64,000 bases of DNA from Raillietiella orientalis (Eukaryota). Shown here in pieces: positions 1-64,000 of the stretch. The stretch spans positions 496,001 to 560,000 of the forward strand of contig JAYWIR010000015.1 in assembly GCA_036172245.1 (NCBI GenBank). The letters run 5' to 3'. The notes under the pieces are model-generated. The model worked only from the letters and a program-made list of their open reading frames with translations. It had not been told where the DNA came from and did not search any database. The position numbers and the translations under genes were made by a program. The number at the start of each line of letters is the position of its first letter. Position 1 is the first letter of the stretch.

Positions 1-2939
1 TCAATTTATAACGAAACCTCTTATAAATTGAGGAACCGCTTAAAGAGAGCTGCCATCTTGAAAATGGATACTTGATTCTTCATTCTTAAAATGATACAGG
101 CGATGGATGAGTATCTGATGCTGAAGTATCTGGGTGTAAGCTCTTATCAACAACACAGACTGGCCATCAAACTATGACTTCTTTCAGAGGAGCATTCGTT
201 CTAATCTTGTGATCATTGTACACAAAAAACGGATTGGAAAAGGATTATAAAAGAACAATATATTATGCAAAGTGATTGAAACAGGGAGAAGAAAGAGAAC
301 ACAGTTTCTCAGCGAATTCTCCAGAGGTCGACATTTCCTTTTCAAACTGATGGATGCTGAGAGAAATGACAACTACCGATGGTGTGGATTAGTCTTCACT
401 GAATGGAAAAATCCACGTGGAAGTGGCAGCAGCAACATCAATGCTTTGGAGCTCCACAGATCCCCAAACCAAGGACTTGTTATTACGTCATTCGGAATTC
501 TTGTAGAAATAGGAATTCTGAGTGAGGAGTTGACTTACAGAACAGAGAAACGAACGATCCACAATGACAGCTTAAGATGGATACGTCGAGTGCATCAGGA
601 TGCAATGAAATACCTACATCCAGGACGAACTACCATGGCCTTAACTTGCCAGTGTCCCCCAGTGTTTCGTGATAACAGCTTAGACCACGAGATGATTTGG
701 GAAAAGCAATGTTTCGCGCATTAGCAGGTTGCAAACAGCAATTGCTTCCCAGGGTGACTGTTAAACGATACAGAGAGACGATTCATTCACATTCGCTTGA
801 ATGCAATAAAGGGAAACATCGTGGGAGAGGGAGAGGAGAAACACGATTCGGTGTTTCTCAGCCTCATCACTCGGCCAGTAGAACCTCAGAGGCGGATCAA
901 AAGCAGTGCTTCCAGAAGCACCAAGCCAAACGTGAGATTTTTGCATCAGGAAAGCATCGCGGGAAAAGAAATAGGAAAGTGGTCTTGCGTACCATGTGCG
1001 ATAGACGAGAACCCTTGCGAGATCCCCAAGCACCATTTTTCCCCCAAGTCTTTCTTGCTCCAAAGAAACTCGCAGTCTGTATGAGGAATGTTGACCGGTA
1101 ATCATTCACGGACAGAACCTTCTTATATTTCATCACTTGCTCTCGAACTCCGAAACGGCGACGGATCTTATTCTCAGCAGAATGAGTCCTATTTGAAGCA
1201 CCTCCTTGTTCTATTCGGTCTCTCTTCCAGCAATTTCGATGGCACCTTTGAACACAGTGTCAAATGTGGTGAGAAAAAAACAAATGCACGCGCGTGCCAA
1301 ATCTCAACTTCTTCGGGGAGGATTCTTTCATATGCAAAAGATTTTTCTTGAAAAAAAATTCATTGATGCATGAAATCAGGAAAAATGTATTGAACGTATG
1401 AATCATACGAACGTATGAATTCTCTCTGTGAGCAAACCAAAAACAGAGTCCTTGGAAAATACATAGTTCAAATCTTGTCAAGTTAAATTCTTCACAATAT
1501 CTAAGTTGCCATTTATTTATTATGGTTATAAACATGACCACAATGAGCAAGATGATGAATCGTTTCCTGTACCTTTTGGGTGGCTTTCGTTCATTGATCT
1601 TCAAGAGAAGGAGCTGTTCATCTGACACAGAATCCTTTAGGGTGCATCAGTTATCACCTTGATTAATCTAAAAGGCGCTATTCTCCACCGGACAATCTAC
1701 CTTGCATTCTTAGCTTTCGACGTGATAAATAACCATAAGATATTACCCATTAGCCATAGAAGAAATGCCACAGTAGCTCTTACTGAATTCGAGCAGTATG
1801 AAGCACATGAGCACACGACACCATCGTGTTTTGCCAGACAGCACCAAGTTCAAGCAAGATCTTTCCAGGATTTTCTTCTTTGATGGCATTCTTAAGATGT
1901 CTAGGATTCATTGCACATCCACATGAGATGCACTGCCGAAAGTGTATCGTCTTTCTCTTGAGATTGCTGGCAATGTGCGCCTCTATTCTTCAAGTTTCTT
2001 ACAATATCAGACTTTTGGTTCCAATATATGGATTCCTACTTCTTCTGTGTCGTAATCTTCATTTATCTCAAACTTCTTTTGGAATTAAAGTGAGACATTC
2101 TAATTGGATGAAAGATGCCTACGCTGAAATCTGCCTTTCCCACAAATACGAATGCGCATTATTCTTATGAGGAATTTTTTTCTTGAAGAAACGTCCATTC
2201 TCGGTCAATGATCCACCCTTCACTGCCTTAAGTAATGACCAACAGTGCGCAGGGAAATCACAGTAAGAAAGTCGATGGAAATAACGAATTATGTTGCTGT
2301 GCTTTCAGCATTATTGTTATTGTCCTGTTTGTTATTAATTTAAATGTATTTTTAAATAACGATAACTATTATTGTTGGGCTGTGATCATGGCAATGCTCC
2401 ACCTGAGCAGTCTGATTTATAAGCGTATCCTCCATTCATGTCGTGCGTTTTATGGTAATACACAGTGATATACACTGACATAGTACAATGTAAAATCTCC
2501 CATATAATGCAGGAGATATTTCCGCGTTATATGAATCCTTACACGAGCCACATGGGTTATACATAGATAATACAGCAGTATCCATATAAGATATAAAATG
2601 CACAGCAGTGGAATATGTAATATTTCACTTTAAAACGAAATGGAAAAAATTAAGTATTCATTCATTAGTTGACTTGGAGTAAAAAAAAAGAAAAACTTTT
2701 AGGATGTTGTTCATGTTTCATCAACTTAAATAATCCTCTAGTTTCAGTTCTATTGCTCTCGTTGAAAATGTATCTTGCGCTATATTATTCACGAAAGCTT
2801 CAGTGAAATAGAATTCAACTTGCTTCGATCACAGGCTCCCATTCTTTTCAAAACAGCTGAAATGGCACTGTACCACAAAACTGAAAAAATCTATCCACAG
2901 CGTCATACGGGGCTGATTCACCGCATTTACACGAGGGGT

Positions 2940-2991
2940 GCCGCTATACAAACGCGTTATACGAACGCGCCCGATACGAGGGTCTACTGTA
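2940..2991. mobile_element. Possible solo terminal inverted repeat remnant of a pogo/Tigger-type (Tc1/mariner) element
   Basis: Reverse complement reads TA|CAGTAGACCCTCGTATCGG, i.e. a TA target site plus a CAGT-initiated terminus typical of Tigger/pogo TIRs. No matching partner TIR or transposase was seen. Confidence 0.25.
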
Positions 2992-5361
2992 CACTAGTCG
3001 CAACTCTTAGTGAACAGCATGCAAAGCACAGACGGATATTCACAGAATCCGTTCTGGAGCCCTTTTTTTTGTGATCCCTCAGAGTGTTGAGCCCAGTGGG
3101 ACTCTTCTGAAGCTTCCTTCTGTACAAATGCTCAAGAAGAAGAATTTCTTCAAAGACATAAAAACATCCCACAATAGGATTTCACCAAAAAGCACAACGA
3201 GCAAGATTAGTTCTATGCCTTCCCTGCATGAGGCATCGGACTCTCTAATCACGGGTAAGGCTGCAGTTTAAATAAACAATCGAAAGTTTTCAGCCAAGAC
3301 TCTCAGTAGAAAGCCTGAGGGTATTTACTGTTCCTCGTAAGGTCTGTGGCCAACGGGAAACGGTGCAGATTTCCTTAAGAGCAAAAGATATGTTCCCATC
3401 CGTGACGCAAGTCACACCTAAGCTCTCGATATCTTCTGCTTCTCGATTTACCTCCGAGAGTCTAACTGTTTCCTAAGCTTCCGTGTTTTCCCCCAATCTC
3501 TTGAAAAGATTTTGATCTCAGTACCATCATTCTGGACTCTTGTTCGAACACTTTCATCTGCTGAGGTTTCCAACTCTCGCGATCTCGTAGTCAATCCATA
3601 GGGATTCTATTGGAGTACTCGGACATTTAGCCTCACCGCGAAGTGCAAACTGGAAGCTGATGGCTTGCAGTTTTCAGTAAAGGTCCCATCCGAAGGGCTG
3701 CTCGTTCAGCACCTCACGGCCTATAGAAGGTTCTTGAGAAGTTTACATTGATGGGAACTCCCAGTTCTATCTTGAGAACGGAGACAGAAGATGCCATCTA
3801 ATACCTCTCTACCTCTATAATGAGACCACGAGAAAAGATGGAAGCCATTCCACGAACCAGTACATGCACAATGTTGATCAATGGAACTCCATGCTGTTAG
3901 ACCATTGCTTAGATCCGGCAGACACATGGGACCTTGAGACCATGCACAGGTTTGAACCAGCGTATTTTGATGAGATGATCTCCTTACGATTTTTTGCGAC
4001 TTGCCTTCTCAAGTTCCTTCTTCTGCACAGTAAAGCTTCATTATGGATATAAGCGGTAGGAATCCCTATTGCTCCTGTCCAGGATGAAACCTTCATCGAG
4101 CTATTAGAGCATTGTAAACACATCAGTAAATACGTCAAGTTAAAAACCGAGGATATTCACGCACTGTTCTAAAGTCTGTCCATCTTTAAAGTCTTTAGTG
4201 ACGGCAAACGTAACAAGCGTTGAAGCCAAAAACGGAATGCTAGAATAAACTTGCTCTGGACGAGCAGTCTGTCTTCTCTCATGACGGACCAAGGTTTCAT
4301 TAGCGATCTAATCAGGAAACCCTCGGTCATCGTTGCAAAAAAAACAAGAAAAATTCCTGCATGAGAAATTCTAGACCTCGTGACAAGTCTGGCAGACAGC
4401 AAACTGATCTTAGGTAATGATGCATTTCCAATCAAGAGCTCCAGTGATAAGGGGACCCTGTTTCAGTGATAGTTATGAAAAATTCAAGTACTGCAGGGAT
4501 ACCAGGTTTCGCAGCACTTGGTCGACTTCTAATTAGAATGGATAGCAAGGCTTCAGCATTCCGTGCTCTCCATTCAAGCGACCAACATGCTCGCGTTACG
4601 GAGAATTTTGATGCTCACCACTGCAGCAGCAGCCTATGAATTTCAAGACAGGAATTCAAGTTCCGTTTTTTTATTTTCCATCCAGCAAAAAACAGTTCGA
4701 AATTCTCACATTTGTGCTCAACACTCGATGCAACAGTTCAATTCTTACTGTTTGCTTTCTTGGTAGACATACTTTCGAATGCACGTATGTACCCGTGTGT
4801 TGCACGTGAGGACTATAGAAGAAATGTTTCCTTCGATGGTTAAAATTGCGTCTTAACATTAATGAACTACTGATCATTTTATTTCAACACTATGAACAGT
4901 TAATGGGGGAGGATTATGTTTTCAAAAATGTAAACCTCTATTTTTTTAATAATTTCAAAAACTGGAGATCAATTGCTTCATGGTGTGCCTTAAATCCTTC
5001 TGAAGATGCGAAGCATCCACAAGTTTCGACATTTTCAAAAATACAGTTTTGATTGATGAGCCTATGATTCGTAACATACAGTAAAAAAGAAAAAAAAGAC
5101 TAATTACGATTTTTCAATCCGAATGTGGAAAATTTCACACCTCTGATTCATAATGCTGTGCTCGTGAACATTACCATGTCACACTATAACTAGCGGTCTA
5201 ACATTATGGAAAAAAAACCACAATGGTACATATGTATCATTGGCATGAACTACTGATTACACAGGGGAGCACCCACAATGGGACCAATGTGGTCTTTCAA
5301 ACTCCATCACAAATGACAACCAGGACTTAATTTTCAATCCATTTTTTTTTTTTTTTATACA

Positions 5362-8300
5362 TCACAGCTGTCCGCCATTCGTTTTTTCGAGTATTTGTTC
5401 TATACCAAGGCTTTCTCCACAAGGAATCCCATAGCCTTTACTCAAACCATGTGGGTTAGAAGGTGTGCAGCAATCCAAGTGGGTTTCTTTTCGCAAAACA
5501 GTATCAATATCAACAGCACTAAAAAACGCTCCAAGCTGCATGGCTTCAAATTATATGTTTCTCACATTGAGCGCTTACATACCAGAGGCAAATCAGGCAT
5601 ATTCAGCTGATACGTAAACATAGCTCTCACCCACAAATTGGTAATCTGAAGAGCAAGAGCTGCACGATATCTGTCCTGGCTCTGAACCATGTATCTCACT
5701 TCATCATGAATAGAAATACAAAATCTTGCATGGATATTGTAATGTTGGCAAAGATAGCGCATAGCTACCAGAATCAAATGCAAATAATCCACTGCAGAGC
5801 TCTGAACTACCCAGTTGATACGGCTTGTCATGAACTGATTGGATTCTTAGATATACACAAAAATATGCAAAAAAGTTGCTTACATTCTCATGGACATTAC
5901 AAGGCTCTAAAGCCTTGCTAATTCTACAACCTAGGACTGGTGTTCTTGGAACAGGTGCTCTGGCAATCTGTTCAAGTTTGTTAAACATTGAACTTTCAGT
6001 GCCTCCTTCCCATATAGAACATTCCACAACATCTTCATAAGTCTGATGGACAAGTGAATCACATCACTAGTTTGTATTATATCAACCTTTGAGGAATTTG
6101 GATGAGATGTTTTCAGCAAGTGAGTTAACTCAGAAGCGGTAAATGTTTGATCTGCAGGGATATTACAAGTGACTGCAATTTGTCTACCTGTTTCATTTAA
6201 GACATATTTACGGACTCCCTATTAAACAAAGTAACATCATTTACTACAAGAAAGCTTTGTCACCTTTGTTTGAAGATACATAGCATGAGCACTCTTACTG
6301 GCTTCTGCATGCGATAAATGATGATCAAACTGCTTCAGTAATCTTTCAGCAAACAGGCGCCCAGCACCATAAATTCGAGCATAATTCAGGACTTTTGCTT
6401 CACTTCTGCTACTACCCACAATCTGTGCAGTCTTACTGTGCATATCAGTTCCTTGGACTTTATCACCCTTGAAAACACAATGCAAAAGAAAGAAGCAACA
6501 GCACTCCTTTACTTGCAAAATCATCCAACTCAATGGTGTACATCCATGCATCCCAGCACAATGTGCATCCCCCAACAAAGATGCAATCCACAATTCTTGG
6601 GAATCAACATCTGCACCAACAAAATGGTATCCTGGGGGACTCTGAATCATAGCTTTCAATTCTGAACCAACTCTTTCAAGATATGCATTGGAAGCTGTCA
6701 TCCAAGTAGCTTCAACAGCTCTCCTTGTTAAAGTGCCAGCTGTCACTAAACATGGAAGTATAGCACCCACAGTGCATGTGCAATTCAACCAAACCACCAT
6801 TTGACGGCAGATACGATCTCGATTATTTCTCCAATATGACAATTTATTGTTGATTCTACAAAAACCAAAAATAAATAATTCTGATACTGACATCCTACTT
6901 CAAAGCTGTAGCTGCCTGGAATCCATATGCAGTGCTAAGTGTGCCTTTTCCAATTTTGTCAAGAAAACTTTTTGTTAGAGGATTGCCGACATTTTGGGAA
7001 GGACCATCCTAATAAAAATCAGAACTTATGTTAAAGGAATTTTACTATGAACCTTATGAGGCAATTTATAGAACAGGCATCCAGGAATATCAGGCAAGCT
7101 GATGCCAGACTGAGGGTTTTGATCAACCGATTTTTTCGACAACCTAAGAATTAGAGATTAAAAATCAATATCCTAACTACTACAAACCTATTCAATTTTC
7201 CTAGACTCCTAGCTAGAACACTTTGATCAGTTGTAGATATTGCTTCCTCCCATGCCTGTACCATCTCATCAGGGCAATGCAACACATGATTGACATTATT
7301 CTTCTTCAGAATCTCATGGACATTACTATCCTTAATTTGGTAATAAAATACTCCCTGCTTACTCAATAGGGTATTTTGAACTGTTCGAACCTTCGCCTTC
7401 ATGGGGTACAATGTATCCCCATCCATGATGCTGATCATGATGTAGGGGATAACCATCCCATGTCAAACGCAGCAATTTAGGAGTTACAAGCAAAGAAGTG
7501 CTAATTCCAACTGGACCAGCCATTGGATTATCTCGAGGCACTAGCTTGCGATACCATGCAGGGTAACCAAGAAGATGAGAGGAATACTTAGACAACAGAC
7601 TTTTATCCTTCATTAAATTTCCAAATTGCTCTTCTAATTCAGGATCATTCTAGACCATTTACATAAAACCATGAACCCTATCCTGTGCCTCTACCTGTGC
7701 TTCATGCTTGCTTTGTTTCCTTGAAGTCTTTTTTAGCCTGACTTGCTGAGCACTCCAATCCAAATCCCAAAGCCAAGGATCTTTTTCATACCTAGAAGCA
7801 AAAACTCAATTTTCCCTATTTCTGGAAGCTCACTTTTGTCCTGAAAATAAGCTGCATGCTTCATCTGCTAGTTTCATCAGAGATAATTTCATTTCCTGTT
7901 CCAAATCCTCAAATGTGTCCTCTGCATTTTTCAAATATTGGGTCCAATTCTGATTAACAGGAAGGTATGTAATGGACAATTCTAGCATGCCAGCCAATGT
8001 CACAGGATGCGGAAACCTGATATCTTTCAGGTGAAAAGTATACTATGATGCACAACTACCTTTCTAGAAACTGTGGCCACAGCTTGTGAAATATTAAGAA
8101 AGTAGCTTCTACATCCTGGGCACAGTATGTCACCAAATTCTGAAAGTGAACTCTTACATCCTGCATATTTCCATGGATGAAAGTATCCCGAGATGATTTA
8201 TCTAGATGCTTGTCTGGATAATAGAGCTGGGCTAAAGCATAAAGAAGTATGACCAGTAGAATACTCACATGTAAAATATCAGCTAATCCATTTCGGGAAC

Positions 8301-10026
8301 TTACATCCATCCATGTGTTAATAGAAGGGCCTCTCATTTTACTTTTGGCATGTTTAATTTCCTTTGTTTCTTCTTTGCATTTACTCTTAGACATCAACAA
8401 AGATCTTTGATATGTAGTCAAACCTGCAATAGCAATGTGTAATGACATGGTGTCCAAGAATCGCAAACCAGATTCCTGGAAGGAACATTATTTTTTAGTT
8501 TTTGTAGTTCTGATTTTTGTATTATATATACTTTCCCTTACAGAGAATCAATAATCTTTTACCTGAATTGAATACTGCTCCTGTACTCTAGCTCGATCAT
8601 AACTCACATTATGACCAATTACAACTCTTTTTTGGCTGTTATGTCCATCCTGAGATGCTGATGACTCAAGAGCAATCAAATGATGCAAACGGATACAATT
8701 GTCCCATTCCTTTCTGTCACTCACAAGATGGTTACTGCACCAAGAGTACCTACAAAAAGCTATAAAGCATGTGATATTTTGATCTTTTGTACCAAGAATT
8801 GGAAGATGCAGCTACAGCAAGCACAGGGCCAGGACCTTCAGATAAAAGGACTTCTACATCAAAAATCAATGTATCATCTCTTGGATAATCAATTTGCACA
8901 GAAGTTCCATCATTAAAATACTGTGTCCAGCCTTTCTAAAAAATCAAAAACTTTTATTTTATTTCGATTTTACTGTGTTCTGCTTTGAAACACTGAGATA
9001 TAAATAACTTTGCATGAGAACTAATTAGTGAATTCACATGCAACACTATTTATAATATCTAAGCACTAGTTTTTTAATACAAACTTCCTTTCCTCTGCAC
9101 GGTCAAATACATCTGATACATCAGGATTTCAATTACTGTATTGTTTAGATGTCTTCAATTTCACACTCGCTGATTTGGCCACAAACATCAGACATACAGA
9201 TGTTTAACTCATTCTGAATACTAATTATTGGAATGAAAACTATATCACATTACAGATTAGTTATGTTCCAAAACAAGTTTTCAAAGAGTTCAAAAATGAT
9301 ATTATAAATTATATCATTTAGTTAATTTTGTATCATTTTATATCATTTGTTTTCTTCATATGTTATAGTAAATTAGAACACGCTATATGGGAATTCCAAT
9401 TACTGCTGCGTTTGTGACCATGTGTAAATAAATAAAATGCGAACTTTACAACTAATGCCTTCAAAGAAGAAAAAAAATTTAACCTCAAATTTCCAAATTT
9501 TTGGCATTTGTGGAAGATTATCTGAATGAAACTTTTGCAAAAGTCTTCTATAATCAGCTACTTGTTGTTCACCAATTATCGAAAAATGCTCAACAATGTT
9601 CTTCCCAAGTAATAAAGGTAATGTGAAATTTATATTACTAATTGGACTGGCACTTTGATTCCAAAGTTTATGATGGCTCAATGTTTTTACGCATTCCTGT
9701 ATTGTTTCACTTTTTGCAATGCATCTTTCACTATGGGGAAACAGTTGTGCATATAAATCATCTGAAATCATTTGGATGTTAAATGAATTGAAAACTGCTT
9801 CATTTTTATGGCGAGCAGATGGTGTCTCTTTGCTAAGAGTTTGACCATTTCTCAGATCTGAGGGAATTTTCCTTTCTTCAACAATCCTCTCGTTAGGTGG
9901 TGGATTTACTTCTTTCAGGTCTCCAATTTTTTTCTTGTTCAATGTTTTCTTCGTGAAATATGCCAATCTCTTGCGATGGATGGAATTTGAGACCTCCGCA
10001 ACACGAATCACCGTTGTTCTTAGCAT
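5362..10026 (-). CDS. POLG: DNA polymerase subunit gamma-1, mitochondrial (17 exons, ~1138 aa)
   Basis: Exons 9484-10026, 8793-8935, 8563-8749, 8269-8475, 8060-8226, 7834-8016, 7695-7791, 7363-7649, 7188-7325, 7053-7143, 6899-7008, 6513-6855, 6264-6467, 6087-6218, 5884-6042, 5583-5834, 5362-5535. All introns are GT-AG and exons sum to 3417 nt. Motifs: ExoI FDVEV, Exo[12 protein letters not shown], Pol[12 protein letters not shown], Pol[17 protein letters not shown], Pol[10 protein letters not shown]-terminal [14 protein letters not shown]. The N-terminus MLRTTVIRV... resembles a targeting peptide; start codon choice is inferred. Confidence 0.96.
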
Positions 10027-10824
10027 CGCATCGTCAAAATAATCTGCTGAAGCTTCCTTCACCTAAGACACATTGGATTATGCATCCCATGCTTTCCCTA
10101 TGATGAATTCCTTCCATGAACACACGGAACACACAGGGCAACCACATCGTGACCGTGCACTGTGCTTTCCACCACGACAGACTTCAAAATGTCAGTGATT
10201 TTACAAACGTTAATGAAACGGGAAGGAAAACGAAAAGCATCCCGGTATTTGGTTGAAATATTTCAAAACAATCAAGTTCTTATATGCGATTCTTCCGAAA
10301 GCTTGCATAAAATTTACGAAACCATTGTGGATAAATTTTTTTAGGAAACAGGACGCTTAAATTCGAGGGTCTTTAAGAAAAATTGCATCTATATAAACAC
10401 TCGCCAAAATAATCCGATAACGGAGGCTACGTGTTAAATACGTGCTGAACACTCAAAAATTTGTAATAAAATCTTCCTAAATACAAGATTTTCTCGATCA
10501 ACTAATCAGCAAGTTTCATTTTTGTATCTTTTATTTTTCGTTCTACGCAAAATCTTGATTTGGAAATGAAAATATGGAGCTCCATAGTTTACAACTTCCA
10601 GACTCCTTTCCTCCTTATATGGAACTATGTTTATTTTGAAGAAATTTGTTTCTGGGCACTGCTTTTCCCATTCCCTCGAGTTCTTAAAAGTTCCTTCTAA
10701 CCACCATAACTCGAGAAAGAAATTGTCCACATCAGTGTCATTACATGTCAATAATTGTTTCTAATGTACATAACATATATTATGCTGATCATGAGCATGA
10801 GAATCAGAAACATACCATTATAAA

Positions 10825-10880
10825 TGGTTTTACGAAAGTGCCTTTGAATAACTGTCCTCACACAGCACTTTCGTAAATCA
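10825..10880. repeat. Inverted repeat / ~56-nt hairpin
   Basis: TTTACGAAAGTGC (10829-10841) and GCACTTTCGTAAA (10865-10877) are perfect reverse complements, with further imperfect pairing inside and outside. Confidence 0.7.
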
Positions 10881-12229
10881 AGAAAACTGAATGCATTCTA
10901 AATTTCATAACAAAGATATTTTTTTGCAAATTTTTTTTTAAAGCTCTTGCAGTTTCATAGATGACGGAATTCGAGGCGGCAACCTTAAAATACACCATAA
11001 CTGGAAAACAAAAAAGAACACATATGTCGTGAAGAACATTGCATTTGAAAGTACCAAGAACAATTAGTTCTTTGCAAAAAATTGTAGAGTCTAATTCTTT
11101 TGGATAATCACTGATTGTTAATAATAAGAGTAAAAAGCTGGGATAGTCATGTACGTGGTAATGACATAGGTATCATAAGGCACAATTTTAAACGGTCATT
11201 TTCTTGCATTGATTAGAATGTATCTTACCAACTCTTATTTAGCGCTTTTATCTCAATTTGAAAACTATTTGATAATCAATCTTTTAAAGTGTCCAGAGTT
11301 CATTCTACTATGATCTAGAAGAATCCGTGGTTTCATTCTTAAAACTTTTGCTGAAACGGAGTAATAATAAAAAGGAACCAATTCTTAAGCTAATACATGA
11401 CTTACAGCAGATATTGTACGAATAAAGATAGTGACTTGTTTTCCTGAAAATTGCTTTTGTGTTGTAATATGCTTATTGTATCATGCTTAGTATACATGCA
11501 TGCTTAACTAAAAATTTATAAATACATTTGTAATTCAAATATATTTATAGATTTTGTATTCTTATTATGTTTTTAACTGTGGCATTATTTTCCCAAAGTT
11601 CCAAGTATTCATGTTGACTCATGTTTTTGTATTTCTGAAAAATTGACAGTTACTGTAGTTAAGGGGATTTTTCATGAATTTTATTAGAAATTGGAATTTA
11701 ATTGGAAATACCCGTACACTGCACTGTCTGATTTATATCTCTTTTACTTCGGTCTCGTTTTCTCGTTATTTTTGTAGATCGTTTTCTTGTTATCATTCAT
11801 TGTGAAACTCCGACTAAAAGAACAGCCAACAGTATTTATTTACATTCTTGAATCACGTAAACTGCAAGCTTCTGTTTCGATTTTAAACAAAGAAATCAGA
11901 AATTGAGTCATTTTGAATATATTCAGAATTCTTCTTACAACTATAAGCAATCTATTCGAGGAAACGATCTTGAAGTCGGTTCTGTTCGGAGAAATATATG
12001 ATTACAATCAGACAGCTGAAACATTGACAAGTTTTGGCAAACTTTGGATGTAGTTGGAGAACATACCGGCTGGATGTTGAAATTCCTTGCTTCTTACCTA
12101 CTTTTATGAATTAGTAGACTAAAATGAGTATATGGATAAGGAGAATTCATATGAAAGCTACACTACGAAAAATGGGAGGAAAGATTTAATTCAGATTACA
12201 TGACAGATTTAGAAGGCAAAATGAAAATA

Positions 12230-12680
12230 AGTTACAAATATTGGTCTAAGGAAGACAGAACACACGTAGAATGTCAGTAGCTTTAAACCTGTACATCGCT
12301 GAATGTCGGAACTTGAAGTCTGGTCTTGTTCAAATTTAGGGGCAGGAAACTATGTCTGAAAGACAAATATGAGGTCCTCGATCTGTATGTGGCTGTCAAT
12401 ACAGGAAGACAGAGGATCAATGGAAAGATTAGCTTATAACAATTGAGATCTGTTATTCATTGGAGCGTTACTATTGAAACTGCAATGCAAAAAGGAAGAA
12501 AGAAAAGAATCTAGAAGAAAGTGTGAATACGACGGCATTCTGAATGGCAGCTTTAAAAAAATAACAATAGCGGGATTAAGTCAATACTTTAATTGGGAAC
12601 ACTTGAATATCGTCAGGAAGGATCGCTATTTGGACGGTGCTCAAGATGCCATTTGTGAATTATCCAACGCCCCTGTGAAT
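12230..12680 (+). mobile_element. Possible heavily degraded non-LTR (RTE-like LINE) C-terminal remnant
   Basis: Frameshifted peptide fragments (LCLKDKYEVLDLYV; WSV; KKEERK; YDGILNGSFKKIT; LNIVRKDRYL) loosely follow the order of the post-RT region of RTE-clade elements. Judged by eye only, with many stops and frameshifts. Confidence 0.22.
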
Positions 12681-14499
12681 AGCCATTTGTAGAACCTTGT
12701 CATTGAGAGTCTCTGAAAAAGAACCAGAGATATTTGAAATTGAATTTTTGGGTAACGGTGAACGAGCTTGATAGAACTCTAAGCGCCATTTAGTGATAAA
12801 GTCACAAAGATGTGAAAATCGAACACTGAGCACATACTTGCAGAATGTGATTCTCTGAAAATAAAAGCCTTGCTTATCGTTGGATGTTTTTTTCAAAGAT
12901 TTCGTATAAATGACTCTAAGAAATCAAGCAATAAAAATCCCACAAACATTTGACTTTGCAATCATCTGATGAAAAGAGGACATTTTATGAAAAATTAATT
13001 CTTTGATCTGATGATCCGGGATTATAATTCATTAAAAATCCAGTATTCAAATTTCAATGCGAATACAGAATGATATGGTCAATCACACATTTTGGAAGCT
13101 TAGTACAATTTTCACAAGTTACCACTGACTGTACTGAAATTTCAAAATTTCAAGCCACACTTTACACTGATCTAGCTGAGTGGTTCCAGGGACAATACAT
13201 GTAGTATGAAGATGAATGGGATGTTTTTTTTTTTTTTAATTTGTGTCTGACAAAGAGTTTTATTCCAAAATATAAAGTTAAAGCCTAATCAAATGAATAA
13301 ATACTTGAAAACCACATTTGACGACATGTTGTGACGAATGCAGAGAAACAAAAAACAAACATATTCGACTGATTAGAACTGTTAATATATGCGGGTGAGC
13401 ATTTCTTAGTTTTATATTCTTTTTATAATCATATTCAACATGAACATGGAGTCGTTTCGATTTCCATCTTTTCTTCTCTTCCAATTCTGGAACTTTTGTC
13501 ACGAATTATCACTTCTGTTTACCTAACTAATGCTAATTGCAACGCAGAGGGAACAGAGTCTTCTCTACCCTTAGATTCTGTTTTGAAGTTCCAAGTACTT
13601 TCCTTTTATAAGTTTTCCAAAAATTACCTGCACTTATTGCTTTTGGCTTTATTAATAAGAATCTGTGATTTTGTATATCTGCCTAAACAGAAGCTATAAA
13701 GCAGAGCTTATTCTAACCGAAAATGCAAAAGCCAAATTGATAAAAACCAAAATGAAAAGCACTTTGCTTTCATTCTGCAATTACCTTTGTTTTTCTGGGG
13801 AATGTTTTTCCTACCTAACTGAAGAAAATATTTAAGGTTGGTGCTTTTTTTTACCAAGGAATGTGACGATGTAGATTTTTGTGAAAATATTAGTATAGTA
13901 AGTTGCGATCATGAAAATGAATAAAGGGAGTAGAAAGTGCTTCGATTAGCTTTTTCTGGCATTATTTGTTAATATAGAAATCATTCCTTTCAGTAAATTC
14001 AGTTTTCCACAAAATTTTGATTGATTTTGGTCGCTCTTGTTTCGATAGTGTCTTGTGTTTGATGATATTGTTTTTGGGGGCAAATTGACAAGTATGCAGT
14101 AACGCAAACTAAATGTAATGTACGCAGTCGTGTGGAATGAAATGTTCGAGCATCGGTGTTAGAAATGTGAAGGAGCGGTAGTATAATGTTTTATTTTCTA
14201 AATCAATTTTCCGTGCTTAGCAAACATACTAAATTACAGATTCATTCTTCATTTTGTGTAATTGAGTATGATATGTAGTGTATTATAGTACATTAAATAA
14301 TATTCCGCAACACGATAATCATTTACGAAACTAGTAGTTGTATAATAATACAAGAAAGTTGAAAGCATCTTTATTACAGACTTCTTATTATGAAGAATTG
14401 TGTGCGCTGAATTTAGTAATGGAAATGTTTATATTTAGCACAGGTATTTGACATTACTTATGAATATGGCAGACATAGGAATATGACACCGAAAACCTG

Positions 14500-17400
14500 A
14501 TGGATTTATTCTCGCAAATCTTTGGAGATGATCCGTTTGGATTTGGTGCAGGTAGTATCTTTTCGGCTTTTGGTGGTCATAGCAGACCCATGAGACATCC
14601 ATGCAACATTCGTCATTTGGAGTAAGCATATTGAATATCTGTAAACCTGAAGTTGTTGGTTTTCATGTAGAGTCAGCTTAGAAGACTTATACAAAGGAAA
14701 GATAATGAAAATTGTATTACAAAAGGATGTTCCCTGTAGTGTTTGCAGAGGGTGAGGAGTTTCAATTGCTGTTATGAAAGTCAATGTATCTAGAAAGAAT
14801 AACAATTGTATGCTAAATTGAAAGTGAAAGGAAATATTGATACCGTAATAAGTACGTTTCAAAGTGATCAACAGTAAGCAGTTACTTTGCTTGAATAGCA
14901 TATATCTCAAGATAATGATTTCATTTTTGAAGTGAACAGGCAGTTGCTCCAGATTGTTGTTTTCAAAATGATTCAGTGTGTTCAAAGAATGGCAGGCATT
15001 TTTGTAAACTCTAAACTTCCTTGTAGAATCAGTGTAAAAAATACGCTAAAACATAGCTAATATTTTGGAATTGGTCTGTGTATGTGTGTGTTTTTAAATA
15101 TTCATATTTCATTTTTAATTAATCCTGCATTCTGTGTAGTTATTACTTTTCAGAGTTAGCTGAGAGTACTTGGCATGATATTTTCCTCGTGTGTACTGGT
15201 CACGTTTGTAGCAGAAACAACATATGTGATCAGTAGAAGATTAGTTGGTTTCCACATTTAGATTTTGCCCAAAGCTTTTCATGTTGCTTATATTATTTAA
15301 TTGTTTGTTTCCTGTTTAATCAATGGTGTTTATGGTTAAACTCAATATGGAATATTGATGCAAATGAAAGTTTTTAAAAAATCAATCCATGATACACAGA
15401 ATGCAATGAATTTCAGTTTGGTATATGAATAGACTGAAGAATTGAATTCCAGTTTGGATATTTCAGATAAAGGTTATCAGATTTGCATTTTACCATGCTA
15501 TCTTTGTGTGCAGGGGCCAGGTATTCAGAGTTCCTCACAATGCATATTTAGTTTTTGTTGTGAATTCAGTATTAGCAAGATTTAGGGATAATTGACTCCG
15601 TTTATGTATGTAAGAAAATTCACAAAGTATAAGAAAAGTATTCATAAGTAGTCCGAGTATATACTTTAAGGAAGTTATTTTGGTAGATCTTTCAAGTATT
15701 TGTGGTTTGTGTGCTTTTGTTGAAATAATTTGATCCTGTTTATGGGTACTAGAAATTACTCATTGCTTATCCTTATTTAAGGTGACAAAATGTTTTCAGT
15801 GTAAATGTAATTTTAGTTTCCGGATCGCTGTTCTTATAAACATCACATTTACCAAGATTCTTGAAGATACTAAGTTGTCCATCGCATTGGAAATTTCTTT
15901 TTATGCCAACTTCAACTGTCTGCCTGAATTTTTTTTAACCAGTTTGACCCATTTGGGAAGGATGGATCGTATTTAGTTTTACCGAATATAAGTTTGTTGA
16001 TGTACATAAGTTGATAGGAACAATAAAGGCAAATTAAAGGGCTGCAAAGTAACAGTATAGAAAATTCGTTACTTTGCTTGGCAAATTTGTTATTACCTAA
16101 ATGATTTACCTATAGGAGTTATAACTCTATTCAAGAAACCTATTGTGAATTATTATTTTGTATCATTTTGTCTTTAGACATTTTTGAACTTTTCAGTTTG
16201 TAGTTTGAAGAAGAAGAAAAAAAAATTGGAATATCAAATCTTCAATTTGATATTTCAGAGTAAGAAGTAATATTAAAATGATATAGGAGTAACTTGAGGT
16301 TTATTAGAGGTAGTGGTAAAGTATATTGTTTGATACTGGAGAACAGTTTCAGTTCTGAATAGTTTGAACAGTGTGGAAAAGTTTCACTAGATAGATTTTG
16401 CTTCCATCTTTACTTCATTTAAGCTTTGCTTTAATTTTCGTTCAAGTTTGTTCCTTGGATTGTCTTATCCTGTTATCAAAACTGAACTCTAGCTCTTTAT
16501 TGCATCAGTAAACTGAGCTGGAAAGCATTGTCTCTATAAATACATGATTACTCTGTATCTGGTAATGCAGACCTAATGCACCTAATGCAGTTGTTTTTTT
16601 GGTATTTTTCTGGTTTTTTCTTCAAAGCACTTTAAAGACTTCATAATTGCAAACTAAAATGGTAGAATTCTTGAAATCAAATATGTCATTATGCTTAGCT
16701 TCAAAGTAAACATTTCTCAGAACATTTTCTGTATTGGATTGATTAATCTGATGAAACACCAGCATAGGACATTAATTGAGTTTATTCAGTGTGTTGTAAT
16801 TATTGTTATTAATTTTTTTTATCAAAACTCTTCTCTTTTTTTCTTAACATTCCATCCTTTCTCCCATTATGTTTTTCTCTCTCTAGATCTCAACTTCATT
16901 GTAGCACTTTGTTTAGGTCATGCTTTGACATTGTAGATATTTGTGTGGGTGATAGCCATGCATGCTTTAATTAGTTCTCATTGTATCATTTTGATTTCTT
17001 TATATGCTAATTAATTGCTTGCTTGCTTTAGTTTTTATTTCTTTACTTCACATACAGTGATATTATAATTGACTGAGCACCTTGGACAGTGAATCAGTAG
17101 GCATATTGTGATGAACTGGCTTTTCCTTCTATGTATATTGTGAAAGTGAGATTTACTGCTTTTATTATTTTAGAATCATTCTGTAATCACAAGCTTAATG
17201 CAATATGTAATCAAATGTATTTTGGCACTAAACATTGAAATCTTTCTAGGACTATGAATTGTATCTAGAACATGACATTAATTTTAATATTTTCCTTATT
17301 TATCTTTTCAGTTTCTTCATCAACCATGCATGCTATGTATTTGTTCTTCTTGTTTGATCACCTCTAAATTAAATTTCTACATTTGCATTTACATCAAAGG

Positions 17401-18980
17401 GGAATGCCTGCCTACTTTTGCTTCGCAACTTAAAAAGTGTTCCCTCTGCACTCTGCTTTTTTCAGATATTTGTGTTTATGATAGAACATTCACAATAAGG
17501 AAAGCTTTATGACTACTGAAATATTTTGGACTTTTTATTTTTAACCTTCTCTCTGTCTCTATCTTAATTTCCAGAATATTTGCAGAAATATAAATTGAGA
17601 TAGAAAAAAATTTTTAGTATTGCAATTATATGTTGATGTGAATACAGTGCTTATATTCTAGTTTGCACTTCCTTACAAGAATTTTTTTTTCCGTTTGTGG
17701 TTTTTGTAAAAAAAAAAAAAAAAAAAAAACTGATTTAAATTGCAGGTAATTCATAGACTCTCTCATCTTTTTGTTTGTTTGTTGTCGTTAAGCCCCCCCC
17801 CCTCCCCCAAGTAAAAGTTATGCATTTGGAATTAAATGACTTATGCAAAGAAAAAGTATTAAATTAGTAAGGAGATGTATTTTATAAGCATCAACAGAAA
17901 TTCTGAAACTGGATTTGGGTGGCCAATCATGATTTGTTCTGTTGTTTTAATTAATTGGATTTTTTAGTGATTATTCAGGTTTACTTCTAGTAAGTAATCA
18001 TTTTCTGATTTATTGTTCTAGTTTAGGTTGGTACACTCAGTCTCGGAAACATTGCACCAAATGTTCTGGGAAAGGCTCCAGCACATCATACATACAACAG
18101 GGTTCTGTGCTAGTACAGTTAAATAACATTTGTAAAGACTGCAGTGGCAGAGGTATAGTCAGGATTTAGTATTGTAGCTTCTATGCTCAGAATTTCAGGA
18201 AATGTTGAATTAGAAGAAGTATGTAAAGCATGCCATGGTCACAAAGTAATAACTAAACCAAAAACCTATGATGTTGTGATAGAACGTGGAATGAAAGAAG
18301 GAGAAAAATGCCAGATTCGAGGTTATAGCCGCCAGGTAGGCTTTCTTTTTTTTTTAAGTCAAATGGTTTTTAAAAATAGCAAATAGGCAAATATGGATTG
18401 CGATGTTATTGTGGTTAAAGAAAAACCACATCACATTTTCACAAGAAGGGGTGATGACTTATTAATGCAGAAAAAAATTACAATCTCGGAAGCTTTGTGT
18501 GGATTTGATATTCCTGTAACTCATTTGGATGGCCAATTATTGTGTTTACGACAACCCCCTGGAGCTGTGGCTAGACCAGGTAAATAGGTACATTTGAATA
18601 CTGGCGTTTCTGCATTAAGTCTGTAATAGGAAGCGTTCTTGTTGCTCATGGTAGAGGAATGCCCAAAAGAGGATATCAGTATGGCTGTGGTCATTTGCTG
18701 GTGTATATTGATGTATGCTTTCCAGTCAATGACTTCACCAGCTTACGGAATCTAAAGGTTTAGCAATACATTAAAAGGAAACTTGAATGGGATGTTACAG
18801 AAACTGGCATGTTTACTTCCCAAGAAGCCACCCGAACCACTTCCAACAGGTGACATGGTAGAAGAAGTGGATTTGAATGATTATGATGCTGATGAAGAAT
18901 GCAGACAAAAAACTCGCCAGGAGGCATACAATGAGGAGGATGCTACATACTATCATACTTCACCTTGTAGTCAACAATAG
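14500..18980 (+). CDS. Divergent DnaJ subfamily A (Hsp40, DNAJA1/2-like) protein; J-domain not found (~323 aa from ATG 14500)
   Basis: Exons 14500(or acceptor 14479)-14621, 14671-14751, 18022-18152, 18199-18335, 18387-18579, 18630-18757, 18801-18980. G/F region MDLFSQIFGDDPFGFG, VSLEDLYKG, four zinc-binding repeats (CSVCRGLG, CTKCSGKG, CKDCSGRG, CKACHGHK), C-terminal domain (KPHHIFTRRGDDL, ISEALCGF, GRGMP) and terminal CaaX-like CSQQ*. The 5' end is uncertain. Confidence 0.88.
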
Positions 18981-19044
18981 TTGAGATCAGAGAGCATTTT
19001 AAAAGCAAAAAAATGAAACCTTGTTTTATTTAAATAATCAAAAG

Positions 19045-22000
19045 TTATAGGTTCTCGGCATCACAGTCTTCCTCTTTTGTATGGATATCCAACTCGCATC
19101 CTGGATTTACATCCAAAGATTTGTCTTCCTTCAGTAATTCACCAGAGTTAAGATCAACAACTTCTAGATTCTCCACATGATCATCATTGGTTAAGTTGTT
19201 GTCAGTCTTTTCATAGTGAAATAAAGAGTGACAGTGATGATTTTCCTTTGTATCATCATCATGTCTTACACCTTCCAGATGGCTTATTATATCTATTGCA
19301 TCCAGCATTAAAAAAGCTTCTGGCTTAAGTGCATTCTTTGGTGGCCTAAAGTGGCACTTAACATGTTCACGTAGAAAATGCAACTGTGGAGCTGAGTAAT
19401 CACAATGGGAACAGTTATACTGGCTAAGAACACCATTATGGCGATGTCTAAAACTATGGCTTTTCTGGTGATCCCTCTTAAGACTGTTAAAAGGGCAATA
19501 GGAACAAAAGTACACTTTTTTACTCTCTTCTCTGAGAGAGACGCTTTTCTGTTTCAACTCTTGTAAAATCAACTGCTGTCTTTCAACTAAAGTCAATGGA
19601 TGGGTGGTGGATACAGTATGATTCAACATATGGGTCTGATTATGAGAGCACATCACCTTTACATTCACATTCTCTGGTTGATCATTGTCGGAAAACATGC
19701 AAGAATCTGCTGGTCGAGCAACAGTCGGATCATGAACTGGGGTGCCTTGTTGGCGTAAAACTTCTTCAAACCGCTGATGCTTTTCTATATGTTGAAGGTA
19801 ATTGGCATAGTATTTAACTGAATAAGAACATTTTTCACAAGTATATCGATTCCGTGCACCATGAAGGGTTAAATGGATTTTATACTGATCTCTCTTTTCA
19901 AGCGCTGTTGGGCATTTTGGGCATTTATAGCGCTTTTCTTTCACTTTGCCATTTTTAATAACTGTTGGGTACACAAAGGCTGGATTTCCTATTCTTGCAG
20001 GGTCATTATTTCTATTATACCCTCTAATACCTTCCGAAATACCATCCTTCACTTCACTATATCTGTTCTGCTTATGCTGATATTCTAGTTTTCGTTTAAG
20101 TAAATCAACACCAGACATAGGAATGTCTTCATATTTACGAAAACGCTTTCTACCTGCATCTGTATAACTGTCAATTTCTATTTCAATATCATTTGGCATA
20201 ACTTCCATACTTTCGGAACTTTCGGCCTTGCAACGAGATTCCCATTCTTCATGGATGGCTTGGTGCCGAATCAAATTATCCATGGTATCTATTGCATAAT
20301 CACAGTCTCGGCGATCACAAGTGTACCGTCCTTTACTACCATGCAATCCTAAATGATAATTGAGGTTTGCAGACTTCATAAATTTAGAAGGGCACTTAGG
20401 ACAAGAGAGCACTCGATCTCTACCACAAGCTGAACTAACGTCAGAATCTGCCTTGAATGAGGAAGATTCCTCCAGGTCTTCATATGCTTCAGCTCGGTAA
20501 TATGACACTTGGCAATCAGAAGGCAAATCTGCCAAGACTACATCTGGAACAGGATATTCGTCTGAGACATGATGATCCTGCAATAAATTAATGGTTTTTT
20601 GCAAATATTCTTCTGAGTGTACTTTCATATGAGCTAGCAAATGTGCTTCTTGACGTGCTGTATAACTACAAGTCTCACACTTATACTGCAACTTCACAAT
20701 ATGGAATTTTTTATGGATTTCAATTTCTGTGCTTTTCAGAAATCGTGCTGGGCAATACTGACAAAAATACATCAAGGGTTTGCCCATCTGGTTATTTTCT
20801 TCTACACTGGGCAAATACATGCTTTCAGATTTATTTTTCGCAAAATCTGATGGTGACCCCAAAACAGCTGTATGACTTATTTCTCGAACTTGTTCTGCAT
20901 CACTTCGGCGGCTATCAACTAAGCCATGCAACTTGCCTAACTTATGTCGATGCACTCGCATGTGGACAGCTATCACACCTGGATTGGAGCAGCTGTAATT
21001 GCAAAGCGTACATGTGTGCATGTGACTGTTCAGTTTGCGTCCATGCATTTTTTCATGTTCATGGATATTAGATTTACGCAAGTTCACATGTGGACAGTAA
21101 TGACACTTGAACATTTTGTAAAACCGATTTCCTCTAGAAACCCAAACAAGAGGTACATCTCCTCTAGTTTGAGGTTCTCCTTGCAAAGCACTTTGCAAAC
21201 GTGAACCAATTGGCAGATCAGATTCTGGATGTGCTGGTTGATCCTCATGTTCCTTTTGCTGGTGCACTTTAAGATGTTGGTTCAACAGGTGACGACGACT
21301 AACATTATAGGTGCAAAAATTGCATTTGTACTGGGCAGCACGCAGTGGTCTGTGAAACTGTTTATGGTACAAGAACTGGCTGCGACTATTGGTGACATAG
21401 GGGCAATTGATACAATGATAACGTTTCCCTAACTCTGAATTTTCTTCAGAACTCTGTAAAGTTTGTGAAAGTTTTCCGATTTCATGAAAGAAACACACTC
21501 ACCCCAACTGCAGACGATGTTCGATTGCCATTTTTAACTTCTCCAGCAGCACGTGCATTTCTTTCTAATACTTGGGTTAAAAATTGCTGTGGCTCTTTGA
21601 CTCCATGGAGTTTCATATGTTGATTTAAAGCTCTAGCATGTGCATTGAAGCAATTGCTTACTGATTACTCATTTACCTTTTCACAGACACATAATATGGG
21701 CAAAACATGCATTTGAAAATGGCATCTGGTCTTTGAATATGAGTTTGCAAATGAACTTTCATTTCCTGCCGTTTTTTACATATGTAAGGGCAAATCTTAC
21801 ATTGAAAGGACATATCTTTGAATATAAATTCTGCACTTATATCTGTTAAAAACATAAAATGTTATAATTTTCATGAATTATAGCAATTCCAAACCTTTGC
21901 TTTCTTTAGCATTTGATTCACTTTCTTCATTGGAATTATGTACTGGTGTTTTGGAACTATTTTCAATCACAGATATGTTCCCATTATGCTTCAGCCGACA

Positions 22001-25000
22001 GTGACGCTAAATAAGAATACTGACTGAGTAAGTAGTCAGATAATTAACCCAAAGAAACTAATAGCAATCAGAGTTATACTTAAAGCAGCATTAAGCAAAA
22101 GCACCAATTACCAAGAAACATAATTAATGGAAAAACAGAAAGCAGGAAGATATCTAGATAGTACCCAACACCAAGTCACCTGGATAACATGCTTCCAATT
22201 GGATACCTGCTCACAATACCCACACTTAAACAAGGGCAGAGCAAGCTTCACATTCTTATCCGTGTAATGCTCCCTTATGTGCTTTAGAATGGTCTCCTTA
22301 TTACTACTTCTGCAATAAAAAAGCATAGTACCACCAATAGGCATAAATTGCCAACAGAGCAAGCATGATTGTAATATGACAGTGCAAAGAAATCCCAAAG
22401 ATTTGCAATCCTGAACAACTAGCGAAAGATAAAAGCTGCTTCCATCACCTCAAATCTATCAGGATGGTTTCAACTATTTTCTCTCCAAAAACAAAACTAT
22501 TATTTACCCTTACTACTGATTGCCAGTTGGAAGTAAATCCACAGAAACCACATAAAAAGAAATTTTGCATACTGTAGTGCTTGGCCATGTGAGCCAAAAC
22601 CATTCTCTTATCTGGACGTCTATTTGAAAAATTCCAGAAATGAAGTACAAAAATAACAAACTATATTCATTATACAGAAACTGCTAATCAATGGATAGAA
22701 AAATTTGATACTTCCTTTAATGAAATTCATAAGATGTGTACAAACTACTCAAAAATAATGTGATCTGTTTACTCTGGTAACAAAATAAAAGTACTCAGAT
22801 TTACCTGTAGTTACATTTTTTGCACTTCCAAACAGTCGTTTTCTTGGGAATACCCTGGTCAGTTACAAATACTTTGGTTTTTTCTGGCTCTGGTCTTTCA
22901 TCAAAATCACAAGATCTTTTCAATGAATGATGCTTATTTTTCATTTGATCTGTTAATTGAAATTTTTCTGACAAAGAATTGCTAACACTGCCAGCTGGAT
23001 AAATTGATACTTCGGGTTTAATTTGGTAATCAGACAAAGAAGAGAGGTGGGACATATCTTGAGAAAATTGACCCAAATATTGAGAATTCATTGTTCTTGA
23101 GTTACTTGAGTAGTTTAGTTTTTGAGTATTTGAAACATGTGTTGATGTTAACTTTGTGGACAACGAAAACCTCCTTGAGTTGTTCTGTGATGACATAATC
23201 TGATAGGGCTGCATCTGTGGAGAATTAGAATGCAAGATACCAGTATTTTTAATAAGTGATGAGGTTCCAGAAGACCCCATAAACAATTTAGAATTTTTGG
23301 AGGAATCTTCAAACTTTGCTTTCTCTAAATTTAAATGATCAAACTTTCTGGAATATCTGCCAAGTTTTTTTGTTTCATTGGTATTTAGTAACTTTGAATT
23401 CTTACTCCCATATCGTGTCATGGTTCGAGTAGTTTTTCTTTTTGGTATTATGTCAGCATTCCTGAAATTTGGACCACGGCCTTCTATAGACATAAGTGTA
23501 ATGTACTTTTCATATTTTTCATAATTTCGTTCCCCACTATTATCAGTCATCATCACAACAGCATCACAATGGATTTCATCACGGTTGGCTTTCAATCGAA
23601 TATGCTTTGTAATATCCCAACGCCAATTAGATTTATAACTGCAAGCAGAACACTTGAAAGGTTTCATATTTAAATGTCCAACAATATGCACATGAAATCT
23701 AGATGCCGTTGTAGCCCAAAAGGAACAATCTGGACACTTGTACACTTTCTTCATTTTCACTGTTTCAGTTCCATCATTGGTATACATAATTTCACCTTCA
23801 TTATCTTCATTCATAGATGAAGAATCAGGAGTGCCAATACTTTCATTATAAAAGCTAGAACGAGATGCTGGTCTAGAAGAAGGTTCTTCTTTACAGTTTT
23901 CCCAATCCATCTCGGAACCATGATTCAAGGATTCCTCTTCCGAACTATTACAAAATCTATTCCACACAAACACTTTATTTTCCATGGGATGTGGTTCTTG
24001 ACGTCCAGGATCACTATTTGAAGCTTCATTAGTTATGATGATGTTATCTGCAATTGAACCAGTGATTTTCGTTATTAGATCATCCTGATTCTGTTCCTTT
24101 TTGTATGCCACTGCTGCTTCACAAACTTTTTCATGATGTGACAGATCCATTTCAGTCTTACAACGCCTTCTACAGAATTGACATCTGGTTCCTCTCACAC
24201 TTGAACCACTGTTTTTCTGCGAAGTAATATGGATTTTTTGATGGTGCAATGCTTCAGAAAGGCATTTAGCTTTGTAATTACATTCAGAACAAATCAGATT
24301 GTTAGCATCAACTTGTGCTATTTTCTGTTTGAAATTATCAAAAAATGAACATGATCTGATCTTCTTGGATTTTATCGCAGAATCAATAGATTCACTGTAT
24401 GAGGAAGTATCAATTTCAGTTTTTACTAGAGATCTCTGATCCGAATTGTCATCTCCTTTTAGTTCAACGTTCTCACTAGACAGACTTAAAATCCCATTTG
24501 TATAATCTGATTTTTCATCATCAAAACTTTCATGTGGTGCCTTCAGAAATGATGGAACTTTCAGAATCATGGGAGAAGCATCTTCCCTCGCATTCTCCAT
24601 TTTTATTCTGGGTGCATCTGAATTTTTTTTCTCATGCTCATGAACTTTTTTATAATGCTTTAAAAGATCAACTTCAAAAGCGGTTTTAAAATTACATTTA
24701 TCACACTTTATATCTTTTATAAACATCTGGCCATTTTTTTGCACAATATCATCTGGATGTACAAAATCTGAACCAAATCTATGCCTTTCCTTTTGCTGTT
24801 TGATTTTACTTTTTTTCAAAATAATTTTTATCTTTGGTTGTTTCTTATTACCATTCTTCACATTACCAGATCCTAGATTAGAATTGCTATCACCACCAAC
24901 GGACTCAAAGGTGCTAATCGATTTTTTTGCTTTTTCTTTCTTTAATGAGAGAAAATTTTCCTTATTATAATTATCTTTGGATCCTGAGAAGTCATTGGAT

Positions 25001-26058
25001 AAACTGCCTGAAACATAGTCAGACTCATCTAGTTCCTCCACATTTTCAAAATCATAGAAGGGCATTTCATTCAAAGTAGGTTTTTTCCTTATTCGTCTAG
25101 TAACGGATTCACCTCGTTTCAAATGATGGTGCTGAATATGAAATGTCAAACTCTGTCGAATGTGTGCTGTAAAATTGCACTTCTGACATTTATACAAGCC
25201 ACCACCAACATGGTTCTTCATATGTCTATCCAGATTCCACTTATAAGGTGTTCGGAAATCACACAAATCACATTTGACCATGGGCATATTATGATATTTC
25301 ATATGTTTTGTGAATCTGGCTTTCACCCAAGTAACATAGTTACACTTTTTACAACGGTAGAACTTCTTTTTAAGATGAGCCACAGCTTCATGTCTTTTCA
25401 TGAGAAGGGAGCTCTTAGTTTTGAAACTACATAGTGAACATTTAGTTATATCAAAATTCTTAACACTTTTATCACCAGAAGTAAGGCAATCCTCATACAT
25501 GAGTGTTTCCTCAGATACCATCTGAAACTCATGATCTAGTTTTTTCACGTGTTCTGGTTTTTCGAATGGGAAAACTTCTGGATCTGACTGTCCTTTGGGG
25601 CTAGTGGGGGTCAAAAATGTTCTAGGGCTAACTGGCGCAGAATATGATATTCGGGGACTCATTTTGGGGCCACGGGATTTTAGATTCTTATCCGTCTTAT
25701 GGGAACCACCTTTTTTATCGTGAATCATTTTATAATGTCTTTGAAGTTTCTGACTATGTCGAGAAGCGTACACACATTCGGGGCACTCATAAATTCGGAA
25801 TCTTTGGCCATGCACATTCTTAATATGATATAAGTACTCTCTTGGATTTTGAGTAAAATAACCACACCAGCTGCAATTATAGTTGCGCTTGATTTTGACA
25901 TCAGGTAAATCTTGCACTGATGTGCCCTTAATTGCCTCCCGATCTAGTTTTTGCTCAGCACCATTTGCTATACTTTCCAAACTGAATTCAGCACCGCCAT
26001 TTTCCTCCGAAACATGTTCAGCTTCTAGGATATTTCGCGTGTCATCAGCTTCTTCCAT
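19045..26058 (-). CDS. Large multi-C2H2 zinc-finger protein (~2060 or 2066 aa depending on the alternative exon)
   Basis: Exons 22805-26058, [22508-22619 OR 22180-22309], 21895-22006, 21677-21842, 21503-21632, 19045-21453. GT-AG junctions keep frame (6183 nt with the first alternative). Many dispersed CxxC-x12-HxxxH fingers, e.g. YKCPDCSFWATTASRFHVHIVGH and FKCSACSYKSNWRWDITKHIRLK. From memory it resembles an insect CG9932-type factor, but this is unverified. Confidence 0.93.
22180..22309 (-). other. Zinc-finger gene alternative exon B (130 nt, phase 2 to 0)
   Basis: TTTTTTATTGCAG|acceptor, GTGACT donor. Encodes (R)SSNKETILKHIREHYTDKNVKLALPLFKCGYCEQVSNWKHVIQ. Confidence 0.88.
22508..22619 (-). 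other. Zinc-finger gene alternative exon A (112 nt, phase 2 to 0)
   Basis: TTTTTCAAATAG|acceptor, GTAAAT donor. Encodes (R)RPDKRMVLAHMAKHYSMQNFFLCGFCGFTSNWQSVVR. Confidence 0.85.
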
Positions 26059-29000
26059 TTCAACCGAAGGCCGTCACTACCACTTCTAAAAATATGCAAT
26101 TACTTGTCATTAATGTTCCTGTGAGGGAAAGAAACCAACGTAATCTCATGTATTTCGTCCGATGCAAAATTTGATTTTATACGAAATGCAACACGTTTCG
26201 CATGCTTTTTTTTTTTTTTTCCTTTTCTTTTCTTTTCTTTTTCTTTTTTTTTTTTTTCTTTTTACTCTTTTATAGAGAGAAGGGCAGCGTAGGACGAAAA
26301 GATTCCAAGAACTTTGCGTTGTAATGCAGTGGACCTCAAGAAGCACGCCCGCTCTTACAGCAGCGTTTATTAGTCACAGTTGTGCAATGGATTCTGTTGC
26401 CCGAAAACGAATGGTAAAATAACACGATCGTCTACGTTTTTTTTTTTTTTCCTTCTCCGCAATTTTCAAAAAAAAAAGAAAAGGAAAAAAAATACATTTT
26501 TGAAAAGAGTTCACCGCATCTGCTGGAAAATGTAAACACCATTCGCGCTAGCGTTTAAAGTTCCTGAGGTCGCATTCCACGATAAGTATCTGAATCATAT
26601 GTAAAACCCGAGGAGCAAAGCATTTGAGTCTCTTGTTTCTACGAGTTTACTTTTTTCGATAATAGTGATAATGATAATGATGTTAAGAGGCACACTTTAT
26701 GGTGCTTCACTTCCGCACTTTTAACGAGTTGTATACACTGCCTCGGAGTCATGAGGTGTTACCTATTTGCCTTATTTATTAAGGGTATCATAAGTGTGGC
26801 ATGGGTATGTTCCACAAATCCGATAAATGCAGCTATTTGCCCATAAATGCGGTTGTTTTCATCTTAAGAGAACGCACTGTGTGAATGGTAAAAAAAAAAA
26901 AAAAAAAAATCAAACCATCGTTGCTTGCAGTACACTGTTTAGGCGGATAAAACCGTAACACACAAGTTAAACAAAAAAAAACACACACACACACATTAAA
27001 AAAAACTACTGACATCGATAGTTTAGCTGGCGAAGCTGTTAGCATGCTACAAAGCCATAAAAATCTTCCAAAACATCACATACACACAAAATCTCCCGAA
27101 ATAACTTCGTGCAATAGAAGATTGAAAAGGAAGAACAAAAAGGATTCCACTGACTGGAGCTTCATTATTTTCACTGCTTCCAGATCTCGGAACACCAATT
27201 CTGGATGCATAGAGAATACAGTATTCCTGCAAGCAGGTCTCAAGTACTTAACATCCACTAACGTTACAAGCAACACGGGATGCAACGAAACAGTTCAATA
27301 AACACCGACACGAAACGGTACCATTATTTTTTGCCCGCGCCGAAGGAAAAAAGAGCAGCCGAATTTATGTAAAAGACACACTCCAACAGATTCTCCAGAC
27401 GATTTTGTACATGATAAGGTACTTTCGCTTTACTTTCACAAACTTTTCGAAGACTCTTCGAAGTACTCTGGGCAAATCCTATGCAAAGAGAATTTTCTTC
27501 CGTCTTTCCATGTAGACGGTTTTGACTCGGTCAACGAAAGTCTTTCCGAGGAGAGGGGGAAAAAAGAATAAAGATAATGTTGCAACTAAAACTGATCGTT
27601 CGACAGATTAAAGGCTCAATGAAGCACTGCCGTGTTTTTTGGAAATCAAACAGCACACTGGGCTAATAGCTTGCTAATGCCTTTTGTGCACTTCCTGTAT
27701 ACGGAAGACAAAGCCATATTAGATTCTACACATCACCAATGAAATGAAGCTGCTGGGAAGGTTCTATTTAAAAGTGCGCTTCCAAAGTAAGAGGAGTAGG
27801 CATTCTTTTTCTTTTCTTGGTTTAAACTGCTGGATTTTTCACATCCCACTACTCACCAATGGGCTATATTTAGAATGGCAGTTTCCATTGGCAAATTAGA
27901 GGAAACCCAACTTTTCTTCCAGGAGCAATCTTTGATCCACTGGTTCGTATGTAACTACATACTGACAAGTCTTTTTTTCCTTATTTATCACAGCCATGCT
28001 TTTATCACGTGCTTCCATTGTGAAAAAAGTGGCAGTGTACGTCCTCCTTAACTACACGCAATTTCACGGTTACATTCAAAAGGCATATTGGAAAATTTCT
28101 GCAAAAGTATTATTATTATTATTATTTTAATCTCTCCCCAAGAAGTATCTATTTTTTTGCATTCATCCGAGAAGCACCCCCTCCCTCCTCTCCAAAAAAT
28201 AACACGGCGGACACTGATGTGCGCTGCCCCCCATGCAATACAGACTCGGCTTTCCAAGTGCTTGCAATGTGTTCCTTTTTTGCTGCTCACTTGCATTTTG
28301 AAACCGAGGATCCGGACATTCCACAAACAAGAGAATCCGTCACTCACCACACGAACATGTCAGAAAATTCCAGGGGTCACCGCCAACTCTTGACCACTTG
28401 TGTGGGCTTGACCACTTCCCCCCCGAGTTCACATTTACGACGAGCGTCGGTCAGCAAAAGTTCCCATCAACTGACCGCCGTCTTTCGAAGCACCCAAAGC
28501 ACCTTCTGCACTGTGGCCTGCGAGGAACCACAAAAACGAACACATGTCAACAACACCGCAGTGTCCCACGACGGCGGCAGACGCGCTGCTGCGGCGACGC
28601 CGACTGGAAAGAACGATGCACGCTCTTCGCAGCGTGCCCTCAAGACTTCCCAAAAGGGTATTTAGGGGCCGGCACTGTGCAGCTGGGAGGGAACCCGCGG
28701 CAGATGATTTGCCGTTTCTGCCGAGAAGAGCGAGCGCGAGTGCACCGTGCGAGGTGCCACGGACGAAGAAGACATCTATCTCTCTCTCTACCTGCACACT
28801 CTACTTCTAACGCCAGTCTTGTGCGGTGCGCGTCGCGCGAACTTTCCGATTGGACGGAACCACCAATTTGCAGAAGAAAAAAAAAAAAAAAAAAAAAAAA
28901 AAGGGCCTGAACAAGCGAGGATTCTTGAAAACAGAAAGAAAAACACTGCCACATCAGGCACTCTACAGTGTCACCGTTGCACGTCGAAGCTTTCGAAAGA

Positions 29001-29727
29001 AACGTCTCCGTTCAAACCCAGAAAGCTGTCTGTCGAATAAAAATCCATATGCCATCAAATAGAATACGTATCGATAAATACACTGCTTGCATCGACTCAT
29101 TAAAGTATCAAAGAGCAATGTAAGAATTCTATTTGCAATCACCTTTATTCGTAGCTTACGGTAGAGTGAAAGAAGGAACAAAAAAAAAAAAAGCAACCAT
29201 ATTTATCATGCGTGCAAGTACTCATCAGTCTTTACCCATTTTCACCATCAAAAGAAGAAAACAAAACAACCTTAGTGTGCAACTACATAGCAGTTACCTT
29301 CTGAACGTTACTACACTAAAGAAGTAGAGCGATAGTTGATGAAGGATGGATCACAACTGATCCTGCGAAACATCACTTTTTACTCAAACTCTGCTTGCAG
29401 AATTTTGCAACTCTTTCATTCACGAGTACTTTGTTCCCGTACTCCAGGAAAGAAAAAAAAAAAGCCCAAAGTTTCTTAAGGGAAACATGCAGACCATTTC
29501 CTGTCCCTACTGCCCACACCCCCACTTACACACTTACTGGTTTATGCAATCATGGGGCGAGTTGTGGTACTTCTCAGCGTCACACAGATGCACGAAGGGC
29601 TACCATCTTAAACTGTCCAATTTATGAAGCGAAACTCTAACGAAACCTCAATGTCACCGTGATCTAAACGATGAAGAGAAATCAACGCATGAAAAAAAAA
29701 CTAGAATACACAAAAATACGTACACAC

Positions 29728-29728
<1 letters not shown>

Positions 29729-29757
<29 letters not shown>
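29729..29757. repeat. (AC)n microsatellite
   Basis: Uninterrupted AC repeat seen directly. Confidence 0.95.
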
Positions 29758-29762
<5 letters not shown>

Positions 29763-31596
29763 AAAAGGAAAAGGAAAAAAAGGGGGGGGGAGGAAGGGAA
29801 AAAAAGGGAAGGGAAGATATTCACGGTGGAAACCGGACAAGTTTCTAAAAGCATATCTATTTCTTTTCTTCTTCCTCTTTACGCATCTATGGTGAACGCT
29901 TTGGACGCCGTGGACGTTCAGACCCTCCAGGCAAAAGGATCCAACGTTGTGATTGCAACAATACAGATGATTTCGATTGTTGATACAAATGCTTCTCTCG
30001 AGTCAAGTTTTCCTTCCGAGAATGCCTGCTGGGCACCGCCGAGGGAAACATGAGTTGCGTCCACTTGAAATCTATCCGAGTCATTTCTTCTTCTTCTTCT
30101 TCTTTGTCTCATTTCGCATGTTCTGGAGCAGCAGAAGAGATCTGCTTGGAAAATTCAATGATCAGATAATGGGAAACTCATAAGTAAAGATCCGCCTACA
30201 CAACGGGAAACGAAACGTTCCTCTCTTCCTTCCCTCAACGACGGCTTCAAATTAAATGTTTGCCATTTCTTAATAATCCGCAGCTTCAGCTCGCGGAAGC
30301 GACCACAAACATCTGTCATTCAGCACCATACTGCTGGGTGTCGTGAGATTTCCAAGAGTGAGATGTTTTCTCCGAATAACTACGCGCCATACATCCTCGC
30401 AAGACGTAAACAAATAAGCGCCGCAACTTAGAAAAACGGTAAAATTCTTCAGCATCTTAACTGGAACTAGGATGGAGGAATCAGTAACGCTCATCGAAAT
30501 ACGAACGTCCTCGCATCATCATTGGGTAAAACCTCCTCCACTTCCTCCCCCTTTCCCCCCCCCCCTGTGTGTGTGTGTCTTTTTGGTTGGGGGGGGGGGG
30601 AGGGACGAAGATGTACATTTTTGGGGAGGAAAGCACAAATATCCCACGTAACGATTTTGTATACCAAGAGTAGATTCCCACCAGCCCTGGAAATAGAAAG
30701 ACCTGAAAGCCCGCACACGCGGCTGCTGGGTACTTCTTACGCCAGAAGCATATCGCCGAACACAAAGAAAGAAAGAAAGAAACAACGGCGACAAGAGCGA
30801 CAAAGTTCGGCCACGAAGATGCAAGAAGTGCGCTCTACTTGGGGAATCCAATGGTGATGGAAAGGCGTGAAGGTGCGCACCCTATCCCACTTTTCCACAT
30901 TTTCCTCCCTTTCGAAATTTATTTTGGTGCCTCCGTGGGACACACCTGCTTTGACATGGAGGACGAACGGATCGCTTGGATAGAGTTTCGTCCCCCCCCC
31001 CTCCCGCGCTCCGTTAGAAGATTGGTGGTGTCTTCGAACTGCGTCCATGACAAACACACACACACACACATGTATGCATGTATGTATGTATGTAGTTCTT
31101 TTTGTGCCTCATAAAAATTAATTGCGATAGCGTGGCTCTAACCCCATTTCGTTCTCGCTCAAGATCACGATAAGATTATGAACTTTTATCTAACTACACT
31201 TTACCGGAACGAAACTTATCAACAGAATTCTGGTGCAGCCTAACCGTAAACCGGAGGAAGCCAGCTATCAGCTTATCATAGGTACAATGTTTGGTGAAGT
31301 GTTCCAAGCCACGGCGAGACTCGAAAGCATAACACCCAATAAGCGAGGTTAAAAATACAGGTCTTCTTTCCGCTACACGCTCTCGAAGCTACGCCCGATC
31401 TTCTCATTCGCCGGAGGAAAAGCAATTCGTATTTCTATCGTACCAGCAATTTTAAATCTGTCTAAAATTCTTCCCGGGAAGAAACGAGGGTGGCAGGGGG
31501 GGGGGGAGAAGCCGAGAAGAAGAAGAAGAAGAACAAGAACAAGAACAAGAGGAAGAGGAGGAGGAGGAAGAAGAAGAAAAAGATAAAGGATCCTCC

Positions 31597-31618
31597 GTGT
31601 GTGTGTGTGTGTGTGTGT
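31597..31618. repeat. (GT)n microsatellite
   Basis: Uninterrupted GT repeat seen directly. Confidence 0.95.
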
Positions 31619-32149
31619 ACGGGACTCCGGATCGCCTGCCACGATTTCCGAGATCTTTCGCTTCTCGTCGCCGATGCTTGTCTTCCGCGGTGGGGAGGAG
31701 GGGGGAGGGAAAAGAAAAGAAAAGAAAAAAAAAAAAAGAAAGAAAGAAAAGGGGGAGGGAAAAAAAAAAAAAAATGGGAAGAAAGGACGCTTGAATCTAT
31801 CGACGCGCGCGAGATGCCCGGCTCTCGCTCGGCAAGCGAGCAAAGACACTACTACTGAAACGCGGAATTCTTCACCGGAGTCGGGGCGAAAACAGTTTCG
31901 CCATTTATCCTCACCGAATTCACTATGTACTCACTCGAGGAAACAGCTGTCACGAATTCTCCTCCTCTTCAACGGATTGATCCGAAAGCGATGCTGCGCC
32001 GTGGGCTTTTGTGCTTTTACGACGACGGTTGCTGCAAAACAAAACGGCGAATGTTAACCGACAGCCCCGGCGCGTTCGCTCCTCGCATCCGATCGACGTC
32101 GGCAATTAAAAAGTCATCCACAACAAAATAACAATTTACTTTTACCTAC

Positions 32150-32452
32150 CCGATAGCCGCGGAGCGCCGTTGCTCTGCTAACGACCGCAAATGTCACTGT
32201 CTAGTTCCAAGCTTGTGAAAACCGCACCGAAGCTTCGCTGCTTGCTCAATCGATGGAAGGCCAAGTTGCTGTACTTGTCAGGGCCCTTCCTCTCTGATGC
32301 CATCAGCCAACTCAGCAACACTCAGCCAACCAAACCAGGAGACAAGAACGGAGTTGCAGCGAGTCTCGCGACTGCCGATTCGTTTTTCCTGTGCGCTAGG
32401 TACATTCAGCTACTGCGCTTCACTTGTGGAGGAACTCAGCTGACAGCAACTG
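32150..32452 (-). promoter_or_regulatory. Candidate first (5' leader) exon / TSS region of the zinc-finger gene
   Basis: High-complexity island within simple-repeat DNA. Inr-like GCAGTT near 32452, donor CGG|GTAGGT at 32149, and a (GA)n tract ~160 bp upstream. It would splice to the strong acceptor TTTCTTTCCCTCACAG at 26119. Inference only. Confidence 0.35.
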
Positions 32453-32608
32453 CTTGCAATGCGGAGCGAAGCAAAGCGAGGCTGGGCTTATCGTTTGGCT
32501 GCTGCTGCTGCTTCGCTTCCTCCTCCCCGGTGGCTTGGCTCTCCCGACCCCGGCAACAATGCTGATGCTGACGATGGACCCCCCACCCCCACCCCTCCTT
32601 GCTCTCCG

Positions 32609-32629
32609 TCTCTCTCTCTCTCTCTCCCT

Positions 32630-32664
<35 letters not shown>
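32609..32664. repeat. (CT)n/(GA)n microsatellite
   Basis: Interrupted CT repeat seen directly. Confidence 0.95.
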
Positions 32665-32666
<2 letters not shown>

Positions 32667-35600
32667 GTGATGGGGGATGGGGGCTCTGCATGCTTTTGGG
32701 TTTCATGTGCGTATGAGTCTTTTTTAGAGGATTGGAAGGGGGGGGGGTTGTTTTTTTTCCTTTTTTTTTTTTTTTTTTTTTTGGGAGGAGGGGGCGAGGA
32801 GAAGAAGGAAAGGAAGAGGAGGAGATTGGTTTCTTCCTCCTCCTCCTCCTCCTCCTCCTTGTTCCCCTCCCTTCTTTGTCTCTGCTGGTCTTCGGGAGAA
32901 AGCACGCGGGTCTCTTGCGCTGCCGTTTGGTAGTGGTAGGGTAGCGTCGAGAGGGAGGAGGGGAGGGAAAGGAAAGGGAAGGCAACCGCTTGGGTTCTCT
33001 TGCGCTCTTCCCCTTGCGCGCTTCCGCGCCTCGAGAGAGAAAAAAAAAAAAAAAAAAAAAAAGACCGACGGGTTGGGGAGAAAAGAACGCAGGGGCACCT
33101 ACGCGGCTTGGTCCGCACGCAGCGAAGGATGCGCTCCTTCCAGTTCGGCAAAGGGCACAAACAATGCGCGGTTTTCCCGAGCGAAAGAAAGGCCTGTCTT
33201 TCGCGCAAGGACGCGACCTAGATCAAAACCACGATCTCTCCCCGCCAGCTTCCCAAGCGCTGGCCGTAGAGTAGAGCCATCTTTACCGGCGAACGCGAAA
33301 TACCGGGAAGCGGGGAAGGAACGCAGGGGGAGTGTGCAAGAAGGTGACGAGTCGGGAAAGCCTCCTACGTGGCAAAATGGCTGCTGCTGCTGCTGCCGCT
33401 GCCCTCCCCTTGGCCGTCGCCTCCACCGCCGAGACCGACGCTGACGTCGATGGTAACGATGGCGGTGGAAGCGACGACGATGAAGAGGCCGCTTCAAGGT
33501 TTTTTTTTTTTTTTTTCCTTTTCGTTTCCTTTTATTTGTTTCATCTTTTTTATTTTTATTTTATTTTATTCTGTTTTCGAGGGCTCTCTGCGCCCCCTTT
33601 TGTCCCTTCTTTTCTTCCTCTCTCTTTCGCTCTCCCCTTCTTTTGAGGGTCTGTAGACGCGTCCTCAAAAATTCCGCCCGACGCAGCAGCAGCAGCGCTC
33701 CCTGCCGGGCGTGGAACTCGCGTCGAGCGGAACACGAGCCGTGCCCAGCCCGTCGCCTCTACACAAAGAGGCAGGCGGGGGCGGTGTGTGGCAAACCTCC
33801 TGTGCGCCAGCTATCGCCCGAGCATCGCGTGGCGATAATGGCGGAGGAGAGGGGGGGAGGGGAGGAGGGGGTAGCGGGCGGGGCATGAAGAAAAAGGGGG
33901 GGGGGGGAAAGAGGAGGTTGAACGTCCTCTTGAGCGCGCGTCGCACCGGTGGACTTCTTTCCCCGCGCACAAGAAAGGGGACAAAGAAATCCCGTCTTCC
34001 TCTTGTTCCTTTTCTTCGCGGAGGAGGAGGAGGAAGGGTACGAGTTGCAGACAGCACATACCCCTCTCCTTCCCCCCCGCGCATATCGAGGTCGCGGTTG
34101 TAGTCGCGCAGCTGGGGGTGATGGTCGTGATGGCGGTGGCTCCTCGGCTTGGACCACCGACCAACCGTCAGCTCCAAGCCGCGCAGGCATTCTGGGTGTG
34201 TGTGTGTGGGGGGGGGATTCGGGTCGTCGTCATCGTGTTTGCCGCAGCCCCCGGCGCCCCGAGACGACGACCACGCGGGGGACTCGTGGGCTCGTCCAGC
34301 AGTAGCAGCCCCAGGCTGTGCGCGCGCACAGCGTTCGCGAGGTACCGGCGACACCGGTAGATGGCGTTGCGACGAGCCGTCGTCGCAAGAACGGCAGCGG
34401 CGTGGCTGCGGGTCGTCTTTGTGCGCGAGTGACGCTCGCCCCGCGCCCTTCCCGGGTCGCGGATGGCGGCGCGGAACGCTCCGGTCTTCTCCTCCCGCGA
34501 GCGGGCGAGGAAGCGGCCACTGCGAGAGGAGGAGCAGGGAGGGCGAGAGAGCGAGGAGGGAGTGGAAGGGACGGCGGCGACCAGACCTCTGCGCGGCTTC
34601 TCGACGCGGACGGCGGCGGCTAATGCCGACGCGCGCTCTCATGGTCGGTCGCCGTGGAAACGGCTGCGCGCAGGGCGACACGACAGGTCCGCCGGGGTGG
34701 AGCAGCGCGGGAGACGGCTGTCAGGAGACCGTCCGGGAGGGTGGAAGCAGGCTGCTGGCGGTGAGGGCTCTTTCTCCGCCCCATTTCCTTTCCAGAGGGA
34801 CGGAAGGGACGCCCTGAGGGCGTGAGGAAGAGCGTCCTTTCTCCTCTCCCTCCTTCCCTTGTTCTTCGGACGTAAGAAGACACGCGTCCGGCGTTCCCTG
34901 CAACGAGGCTCGCTCGCTCTGTTCCCCTTCCCCCATCTGGACACGGAGAAATATGCACCGGTTCAGTGGGGAGGGGATGCCTTGACATGGGCTCTTCGGA
35001 GGATTTGGTCTACCGCCGTCGGGAGGACATGGGGGTGGAGGGGAAGGGGTAGAGAGGTCGCCACGCCGACAGAGGGGAGGATATACTCTCAGATTCCTCC
35101 TTTTCACCCCCTCCCCGGTAAGGTGCGGATCTCGGTTGCCTTGGAGACAGAGATCGGAAGTCTGGCTCGCCCTCTGGAGGAGAGGAGTAGGTGCAACAGC
35201 GATGCTGTTGAGAAGGGCAGGGAGGGAACGAGAATCACCCTGCCCATGAGCAGGGGAGTGCGCTCACCTATCCTCTTTGCCCTTCGATGAGCCACCCCCT
35301 ACCTTCACCCCTCCTACCCCTTCACTCCGGACTGAAGGAATCGGACGCGTCCTTCGCTCCAAGGGGCGTTTCCAGCCGGTGTGGGGGAGGATGAGGGCGG
35401 TGGAGCTTCGCGTCACCCTCCTGCCGGAGCGTAGTTCCTCTCTCTACTGCCGGAAGGGCTTCCCAGAAAAGGCCCTACTTGCTGGTCTCCTCCAGCCGTC
35501 GATCCAGCGGGAATGTGCAGGTCCAATGTATGTGGGGGGGGGGTCAGGAGGAGGGGTTGGGAATTGTGCTCCGTCCCTCCGGGAAGAAGGAAAGAAGGAA

Positions 35601-38600
35601 TCGCCGACCTGCCTGAAGGACGCGGGACGGACGCCCCTCGCTGCTGCTCAAGGTCACGAGCACGCATTAGCGGCGCTCCTCTCCGAGTGGGGTGCTCACG
35701 TGTCGCGGTGGAAACGAGGGGGACGAGGCGGCGAAGAAGGGAAAGGGGGGGAGAGGGATTGCAGCCCGGCAGGGACATCGACCTCCCCTCCTCCTCCTCC
35801 TCCTCCTGTGGAAGGGACAGGACCGAACCAGGGATGACTTGGGAAAGTCGGAAGATCCGGTCTCCTCCCTGCCGGGAGGAGACGAGAAAGGTGGAGGAGG
35901 GAAAGGAAGGAGGAGGGAGGGGACGGGGTAACGTCCTTCCCTTCCCTATCATCCCTAAACCCCTTTTCGGGACCAAAGAGGGGGTGCATCCGGGCAGCGA
36001 CCCCCCGTTCCGACCTCCGCGGAAGAAGAGGGGGGGGAAGACTGCGGAGCCGCCGCCTCCTCTCGCTAGGGCGTCGCGAGAATTCCCGAGACGTCGGAAT
36101 GCTGGAAAGGAAAGGTGATCTGCTGACTTCCGGGACGCGCTCCTGGAATTTCAAGGGGGGGAGGGGATGCACCTCGCATTCGGGAGGGGGCGAGAAGTCG
36201 TCCTGGTACTGTCCATGGCAACTCACCCTCTGCAGCGGCGGTGGCGGCTGGCTGCCCGCCTTCTCTTTAGCTTCCCCACTCGGGGGACACCGAACAAGAA
36301 GAGGGTCACGAAGGAGGCCGAGGGGGGAGCCGAACCTCCCTGGCAACGCTGCGGAAGAAGGGAAGAACCTTGCTTCTGGCGATACCCTATCGATAGCAGG
36401 GAGCATGAAGAAGGGGAGGGAAAGGGACGTGAAAAGCAGGAAGAGGCGCGCGCTTCCCTTCTCTCGCCGATCCCGACGAACCTGACCAAATAACCCGCCG
36501 ACTCCTCCTCCCACGCCGAGCTCAGAAGGCAGGGAGCAGCGGAGACCCTCCCATCTCCTCTCACTGGGGTGGCAGCAGAAGTACCCTAAGCGGCAGAAAC
36601 GTCCCTCCCCCTTTTTCCCCTCCTGCTGCCCCCCCGGACACCTTCCTCTGCCGGTAGGGGGAAAGCCAGGGCGCAGATCGCTCATCTTTTCATCCCCTGC
36701 CTCCCCCCTCCCAGCCTCTTCCGAACGGGCTGGCGGCTCCGCCAGTCGCCGTGGCTTCCAGGAGGGGGAGCGGACGCGACCGAGAATAGCGCAGTGCTCT
36801 TGGAGACGGTGGTAAGGAGAGGGAGGAGATCAACGGAGGAATTCTTCCCCCTTCCCTTCCTCTCCCTCTTCCTCCTCATCTCCTTCCCGTCTTGCTGCTG
36901 CTGATACTCCTCCTTCCTTCCCCCTCGGTCCCGCGGTCATCGACGAAGCATCCGGAGGCCGCCAAAAGGGCGACGTCCAGGACGAGGCTCCGAGAGGCGA
37001 CGGACTCCCTCCCCCGCTCCCACGCCACCTCGGGTCGCGCAAAAGATCATGGCAGAGCTTCAGCCATGAGGGAACTGCCGGACCGCATCTGAGAGGCAGC
37101 TGTTGCCGAGGGCAACCGGTGCGGCAGGGGAGGAGGAGGAGGGCGGTGGCGGTGTGTCCGTGCGCCCGCTGTTCCCTCCAGCAGCCGACGGGAAGAGCGC
37201 GGATGCGAAGAAGGAAGGGGAAAAGGGGGAGGAAGCGGTCGTCGGTGAATGAGGGATCCCTGCGACCGCCCTTCTAGGAAGGGAGCATCCACTGGCAGGA
37301 TCCTCGGGGAAACGGGCAGCCTCTGTTCCCCTTCCCTCCCCCCCTCCCCTCCTCCTCCTCTCCGATACGCGCGTCACGTGAGAGGGCGCCGCAGCACGCC
37401 GGAAGCGGCGGAGGATGCGGGCGGAGGCCCGCGTTAGGGAACGCCACCGGCGAGCCTTTGTCCTCGCTGATTCGGGGAAAGCGGCGGCAGCGCCCCGGTT
37501 ACCGGGGCAACGCGATCGCCCCTCGCCGCGGCGCGGAGACGCGAGAACCGCTGCTACTGCGGCCTCCTCCTCCTCCTCCCACGCGTTCCTTCCGGCGTGG
37601 GATCTTGGGGAAAGCACGGGGAGCAGGAAAAGCAGGGGGCCAGCAGCAAGCGTTGCTGGTAGACCGCTCGCGTCTCCCAGTGGAACCGTGAGCCCTGCGC
37701 GCGTGAGGGCTGGCGATTGGCGGAGACTCTCGGACATACGCGCGGAGCGGAGCCAGGTGCCCCTCCCTCCCTCCCTCTGGAGGGGGAAGGAAAAAAGCAA
37801 ACAAGAAAGCAGGAAAAAAAAAAGAAGGGACGGAAGGATGGTGACGCGTCCCACCCCTGGTTCCGGGAGGTCCCGGCTCGATCGCGTCCGCTCCCGCGCA
37901 AGAGCGCAAGAGCTCGCGTCCGCGGGAGCACGGGAGAGGGGGGAGGGGAAGGGAAGGAGGAAGGAGATGGAAAGAGGGGCTGGCTGTTTCGGATCACGAA
38001 AGATGGCGTCATCTCTCTCATGTCTCTCCTCCCTCCCTCCCTCCCTCCCTCGCTTGGCTGCCGCTCACATCTGCGTGGGCTCTTCTGGGTTTCCGGTCGC
38101 CGTTCCCAAGGCAACGCCGCGCGCGCGCGACAGTCGCCGGGGTCACAACGCTCCGTGCCCTCTCTCCGGCCGTCCTGTTCTTCCCGCCTGTGCCTTCGCT
38201 CCTTCTCCCCCCGGCGGCAGAGGGGGGAGGGAGATGACGCGGAGCTCCCGAGGGATCGCTGGGCGCTTCCCTGCCGTTCACACTCCCCGAGGGATGGGGA
38301 CGACGAGGAATAAGAGACGTTAGCAGCTGCTCCGAGGGATGGTGGATGTGGGGACATCTCGGTGGCACCCTGCCCCTGCTTCCCTCCTTCCTCTGTGACG
38401 TTCCGCTCTAGGCGATACAGAGATCCTCAGGCCGAGGTCACCCGGGGGAGGGATGGGGGCGGTGAGCATCGACCAGGACGCGTCCCTCTGGAAGAGGGGA
38501 GTCCTGCCCCGGCATTCGCAGAATGGATCCTATGCGGAAGGATCCGCTCGCCCCTTTCCCTCCCTCCCTCACGAGAGGGGGGGGGGGGGGGACGCGGCGC

Positions 38601-40224
38601 TTTCACTTTCCGTGGTGCAGGCTGCGAGGAGGCCCTGCCTCCTCTCTCCCTTGGGAAGGAACAGGGAACGCGGCGAAAGGTCGCTGCTCGCCGGGATCTC
38701 TGCCTCGAACGCGTCGGGGCTGGCAACGAGGAGGGGTGTTGGTGGGGAAGGGGACGCGCGAAGTGCAGCCGCCCTCGCCAACCACCCTCCATCCCAGGAG
38801 AGACAGGATCGCCCTGCTCTCCCCGACCAGGGGCTCCGCTGGCGACCCCTTTCAGGGGAAGAGGGAGCGCGTGGGGGGCGGTCGAGGACAGCAGCTCGGG
38901 GGACGCCCTTGGTCGGCGGAAAGAAGGAGCACACCGGGAGGCTCTAAGAAGAAGGGCCGGAGGCGACACGGAAAGAGGAAGGAGGGAAGCAGGAGGGGAT
39001 GTCTCTGAGCCCCTCTTCCCGTCCTCGAAGAAGGGAAAGAGGAACTGTTCCTCCCTCCCATCTTTGAGGAGGAGTCCCGTAAGAGGGATGCCAGCGCCGA
39101 GCTCGGTTTCTCCGGACTCGCTAAGGGGCCGTGGCAGGGCGTTCCCCGGCCCTTTTTCCGGGAAGGTTGGGGCGGCGGACGGTGTAGCAGCGGCCAACGG
39201 TGGCGGGGACACGTCCTTCTGCCACCCCTCCCCCTCCCGCAGCGAAAGTCTCTCTTTTCCGTCGTCTTCCGCGCAGCCCTCGCGTAGCCACGGTTACGGA
39301 CGAAGGCGCGCGCTGCTCCGCGGCAGCTTTTTTCTCCCCGTCCTCCTTTCCGGGGCGCGCGCGGGTTTTTCTCCTCCCGTCGGCACGCCACGGCTTCTCC
39401 TTTGTCCCTGAGGCGGCGGCGGCGGTGGCAGCCATCTTGGATACCCGCCGCTCCCAGATGCTTCGTCCTCCTCCTCCTCCCCTTTCACTTCTTCCTCGCG
39501 CGCCCCTCCGACCGTGGGGCTGGCTGCCTTCCCGTGCCGCTGCGGGGAGCCGCCGCGGCTGAACGGCAGCGCGCTTCCCTCTTCTGCTTCTTGCTCTTCC
39601 CCGCCGCCGCCATCTTTGCTTCGGCCCTCGCGCGCATGCTACCAATCCTCCTCCTCCTCCTCCTCCTGTCGCCTGTCCGCGCCCTCTCTCGTGCGCGACT
39701 TCTTCAAGAGCTCCCGTCGAAGAAACGTCTCCTTCTCGAGAGCGGTTCGGATGCCTTCCGGGCGGAATTTCCGAGCGTCCGCTTGCACTCTCTCTTTCTC
39801 CCTCTCCGTCCCTCCCCCCTCTTTCTTCCCCCTACCTCTCCCTTCCCCCGTTCCCTGATTCTTCCCTCTCCCCATCTCCGCTTTTCTCCGCCGCACCGGT
39901 CGCGTGCGACTCATCCCTGAGCGTTCCTCCCGAGCTGGGTCAGGCGGCGGAGGCAGCAGCAGCAGCAGCAGCAGCCGACAGCGACAACGACGCGCTTCCT
40001 CTCCCCCCTTTTTCTTTCGCCCTGCCGCGTCACTCCCCCTGCCCTCTCGCCGCCGTCACGCGTTCCTGGCTCCTGCTGGAACGCGCGCGCGGTTCCGTTT
40101 CTTCGCGCGCGCGGAACTCGCGGCAGCGGCAGCGAAGGAGCAGCAGCGCGCGTCCGCCTCCTTTTCCTCCCTCTCCCTCCTCCCTTCCTCTTGGGCGTGG
40201 GGCGCTGCTCGCGTTCCTCGGAGG

Positions 40225-40251
40225 TGCTGCTGCTGCTGCTGCTGCTGCTGC
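40225..40251. repeat. (TGC)9 triplet repeat
   Basis: Seen directly. Confidence 0.95.
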
Positions 40252-40792
40252 ACGCGTTCTCTCTCGTCGTCTCCGTGCAAGTCTCGCGGAGGAGGAGGAA
40301 GCAGACGGCAGCGGCAGAGTTGCTTCCCCGCCCCCCTCCAGTGCTCTCGGCCTTCTTCGCGACTTCGCTCGCCCTCTCCTCCTCTTCTTCCCCCGTTCTT
40401 CGGCTCTCACACGCCACGCTCACGCATTCTTTCTTTATCTCCAGTAGTTGCTGTTCTTCCCTCCTCCTCCTCCTCCTCCTCCGCTTCCGTCTGCCGTCTT
40501 CCTGCGCCGCCGCCGCCTCCTTCGCGTTTCTTCGGCCCGCGCGCGGAGGTGAAAGCGGTCGTTCGGCAAGGCACGCGGGGAAGCCGCGCGCGAGCGAGCG
40601 CTTCGAGCGGCAGCAGCGACGACACCAACGCCACGGTTCCTCTTCCTCCCCCCTCCTTTTTTTCTCCGCTTCCTCTCCCGCTGACGACGCGCCTAAGTAG
40701 GGCTGAGCCCCCATCGCGGCCTTCCTTCCGTTGCCGGGCATCCTCCGTCGGTCTGGTTCCACGGAAGATGCCGCCCTCCCCGGAACGCGCGG

Positions 40793-41148
40793 CCATCTGC
40801 CGTGCGGTCCGAGAACTCGGAGCCGGGGATCCCGCGTGCAATCGAAGCGCCTGCGAACGGCACCTCAACTTCTTCCTTCCCAACCACCTCCGCTGTCCGG
40901 GGGCAGGAGGAGGAATGGAACTCGTGGCTGCGGCGGTTGCCACGCGACCAACGCCGGCTTGTGTCCTCCGAGCCGACTACTGGCCCGCGTTCCTCGGCAG
41001 CGGCTCCCGATCGCGTCCTGAGAAACGCAAAAACCCATCAGCCCGTACGGGGCGTGCCGTCCACCTTCGAGGGTGCACGGCGCGCCAGAGAGCTGACGCC
41101 GCCATCTTCCGGCGGATTCTCACTCGCTGCCGGCATCGTCTGTCAGCG

Positions 41149-41180
<32 letters not shown>

Positions 41181-41985
41181 GCCGCCGCCGCCGCCGCGCG
41201 CTTTGCGGACCAGCCAGCCGTGGAGACCTCTCTTTCGCACCGGTTCCGCGAAGGCGAGCGACCACGACGGCAGCGGCAGCGGATGCGCGGGCGACCCCGC
41301 CCGCGGCGAAGGCGCGCGTTGCACCAACAAGGAGGAGGAGGAGGAGGAGGAGGAGGAGGCTGGTGATGGTGGTGGTCGTGACCGCCCCGACTCCCCCCTC
41401 CTCCTCGCGGGCGGTCCCCGCCGCCGGCGGCGTCTTCCTGCGGCCGCTCCGCCCCGCTTCGCGCATCTGCTGCCATCTGACGCCGAAGATCCCCGCCGCG
41501 AGATAAGCAGAGCAGCGGGTCCGCCCGCGCGGGCGTTTCCGCGGATTTCCAAGCGCGGAGACGCTGCCGCCGGAAGTTCGGGCTCGAATGCTCCCTCCCT
41601 CCGTCCCCCTCCCCCTCCAGCGGGAAAGCCGATTCTTCTTGCGACCGCGTCTTCCCCTTTCTCTCCTCGGGCTGGAGCGCCGCGCGCGCGCCGGAGGAAC
41701 CGTTCTTCGGGAGCGAGGGAGGGAGGGAGGGAGGTAGAAAGGAGCAGCAGGACGAGGGCGAGCCGCTGCTGCTGCGGCGGCGCTCGCACTCCCATCTGCC
41801 GTGCAGTCAGAGAACTCAGCGTGGGGGACCCCGAGCGCGATCGAAGCGCCTACAAGAGGCGCAGCAGCACTCCCTCTCCTTTCTTCCTCTTCTAGCCACC
41901 TCCGATGTCCAGGGAGGAGGAGGAAGGGGACTCTCGGATGCGGCGGTTGCCACGCGATCGACGCCGGCTCGTGTCTTCCGCAGCC
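40793..41985 (+). repeat. Diverged direct repeat pair (40793-40974 and 41792-41985)
   Basis: Shared blocks in the same order: CCATCTGCCGTGC, GAGAACTC, ATCGAAGCGCCT, CCACCTCCG, TGCGGCGGTTGCCACGCGA, ACGCCGGCT, GTGTC. Start offset is 999 bp. Confidence 0.9.
41150..41358. repeat. Compound (CTG)n(CCG)n repeat (41150-41196) and (GAG)n repeat (41331-41358)
   Basis: Seen directly; both lie between the two direct-repeat copies. Confidence 0.9.
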
Positions 41986-44900
41986 CCCACTCGGCAGGCG
42001 CGAAGAAATCAGGGAAGGGAAGGAGGGGGTGGAAAGCCTCCCAGGAGGAACTACTGGGAGGCGGAAGAGCGGGCGAGGGGAGGAGCTCTGCCTGAGCCAC
42101 GCACCGCGCTTGATCGATAGAGGCGCCGACCGCCCTCATGACGACCGGCACGAAGGAGGAGGAAGGTAGCGCGCGCGCGTGCGGTCCTCCGTAAAGCAAG
42201 CGCGTGCGTGCGTGCTGCGCAGCCCCTTCTCTCGCTCCTTCGGGGTGCGTACCCAGCTGGAAGCTCCTGCTTCTGCATCTTTTCCTCATCCCCTTCCCGC
42301 TCCAGCGCTCCTCTTCTTTCGCTCCCGTGAGGGCGGTGGCCGACGGGAACAATGCGGTAGGGAGTGGAAGAGCAGCCTCCCGCTGGTCGCCCTCTCTCCC
42401 TCCCCGCGATCCCCCCCCAGGAGAAAATCAGCCGCGTCCGTGGGCGACGAAGAAGAGGAAGCGGGAAACGGCTGCACGCACTCACGCCGGTTCTTCAGAA
42501 GCCCTCCGGGAACGGAACCGGTGACCTCCAAAGAAGCTCTGCGGCTCCCATTCTCTCTCTTCGGGGGGAGCGCGCGGCGACCGCGGAGCGAGGCGAGGGG
42601 AGGCAAGAGTGAGGGACGGGTCCCGCGGCACCGAGGAGGAGCACGCTGGAATTCCCCTTCGCGCCAAAAACCCTGAAGCCGCGACCCCATTCAAACTTCC
42701 CCCGGGGGGGAGGGAGACCGTTCCTCACGGGGCGCGGCTGTCCGACAGACGTTTCGGGCGGGCATTCCTCGGCGCTCCGCTGTTGCATGTCCCGGCCGCC
42801 CTTTCGTTTTTCCGGGCGCGGGCGGAGGTGGCGAGGAGGAGGAGGAGGGGGGGGAGGAGGAAAGGGCGTGTGTGGAAGCTGCGCGTACGGGAGCAACACA
42901 AAGAGAAAAAAAAAGGAGCGAGAGGAAGGAGGTCCTTGGACCTCGACTGGCCGCTACTGCACGAAGGGAGACGGCAGCCCTCTTCTCTTCTTCCCCGTGC
43001 TGCTACTGCTGCCCGGGGTCGCACGCAAGGCGGGGTTCCGGGAAGGGAGGGCGCAGGCGCGTTACCTCGAGCATTCTCTCGAGCGGCCAGTCTCCCGAGA
43101 GTCGCAGCGCCACCGCTGCATCCTCGCTCAGTTTCGTCAGGAAGTAGTCGGATGCTGGGCAGCGCACCCCCTCGTCTCATCTCGTGCGGAACGGCTCCGT
43201 CGCCGGACAAAGGGAGAGGAGGGATGCCCGCAGGGGAGCGGAGGAAGGGGAACAAGAAGAAAAGCACAAAGGCAGGCGGAGGACGTGTGGACTCGAGGCG
43301 CTGCTCTCCAGAAGGCCCCAGCTGCAGCGGATTCCTCGCGTTCCCAAGATGCATCCGAGGATGCGCGCAGCTTCGCCTCCGCGCTGGGACGACTGACCTT
43401 CACCGCTTCCTCCGCTCCGGTGGAAGGAGGAGGAGGAGCGCGAACGGTTCCTCAGAGCAGCAGCGGCAGCACCAACAGCACCAGCAGCTTCCATGAGCCT
43501 TGGAGGAGGAGGGGAAGCGCAAGCGTCCACTTCCTCTTCCACGAGGAAGATCGTACGTTCCCTTAGCGCACGGGTTCCCGTGGCAACCGGAAGAAAGGGG
43601 GGGGGATGGAAACCCGCCTCCATTGCCCTTCTCTCCTCTTCTGCTCCCCCCATCTCCTCACATCTGCCCCGACCGCACTCGAGCTGTCAGGAGAGCTGCA
43701 GCTGCTCCAAGCATCCTATTCTTCTTCCAGGCCGTCCTCCCCGTCGCATCTCTCCTGCGAGGACATTCCTTGCGTCCTCAGGAGAGGAGAAACAAAGAGA
43801 GAGGGAGAGGGGAAGAGAAAGAAAAAGGGAGATTTTTGCCGCAGCTGGGCGTCGGCGTCGGCGGCCGGACCTACTTGCCGGGCAGTTTCCCGCGAGGGAT
43901 CCACAGCCATCTCCGGCATGCCAGGAGCAGGTACCGGCAGGAAAAGGAAGCGGGAGTGACAAGAAAGGAAGAGCAGGACAGGGGAAGAGGAGAGAGGAAA
44001 GCGGGAGAAGGAAAAGGAGGAAGACTAGGGAAGTTGCTGAGGAGGTCCCCTAGGCAACTCCTTCTTTCCTCCTCTTCTTCCCCCCCCCCTCCTCCGCGCG
44101 CCATTTCGATTCTACCGAAAGCGCGATGAGGAAGACGCGCTTCGTCCTTGACGAGTTCCGGCAGCGCGCGCGCAGCAGTGCGCGCGCGCTGCCTCCGCTG
44201 GCTCGCGCGCGTTCGTCCTCCTCTTCCTTCTCGACTGCTCCTTTCGGACGCCTTCGAACCGTGCTCGGATACGCCTGGTAGCGGCAGCAGTGGCACTCGG
44301 GATCAGGCAAGCCATCCCGAACGCCGGGGGTTGCCTGGCGACCCCTCCTCGGCGGCCGAGCAGCCTCCGTAACCGAGCGCGCATTCCAAGGTGACGTGAG
44401 ATTGACGCCGTGTGCGTCCCGGGCGAACAGCTCTTCTTTGCTCACGCCGCCGTGCGGGGATCCTGCCGGGAGAGGCTGCGCAAGCCGTCTTGCGCGGTCG
44501 GATGAGGGAAATGCCCACAGGGCTGACGCGAAGGAGGCACAGAGACGCCTCGGGTGGCGCGTGCCCCGCCCTCGTGCTCCCGCGCACGGCAGCGAGATGC
44601 GACCGCGAGGAGGTTGGCAGGGGGGGGGGGGGTAAGGGCGGAGAGGGAACGGCCTGCGGGTCAAGAGTGGTCGATACCCCTGCGGGGTGAGGGGGCCTTC
44701 CCTCAGGATGGTCGCGCGGATCCCCCTGGGTTCCGGGACGGCAATAGAGAGCCGATGGACGTTCCGTCTCCCGTTCTTTCTGAACGTAGATGCTTCTTCT
44801 AGGATGCGGTTGCTCGGGGAGTTGCCCCAGTCTCTGCCGGAGGCGACAGGGTTGCGGCGGCGGCGGCTGAGGAGCGCTGGGACATTCTGCTTCCTGTCGG

Positions 44901-47900
44901 AGGCGGTGGGAGGGACGCGCGCGCTCGCGGAGACGCGACGGTCGGGAAAGGCGTCGTTCGATGACCCCAGCCGGCAGTGATGCGTGGGGAGAGCCCCGGT
45001 CAAGAAGGGGCGCATGGGGAGGAAGGGAGCGGAGGAGCGGAACAGGAGAGGGGGACCCTCTCTCTTGCTCTACACGGGACCTCCCCTCCCCCCGGCCACC
45101 CCTCTTCCGTGGAGCTCCGGAGCTCGAAAGCCCCTCCGACCCTGGCCCCTTGCATGTGACAATCCAGCACAGGGTCCCTCAAGTTTCTCCCAGTATTCGG
45201 AGGAGGAGGATCACACCCCTTCCCCTCCCCTCCACGCAACCTTGGAAACGGTCCGCGATCGCTCTCCCCCTGTCCTTTCTTTGCTTTGGAGGGGGCGGAA
45301 ACTCTGCAGTGAGCAGCCGGTCTTCCAGGAGCTTTAAGGGGGAGGGAAGTGGGGCGGACTTAATGGGAATGAGAATGCCGGAGTGTTCCACGCCCCGTGG
45401 CTCCTGCTTGCATGCCGCATCCGTATTTCGGGGAGCCATCGACAAGGGAGAGAGACTTCTGACTTCCCGAGTGCATTCCTGCCACAGTCTGCCCTCTCCA
45501 CTCCTCCCTTCCTTCCTTAACCGGCGTGTCTCTTTATTCCCACCCAGCCTGACGAAACAAACGGGCGCAAGGAAGGGTCAGGGAGTGTGGGAAGGGAGAA
45601 ACTGGCAGTGGAAGATTCTCTCCCCCTCCACCCATCCGACCACTTCCCTCTGGCCTCCTGGAATGGAGGATCACGGGGGTGTCGATGCTCCCTCCCGATC
45701 GTGCTAGTCCGGGAGGCCCTTCAGAATAGAGAGGGAGAAGAATGACAAGGAAGGGAAGGGAAGAGGGGGGAGGGGGAAGGAAAAGGAAGAAGGAAAGGAA
45801 GGAGGAGGAATGGGATACGAAGAAACGAGGATTACTTAGAGTCGTGCCGTGTTAGGAAGGTCACCGTGCGACCTCCGGAGGAGAAGGTAGCAGGAGTCTC
45901 GTCGCGCTTTCCCCTCTTCTCCCTTCCCACTGGATGGAAAGAGTGCAGGCGGGCGGCACCCTCCTGGCTCGATTCCAACAAAACTCCCGGAGGCAGCAAA
46001 GGATTTCGGGAAGACCCTCAACCCCTTCCCCCCCTTCCCATCCGCCTCTCATTCGCCGCCCGCGGTGGGGTTCTTATGGTGAAGCGCCCATCGTGCTACC
46101 TCCGCTGGAAGGCACCTTTCGACAGCGATCGGCCCTGCCTCTTCCTCAGAAAGTTCCGCTGCTGTTGCCGTGAGCGACCGGACGCCGGATGGTTCCCACT
46201 CGCATCCGGCCGTCAGCCGGAGAGAGCGGAGCGGAAGAGGGCGAATCGCCTCTGGCCGTTCCCAGGTGGAAGGGCGGAATCCAGGATCCCTCTCGGAAAA
46301 GAGAGAGCCGCTGCTTCCCCAAAAGGATGCGGGGAGGGAGTGGGTGAAAGGAGACGCGATCGTGGAATCCTCACCCACTCTGCAGCTCTTCCTCACTCCG
46401 CTCTCCCGTCTTTTCTACAGGAGGAACGAGGACATCCCTCGCTGAAGGGACATCGCCCTTTGGGGAGAGAAGAAAGCGGCTGACCGGAGAGGGGAGCTGT
46501 GGCAGCGGAGCAGAAGAAGGAGGAAGAGGAGGAGACGAGAGACGAGTTGACCCAGCGAGGAAGGAACCTGTGAGCAGCGCGCCGCAGCGTTATTCGCCGG
46601 GCGCCGACTCAAGCGCCTCCCGCGTCAGCAGCCGGCACTTCGAGTGCGCCGCAATGTTTCCGGGGGGCGTTCCCGGATGGCGGATCTCCCGAGAGGGGCG
46701 GGAAGGAATTGCGACCCTGGGCGCGACTGCGAACGGAGCGCGTCGTTGCTTGGAGACGGCAATGCACACTCCCCTTCCTTCCCTTGCCCTCTTCCTCCCT
46801 CCCCCTCCCTCCTTCCTTCTTCTTCCAACTCCTCCTGCTCCTCTCTTCTCCTCCTTCCGCTACTGGCAATCCACCGGAAAAGTCCGTCCGTGCGTTCGAG
46901 GTCCTCCGGCGTTCTCCCGGAAGGGGAGGCCACACGTGCCGCGGCCCCTGTTCCTCCTCTTTCTGTCTTCTAGATCTCCGGCTCAACGGCAGCAAAGGAG
47001 GAGGAGGGTAGGGGGGAGAGAACGAGGATCCCTCCGGGGGACAGCGCTCTGAGGACAGAGGCAAGAGGGCGAAAAGGGAGCGCCCCCCCCTTCCTCTGAC
47101 ATACGCCTGTCGGGGGGGGGGGGTCACGCGACCCCTCCTCCTCCGACAGGAGGACGAAGGAAGGAAAGAACGGGGAGGAAGGGTAGAACACGGCGAGCGA
47201 CATCCCGGGGGCGTGCTCCCAACAAGGTCATCCTAACCACGGCTCGTCCCTACGGCAGCTCTGTTGCCCCCTCCCTACTCGGAAGGTGAAACTCTGCTAC
47301 CCGATAGGTGAGGCACGTTGGTCAAAGAGGTAGAAGGTGCTTCTCCCCCCCTTCCCCAAGGCGTCAGCGACGAGCCACACTTCTCGCGAGAGCTCTGCCC
47401 GTATTTCACGGGGCAGCGGCCCTCCACCCGCATGGGGGCCGACCTACTCCGCTGCCGCCGCCGCCCCTGCAGTCTTTCCTCTGCTCTTCCCTCCTCCTCA
47501 TCTTCCTTTCCTCTCCTGACTTTTCTCGCCCGCAGCTGCCAGAGCTGACCCATCTTGGCGAACCCGTGGGATCACGGTTTGCCTCCTCCCTCCCCGCTCC
47601 CCGAGGCAGCGGACCACACCCCTCTGCGACCGCGCCATCGCGCCGAGAGAATGGGCAGCCCGGGGGACCGCTCTGCAACTCCGGATGGTGGCAGCCGACC
47701 GCAAATCCACGCAGGCCCGGTGACCCTCGTCTCCCGATTTTTCCTCCCTTGGTTTTGTTCCCTTCCTCCCCCCTCCGCTGCGTTTCCCTCCACCCCCACC
47801 CCTACTTCGACTGGGATGTGTTCCACCGCGTAGATTTTTTCCCCCATCACCGTCGTGGTCGTGGTCGTCTGCGTTTGGACCCGATCTCGTCCCTTCCTTC

Positions 47901-50288
47901 GCCGAGAACGCTGTGGCTGTCTCGAAGACTTTTCTTCCCCCCCCCCCCCACTCCTCTCCCCGGACCTCTCGAGTGCTTCCCGCTTTGGGGAGACCGCACG
48001 CGCACTTCATTTCCTCCTCCCCCCTCTTACCCCCCCTCCCCCACGAATCGCAGTTTCGAAACTCTCTGCCTTTCGCCCATTCGCATTCTGCGCGCGCTAG
48101 CGCACACCGCCGCTGCCTCCCCTCCCTGCCTCTCATCACTCCCTGGGAATTCTAGCCATGTTGAGATTACGCATCTTCCGCTCCATCGCGGATGCAGCGG
48201 AGTCCGAATTCTTCCCCTCAGTTCCCCCCCTCCCTTCTCTTTCCAGAGTCTTTCCGGACCTCGCCTCTCGCTCGTTCGGCGAGTGCGTCACCTCACGCAT
48301 GAACGTCCCACGGATGTCATCTGACCCTGACGCCGCGCACCTCGACGGTTGGTGCCGCACGTGACCAGAAAGTAACCTGATGGCGGCCGTTCCTCGGACT
48401 CCCTTTATCCTGGCGTTCTCCGTCGGCAGAAGGCACTTTGTGCTTCCGTGCTGCGCCCGATTCCGGTTTTTTGTTGTTTTGTTACTACTGCTGCTGCTGC
48501 GACTCCTCTTATCCTCGGCCCCACCCTCGCCCCAAGGCTCTTGGCCTGCGTTCCTCTCCTTCCCCGAAACGAAGCCCCTCTCTTGTCGTTCCGTCCTTCA
48601 CGTAGCAGCGGCAGCAGCGTCGATGCTATCAAGTGACAGACTGAATGGCAACGGACCCCTTTCCTCCTCCTCCTCTCTTCCTTCTTCCTTCTTTTTGTCC
48701 TCTTCTTCTTTTCCTCCCTTCCCCCTCCTCCTCCTTCCTCCCTTTTCACTCCTTCACTTCATTGCCTTTTTCTTTCTTTCTTCTTTTCGTATCACCTTCT
48801 TGGCTTCTCTGACATCTTCTCTCTCATTGTGAGCGATACCTCCATCCACCCCTTCAGAGGTCACTGCCGAAGAGCCCGTGCTGCTGCAGCTCCCTTCGCC
48901 TTGCTCCTTTCTCGCCTTCGCTCGCTCCCGCCGCTGTTCCATCCGGGCGGCGTCGCTCCAAGGGCGAAAAGCCGGCCGTAGGGAGGGGCGGACGGATGGG
49001 AGGGGAAGGGGGAGGCGGGGAGAAGGCAAAAGGGGGGGCAGGGTGAGAGGAAAGCAGGATGAAGGGAGCGCGGCAGGGGGAAGAAGAAGCGGAGGCAAGC
49101 TGACGACGACATGAGAGCCAGCGACGGGGAGGGCCGCGTCGCCTGTCGGATTACCGGAGCGCCGCTGCGGCCTGCCCCGAGATCGTGACGGCGGCCCCGA
49201 ACTTCCCGCGGTTGCGCGCGGGTGATTTGTGGTCCGCAGCCGCTCGCGCCCGAGGACTGCAGAAACTCAGAAGGAATTCGCGAGTCTCTTCCACAGGGCG
49301 CGCGCGCGCGCCGAGCGCTCGCAGCGGGGAACTGACGAGGCTGCTGCGCAGCCTGAACCAAGAGAGGATCTCTCCCTTTGCTCCTCGAACTCGAGCCCGG
49401 AAGCATCTACATCCGTTCCTCACACCTTCCCTCCACCTCCTCTTCCTCCTCCTCCCGTTCCCTCTCTTCCTGGTACCGTTCTTCCCTCCCCCTCGTTGCT
49501 ACGCCGGCTTGCTCGAGACGATCCCTCCGCGATCATGCCGGCCAGAGATTTTTCGGGGTTCTCTGCTGACCCCACCTGCCTTCCGGATAGGTCATGCCGC
49601 TTCCCTCGGTGGCGTCTCCCTCGCAGTGCTCCCTCAAGTGCCTTTTCCCCCTTCCTCCCGCGCACCTTACCCGTTCCCAGTCCCAACCCTCTCTCGTCGG
49701 AAAACTTTCGAGTGACCATCAGCCACTGCTCTGCTCCCGAAGCCTTCCTGGCAGCGAGGGCAACCCACCTCCGCCTTCCCCCTTGCGGAGCGAGACCTCT
49801 GAGAATGGTGATCTCCCGTCCTTCCCCCGGCACGCCGATTGCCGGCAGCCGCCCGATCCCCTCCTTGCTGCAGGGAACTTCCGGGAGGCGCATCCGCCCC
49901 CACCGCTTCCTCGGAACTGTTGGTCTTTGCGAGCCTCGCCCGGGACTGCAAACACCACCTCTTCGGCGAAGAGGAGGAGCGGTGTTGACTCTCCGGGGCC
50001 TCCGCTGTGGCGCTCCCGCCCCCTTCCTCGAGCGGAAGGACATTCACGCTCGCGGCTGGGAGGACGTCCCTCCCCCCTTCCGGACCACCACCGCCACCGC
50101 CCTTTCCTCCGGAGCACGCGCCGTCTCTGCCGGTGGCTCCTCCCCCTCTGATGCCCCCCCCCCTCAAAACCTCGCGCTTTACTCCTCGAGCGAGGACTCG
50201 ACGATTTCGCAACCTCTGCGGCAGCTCTTCTCCTCTCTCGGGAGCGCCTGCCATCTTCGACGTCACCGGCACGGGCCATCCGAAGAGG

Positions 50289-50303
50289 GCGCGCGCGCGC
50301 GCG

Positions 50304-50334
<31 letters not shown>

Positions 50335-50335
50335 A
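50289..50335. repeat. (GC)n tract fused to a (GA)n tract
   Basis: GCGCGCGCGCGCGC-GT-GAGAGAGAGAGAGAGAG... seen directly. Confidence 0.9.
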
Positions 50336-53300
50336 AGAGTGCGTGATGCATCCCAACGAGTTGTCCACCTCTCCCTCTGCCGCCGCCGGTGGACCGACGA
50401 TCCTTGCTCGACCCGTTCCGAACTCCCCCCTCCTTCCGCCTTCAGCGCGCGCGACCACGCTCGCGGCCGACCCCAAGAACCTGCTTCCTCCTTCGGCCGC
50501 GCCCCCTGCTGGCCATCTGCACAACTGCCGCACCAGAGGGGAATCCAGAGCCGCGTGCGCGTTCCTCCCCGCCAGCGCGCGCGTGCTCTCCTTCCCTCTC
50601 TCTCGCGGAGCCCTGCGGCGGTTTCGTCGCCAGCTGTTCCAAAAGCTTCGGACGGATGGAAAGGTTCTCCTGGGTTGCATTCTGATGACATTTCGAGCAC
50701 GCATGCCGAGAGGCCGCTCCGCTCTCTTCCCTCTCCCTCCCTCCCTCCTCCTCCTCCTCCCACCGACGCGAAGCGGGAGCCAAGAAGAGGACGTGCCCTC
50801 GAACCCGACGAGGAATCTCAGCGGCCTGCCGCGGAAGAAGGGGGCGCCATCGCCGCGTTCAGGGGGCTGACGGACGCGGCTGTTCCCGGAATTGTTCCCT
50901 CCCCCTTTTTCTCTCCTCCCGACACCCCGAGACTGCGGACGTTGGCACGAGAGAGAGGAACCTCTTCCGCGCTGCCGCTGCTTCTGCCGCCAAGAGCTGG
51001 TACGCTGCAGCCTACGCGCTGACAGGGACGAAGGGGGGGTCAACGAACGTGACCACTATCACGAAAGCGCGCGCCGGTGGTGATCGTATTTTATTTGAAG
51101 AGGAGAGACTTCCTGTGCGCGTCGGTGGAGGAGTTCGGGGGACGAACGCAGAGGAAGTCTTTCACTGACGAGTACGCCGCTTGCGCCACGGCTGGGGGCA
51201 CGACGCCATCTCGAGAATGCTGTCGAGCGCGATTCCTCCTCGTCCATCTCCTCCCCCAAACCTTTTCGCGTACGATGAAAAGATGATGTCTTCTTTCTCT
51301 CTTTCCCCATCTGCCTGAGACGGTGCAGAGACGTGTTCTGAGGAAACATGAGAACGGTCTTGTCGAATCGCATCGTTGTTGTTGCTGTTGCTGCTGCTGC
51401 TGCCGCCGCGCGTGAGGATGCGGCGTCGTGTTTTCCTTCGGCTACCTCGGAGCTCGTCGTCGGTGGTCGTGTCGTTGTCGTCCTGGCCACCCTTCCGCGG
51501 TGCCGGCAGGGATGGGAAAGGATGCGCGGACTTCCCATGAGGCGGGCGGACGAGAGGGAACACGACGCGCCGCGGAACGAAGGTGCACCCCGCGACTTTT
51601 CCCGCTCCTTCCCTCCCCCCCCATGCTGCCGCCGCCGTGTTAGCGCTTCTGCGTCGCCGTGGTCCAGCTGCAGCCCCACTCTCACCTCGCGGGTTTTGCC
51701 GGGTCTCCGCGAGACGCCAGAGGCGCCCGTGATCCTGTGACTTGGGCAAAGTCCAAGCTGGACAGAGAGAAGCTGCTGCTCGGCTTCCTTTCTCTCCGAA
51801 CACGCAGATGCTCTCGTTTTGCCCAGTCCCGGAAGCAGCACGCGTTCCTGAAACTTTAGACGGACCCTTCGTTTTCTATCAGCCTCGCAACGCTCTGCAG
51901 CATTCGTGCATTCCATTCTGTTGCCATTGAAGACACGAAAGCTGAAACGGGGAAGGGACAAAGGAACTCCGTGCGGCGAACCCGAAGATCACAATGACTG
52001 TTCACACCTCGGGCTTTCGTCTAGAGTCTTCCAGAAGAAGAAAAAAAAAAAAAAAGAAGGAAGATCAAGAAGGAAGGCAATTGTTTTTCAAAAACGAGAG
52101 AAAGAAAAAAAAGTTAAAAGAATGGACCATCGGCATTCAGTAGAAGAAGACTGATAGTCCGAAGGAAAACGGTAATCACGTTGAGATTTTGGGTTCAGGA
52201 GGTCCAAAGTGATGTGCATGAGGAACGCAGAGTAAACCTCGGCTTTTGAGGATGCTGAGTGTGTTCTCAGAGCCCAGGAGGATAATAGCATCTCTTCTCT
52301 TGGTGAAAAGCGATTAACCGGGAATGTCGCTGAAAGCGATTTCGGTTAATGATGGAGGGAACTGACATACTCTACGAGCACAAGCTGATGCAGAAACACC
52401 TCCTTCAAGAAAACGAGCTGTTAACCGCGGTCGAATTCAGCTGCTGAGGATCCACGGCAAGCGAAGGTGGGCGCTGTTAAATAAGTCACATTGGTGGTGG
52501 TCAAACAGGCACATTAAAAAAAAAAAAAAAAAACACTATTTCGCTTTAGTAGTGCTTAGTAAAGAAAGAAAAAAAGTGCACGATCGTTCCAACGAGCATC
52601 CAAAGCATCGAATCTGTTGGAAGATCATCCTACAACCGAGCCCTTAAAAAAGGCATCCCAGTCCCACCATCCAGGTCACGGACCGAGTCGGGCCACCTAT
52701 CTCACGTCCATCCGATCTTCCTCGAACATTCGTGCTTCCACCGTAAAGCAGCGTCGCTGCGGATCGATGAAGAATCGTCGATTCGGATCGTCGCTCGAAA
52801 TAGCGGGGACTTTTTCCCTCCACCCAGAGAAAGCAGCGCGTTCTTCACCCTTTTCAGGATGGCAGCTCGCTGAAGCTCCATCAACAGGTTATTTGCAAAA
52901 TCGAGTCGGAAATGGATAGGGCAATCATTTCAGACACCAGTCCCGAGAACAAAGTACAGGACCGAATTCTGTGGCCTGCATGAGCGATTAGCAAATCCAA
53001 CTAGGGTGCATTTAAATGCTGCGCCTGGAGATGATGGAATCCGTATCCGATGGAAAACTTGGGTGTGAGGTAAGGTTCTTAATTGTCCCAATCAGAATCG
53101 GAAAGAAATTTGCCTTTTGCCCGAGTAAAGAGTCAGAACCGTGACGGAGGAATTCTTCGTCACGGCTCTCTCCCCTAAAGGGACACTCGCCGAGCCCTTA
53201 CGGAACCGGGAGGATGCAAAAAAGAAAAAAAAAAAGAAAAAGGCAGCTCGCTGCTGCGGTTCTCCCGTAATCTTCCTGACGCTCGAACGAAGGATGCACC

Positions 53301-56300
53301 CGATTGATCTTTGAGAGGGAAATGAGAGTTCAGAGTTTCCCTGGAGGTGACGGAAAAACCTACCAAGTAGTTCTGAGACCGCAGAGAGCGTTCTGCGGAG
53401 AAGGGAGATTTCTAATATTCGAACCATCCTTCATGCAACTGATGCTCATCCTCAAGGCTCAAGGGACTCTGAATGGACGAGGGGCACACCGAGCCACTCT
53501 TTTCCTAATCTTCAGAGCTCCTGCCGTCACTTTATTTTTGTCGAAGGTAAACCAATAAAAATGAATTGCACCCGTGGTCTCCCCCCAACATCCCCAATCC
53601 AGAATTTTGACTTTGCCTTCGACCGTATGCCGCGAACGAGGGAATGAAACCGGAAGGAGACCAGATCTGAGAGTTTTTGAGCAGGAAAGAGCAAACCAGA
53701 TGGATGGAGATGGAGTATTTCTTTCCTAATAGCCGGAGGCGGTCAGTCAGTGAAAACCGCACAGCTCCCCGATTCTATGGAGACACACAAAGAGTCCATC
53801 CAAGAAGAAATCCAGAGTCAGTTCCCTGCTTATCGGACTTTGAGTCCGCACCTCCGTAAAGAGCTGCAAGCTTGGAACCGCCCTTGTTCTCTTCACGGTG
53901 CCGGGTTTAATCGAGATTATGATGCAGCCAGCTTCGCGCTGACAAGTTCGCTTCCGCTCCCGAAATTCCGCAGCGTCCACACATCACGACGTCCGCGTTC
54001 CATTTTTGATGCAGAGGACCTCGGATCATCAGATCTAATGGAATCATTCTGTCCGAGTCCACACACGGTCCACATACAGACGCAGGAGTTTCCGCTGAGC
54101 ATCGACCGTATTTGAGCTGAATAGCCTCGACCTCGTTAGCAGGCAACCCAGAACGTGACCTCGCCGGCTGAATACGTGCTACAGAAAAGAGGTGCCACCA
54201 ATCAGGCGGCAGTGAAATCACTGAGGAACTCTTGGTTCTCTCGAAATCATCTTGATGAAAACTGCATGGATTGAGCAAACCGCCGTTTTTGAAAATAAGA
54301 AATTTGGAGAGTGCAGCCAGCTGGTGAAAGGACTCCCATACCAGCTTTGGGCAACCTATTCTTGGACTTCGACTTTTTTTTCCTTCTTCGATGACGACAT
54401 AAGCCACGTTCTGCCCACTTGGAACCACTCGCTCGTCGAGCAAGCTAAACGAAGTGCAATGAACCGAAATGTATTTGGATAGTTCAGTTTCCAGCGGCTT
54501 GAGAGATTCCTTACGATCTGATCCCCCTCAGTGTCAACCAGATCTTTTTTATTGGAGGTCGAGACCTGTAGGTGGTTGTTTATGGGTGGCGAATTAAGGA
54601 GCTCGGAGACTCGGCTAGCGCGTGATGTTGTATCATGGTGACGAGGCCTACGACAGAATGATGCACAAGTTGAGACACAAGCTCCGGAAGATGGCTTAGG
54701 TTAGACAGGGTTTCGGAATGCTGGTTTTCTTGCTTTTCCTTTCTCAGCAGAGTCAGCAGAAGCATTCGATTCTTCGGAACAGGAACGCAGAGGTAACTCA
54801 ACCATGAAGGAGTTCGGAGAGCGGCATACGAGGAGTGATCACCCTCCAGCTGTCGTTTTGCATTAAAGTCATATTCCTGGGAGGAATCACGTTACAGAAG
54901 ATAGCAGAATTTTCCTAGAAAAGGTATCAATTCTCATTGGTCATCATAGATGACGTCCTCCTGAACCTCGAATGTTAAACAGCTGAAATCCTGGAGCATA
55001 ATTTTCCTTGGATGACTTGGCACTTTGAATGCTACTCGTTCGAACTGAGGTGGGATAGGACGCGTAATTGTCATTTAATCCCGAATACATTTCAATAAGT
55101 GCTGCTCATGATGCCTATCCCTCAACGTATTTATACATGGATGACTCGTTCAGGTTCGATGATTCAAATATATATATATATTTTTTCCCGACTCCATCGT
55201 GCTTCTTATTCCCAGCACCTGACAACCGTTTCAATCGCTCTCGTCTCTTGAAAAACTCCTTCCAACTTGTGTTGGAAGAAACGCTGCGACTCGCTGCCGG
55301 CGGACACTGAGGAAAAGCGTACAAGAAATTGCTGTACAGCTGATTGAATCCTCCACACGGATTCTGTTCTCCATGCTGCACTTTGCACGCCAGATGGAAG
55401 GTGCAAGATTCCGTTTCCAGCAAAACATGACGTTCGTGTTTTTCTGTCTGGACTCTTCCTCTCTTTGGCATCCTCCCTTCTTCTTCTGTGCAAGTTTCTG
55501 TCCCACTCGTACGATTACCAGAGTGGATTTGTTGTGAGATGCAATCCCGACGCTTTTATAGAGTTGCGCTTGAGGCTTCCTCTTTTCACTTGCCACCACC
55601 AGTTCACGCAGCTCGACTGATTGGTGCATTTTTCCTACGACGGAATTCTTCCAGTCTTTTCCCATTGAGTACTCTTCGACATCGGTTGCACAGGTAACCG
55701 ACACAGTGTACGCACTGATTCTTCGCAAAAAGGATGTCTTTTACATCGAAGAAGGTTCACAAATGCAAGGATGTCCTCAATAACAGGCAATCCGTACGAC
55801 AGGTATAATTCTAAGGACTCTGGTTCCCATTCTTCTGCCTTTATAGCTGGCAGTTGCTGCAGCTACTGGAGAGGCATCATCACTCTAGAGACTACGTGTC
55901 TCTTTTGAAGAAACCACGTGAAACACGCTCTAAAGAACTCCCGATGCGAATAGGAGATTGCTTTTTAACACATAAGGGAAAAAACATACACAAAAAACAC
56001 GGTTCGCTGCTACTAATTCTTACCTTTTAATAGTACATATATGGAGCAAAGTGCCGAAAAGACCTCCCACCCCTCGTAAGTTTTTGATGCATTATTTCCG
56101 AAGCAGTAAGGAAAGAAAAATGATCTCCTTGTATACCCTTCTAATAGGGTGTTTGAGATTTCTGCTTTAGCAACTTTTTGAAACATTCTTTCCGTTGAGT
56201 GTGAGATACGAAAAAGAAATGTTTCTTCGTGGGGTTGGACCCACGAAGGAAGAAGAATTAGCCCAATATCAATTGCACGAGTGGCTGATAAGCAAATGCA

Positions 56301-59300
56301 CAAGAAACATGCGGAAAATGAAATCTCCCAAAATTACATTATATTACAGCGAGGGATTCCAATTTCCTTCCTTTCTTTTTTTTTAAAAAAAAAAAAAGAA
56401 GAGAAGAGAAAGAAAAAACGATGTGAGACTTCAAAACGAAAATTTTTCCACATTTTTAAACTCACTGCACATGGAATGGAGACACATCGCAAAGAGCATC
56501 ATCTCTTTGCCCCATAAAGCAGAATGAACAGATCGTTCTCTGTGAAGAGTTTTGAAAACTCAGTCGGCCAGATTGCAAATACAGTCCCATTTTTTTTTTC
56601 TTTAAAGAAGGCGAAACGAAAGGGTGGTTCCTCGACTCTCTCTTCGTCAGCGGAAGTTTCATTTTTTCTGAAGCACCCGGGAAGCGGCGCGCTGCGGGTC
56701 CAGAAGAAATCGAAAGAAACGCAGAACGCTTGCAATCTCGGTAGCAGCAGCAGAAGAAACGCAGGCAAAACGCCGTCCACGGTGGTTCTTCCTGACGGAA
56801 CCCTGTTCTCGAGCAGAGAAAGGCAGCGTCTCCGTCGCTGGGCTACCGGGAAGCTGCGTGCCCAGCAGCAGCAGCAGCATCACACCACTCGTGTTGGCAG
56901 TCGGACTCGACGCCCGATTTGTTGTTTGATGGTTTGCGTTCCACTCTGAAATGGGCTGCTGCGTGACAAAAACTTGGCGCGATCAAGGAGACGTGGATCC
57001 ATCACATGATCCCAACCCGTGCGTGCATTACCCGGAGAACAGCATGTTGTGCTTTTCGGAAGCTGGCACCCAGATAGGAACGACAGAACCAATTGCAGAT
57101 TGCTGGATGAACTGCAAAGTTGAGTGACGGCAGCAGCAAAGAATCTCGACTTTCACTGCTTGCAAGTACGGCAGCCAAGGAAAAAAAAAAAATTACCTCC
57201 AAGTGACATCTCGATAGAAATATGTACACGAGTTTTGGGGCGAAAAAATGAAATGAAGCGAGTTCGGTGGATGTACTTAGTTGCAAAACCGCGATGAGAC
57301 AAAGACCGAAAACAGTGGTTTGCGAGCGTCCCCAGTGCTCGCAGATCCTTTTCTGCAACCTCAACTCAATTTGGCACTTTTCTGCTTCCATTTTTCACAT
57401 CGATTTATAATCTTTTTCCCCTTTTCGAAGCGATGATCTCTCAGGGTAATTTAAAGAGTATTTCTGCTGAGTTCATGCAGCTCCTGCGTCAAAAAATCAT
57501 GTAGTTTCTAGAGGAAGGAGGAAAATCCCCATTTTTCTTCAACACGGAAAAAGTTGAAACATCAGATCATGATCATTGAAAATCATGAGATCACGGTGCC
57601 TTCGAGAAAAACAAAACGTCGAGTGTGACGTTAGAAAGTGTGTAGAGCGATGGCTGAAGCATTCATCGCTGACCGATAAAGGGCACCCTTTGAGGTTCTC
57701 CACTGCTGGGCAAGGAACAAACATGCAATGGAATTCACGAACACGGCAAGGATCCTGAACAAAACGACAAAAACAAAAAATAGTCGCATCATCCAAGGAA
57801 AGAGGCAAATTATCGTCCTAATTGGTCTGAAGAGTGAAAGAGTTTCACTTGCCATGTGCTCTTGAGATCCGATGAACGCTGGCGTGATTAAAGCTCAGCT
57901 AATTTATTATAGAGCAGATTCTACTGATTCCTCCAGGTTCCAGAGAACTGACCCCGATGGAAGAAACGATGCATTTAGTGATTCTTGCGCAAATTCCGTT
58001 TTTTTGAGCTCGACCGGATGTCGATTTCAAGTCCAGACTGGTGTGTGCACTTGGTATCTTTTCAAAAATAAGCTCAATTTCCATTTTATGCCCGGTTCGT
58101 CAAAGCGAGCCCCCCCTCCCGCGTGTGTGCGTTCCACATGTGCTCATGCGAGGGTAGTGTCACGGGTGCCAGGAGACACCAAATTTCCCGAGGTCTCATT
58201 GATAGTTCCGTCCCATACTCTTTTACTATTCGATCTCCAAAGACGGACAGTGTGTTCTGGATGCTTTCCAGCATCAGTTTTCTTACTCATCGTTTCGAAA
58301 AGCGGGTGATTTGACATTCTGAAACAGCCATCCAGAAATCTTCCAACGCTAAATCGCTGGAACCTATTGGTCACTCTTTCGGTCTCCACAACCGGCATTG
58401 TTATATTCAATCTCTGGTAGTCCTCCAGGTAAGCAACACAACAACACAGAAAGACTACTGTATTGCCCACTACAAAGTGTTCCTCTAAGCTACTTGATCA
58501 GGGCTTTGAATCTAACATAATAACAAACTGACCGCTCGGATGGCTCCAGAGACTAGTTTGCCGTGACACCAAAAGCTGGTATAATAATATAGGCCGGCAC
58601 AGTTCACTTCGCTCACCGGCCGAAGACGATACTGATCTAAGAATACTTTACTCTTCCCGTGCACCATCCTAATATACTGGGGGGAAAAGAAAGAAAAAAA
58701 AGGGGGGAAAAAAAATACAAAAAAAAACGTCCCATTCCAATCGCTCACAATGATTGAGGCAGCAGTCTAAACCAACAGTTCGATCTAGAAAGTAGACCCC
58801 ATGATTCCTAAGGAGAAGGTACTGTTCAAAATGGTGCCGACATCAACTTCAGAAGCCCAAACGGAAACATACTACTTACTTTCCGTTGCTGAACTGGTTC
58901 GATTGAGCAAAGCTATCACTGGGGAAACAAATTATTTCGGCGAAATGATTTGTTTGTACGTTTTGTTCTTTGGATCCCAAACCAAAAAGACAATAACCCA
59001 AACAATTCGATGATCACTGAGGTGTGCCTTTTTTTCCAGCCACCATCCCCGATTCAAATGCACTTTTTTTCGTGAATTTCGGTGGAAACGGAATAATTGC
59101 AAAGGTCGCCTACAATTGTACATCATGACCGTACATAGTGGAAGCGTACATCGTTGCCGTAGCTCCCCAAAGGTTCACTTGCATCGTAGCTCCCGATACG
59201 CTCCGCTAACTTTTCTCAGGAAGTACAAGAAAACCGAACGCAGTTCCTCAAAGATGTCACCCTGACCTCGGCGAATTAGAAAATCAAAAGTGCATGTACA

Positions 59301-60441
59301 CTAGAAAACAAACAGAACACACGCGTCTGTGACAAAATGGTATGACGAATGGCTTTCACTCTATTACCGCAATAGCAATTTTTTTTTCTTTTTTGGCATT
59401 GGTTTTTTGCAGAGACTATAGCAATCATAAACATTGAAAATAATGACCTGGTATACCGAATAGGGAAGCCTTTCTTAATATGGACTATGCCTAAAATCCG
59501 GAAGAAAAAACCTGCAAGCCTTTGCAAACATTTCCGTTAAGTCTGATTTTTCCAATTATTTGAGATATTCCATCATCGAGAAAGAATGTCTATGAAAGGC
59601 CATAGAATAATGGGAACACAGAGGCAAGCTTCGACTACACTGGCAAAAAGGAAAAATGTAATCCAATGTAATACGCTCCAAACCGCACCGTGTGAAAACG
59701 GCAGAGGACATCGTCTACATAAGGGCCATCTACGCAGAGAACGAGGAAGTACCCCACCGGAATGTTAGCTTCACAGCCTCAGCATTGCGAAGCGTACTCC
59801 GGTGACCGGCTTGCATATCGAAGGCACACTTTTCAAGAGAAATCCTACATTTGGGGCAAAGTACATTGAGAAAACTGACTACTTAGGCATTTAATCGATT
59901 GTGCCATACAACTTGCAAGACTCATATCTTCAGCAAACTTATTTATCATGTCTATTGGTATTTGGAATGGGCTTTGGAAAGAAATGCTTAACTTTTCCAT
60001 GAAGCTTTTTACGATAATAATCAAATACATAATCAATAATTTGCACAACACGCTCCACCCATAATTTCAACCCAATGCATTCAGTCTTTGATGCATTCTT
60101 TAGAATACTTGCGCAGCTGAGTGTTATTCCACGAGAAACATGAGCACAGAAAAACGAATCACGGAAAAACCTCAGGACGATTTCTCAAAACAATCAGACA
60201 AAATAATTCAGTCCCGATACGTTACAATGCTTCCGGCAAGGCCGCTTGATGCACTTAAATATGCTTAATTCATTAAATAAATGCTCACAGTACAGATGTA
60301 ATTTCGCAAGGGGATCCAATGATCACTGTTACTACTAATTAAGAAGTATACACTCATACTAAGGAATTCGATGGCTAAAACATGACTTTCCATATGAACC
60401 CTATTTTGGGGGGAAATGACAGCTGTCAATACCAACTCTAT

Positions 60442-63034
60442 TTATTTGTTATCGGAAGCCATCCACTTTTCGATTTCTTCCACCGTTCTGGGTACATCTG
60501 TTAATAGTTCTACACCGTTCTCGGTGATAACAACATCATCTTCAATACGCACTCCACCCACTTTTCGAAAAATTTGTAGTTTGTCGGCAACGATGAACTT
60601 TTGGTGTAAAGGATCCTGAAGAGCGTCGTCCAAAAGCTGTCAAATTTGGTGATTATATGGCAAGGATCAGAAAATTTTGCATCTCACTTTGTCTATGAAA
60701 TAGCATCCTGGTTCTATGGTTAACACCATTCCCGGAACCAGGATTCGTGAAGTACGAAGGTTACGCAATCCACAGAGTTCGGGACGTTGGGGGAATCCCT
60801 CCAGATAACCTCCTACATCATGTACATCGCAACCCATTAAATGTCCAAGACCATGAGGTTGAAACACGCTTGCCAAGTTGACGGACATCATCTCTTTTAT
60901 ATCACCATGTAGAATTCCTGCCTCGTGGAGTTTACAGAGCAAAGTTTCATTTGCAAGCAAATGCATATCCACCCATGAAACCCCTAAAATAACACCTGCA
61001 ACATGAAAGAGAAATGGCATTTGTAACAAACCGGGCTTAAGGCTGTGCAAAACAGCTCTATTGGCACTCAGTACAGCTTCATAAACTATCTTCTGCTCTG
61101 GAGAAAAGCGACCATTAACAGGAAACGAACAAGTAATATCTGAGGCATAGCAATAATACTCGGCACCCATATCGAATACGCTGAAAATCATTTACAGTAT
61201 TCAATAACCAACTGAAAAAACCTTTTACCACATATCTGTATCCTGTATGGTGCGCCTATTTGGAGCGTTGGCGCCTCCATAGTGGAGTACAGCACAGTTT
61301 GTTCCAGAAGCACAAATGCAGCAGTAAGCAACATTTCGACAGCCTCCATATCGATAGCAGTGGTATTGAAACAATGCTTCTAGTTCATATTCTTTCATCC
61401 CAGGGCTAATTTCACGCATAACTGCTCGATGGGCATTCGAAGAGATGCGATTGACGTATCTTAAGACATCCAGTTCCAGATTGGTTTTCTGCACTCGACT
61501 AAGAATGGTAAGTTTACGACGACATTCCTTACAAACACATCTACAAATTCCTTACATTTACGAATCTAAGACGAACACAGAATTATAGAAGCAAATTCGG
61601 ATAAAAGTAAAATCATGGTTTGAGCGGGATGTCTGCAATGTCAATTTCAATAACCTTATAATTGTTACGAATGAAGGCTTATTACTTTACATTACACAGT
61701 ATGTGGTAAGACACACATAAGCGATATGGTTAGAAAACAAATGAATGAATGATGAGTCGCAATCAATTTTGAGAAATACGTGATTCCGAGACTTGCAGTT
61801 TTTTCAGTAAGCACTTGAACACAAACTTCATAACATATTCATGCCAATTAATCAATGAAATTGAAAACTTTGCTTGTAAACAGTTTCCATCCAAAATTCA
61901 ACCAAGGTAAATGCTGATAAACATTGTTCATATATGTTAACATTCTTATCCTGGCTATTTCATCACCATACCAGGTTAAAAAATGTCAAGTACATCAGCT
62001 TACTAATGCAATATTACTATTCTCAATGGAAAAGATGAAGGGAGCTGCTACCCTTTGAGTAAATTGCACATAAGATCATGAAAGTCATTAATTTTTAAAG
62101 ACCCTCGTGAGACTCTGCATTAAGACAGTCAAGTTACTTTGTCATAAAGTTTTGTACAATAAACAGCTTTAGAGACATTTAACAGAATAATTTTACTCAC
62201 TTCAAGTGCTATGAATTACATGAATGGTGAGATTACACCAGTGAATTACATTTAATACTTTTAACAGTTGATAACATGAAAAACAACTGACACTGAACTT
62301 TAATTCCAATAGGTATCCTTGCATGTTTTCAAATCAACCTGTACTTTCATGTCATTACTTAACTAGTATATAAGTCAAGACAACTGTTTTAAAAACTTCC
62401 CAGAAAAAAGACTGGTAAAATACAGGAAATCCATCTCATTACCCATTTCTGTGTGTAGTAAGTCAAGCATGTCAAACATCAATATTAGCATTCTAGCCTT
62501 TTAAACCAATAAAGTTTTCATTATTTCTTGGAAAACGCCAAAATCTAACAGCCAATTCAAACAAAACACTCGACAATTTTTTTTAATGCATTGCAAAAAT
62601 AAACAAATGATCAGATCGTTCAATTTGTTTGCATACTCCATTACTGTTTGTAAATTCAAGAATGCTATAGGCAAACTTTTATTCAGCAATATCATTTTCT
62701 TACCATTCTGCTATGGCATTATATAGCACAGAATCCAGGACATTGAACCTGAAAACATCAGAGATCATGAAGCAAGTACAATATAATAAATTAGCTTACA
62801 ATTTAATAGTAAATAATAAAACAATGTTAGATACTTTTGAGGACATGAAAATTTTGAAAAATATACAACACCAATACTTACTTTGTAATTCCATCAAATG
62901 ATGCTCCTTGGCATTCCACACCACTGTCTGTATTTTGCCCTTTCTAGCAATTCAAGAAAATAAGAATGGAGAAACAATTTACTGACCATAATGAGAAGAG
63001 ATGCTGGCTCCAGGGAGCTGAGAACTTCAACTAT
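60442..63034 (-). CDS. PEPD: Xaa-Pro dipeptidase (prolidase, peptidase M24B), 5'-partial
   Basis: Exons 62987-63034, 62882-62943, 62704-62748, 61229-61498, 61032-61180, 60688-60983, 60442-60636. Motifs [70 protein letters not shown]. Upstream exons were not found in the window. Confidence 0.95.
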
Positions 63035-64000
63035 CTAAAGAAAATACACATTAGACTATTAGCACTTATTAAGCTGACTGCTTACTGCTACAGACAAGTT
63101 TTTAAAGGAAACAAAGAACATGAGATTTCCCCCTAGAAGTTAATTACTTTAAAATAAACTCTACAATTCTCGGTAAATGTCTGTAGAACTACATGGCTGC
63201 TATCTTTGTTTTGATTCCATGAATAATACTAAACAGCTTATCTCATGATGCACTAGATGTATAAATATAAACAGCTGAATCTGCACTCAAAACAATGATT
63301 CCCTAAAGCCATAAAAGTCTAAGACGTGAAACTTTAAAAATACACACACAAAAAAAATACCCTAAAAAACAGTACAGACACTGAAACCAAAATACCAGAA
63401 AAATAAAGTTTTCCCGCAGAATTTGTTTTAAACTTCTGATCATATTCCTGAGATTAGTACCATTATCTTTGATTTTCTCAAACATATGTGCTTTTACAGT
63501 TTCCGGGAATCTGTTTCCTGTATTTTAAAATAATTCTTTCCCACTCCATTTCATATTCATTAGAACATATGAGATATACACTTTCCTGATGAACAAATTA
63601 TCAATCGTTCCTGAAACCAGTCAATTGCTTTGCCAAAAATAAGCAAATAACCATCACAAGTCAAACTGATAAAAGATGAGCTCTAACTATAATGGTTTTA
63701 ATACTTCATTCATTTAACTATCTTTAACAGTGAATTTTTTTGCCTTTTATTACTGGTTTATTATTACTAGTTACCAAGCTTTTCGTATTTCAATTTTTCC
63801 ATCAGTTTAGTTAATACTTCTGTAATATATTACAACTTGCTAGCAAACCAAATTTCCCAGATTTTTAAAAATTTGAAATGGAATATACTTTACATGCATA
63901 CATGATGCATGTCAGTTAGCATATTGCTCATTTTCGAACTTCATCTTCAATTTTTCAAATTTCTTGTTTATTAATGCTATTTTTTGAAAAGGGAATCAAA

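What the first reader, a model, noticed from the sequence alone, without database searches (positions are those of the whole stretch)
22180..22619. Tandem duplicated, mutually exclusive exons rewire two adjacent C2H2 fingers
Seen: two homologous exons (A 22508-22619, B 22180-22309) share phase 2 to 0. Either one completes the finger begun by CKKCNYR (A: ..RPDKRMVLAHMAKH; B: ..SSNKETILKHIREH, both exact C-x2-C-x12-H-x3-H) and begins the next finger, which is finished by the common exon RHCRLKH (A: CGFCGFTSNWQSVVR; B: CGYCEQVSNWKHVIQ). Including both or skipping both shifts the frame. Exon A is absent from the supplied ORF track. Established: helix positions -1/2/3/6 govern C2H2 base contacts. 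Here they switch from D/R/M/A to N/E/T/K in finger 1 and from W/S/V/R to W/H/V/R in finger 2, and the linker differs by 6 aa. Inference: a splicing switch yields two isoforms of a ~2060-aa regulator with different binding or spacing properties.
Basis: partly seen in the sequence, partly recalled or inferred. Interest (0 to 1): 0.85.

Follow-up and report, generated by a model that had tools for sequence, protein, structure and literature searches.

The report
Ancient alternative exons swapping zinc-finger halves
Two neighbouring look-alike exons in an arthropod zinc-finger gene appear to be used one at a time, giving two versions of a pair of zinc fingers. Water fleas, brine shrimp and barnacles carry the same pair, so the switch is real and very old, but it is a known kind of splicing.

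Summary
On the minus strand, exon A (22508-22619, 112 nt) and exon B (22180-22309, 130 nt) lie between an exon ending CKKCNY+AG and one starting RHCRLKH. All sites are AG/GT and both exons run phase 2 to 0. Including both gives K plus three stops; skipping both gives a stop after five codons. A and B are each other's best match in the window.

The gene is the arthropod orthologue of Drosophila CG9932, a ~2000-aa C2H2 protein. RefSeq isoform pairs of Daphnia magna and Artemia franciscana differ only by an A-type versus a B-type cassette at this junction. A Daphnia-like contig (L002) shows the same order, phases and frame trap in DNA. A barnacle gene model holds both exons in tandem.

Window exons A and B are 71-79% identical to their Daphnia counterparts, against ~30-34% for the large flanking exons.

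No RNA run was listed for this organism, so usage here is inferred. Different binding properties are untested.

Verdict: a real, ancient mutually exclusive exon pair and a new member of a known kind. I found no paper describing it.

The parts
22805..26058 (-). Large upstream coding exon. It runs from the first ATG of the open frame and ends CKKCNY + AG (phase 2). It supplies the Cys pair and beta-hairpin of finger 1.
   Evidence: ORF. Orthologue matches (E to 2.5e-167). Donor CAG|GTAAAT read. The true 5' end of the exon was not determined.
22620..22804 (-). Intron between the upstream exon and exon A (185 nt, GT...AG).
22508..22619 (-). Exon A (112 nt, phase 2 to 0). It holds the recognition helix and both His of finger 1, an 8-aa linker, and the Cys pair plus first part of the helix of finger 2. 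This is the 'A-type' cassette (..DKRMVLAHMAKH..SNWQSVVR).
   Evidence: 71% identical over 35 aa to the Daphnia pulex A isoform. 20-23 of 29 finger positions match A-type cassettes of Daphnia, Artemia and Pollicipes.
22310..22507 (-). Intron between exon A and exon B (198 nt, GTAAAT...TTGCAG).
   Evidence: Too long for steric exclusion. No convincing docking/selector pairing was found.
22180..22309 (-). Exon B (130 nt, phase 2 to 0). It encodes the same structural parts as exon A but with a 14-aa linker. This is the 'B-type' cassette (..SNWKHVIQ). Read after exon A it opens AAG TAG TAA TAA.
   Evidence: 79% identical over 19 aa to the Daphnia pulex B isoform. 14-19 of 29 finger positions match B-type cassettes (an underestimate for Daphnia, where finger 1 is H-x4-H).
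22205..22207 (-). Internal CAG|GT (GTATCC) inside exon B, a possible alternative donor. Using it would remove the 27 nt coding VSNWKHVIQ in frame. This is hypothetical here.
   Evidence: Sequence. The corresponding 'C..C.Q|RHCRLKH' forms occur in 5 of 348 stored proteins: 3 beetle models and 2 unnamed transcript-length records.
22007..22179 (-). Intron between exon B and the common exon (173 nt, GTGACT...TTTAG).
21895..22006 (-). Common exon starting RHCRLKHNGNISVIEN. It supplies helix position +6 and both His of finger 2. The 3' end at AAAG|GTTTGG is inferred from frame continuity with the next exon.
   Evidence: 84% identical over 19 aa to Daphnia. The junction just before RHCRLKH is shared by the orthologue isoforms compared.
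19048..21498 (-). Large 3' coding region of the same gene (817-aa open frame with many C2H2 fingers). The stop is at 19045-19047.
   Evidence: Matches to Pollicipes, Amphibalanus and Blattella of 494-514 bits.

Best explanation
Exons A and B are a tandem-duplicated, mutually exclusive exon pair in the orthologue of Drosophila CG9932, a ~2000-aa multi-C2H2 putative transcription factor. Each mRNA takes one of them.

Shown: both exons have the same phase (2 to 0) and both are 1 mod 3. Joining both puts three stop codons at the start of B, and joining neither gives a stop five codons into the next exon. Only the A-only and B-only mRNAs therefore encode the full protein.

Inferred: the frame trap, with decay or uselessness of the truncated products, is what makes the choice exclusive. 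No RNA-structure, U12 or short-intron mechanism was found.

Shown: the cassette carries the helix and His pair of finger 1, the inter-finger linker, and the Cys pair plus first helix turn of finger 2. The switch therefore rebuilds two adjacent fingers around shared halves. The A form keeps a canonical-length linker (8 aa here, 7 aa in every other A-type cassette seen). The B form has a longer, lineage-variable linker (14 aa here; 28-73 aa in insects, Artemia and Daphnia; 5 aa in Amphibalanus).

Shown: the pair exists in branchiopods and barnacles with the same order and phases.

Inferred: the pair predates the split of those lineages. The two isoforms bind different targets or partners, A as a coupled two-finger unit and B as two loosely tethered fingers.
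For: Anatomy and frame trap.

A-B homology beyond generic finger similarity. The normalised global score is 0.31-0.35, and 0 of 5000 shuffles reach it.

Orthologue isoforms:
- D. magna X3 vs X1 have identical prefixes of 834 aa and suffixes of 888 aa. The only difference is an A cassette of 36 aa against a B cassette of 93 aa.
- Artemia X2 vs X1 have a 643-aa prefix and a 572-aa suffix. The difference is A 36 aa against B 64 aa.
- D. pulex X6/X7 carry A and X3/X4 carry B.

DNA of a Daphnia-like contig, L002: up-exon, then A (109 nt), B (292 nt) and the common exon. All sites are GT-AG and both exons are 1 mod 3. A+B gives a stop after 2 codons; skipping gives a stop after 5.

Tandem A then B is also seen in an unnamed genomic ORF (P0331). 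It is seen again in the Amphibalanus model P0095, which reads through both.

Conservation against the Daphnia isoforms: exon A 71% over 35 aa, exon B 3' part 79% over 19 aa, common exon 84% over 19 aa, against 34% and 30% for the two large exons.

Six unnamed genomic ORFs carry the A peptide with at most one residue changed, while their intron-encoded flanks cannot be aligned.

On a 29-column tree the A rows (7) and B rows (9) each fall on one side of a single branch. Support is 76/82, and 98% of 200 bootstrap trees agree.

Only 2 of 348 stored proteins hold both motifs, and both are read-through artefacts.
Against: No RNA evidence exists for this organism: no run could be listed and no genome is held.

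The orthologue isoforms are automatic RefSeq models, and their read support could not be inspected here.

The tree rests on 29 columns and no branch reaches strong support.

Amphibalanus 'B' is intermediate between the types, with a short 5-aa linker and 12/29 vs 14/29 matches, so the A/B contrast in linker length is not universal.

No docking/selector pairing was found, so nothing beyond the reading frame is known to enforce exclusivity.

DNA binding by these fingers has never been shown. Exons A and B alone hit no Pfam model.
Confidence: 0.8

Rival explanations
1. One of the two exons is no longer spliced in this organism. It would be a silent relic of the ancestral pair, and the gene makes a single isoform.
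For: No RNA data are available for this organism. Lineages can simplify the locus: no A-type cassette was seen in any named insect protein among the 348 stored. Each barnacle RefSeq model shows only one type.
Against: Both exons keep canonical acceptor, polypyrimidine tract and donor. Both have open frames and all four zinc ligands in register. Both are 71-79% identical to counterparts in Daphnia, while the large flanking exons are ~30-34% identical. An unused exon would not stay that way over such a distance.
Confidence: 0.1
2. Both exons are included together through other splice sites, so they are consecutive constitutive exons giving extra fingers rather than alternatives.
For: One deposited Amphibalanus gene model (P0095) contains both cassettes in one protein.
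Against: That model joins them through 13 residues that start at the A donor (V = GT..). It also garbles the first half of exon A, which is typical of an ab initio frame rescue. The two RefSeq models of the same species carry B only. In the window, A+B with the mapped sites gives K and three stops. None of the Daphnia or Artemia isoforms seen holds both.
Confidence: 0.03
3. The exons are truly alternative, but the switch does not change nucleic-acid sequence specificity. It changes a protein or RNA partner, or only the spacing and flexibility between two structural fingers.
For: Finger 2 (SNW[KQ][HS]V[IV]..RHCRLKH) is nearly invariant from Daphnia to Drosophila. It has Trp at helix position -1 and, in B, no aromatic residue at the usual core position. 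That pattern is unusual for a base-reading finger. The clearest conserved A/B contrast is linker length.
Against: Finger 1 helix positions -1/2/3/6 differ completely between A and B (D/R/M/A vs N/E/T/K). Much of the finger-1 helix is type-specific and conserved within each type across Daphnia, Artemia and the window, as expected for a specificity determinant.
Confidence: 0.35

Closest known systems
Annotated isoforms of the orthologous gene in Daphnia magna (LOC116930407), D. pulex (LOC124209404) and Artemia franciscana (LOC136033109)
   Same: The same gene and the same junction, between C..C.F-K and RHCRLKH. The same two cassette types occur, used one or the other. A Daphnia-like contig shows the same order A then B, the same phases and the same frame trap in DNA.
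   Different: In Daphnia and Artemia the B cassette is 64-103 aa, with a long low-complexity linker. In the window it is 43 aa, so only here are the two exons of near-equal length. Those isoforms are database models, and I found no paper that describes them.
Drosophila melanogaster CG9932 (FBgn0262160). PMC10118385 calls it a C2H2 transcription factor with human orthologues listed as ZNF462/REST, and found it as a rapamycin-resistance hit on overexpression (abstract and passages read).
   Same: It is an orthologue. The exon junction immediately before RHCRLKH is conserved and is also a site of alternative splicing in flies.
   Different: The fly isoforms fetched have either the B-type first half of finger 2 or unrelated sequence before RHCRLKH (finger 2 on or off). 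No A-type cassette was seen in them.
U2AF1 exons Ab/3 in vertebrates (PMC5224494, passages read)
   Same: Tandem-duplicated homologous exons. [quoted passage not shown]
   Different: A different gene and domain: the U2AF1 exons encode part of the UHM and change seven residues. Regulation there was dissected experimentally; here nothing is known.
Docking-site/selector controlled exon clusters of insects (mentioned in PMC5224494; Dscam and 14-3-3 examples recalled from memory)
   Same: Arthropod clusters of homologous exons spliced one at a time.
   Different: No conserved or significant intronic pairing was found here. The cluster has only two members, and the reading frame alone would explain exclusivity.
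Splice variants that alter zinc-finger arrays: WT1 +/-KTS linker variant, and alternative finger-bearing 3' exons of BTB-ZF genes such as lola, fruitless and broad
   Same: Alternative splicing changes finger spacing or swaps fingers in a transcription factor.
   Different: Those use an alternative donor or alternative terminal exons carrying whole fingers. Here an internal cassette swaps the back half of one finger, the linker and the front half of the next.

Membership tests
Mutually exclusive spliced exons (criteria of Pillmann et al. 2011, PMC3228551, section 'Search algorithm' read) | Candidate exons lie next to each other between the same flanking exons | tested here: met
   Order on the minus strand: up-exon end 22805, A 22619-22508, B 22309-22180, common exon from 22006. 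No third copy in the window.
Mutually exclusive spliced exons (Pillmann et al. 2011) | Similar length (default at most 20 aa difference) | tested here: met
   37 vs 43 codons (112 vs 130 nt). The orthologous Daphnia pair (36 vs 93-103 aa) would fail this default.
Mutually exclusive spliced exons (Pillmann et al. 2011) | Conserved splice-site pattern and the same reading frame, with no in-frame stop | tested here: met
   All four introns are GT...AG. Both exons run phase 2 to 0 and are open.
Mutually exclusive spliced exons (Pillmann et al. 2011) | Homology: global BLOSUM62 score (gaps -10/-2) at least 15% of the self score | tested here: met
   73/208 = 0.35 and 73/236 = 0.31. 0 of 5000 shuffles reach 73. 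BLASTP E 2e-10.
Mutually exclusive spliced exons | Exactly one exon of the cluster is present in mature mRNA of this organism | not testable with these tools
   No RNA run could be listed and no genome is held.
Mutually exclusive spliced exons | Exactly one exon of the cluster is present in the orthologues' transcripts | tested here: met
   D. magna X3/X1 and Artemia X2/X1 differ only by the cassette. D. pulex X6/X7 carry A and X3/X4 carry B. This is annotation-level evidence only; read support was not visible.
Frame-enforced exclusivity (as for U2AF1 Ab/3, PMC5224494) | Inclusion of both exons, or of neither, creates premature stop codons | tested here: met
   A+B gives ...VVRK***. Skipping gives CNYSVTVG*. 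The same holds in L002. Actual decay of such mRNAs was not tested.
Docking-site/selector RNA-pairing controlled clusters | Competing complementary intronic elements, stronger than chance and conserved | tested here: inconclusive
   The longest inverted repeats are 24 nt at 71% complementarity. Whole-intron duplex energies: I1-I2 -63.9 vs -52.4 +/- 6.2 (9 of 200 shuffles as low), I2-I3 35 of 200, I1-I3 84 of 200. Conservation could not be tested.
U2/U12 spliceosome incompatibility | One of the competing introns carries U12-type sites (/[AG]TATCCTT donor; consensus recalled from memory) | tested here: not met
   The donors used are GTAAAT, GTAAAT and GTGACT. Only the unused internal GTATCC in exon B resembles a U12 donor.
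Steric-hindrance exclusivity | The intron between the two exons is too short to be spliced (threshold of roughly 60 nt recalled from memory) | tested here: not met
   The A-B intron is 198 nt, and 205 nt in L002.
CG9932 / ZNF462-like arthropod multi-C2H2 proteins | Full-length sequence similarity to the family and the near-invariant ..RHCRLKH.G.. finger | tested here: met
   140 proteins at E <= 1e-3 in the 'longer' search, best 2.5e-167, including D. melanogaster CG9932 isoform D. The RHC[RK][LM][KR]H motif gave 158 rows among the 297 proteins stored. Pfam: zf-H2C2_5 at 59.1 bits (cut-off 27); zf-C2H2_ZNF462 only 25.3 bits (cut-off 27).
Classical C2H2 zinc finger | C-x2-4-C-x12-H-x3-5-H spacing in both spliced forms | tested here: met
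   Finger 1 is C-x2-C-x12-H-x3-H and finger 2 is C-x2-C-x12-H-x4-H with either exon. Folding and zinc or DNA binding were not tested. The exon peptides alone hit no Pfam model.

The most novel reading that the evidence does not exclude
This is a pancrustacean-wide switch, hundreds of millions of years old. One internal cassette rebuilds two adjacent C2H2 fingers at once. Form A locks them into a canonical 7-8-aa-linker tandem unit with one recognition helix. Form B gives them a different helix and a long flexible tether. One gene thus encodes two regulators with different target sets. Insects then lost exon A and replaced the A/B switch with on/off splicing of finger 2 at the same junction.
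Probability: 0.45. Interest if true: 0.65.

Novelty: new member of a known kind. Interest (0 to 1): 0.45.

Why it matters
The case shows alternative splicing editing a zinc-finger array inside the fingers rather than adding or dropping whole fingers. The cassette boundaries cut finger 1 after its beta-hairpin and finger 2 within its helix, one residue before the first His, so shared halves are recombined with alternative halves. The pair is kept in the window organism, branchiopods and barnacles. It offers a natural experiment on how linker length and helix identity of a two-finger unit are used in vivo, and Daphnia and Artemia are tractable systems for testing it. It also flags an annotation problem. 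Single-isoform gene models of this gene pick A or B arbitrarily (Pollicipes has A, Amphibalanus has B), or wrongly fuse both (one Amphibalanus model).

Tried and rejected
- RNA evidence: the look-up of sequencing runs on 19045-26073 listed no RNA holder ('none was listed'). Read laying therefore could not be used.
- Whole genome: none is held for this window.
Resent as 40 aa, it found no candidate sharing three words.
- Full HMMER scan with exon A: 17 hits at E <= 1e-3. I fetched 7 of the 17. Six were A-type genomic ORFs without names and one was an old D. pulex partial model. No new named lineage emerged.
- Docking/selector RNA pairing: nothing convincing.
- U12 and steric mechanisms: rejected from the sequence.
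Orthologous DNA for exon A was obtained from only one contig (L002). The A/B divergence is far beyond saturation. I used identity contrasts instead.
- Structure prediction of the A and B two-finger modules: not attempted.
- Earlier notes of this scan: none for this genome, sequence or topic. The one note returned concerns giant-virus leaders and is unrelated.
- Literature: searches (mutually exclusive exons with zinc finger, Daphnia, C2H2 or tandem exon duplication; CG9932, 25 papers, listing only except PMC10118385) gave no description of this exon pair. The Kassiopeia paper text has 0 mentions of Daphnia, zinc finger or crustacea. Supplements were not opened.
- Rows dropped: one row (Lamprigera) failed extraction. 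In one search, three rows (Centruroides, P0099, P0100) were dropped because my pattern picked the wrong segment.
Full report
**1. The observation**

Read on the minus strand, the long open exon ends ...TGT AAC TAC AG at 22805 and is followed by GTAAAT.

- Exon A is 22619-22508: preceded by ...TTTTTCAAATAG, followed by GTAAAT, 112 nt.
- Exon B is 22309-22180: preceded by ...GCTTTTTTATTGCAG, followed by GTGACT, 130 nt.
- The next exon starts at 22006 after ...TTCTTATTTAG and reads RHCRLKHNGNISVIEN.

Both cassettes are 1 mod 3 and run from phase 2 to phase 0. A script that joined the exons by coordinates gave open frames for A-only and B-only. It gave ...VVRK followed by three stops for A+B, and CNYSVTVG-stop when both are skipped.

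**2. More than chance**

- BLASTP of A against B gives 35 bits, E 2e-10, 14/41 identical with one 6-aa gap.
- In a tblastn of both peptides against the whole window, each exon's best non-self hit is the other (34.7 bits). The best hit to any of the many other fingers of the same gene is 22.7 bits. There is no third copy.
- With the scoring of the WebScipio predictor (BLOSUM62, gaps -10/-2; method section read), the normalised score is 0.31-0.35 against a default threshold of 0.15. 0 of 5000 shuffles of B reach it.

**3. The gene**

The 1085-aa upstream exon finds 140 proteins of 1900-5000 aa at E <= 1e-3; 120 are listed and the best is 2.5e-167. Almost all are uncharacterised arthropod multi-C2H2 proteins.

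They include Drosophila melanogaster CG9932 isoform D. PMC10118385 describes CG9932 as a C2H2 transcription factor with human orthologues listed as ZNF462/REST. It found the gene as a rapamycin-resistance hit on overexpression (abstract and passages).

Nothing closer than about 36-45% identity was found. The organism is therefore an arthropod without a close relative in the protein collection. I did not determine which.

**4. The same switch in relatives**

Scanning the stored orthologues for the sequence before RHCRLKH showed two cassette types.

- A-type: HKDKRMVLAHMAKH, a 7-aa linker, then CG.CGKGSNWQSVIR. It occurs in Daphnia pulex X6/X7, D. magna X3 and a GenBank model, D. sinensis, Artemia franciscana X2 and the barnacle Pollicipes.
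- B-type: ...RE.VL.HIR..H, a long linker, then CG.C.QVSNWKHVIQ. It occurs in D. pulex X3/X4, D. pulicaria X2, D. magna X1/X2, Artemia X1/X3, the Amphibalanus RefSeq models, and the insect proteins with a complete finger 2.

Direct comparison:

- D. magna X3 and X1 are identical for 834 residues before and 888 residues after the cassette. They differ only by A (36 aa) versus B (93 aa).
- Artemia X2 and X1 are identical for 643 and 572 residues. They differ only by A (36 aa) versus B (64 aa).
- The D. pulex pairs swap the cassette at the same place and have one further difference downstream.

These are automatic RefSeq models. I could not see their read support.

**5. The same architecture in DNA**

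A scan of metagenome contigs with an alignment of A-type ORFs matched 40 stretches, of which 2 were confirmed. L002 is Daphnia-like by sequence and holds the whole unit:

| Feature | L002 |
|---|---|
| Upstream exon end | ...TTCAA\|GTAAGT (phase 2) |
| Exon A | 109 nt |
| A-B intron | 205 nt |
| Exon B | 292 nt |
| Common exon start | CGC CAT TGC |
| Splice sites | all GT-AG |
| Exon length mod 3 | both 1 |
| A+B | stop after two codons |
| Skip | stop after five codons |

An unnamed 177-aa genomic ORF (P0331) reads by chance through the A exon, the intron and the B exon in that order.

One deposited Amphibalanus model (P0095) contains ...HCGKPSNWQSVIR, then 13 residues starting at the donor, then the B cassette. 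The barnacle genome therefore also carries A upstream of B, although its RefSeq models show only B and the Pollicipes model only A.

Of 348 stored proteins, 17 have the A-type motif, 90 the B-type motif and only these 2 have both.

**6. Selection and age**

Against the window, identities of the Daphnia isoforms are:

| Region | Identity |
|---|---|
| Exon A (A isoform) | 71% over 35 aa |
| 3' part of exon B (B isoform) | 79% over 19 aa |
| Common exon (both isoforms) | 84% over 19 aa |
| Large upstream exon | 34% over 685 aa |
| Large downstream exon | 30% over ~615 aa |

Over 29 finger positions, window A matches A-type cassettes at 20-23 and B-types at 8-12. Window B matches B-types at 14-19 and A-types at 10-12.

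Six unnamed genomic ORFs keep the A peptide with at most one change, while their intron-encoded flanks are unalignable.

A maximum-likelihood tree of those 29 columns puts the 7 A rows and the 9 B rows on either side of one branch. Support is 76/82, and 98% of 200 bootstrap trees agree. Three rows were dropped for a faulty extraction. With so few columns this is modest support.

Branchiopods and barnacles belong to different major pancrustacean branches (established knowledge, recalled). The duplication therefore most likely predates their split. The spider protein in the tree has one cassette with a short linker and falls in neither group.

No named insect protein showed an A-type cassette. 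This is weak evidence of loss, because isoforms collapse into one cluster representative.

**7. A splicing hot spot**

The junction just before RHCRLKH is alternative in other arthropods too.

- Fly isoforms have either ...PYRCGHCHQVSNWKHVIQ or unrelated sequence before it.
- Several beetle models and one hemipteran transcript-derived protein join ...DE directly to it.
- Five proteins (three beetle models, two unnamed transcript-length records) read C..C.Q|RHCRLKH. That fits an internal donor at the Q-V codons.

Exon B of the window has CAG|GTATCC at that spot (22207|22206). Its use here is only a possibility.

**8. How exclusivity works**

Shown: the frame trap.

Not found:

- U12-type sites at the used junctions.
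- A short A-B intron; it is 198 nt.
- Convincing intronic pairing. The longest inverted repeats are 24 nt at 71% complementarity. Whole-intron duplex energy is at most marginal, with I1-I2 at 9 of 200 shuffles as low and the other pairs at 35 and 84 of 200.

The closest documented analogue is U2AF1 exons Ab/3. There, transcripts with both or neither exon carry stop codons and are removed by NMD (PMC5224494, passages). That the same happens here is inference.

**9. What the switch changes**

Shown: the cassette supplies the helix and His pair of finger 1, the linker, and the Cys pair and helix start of finger 2.

- Helix positions -1/2/3/6 of finger 1 change from D/R/M/A to N/E/T/K. In finger 2 only position 2 changes (S to H).
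- A-type linkers are 7-8 aa in all seven A-type cassettes tabulated. B-type linkers range from 5 aa (Amphibalanus) through 14 aa (window) to 73 aa (Daphnia).

Inferred: A is a coupled tandem pair, and B a pair of tethered fingers with a different finger-1 helix. Whether the ligand is DNA is unknown. Finger 2 has Trp at -1 and is almost invariant across pancrustaceans, which may point to a fixed partner rather than variable base reading.

**10. Limits**

- No RNA holder was listed for this organism and no genome is held.
- All three word-index protein searches are spent, and the last found nothing.
- No dN/dS and no structure prediction were possible.
- Literature searches and the Kassiopeia text gave no description of this exon pair. 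Supplements were not opened.

**11. Verdict**

The mutually exclusive reading is supported by orthologous isoforms, by orthologous DNA and by strong conservation of both exons. The mechanism class is well known: tandem-duplicated, frame-enforced mutually exclusive exons. The same pair is already implicit in database isoforms of Daphnia and Artemia. I rate it a new member of a known kind, of moderate interest, for two reasons: the unusual way it recombines halves of two zinc fingers, and its age.

Noticed in passing
window 33000-52000: A block of about 19-20 kb at 62-69% G+C sits inside a genome of 30-42% G+C. It has long open frames in all six frames and is rich in purine/pyrimidine runs. The six longest ORFs hit no Pfam family, no Rfam family matches anywhere in the window, and the only tandem repeat is (TC)n. 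Unexplained.
   Followed up: partly
window 40786-40970 and 41785-41980: Inside the G+C-rich block, two segments (76 nt at 78% and 69 nt at 86% identity) recur about 1 kb apart, suggesting a diverged duplication of about 1 kb.
   Followed up: no
window 22205-22207 (minus strand): Exon B contains an internal CAG|GTATCC. Using it would delete the 9 residues VSNWKHVIQ in frame. Matching 'C..C.Q|RHCRLKH' forms exist in 3 beetle models and 2 unnamed transcript-length proteins. GTATCC also resembles the start of a U12-type donor (consensus recalled from memory).
   Followed up: partly
window 22298-22309 (minus strand): If exon B is read after exon A, its first twelve bases give AAG TAG TAA TAA, three consecutive stops. 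This is a strong block on co-inclusion. In L002 the stop comes after two codons.
   Followed up: yes
orthologues (stored proteins P0027-P0094, P0013, P0015, P0200 and others): In flies, beetles and a leafhopper the first half of finger 2 is present in some isoforms. In others it is replaced by unrelated sequence at the same junction, which is on/off splicing of a single zinc finger. All Schistocerca isoforms seen lack the RHCRLKH exon altogether.
   Followed up: partly
stored protein P0095 (Amphibalanus GenBank model): This deposited gene model fuses the A-type and B-type cassettes through intron-derived residues and garbles the start of exon A. It is a likely mis-annotation caused by the exon pair.
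   Followed up: yes
window 5562-10062 (minus strand): Exons of a mitochondrial DNA polymerase gamma-like gene. Pfam DNApol_Exo scores 44 bits (cut-off 26.7). DNA_pol_A scores 34.1 and 21.1 bits, both just below its cut-off of 34.3.
   Followed up: partly
window 60667-61551 (minus strand): Two exons of a Peptidase_M24 gene, scoring 92 and 58.7 bits. It looks like an Xaa-Pro dipeptidase, but that name is recalled from memory and was not tested.
   Followed up: partly

What the first reader, a model, noticed from the sequence alone, without database searches (positions are those of the whole stretch)
26100..60400. ~34-kb gene-free interval with a symmetric GC/CpG dome in a compact AT-rich genome
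Seen: GC rises gradually from ~26 kb to a plateau at ~33-52 kb (sample 45/60 G+C, 12 CpG per 60 nt) and falls gradually to ~60 kb. Neighbouring genes have ~45-nt introns and as little as 64 bp between stops. Graded edges argue against an inserted foreign block or a chimeric join. Inference: an unmethylated regulatory domain upstream of a developmental transcription factor, driven to extreme GC by lack of CpG decay plus locally strong GC-biased gene conversion or mutation bias. It would resemble a giant CpG island or methylation valley in an invertebrate.
Basis: partly seen in the sequence, partly recalled or inferred. Interest (0 to 1): 0.75.

Follow-up and report, generated by a model that had tools for sequence, protein, structure and literature searches.

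The report
Gene-free GC-rich island between arthropod genes
A 34-kb stretch with no detectable genes, lying between two ordinary genes of an AT-rich arthropod genome, climbs to about 65% G+C and shows no sign of past DNA methylation; it most likely records long-term recombination-driven base-composition drift, not a hidden gene, a repeat or foreign DNA.

Summary
Between the start codon of a zinc-finger gene (26058) and the stop codon of prolidase (60442), GC rises from ~0.33 to a 0.645 core and CpG o/e is 0.93-0.96, against 0.29-0.40 in flanking gene bodies. I found no protein domain, coding periodicity, known RNA family, internal repeat or bacterial similarity. The shape is not symmetric. The left side is a ramp with a step at ~33.67 kb. 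The right side is a 20-point step at ~51.85 kb followed by a long 0.45 shoulder.

CpG retention explains at most ~7-8 of the ~32 GC points, and other non-coding DNA in the window stays at GC 0.33, so a separate AT-to-GC driver is needed. Best reading (0.5): native, germline-unmethylated intergenic DNA driven GC-rich by GC-biased gene conversion, as in honeybee GC-rich domains and dog GC-peaks, but with an ~18-kb core. No reads, whole genome or relatives were available, so this mechanism is inferred and untested.

The 'regulatory valley upstream of a developmental transcription factor' reading lacks support. The neighbouring gene is uncharacterised, has a CpG-depleted body, and its promoter-proximal 2 kb is AT-rich.

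The parts
26059..60441 (.). Whole intergenic interval (~34.4 kb): CpG-neutral, with no detectable gene
   Evidence: Edges come from gene models. CpG odds are 0.93-0.96. Only the prolidase exon, outside the interval, reached a Pfam cut-off among 388 frames. There is no coding periodicity, no Rfam family at gathering score and no tRNA.
26100..33673 (.). Left ramp: GC climbs 0.35 to 0.55
   Evidence: Spearman 0.85, +3.2 GC points per kb. GC inside purine/pyrimidine tracts rises 0.13, 0.36, 0.48, 0.53 and 0.63 across 24-39 kb. Tracts of >=15 nt cover 11%.
33674..51844 (.). GC-rich core (~18.2 kb, GC ~0.65)
   Evidence: Change-points at 33674 and 51845. GC is 0.645 and CpG 96 per kb. The sequence is unique, with 1 repeat pair and 11 weak pairs. 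It is enriched only in microsatellite-type k-mers. Purine/pyrimidine tracts cover 13% against 0.6% in shuffles. There are 26 G4 motifs against 8.4 in shuffles, and 21 (CG)n runs.
51845..60441 (.). Right shoulder: GC ~0.45 declining to 0.40, with a different texture
   Evidence: A 20-point step at 51845, then -1.4 points per kb. Tract density falls from 18 to 7 to 4 per 3 kb and tract GC from 0.58 to 0.28. CpG odds are 0.94.
19045..26058 (-). Left bounding gene: conserved multi-C2H2 zinc-finger protein, 5' end facing the interval
   Evidence: Pfam zinc-finger hits. Arthropod homologues of 1,700-2,900 aa align from residue ~27-55 to the end. CpG-depleted body.
60442..61551 (-). Right bounding gene: Xaa-Pro dipeptidase (prolidase), 3' exons, stop codon facing the interval
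   Evidence: Peptidase_M24 at 92 and 58.7 bits. Homologues are named Xaa-Pro dipeptidase. Stop codon and 48/51-nt introns were read.
40786..40974 (+). Copy 1 of the only complex internal duplicate
   Evidence: 77% identity to 41785-41985.
41785..41985 (+). Copy 2 of the duplicate
10100..16000 (.). Control: AT-rich non-coding stretch outside the interval
   Evidence: No Pfam hit. GC 0.327, CpG o/e 0.71, TpG/CpA 1.23. Purine/pyrimidine tract coverage is 1.6% for 10.1-19 kb.

Best explanation
The interval is native, single-copy, non-coding DNA between two ordinary genes of an arthropod whose gene bodies are methylated in the germline. The whole 34 kb has escaped methylation, so its CpG has not decayed. 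On top of that, a regional bias favouring AT-to-GC changes has pushed an ~18-kb core to ~65% GC and 7-8-kb skirts to ~45%. The most likely source of the bias is GC-biased gene conversion. In that model, meiotic recombination is kept out of methylated gene bodies and concentrated in this unusually long unmethylated gap, and repair of heteroduplex mismatches favours G/C over evolutionary time. Shown here: composition, CpG neutrality, absence of detectable genes, repeats or foreign DNA, and the graded left side. Inferred only: the lack of methylation, the recombination and the conversion bias.
For: The size and shape of the GC elevation are. There is no CpG-decay signature across exactly the gene-to-gene interval, while gene bodies show strong decay. 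CpG retention explains only 6.7-8.1 of ~32 GC points. High GC is not caused by low-complexity tracts: GC is 0.653 outside them and 0.592 inside. The skirts stay elevated at 0.45 against 0.33 for 7-8 kb on each side. Tract GC rises stepwise on the left, which fits an in-place regional process. Not coding: 1 of 388 frames reached a Pfam cut-off and it lies outside the interval; periodicity is at noise level; the longest ORFs are within or near shuffle expectation; the 678-aa ORF has 0 homologues among 1.84 billion representatives. Not a repeat or mobile element. No match to plasmids or phages. Precedent from papers: in honeybee, gBGC strength rises with GC (B over 15 above GC 0.55) and crossing-over is suppressed in germline-methylated genes (PMC4406589, passages). 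In dog, non-methylation attracts recombination and gBGC creates GC-peaks and new CpG islands mostly away from genes (PMC4350167, abstract and passages). In termites, recombination is lower in methylated gene bodies than in flanks (PMC12047536, passages).
Against: There is no direct evidence of recombination, conversion bias or methylation state. No sequencing run was listed, no whole genome is held and no relative's sequence was found. Third-position GC of the flanking exons is only 0.29-0.37, so the process does not visibly reach coding sequence, unlike the gerbil regions (PMC7403616 abstract). CpG o/e is ~0.93, not above 1 as in honeybee non-coding DNA, where it is ~1.7 (PMC4406589 passages). 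The 20-point step at ~51.85 kb, with its change of texture, is not predicted by a smooth recombination gradient. Other non-coding stretches (1-5.5 kb, 10.1-16 kb) are only mildly CpG-depleted yet are not GC-rich, so 'unmethylated therefore GC-rich' is not general in this window. Kb-scale purine/pyrimidine strand blocks are not a gBGC prediction. Termite hotspots do not differ in GC from background (PMC12047536 passages).
Confidence: 0.5

Rival explanations
1. Regional mutation bias unrelated to meiotic recombination. Examples are error-prone or GC-biased repair at structure-prone DNA, or a replication-origin or replication-timing effect that raises GC locally.
For: The core is rich in structure-prone sequence. 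Purine/pyrimidine tracts cover 13% against 0.6% in shuffles. There are 26 G4 motifs against 8.4, and 21 (CG)n runs against 0-1 elsewhere. Paired inverted low-complexity tracts are present. Kb-scale strand skews suggest strand-asymmetric processes. Flanking exon GC3 is unaffected.
Against: I read no precedent for a mutation bias of this size confined to ~18 kb; the papers I read attribute such peaks to gBGC. GC is higher outside the tracts than inside, so the tracts are not the source of the GC. Structure-prone sequence could be a consequence of high GC and not its cause.
Confidence: 0.15
2. A functional unmethylated chromatin domain: a giant CpG-island-like or methylation-valley-like regulatory region, kept CpG- and GC-rich because unmethylated CpG density is used to recruit chromatin regulators.
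For: The CpG-neutral domain is bounded exactly by the two genes. CpG density is 96 per kb in the core. GA/GGA-rich tracts are enriched. The interval is about five times longer than the next largest non-coding gap in the window.
Against: No developmental gene or any detectable gene lies inside. The adjacent zinc-finger gene has a CpG-depleted body and an AT-rich promoter-proximal 2 kb, and its homologues are uncharacterised. No complex motif recurs; the enriched k-mers are microsatellite-type only. Vertebrate methylation valleys cover developmental genes themselves (PMC5806489, search-listing abstract only).
Confidence: 0.12
3. An unannotated transcription unit shapes the region: a long non-coding RNA, a small-RNA cluster, or a lineage-specific gene with tiny exons or low-complexity product.
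For: Strand-skewed blocks at 39-42 and 47-51 kb. The 678-aa ORF exceeded the shuffles' 95th percentile, with 2.5% of shuffles reaching it. Neither exons under 55 aa nor RNAs absent from Rfam were testable.
Against: Periodicity is at noise level. The 678-aa ORF is low-complexity and has 0 homologues among 1.84 billion representatives. There is no Rfam match at gathering score, and the 21 permissive matches are sub-threshold hits on low-complexity hairpins. The skew pairs G with A (a purine skew), which follows the tract texture.
Confidence: 0.08
4. Foreign or artefactual block: a horizontally acquired or contaminant GC-rich segment, or an assembly join.
For: A sharp 20-point GC step with a texture change at ~51.85 kb and a smaller step at ~33.67 kb. 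Read support could not be checked.
Against: No protein domain of any bacterial, viral or mobile-element kind in 388 frames. No match to plasmids or phages. The texture is eukaryote-type microsatellite DNA. The graded left ramp and the elevated skirts on both sides are not something an insertion would create in host DNA. There are no N runs, and the sequence across the step reads as continuous unique DNA.
Confidence: 0.05

Closest known systems
Honeybee GC-rich, high-recombination non-coding domains (PMC4406589, passages read)
   Same: An AT-rich insect genome (34% GC) with strong regional GC variation. Methylation is restricted to gene bodies. Recombination is higher in non-coding DNA and suppressed in germline-methylated genes. 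gBGC is strongest where GC exceeds 0.55.
   Different: Honeybee non-coding CpG o/e is ~1.7, against 0.93 here. The host here is not a bee: bee prolidases are only 57-61% identical. Recombination and allele-frequency evidence exist for the bee and not for this window.
Dog GC-peaks and CpG islands at stable, PRDM9-independent recombination hotspots (PMC4350167, abstract and passages read)
   Same: The proposed logic is identical: unmethylated DNA attracts recombination, gBGC raises GC and creates CpG-island-like sequence, mostly away from genes.
   Different: Scale. Dog GC-peaks average 965 bp and CpG islands 481 bp (Table 1 of that paper), against an ~18-kb core here. The dog is a globally methylated vertebrate genome; this is a mosaically methylated arthropod genome.
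Runaway GC regions of gerbil genomes (PMC7403616, abstract read)
   Same: Extreme local GC attributed to very high recombination and gBGC, described as 'runaway' GC evolution.
   Different: The gerbil regions are gene-containing, megabase-scale clusters with raised synonymous and non-synonymous substitution. Here the region has no detectable gene and flanking exon GC3 is not raised.
Vertebrate DNA methylation valleys or canyons (PMC5806489, search-listing abstract only)
   Same: A multi-kb domain lacking the signature of methylation, CpG-rich, and much larger than a promoter island.
   Different: Valleys cover developmental genes and are studied with Polycomb marks. Here no gene lies inside and the neighbours are housekeeping-type with CpG-depleted bodies. 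Chromatin state is unknown.

Membership tests
gBGC-driven GC-rich domain (honeybee / dog / gerbil type) | Regional GC elevation not explained by repeats, coding constraint or foreign DNA | tested here: met
   and Pfam
gBGC-driven GC-rich domain (honeybee / dog / gerbil type) | Excess of AT-to-GC substitutions, or AT-to-GC alleles at raised frequency | not testable with these tools
   No reads, genome or relative available
gBGC-driven GC-rich domain (honeybee / dog / gerbil type) | Coincides with elevated recombination | not testable with these tools
   No population or pedigree data
gBGC-driven GC-rich domain (honeybee / dog / gerbil type) | Acts regardless of function, raising synonymous-site GC of embedded or adjacent genes | tested here: inconclusive
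   No gene lies inside. Adjacent exon GC3 is 0.29-0.37, at most slightly higher in the blocks nearest the interval.
CpG island / DNA methylation valley | High CpG o/e and high GC over the domain, in contrast to CpG-depleted surroundings | tested here: met
   CpG odds 0.93-0.96 against 0.29-0.40 in gene bodies and 0.70-0.76 in other non-coding DNA. The thresholds for 'island' are recalled, not taken from a call.
CpG island / DNA methylation valley | Covers the promoter and body of a developmental regulator | tested here: not met
   No domain-bearing frame inside. The zinc-finger gene body is CpG-depleted and its first 2 kb upstream is AT-rich.
CpG island / DNA methylation valley | Experimentally unmethylated, with Polycomb or trithorax chromatin marks | not testable with these tools
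   No methylome or chromatin data
Foreign insertion or assembly chimera | Coding remnants of, or nucleotide similarity to, bacterial, viral or mobile DNA | tested here: not met
   (only plasmid and phage collections were available for DNA comparison)
Foreign insertion or assembly chimera | Abrupt compositional boundaries on both sides with unaffected host flanks | tested here: not met
   Steps exist at 33674 and 51845, but both flanks stay elevated for 7-8 kb and the left is a graded ramp.
Satellite, high-copy repeat or transposon island | Internal repetition or transposon protein domains | tested here: not met
   1 repeat pair. 11 weak pairs at high sensitivity and no GC periodicity. No transposase, reverse-transcriptase or integrase hit. 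Copy number elsewhere in the genome could not be tested.

The most novel reading that the evidence does not exclude
The interval is a functional giant non-methylated island in an arthropod. On this reading it is an ~18-34-kb CpG-dense domain maintained because unmethylated CpG density itself nucleates a chromatin state (Polycomb/trithorax-like, or a recombination-initiation zone). That would mean vertebrate-style CpG-island logic operates in a mosaically methylated invertebrate genome.
Probability: 0.1. Interest if true: 0.75.

Novelty: new member of a known kind. Interest (0 to 1): 0.4.

Why it matters
The link from unmethylated DNA to recombination to gBGC to GC and CpG gain has been worked out in dogs and birds. 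It is partly supported in bees, and one of its steps, lower recombination in methylated gene bodies, is reported in termites. One review-style analysis states that it is unclear whether animals other than gerbils and birds have local GC peaks driven by gBGC (PMC10978632, passages). If domes like this recur at long unmethylated gaps across this genome, they would extend that link to another arthropod lineage. They would do so at an unusual amplitude (33% to 65% GC) and scale (~18 kb). Base composition alone could then serve as a map of the long-term recombination landscape. If the dome is unique, it is a striking but isolated compositional oddity.

Tried and rejected
Whole genome: none is held, so recurrence of domes and copy number could not be tested.

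Sequencing runs: none was listed for 36001-46000 (after a length slip).

Earlier scan notes: nothing by place, words or sequence.

Relatives: the three homologue searches found no close relative. The prolidase exon is 57-66% identical to its hits, and the zinc-finger ORF 30-48% and 31-38%. The metagenome scan gave one unrelated weak hit, L001, at 37% over 50 residues. The substitution-direction test was therefore impossible.

My impression of recurring GCCAT-type motifs (recalled as YY1/Pho-like) was not borne out by the unbiased k-mer test.

The permissive Rfam scan gave 21 sub-threshold miRNA-type matches on both strands at three low-complexity hairpins. I rejected these as spurious. The planned fold of those hairpins failed on a length limit and was not repeated.

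The codon-position score did not separate known exons (0.00-0.11) from interval ORFs (maximum 0.055), so it is inconclusive.

The consensus fold of the two duplicate copies is uninformative with two GC-rich sequences.

Telomere-type repeats: none.

Supplements of the cited papers were not opened.
Full report
**Observation**

Sliding-window composition confirms a large GC elevation. GC is 0.30-0.39 across 8-27 kb, rises through 27-33 kb, holds at 0.58-0.70 across 33-52 kb, sits at 0.40-0.50 across 52-61 kb, and returns to 0.30 at 62-64 kb.

CpG o/e is 0.96, 0.93 and 0.94 in the ramp, plateau and shoulder. It is 0.29 in the DNA polymerase gamma body and 0.40 across the DnaJ and zinc-finger bodies.

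Arthropod homologues align to the zinc-finger gene from residue ~27-55 onward, which places its start codon at ~26058 on the minus strand. Prolidase ends at a TAA at 60442-60444 on the minus strand.

The compact-genome claims also hold. Two prolidase introns are 48 and 51 nt with GT...AG ends. The convergent stops at 18978-18980 and 19045-19047 are 64 bp apart.

**Shape**

The dome is not symmetric.

- Left: GC climbs at +3.2 points per kb (Spearman 0.85 over 26-35 kb), with a step at ~33674 (0.53 to 0.65).
- Right: there is a 20-point step at ~51845 (0.65 to 0.45), then a slow decline of -1.4 points per kb into the prolidase gene (Spearman -0.68 over 52-63 kb).

The feature is therefore an ~18.2-kb core with elevated skirts of 7-8 kb. 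Plateau means are 38.7 G+C and 5.6 CpG per 60 nt, and only 8.5% and 3.2% of lines reach 45 and 12.

**Is it gene-free?**

- Pfam: I scanned every stop-to-stop frame of at least 55 aa between 26.0 and 61.2 kb, 388 frames. One reached a curated cut-off, the prolidase exon at 60670-61191, which lies outside the interval. Eight others had sub-threshold matches (E 0.0015-0.01), as expected by chance.
- Periodicity: three-base periodicity is 4-9 in the zinc-finger exons. It averages 1.2-1.3 in the interval. One of 115 windows exceeds 4, and it overlaps the prolidase exons.
- ORF length: the longest ORFs are near what composition-matched shuffles give. The fraction of shuffles reaching the observed longest ORF is 0.06, 0.025 and 0.095 for ramp, plateau and shoulder. 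Their translations are low-complexity strings.
- Homology: the one frame beyond the 95th percentile (678 aa, 39859-41892) has 0 homologues among 1.84 billion representative proteins.
- RNA: no Rfam family reaches its gathering score and no tRNA is found. The 21 permissive Rfam matches are sub-threshold hits on both strands of low-complexity hairpins.

Exons under 55 aa, lineage-specific RNAs and transcription as such remain untested.

**What the sequence is**

It is unique. Self-comparison finds one ~200-bp duplicate at 77% identity (40786-40974 and 41785-41985). A more sensitive pass finds only 11 weak pairs, and GC shows no periodicity.

Over-represented k-mers are all microsatellite-type: GGA, CAG, CCG, CG, GA, GGGA and homopolymers. 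Purine/pyrimidine tracts of at least 15 nt cover 13% of the plateau and 11% of the ramp, against 0.4-0.6% in shuffles. They cover 3.6% of the shoulder and 1.6% of AT-rich flank DNA. The core has 26 G-quadruplex motifs against 8.4 in shuffles, and 21 CG runs against 0-1 elsewhere.

High GC is not produced by these tracts. GC is 0.653 outside them and 0.592 inside.

Nothing suggests foreign DNA. There are no bacterial, viral or mobile-element domains and no match to plasmid or phage records. The sequence across the right step reads as continuous unique DNA.

**Two nested features**

The dinucleotide table separates two things.

1. Gene bodies show CpG odds of 0.29-0.40 with TpG/CpA at 1.32-1.36, the signature of methyl-CpG decay. 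Other non-coding stretches (1-5.5 kb and 10.1-16 kb, no Pfam hit) show mild decay (0.70-0.76 and 1.20-1.23). The whole gene-to-gene interval shows none: CpG odds are 0.93-0.96, and TpG/CpA is 1.01-1.06 in ramp and shoulder. So a 34-kb CpG-neutral domain is bounded exactly by the two genes.
2. The GC-enriched core is narrower than that domain.

CpG retention cannot explain the GC. Decaying the plateau's CpG to o/e 0.35 or 0.2 lowers GC only from 0.645 to 0.578 or 0.564, while the AT-rich non-coding control sits at 0.327. A separate AT-to-GC driver is required.

**Evidence on the driver**

On the left, GC inside the purine/pyrimidine tracts rises stepwise toward the core: 0.13, 0.36, 0.48, 0.53 and 0.63 across 24-39 kb. 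The same class of element becomes GC-richer in place, which fits a regional process acting on resident DNA.

On the right, tract density and tract GC drop abruptly at 51-52 kb (18 to 7 to 4 tracts per 3 kb; 0.58 to 0.28). I cannot explain this drop. Third-position GC of flanking exons is 0.29-0.37, so the process barely reaches coding sequence.

**Host**

Homologues of the flanking genes are arthropod. The prolidase exon is 57-66% identical to crustacean, springtail and insect proteins. The zinc-finger ORF is 30-48% identical to insect and crustacean proteins. No close relative is in the collection.

Strong gene-body CpG depletion argues against groups reported to have lost or greatly reduced methylation, namely springtails, flies and twisted-wing parasites (PMC5915941, abstract). 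This is an inference.

**Mechanism and comparison**

The best-supported explanation is GC-biased gene conversion concentrated in a long unmethylated gap. The precedents I read are these:

- Honeybee: gBGC strength rises with GC content, crossover rates correlate with GC and CpG content, and germline-methylated genes have suppressed crossing-over (PMC4406589, passages).
- Dog: non-methylation attracts recombination, and gBGC generates GC-peaks and new CpG islands mostly away from genes (PMC4350167, abstract and passages).
- Termites: recombination is lower in methylated gene bodies than in flanks, although hotspots there do not differ in GC from background (PMC12047536, passages).
- Gerbils: runaway GC regions affect genes at megabase scale (PMC7403616, abstract).
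- Insects generally: a survey of 150 insect genomes notes that it is unclear whether animals other than gerbils and birds have local gBGC-driven GC peaks (PMC10978632, outline and passages).

This interval differs from the dog peaks in scale: ~18 kb against a mean of 965 bp. It differs from honeybee in having CpG o/e near 1 and not ~1.7. It differs from gerbil regions in holding no detectable gene.

**Verdict**

The feature is real, native and non-coding as far as these tools can show. It is best filed as a probable new example of a known kind of compositional island, with the mechanism inferred and untested.

The neighbouring gene is uncharacterised and housekeeping-like in its methylation signature. 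Its proximal upstream DNA is AT-rich. No developmental gene or recurring motif lies in the interval.

Decisive tests need the whole genome, population data, a relative's sequence, a methylome and transcript data. None of these was available.

Noticed in passing
window 51750-52050: Abrupt boundary: GC falls ~20 points within a few hundred bases, and purine/pyrimidine tract density and tract GC drop with it. An A-rich run follows at ~52035. No repeat, tRNA or mobile-element end was seen there. The cause is unknown.
   Followed up: partly
window 40786-40974 and 41785-41985: The only complex duplicated element in the interval: ~200 bp, 77% identity, 1 kb apart, direct orientation. It matches no Rfam family.
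   Followed up: partly
window 32747-33069; 26213-26492; 39944-40251; 37126-37363; 41591-41733: Paired inverted low-complexity tracts 90-270 nt apart: poly-T with poly-A, (GCA)n with (TGC)n, and GGA-rich with TCC-rich. They account for spurious sub-threshold miRNA matches on both strands.
   Followed up: partly
window 16001-18000: The most extreme CpG depletion in the window (o/e 0.09-0.14 per kb), upstream of and within the 5' part of a DnaJ/Hsp40 gene. Its zinc-finger and C-terminal domain exons lie at 17951-18584 (+).
   Followed up: no
window 1-5500: A second stretch with no detectable coding sequence and moderately raised GC (0.41) and CpG o/e (0.76), downstream of the DNA polymerase gamma gene. 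It could be the edge of another GC-elevated gap lying beyond the window start.
   Followed up: no
window 28251-28750: An isolated GC spike (0.50-0.61) within the otherwise ~0.40 lower ramp, about 2.2-2.7 kb upstream of the zinc-finger start codon. It overlaps two chance-length ORFs without Pfam hits.
   Followed up: no
window 18978-19047: Convergent gene ends only 64 bp apart (DnaJ-side TAG and zinc-finger TAA). This illustrates how compact the genic parts are compared with the 34-kb gap.
   Followed up: yes
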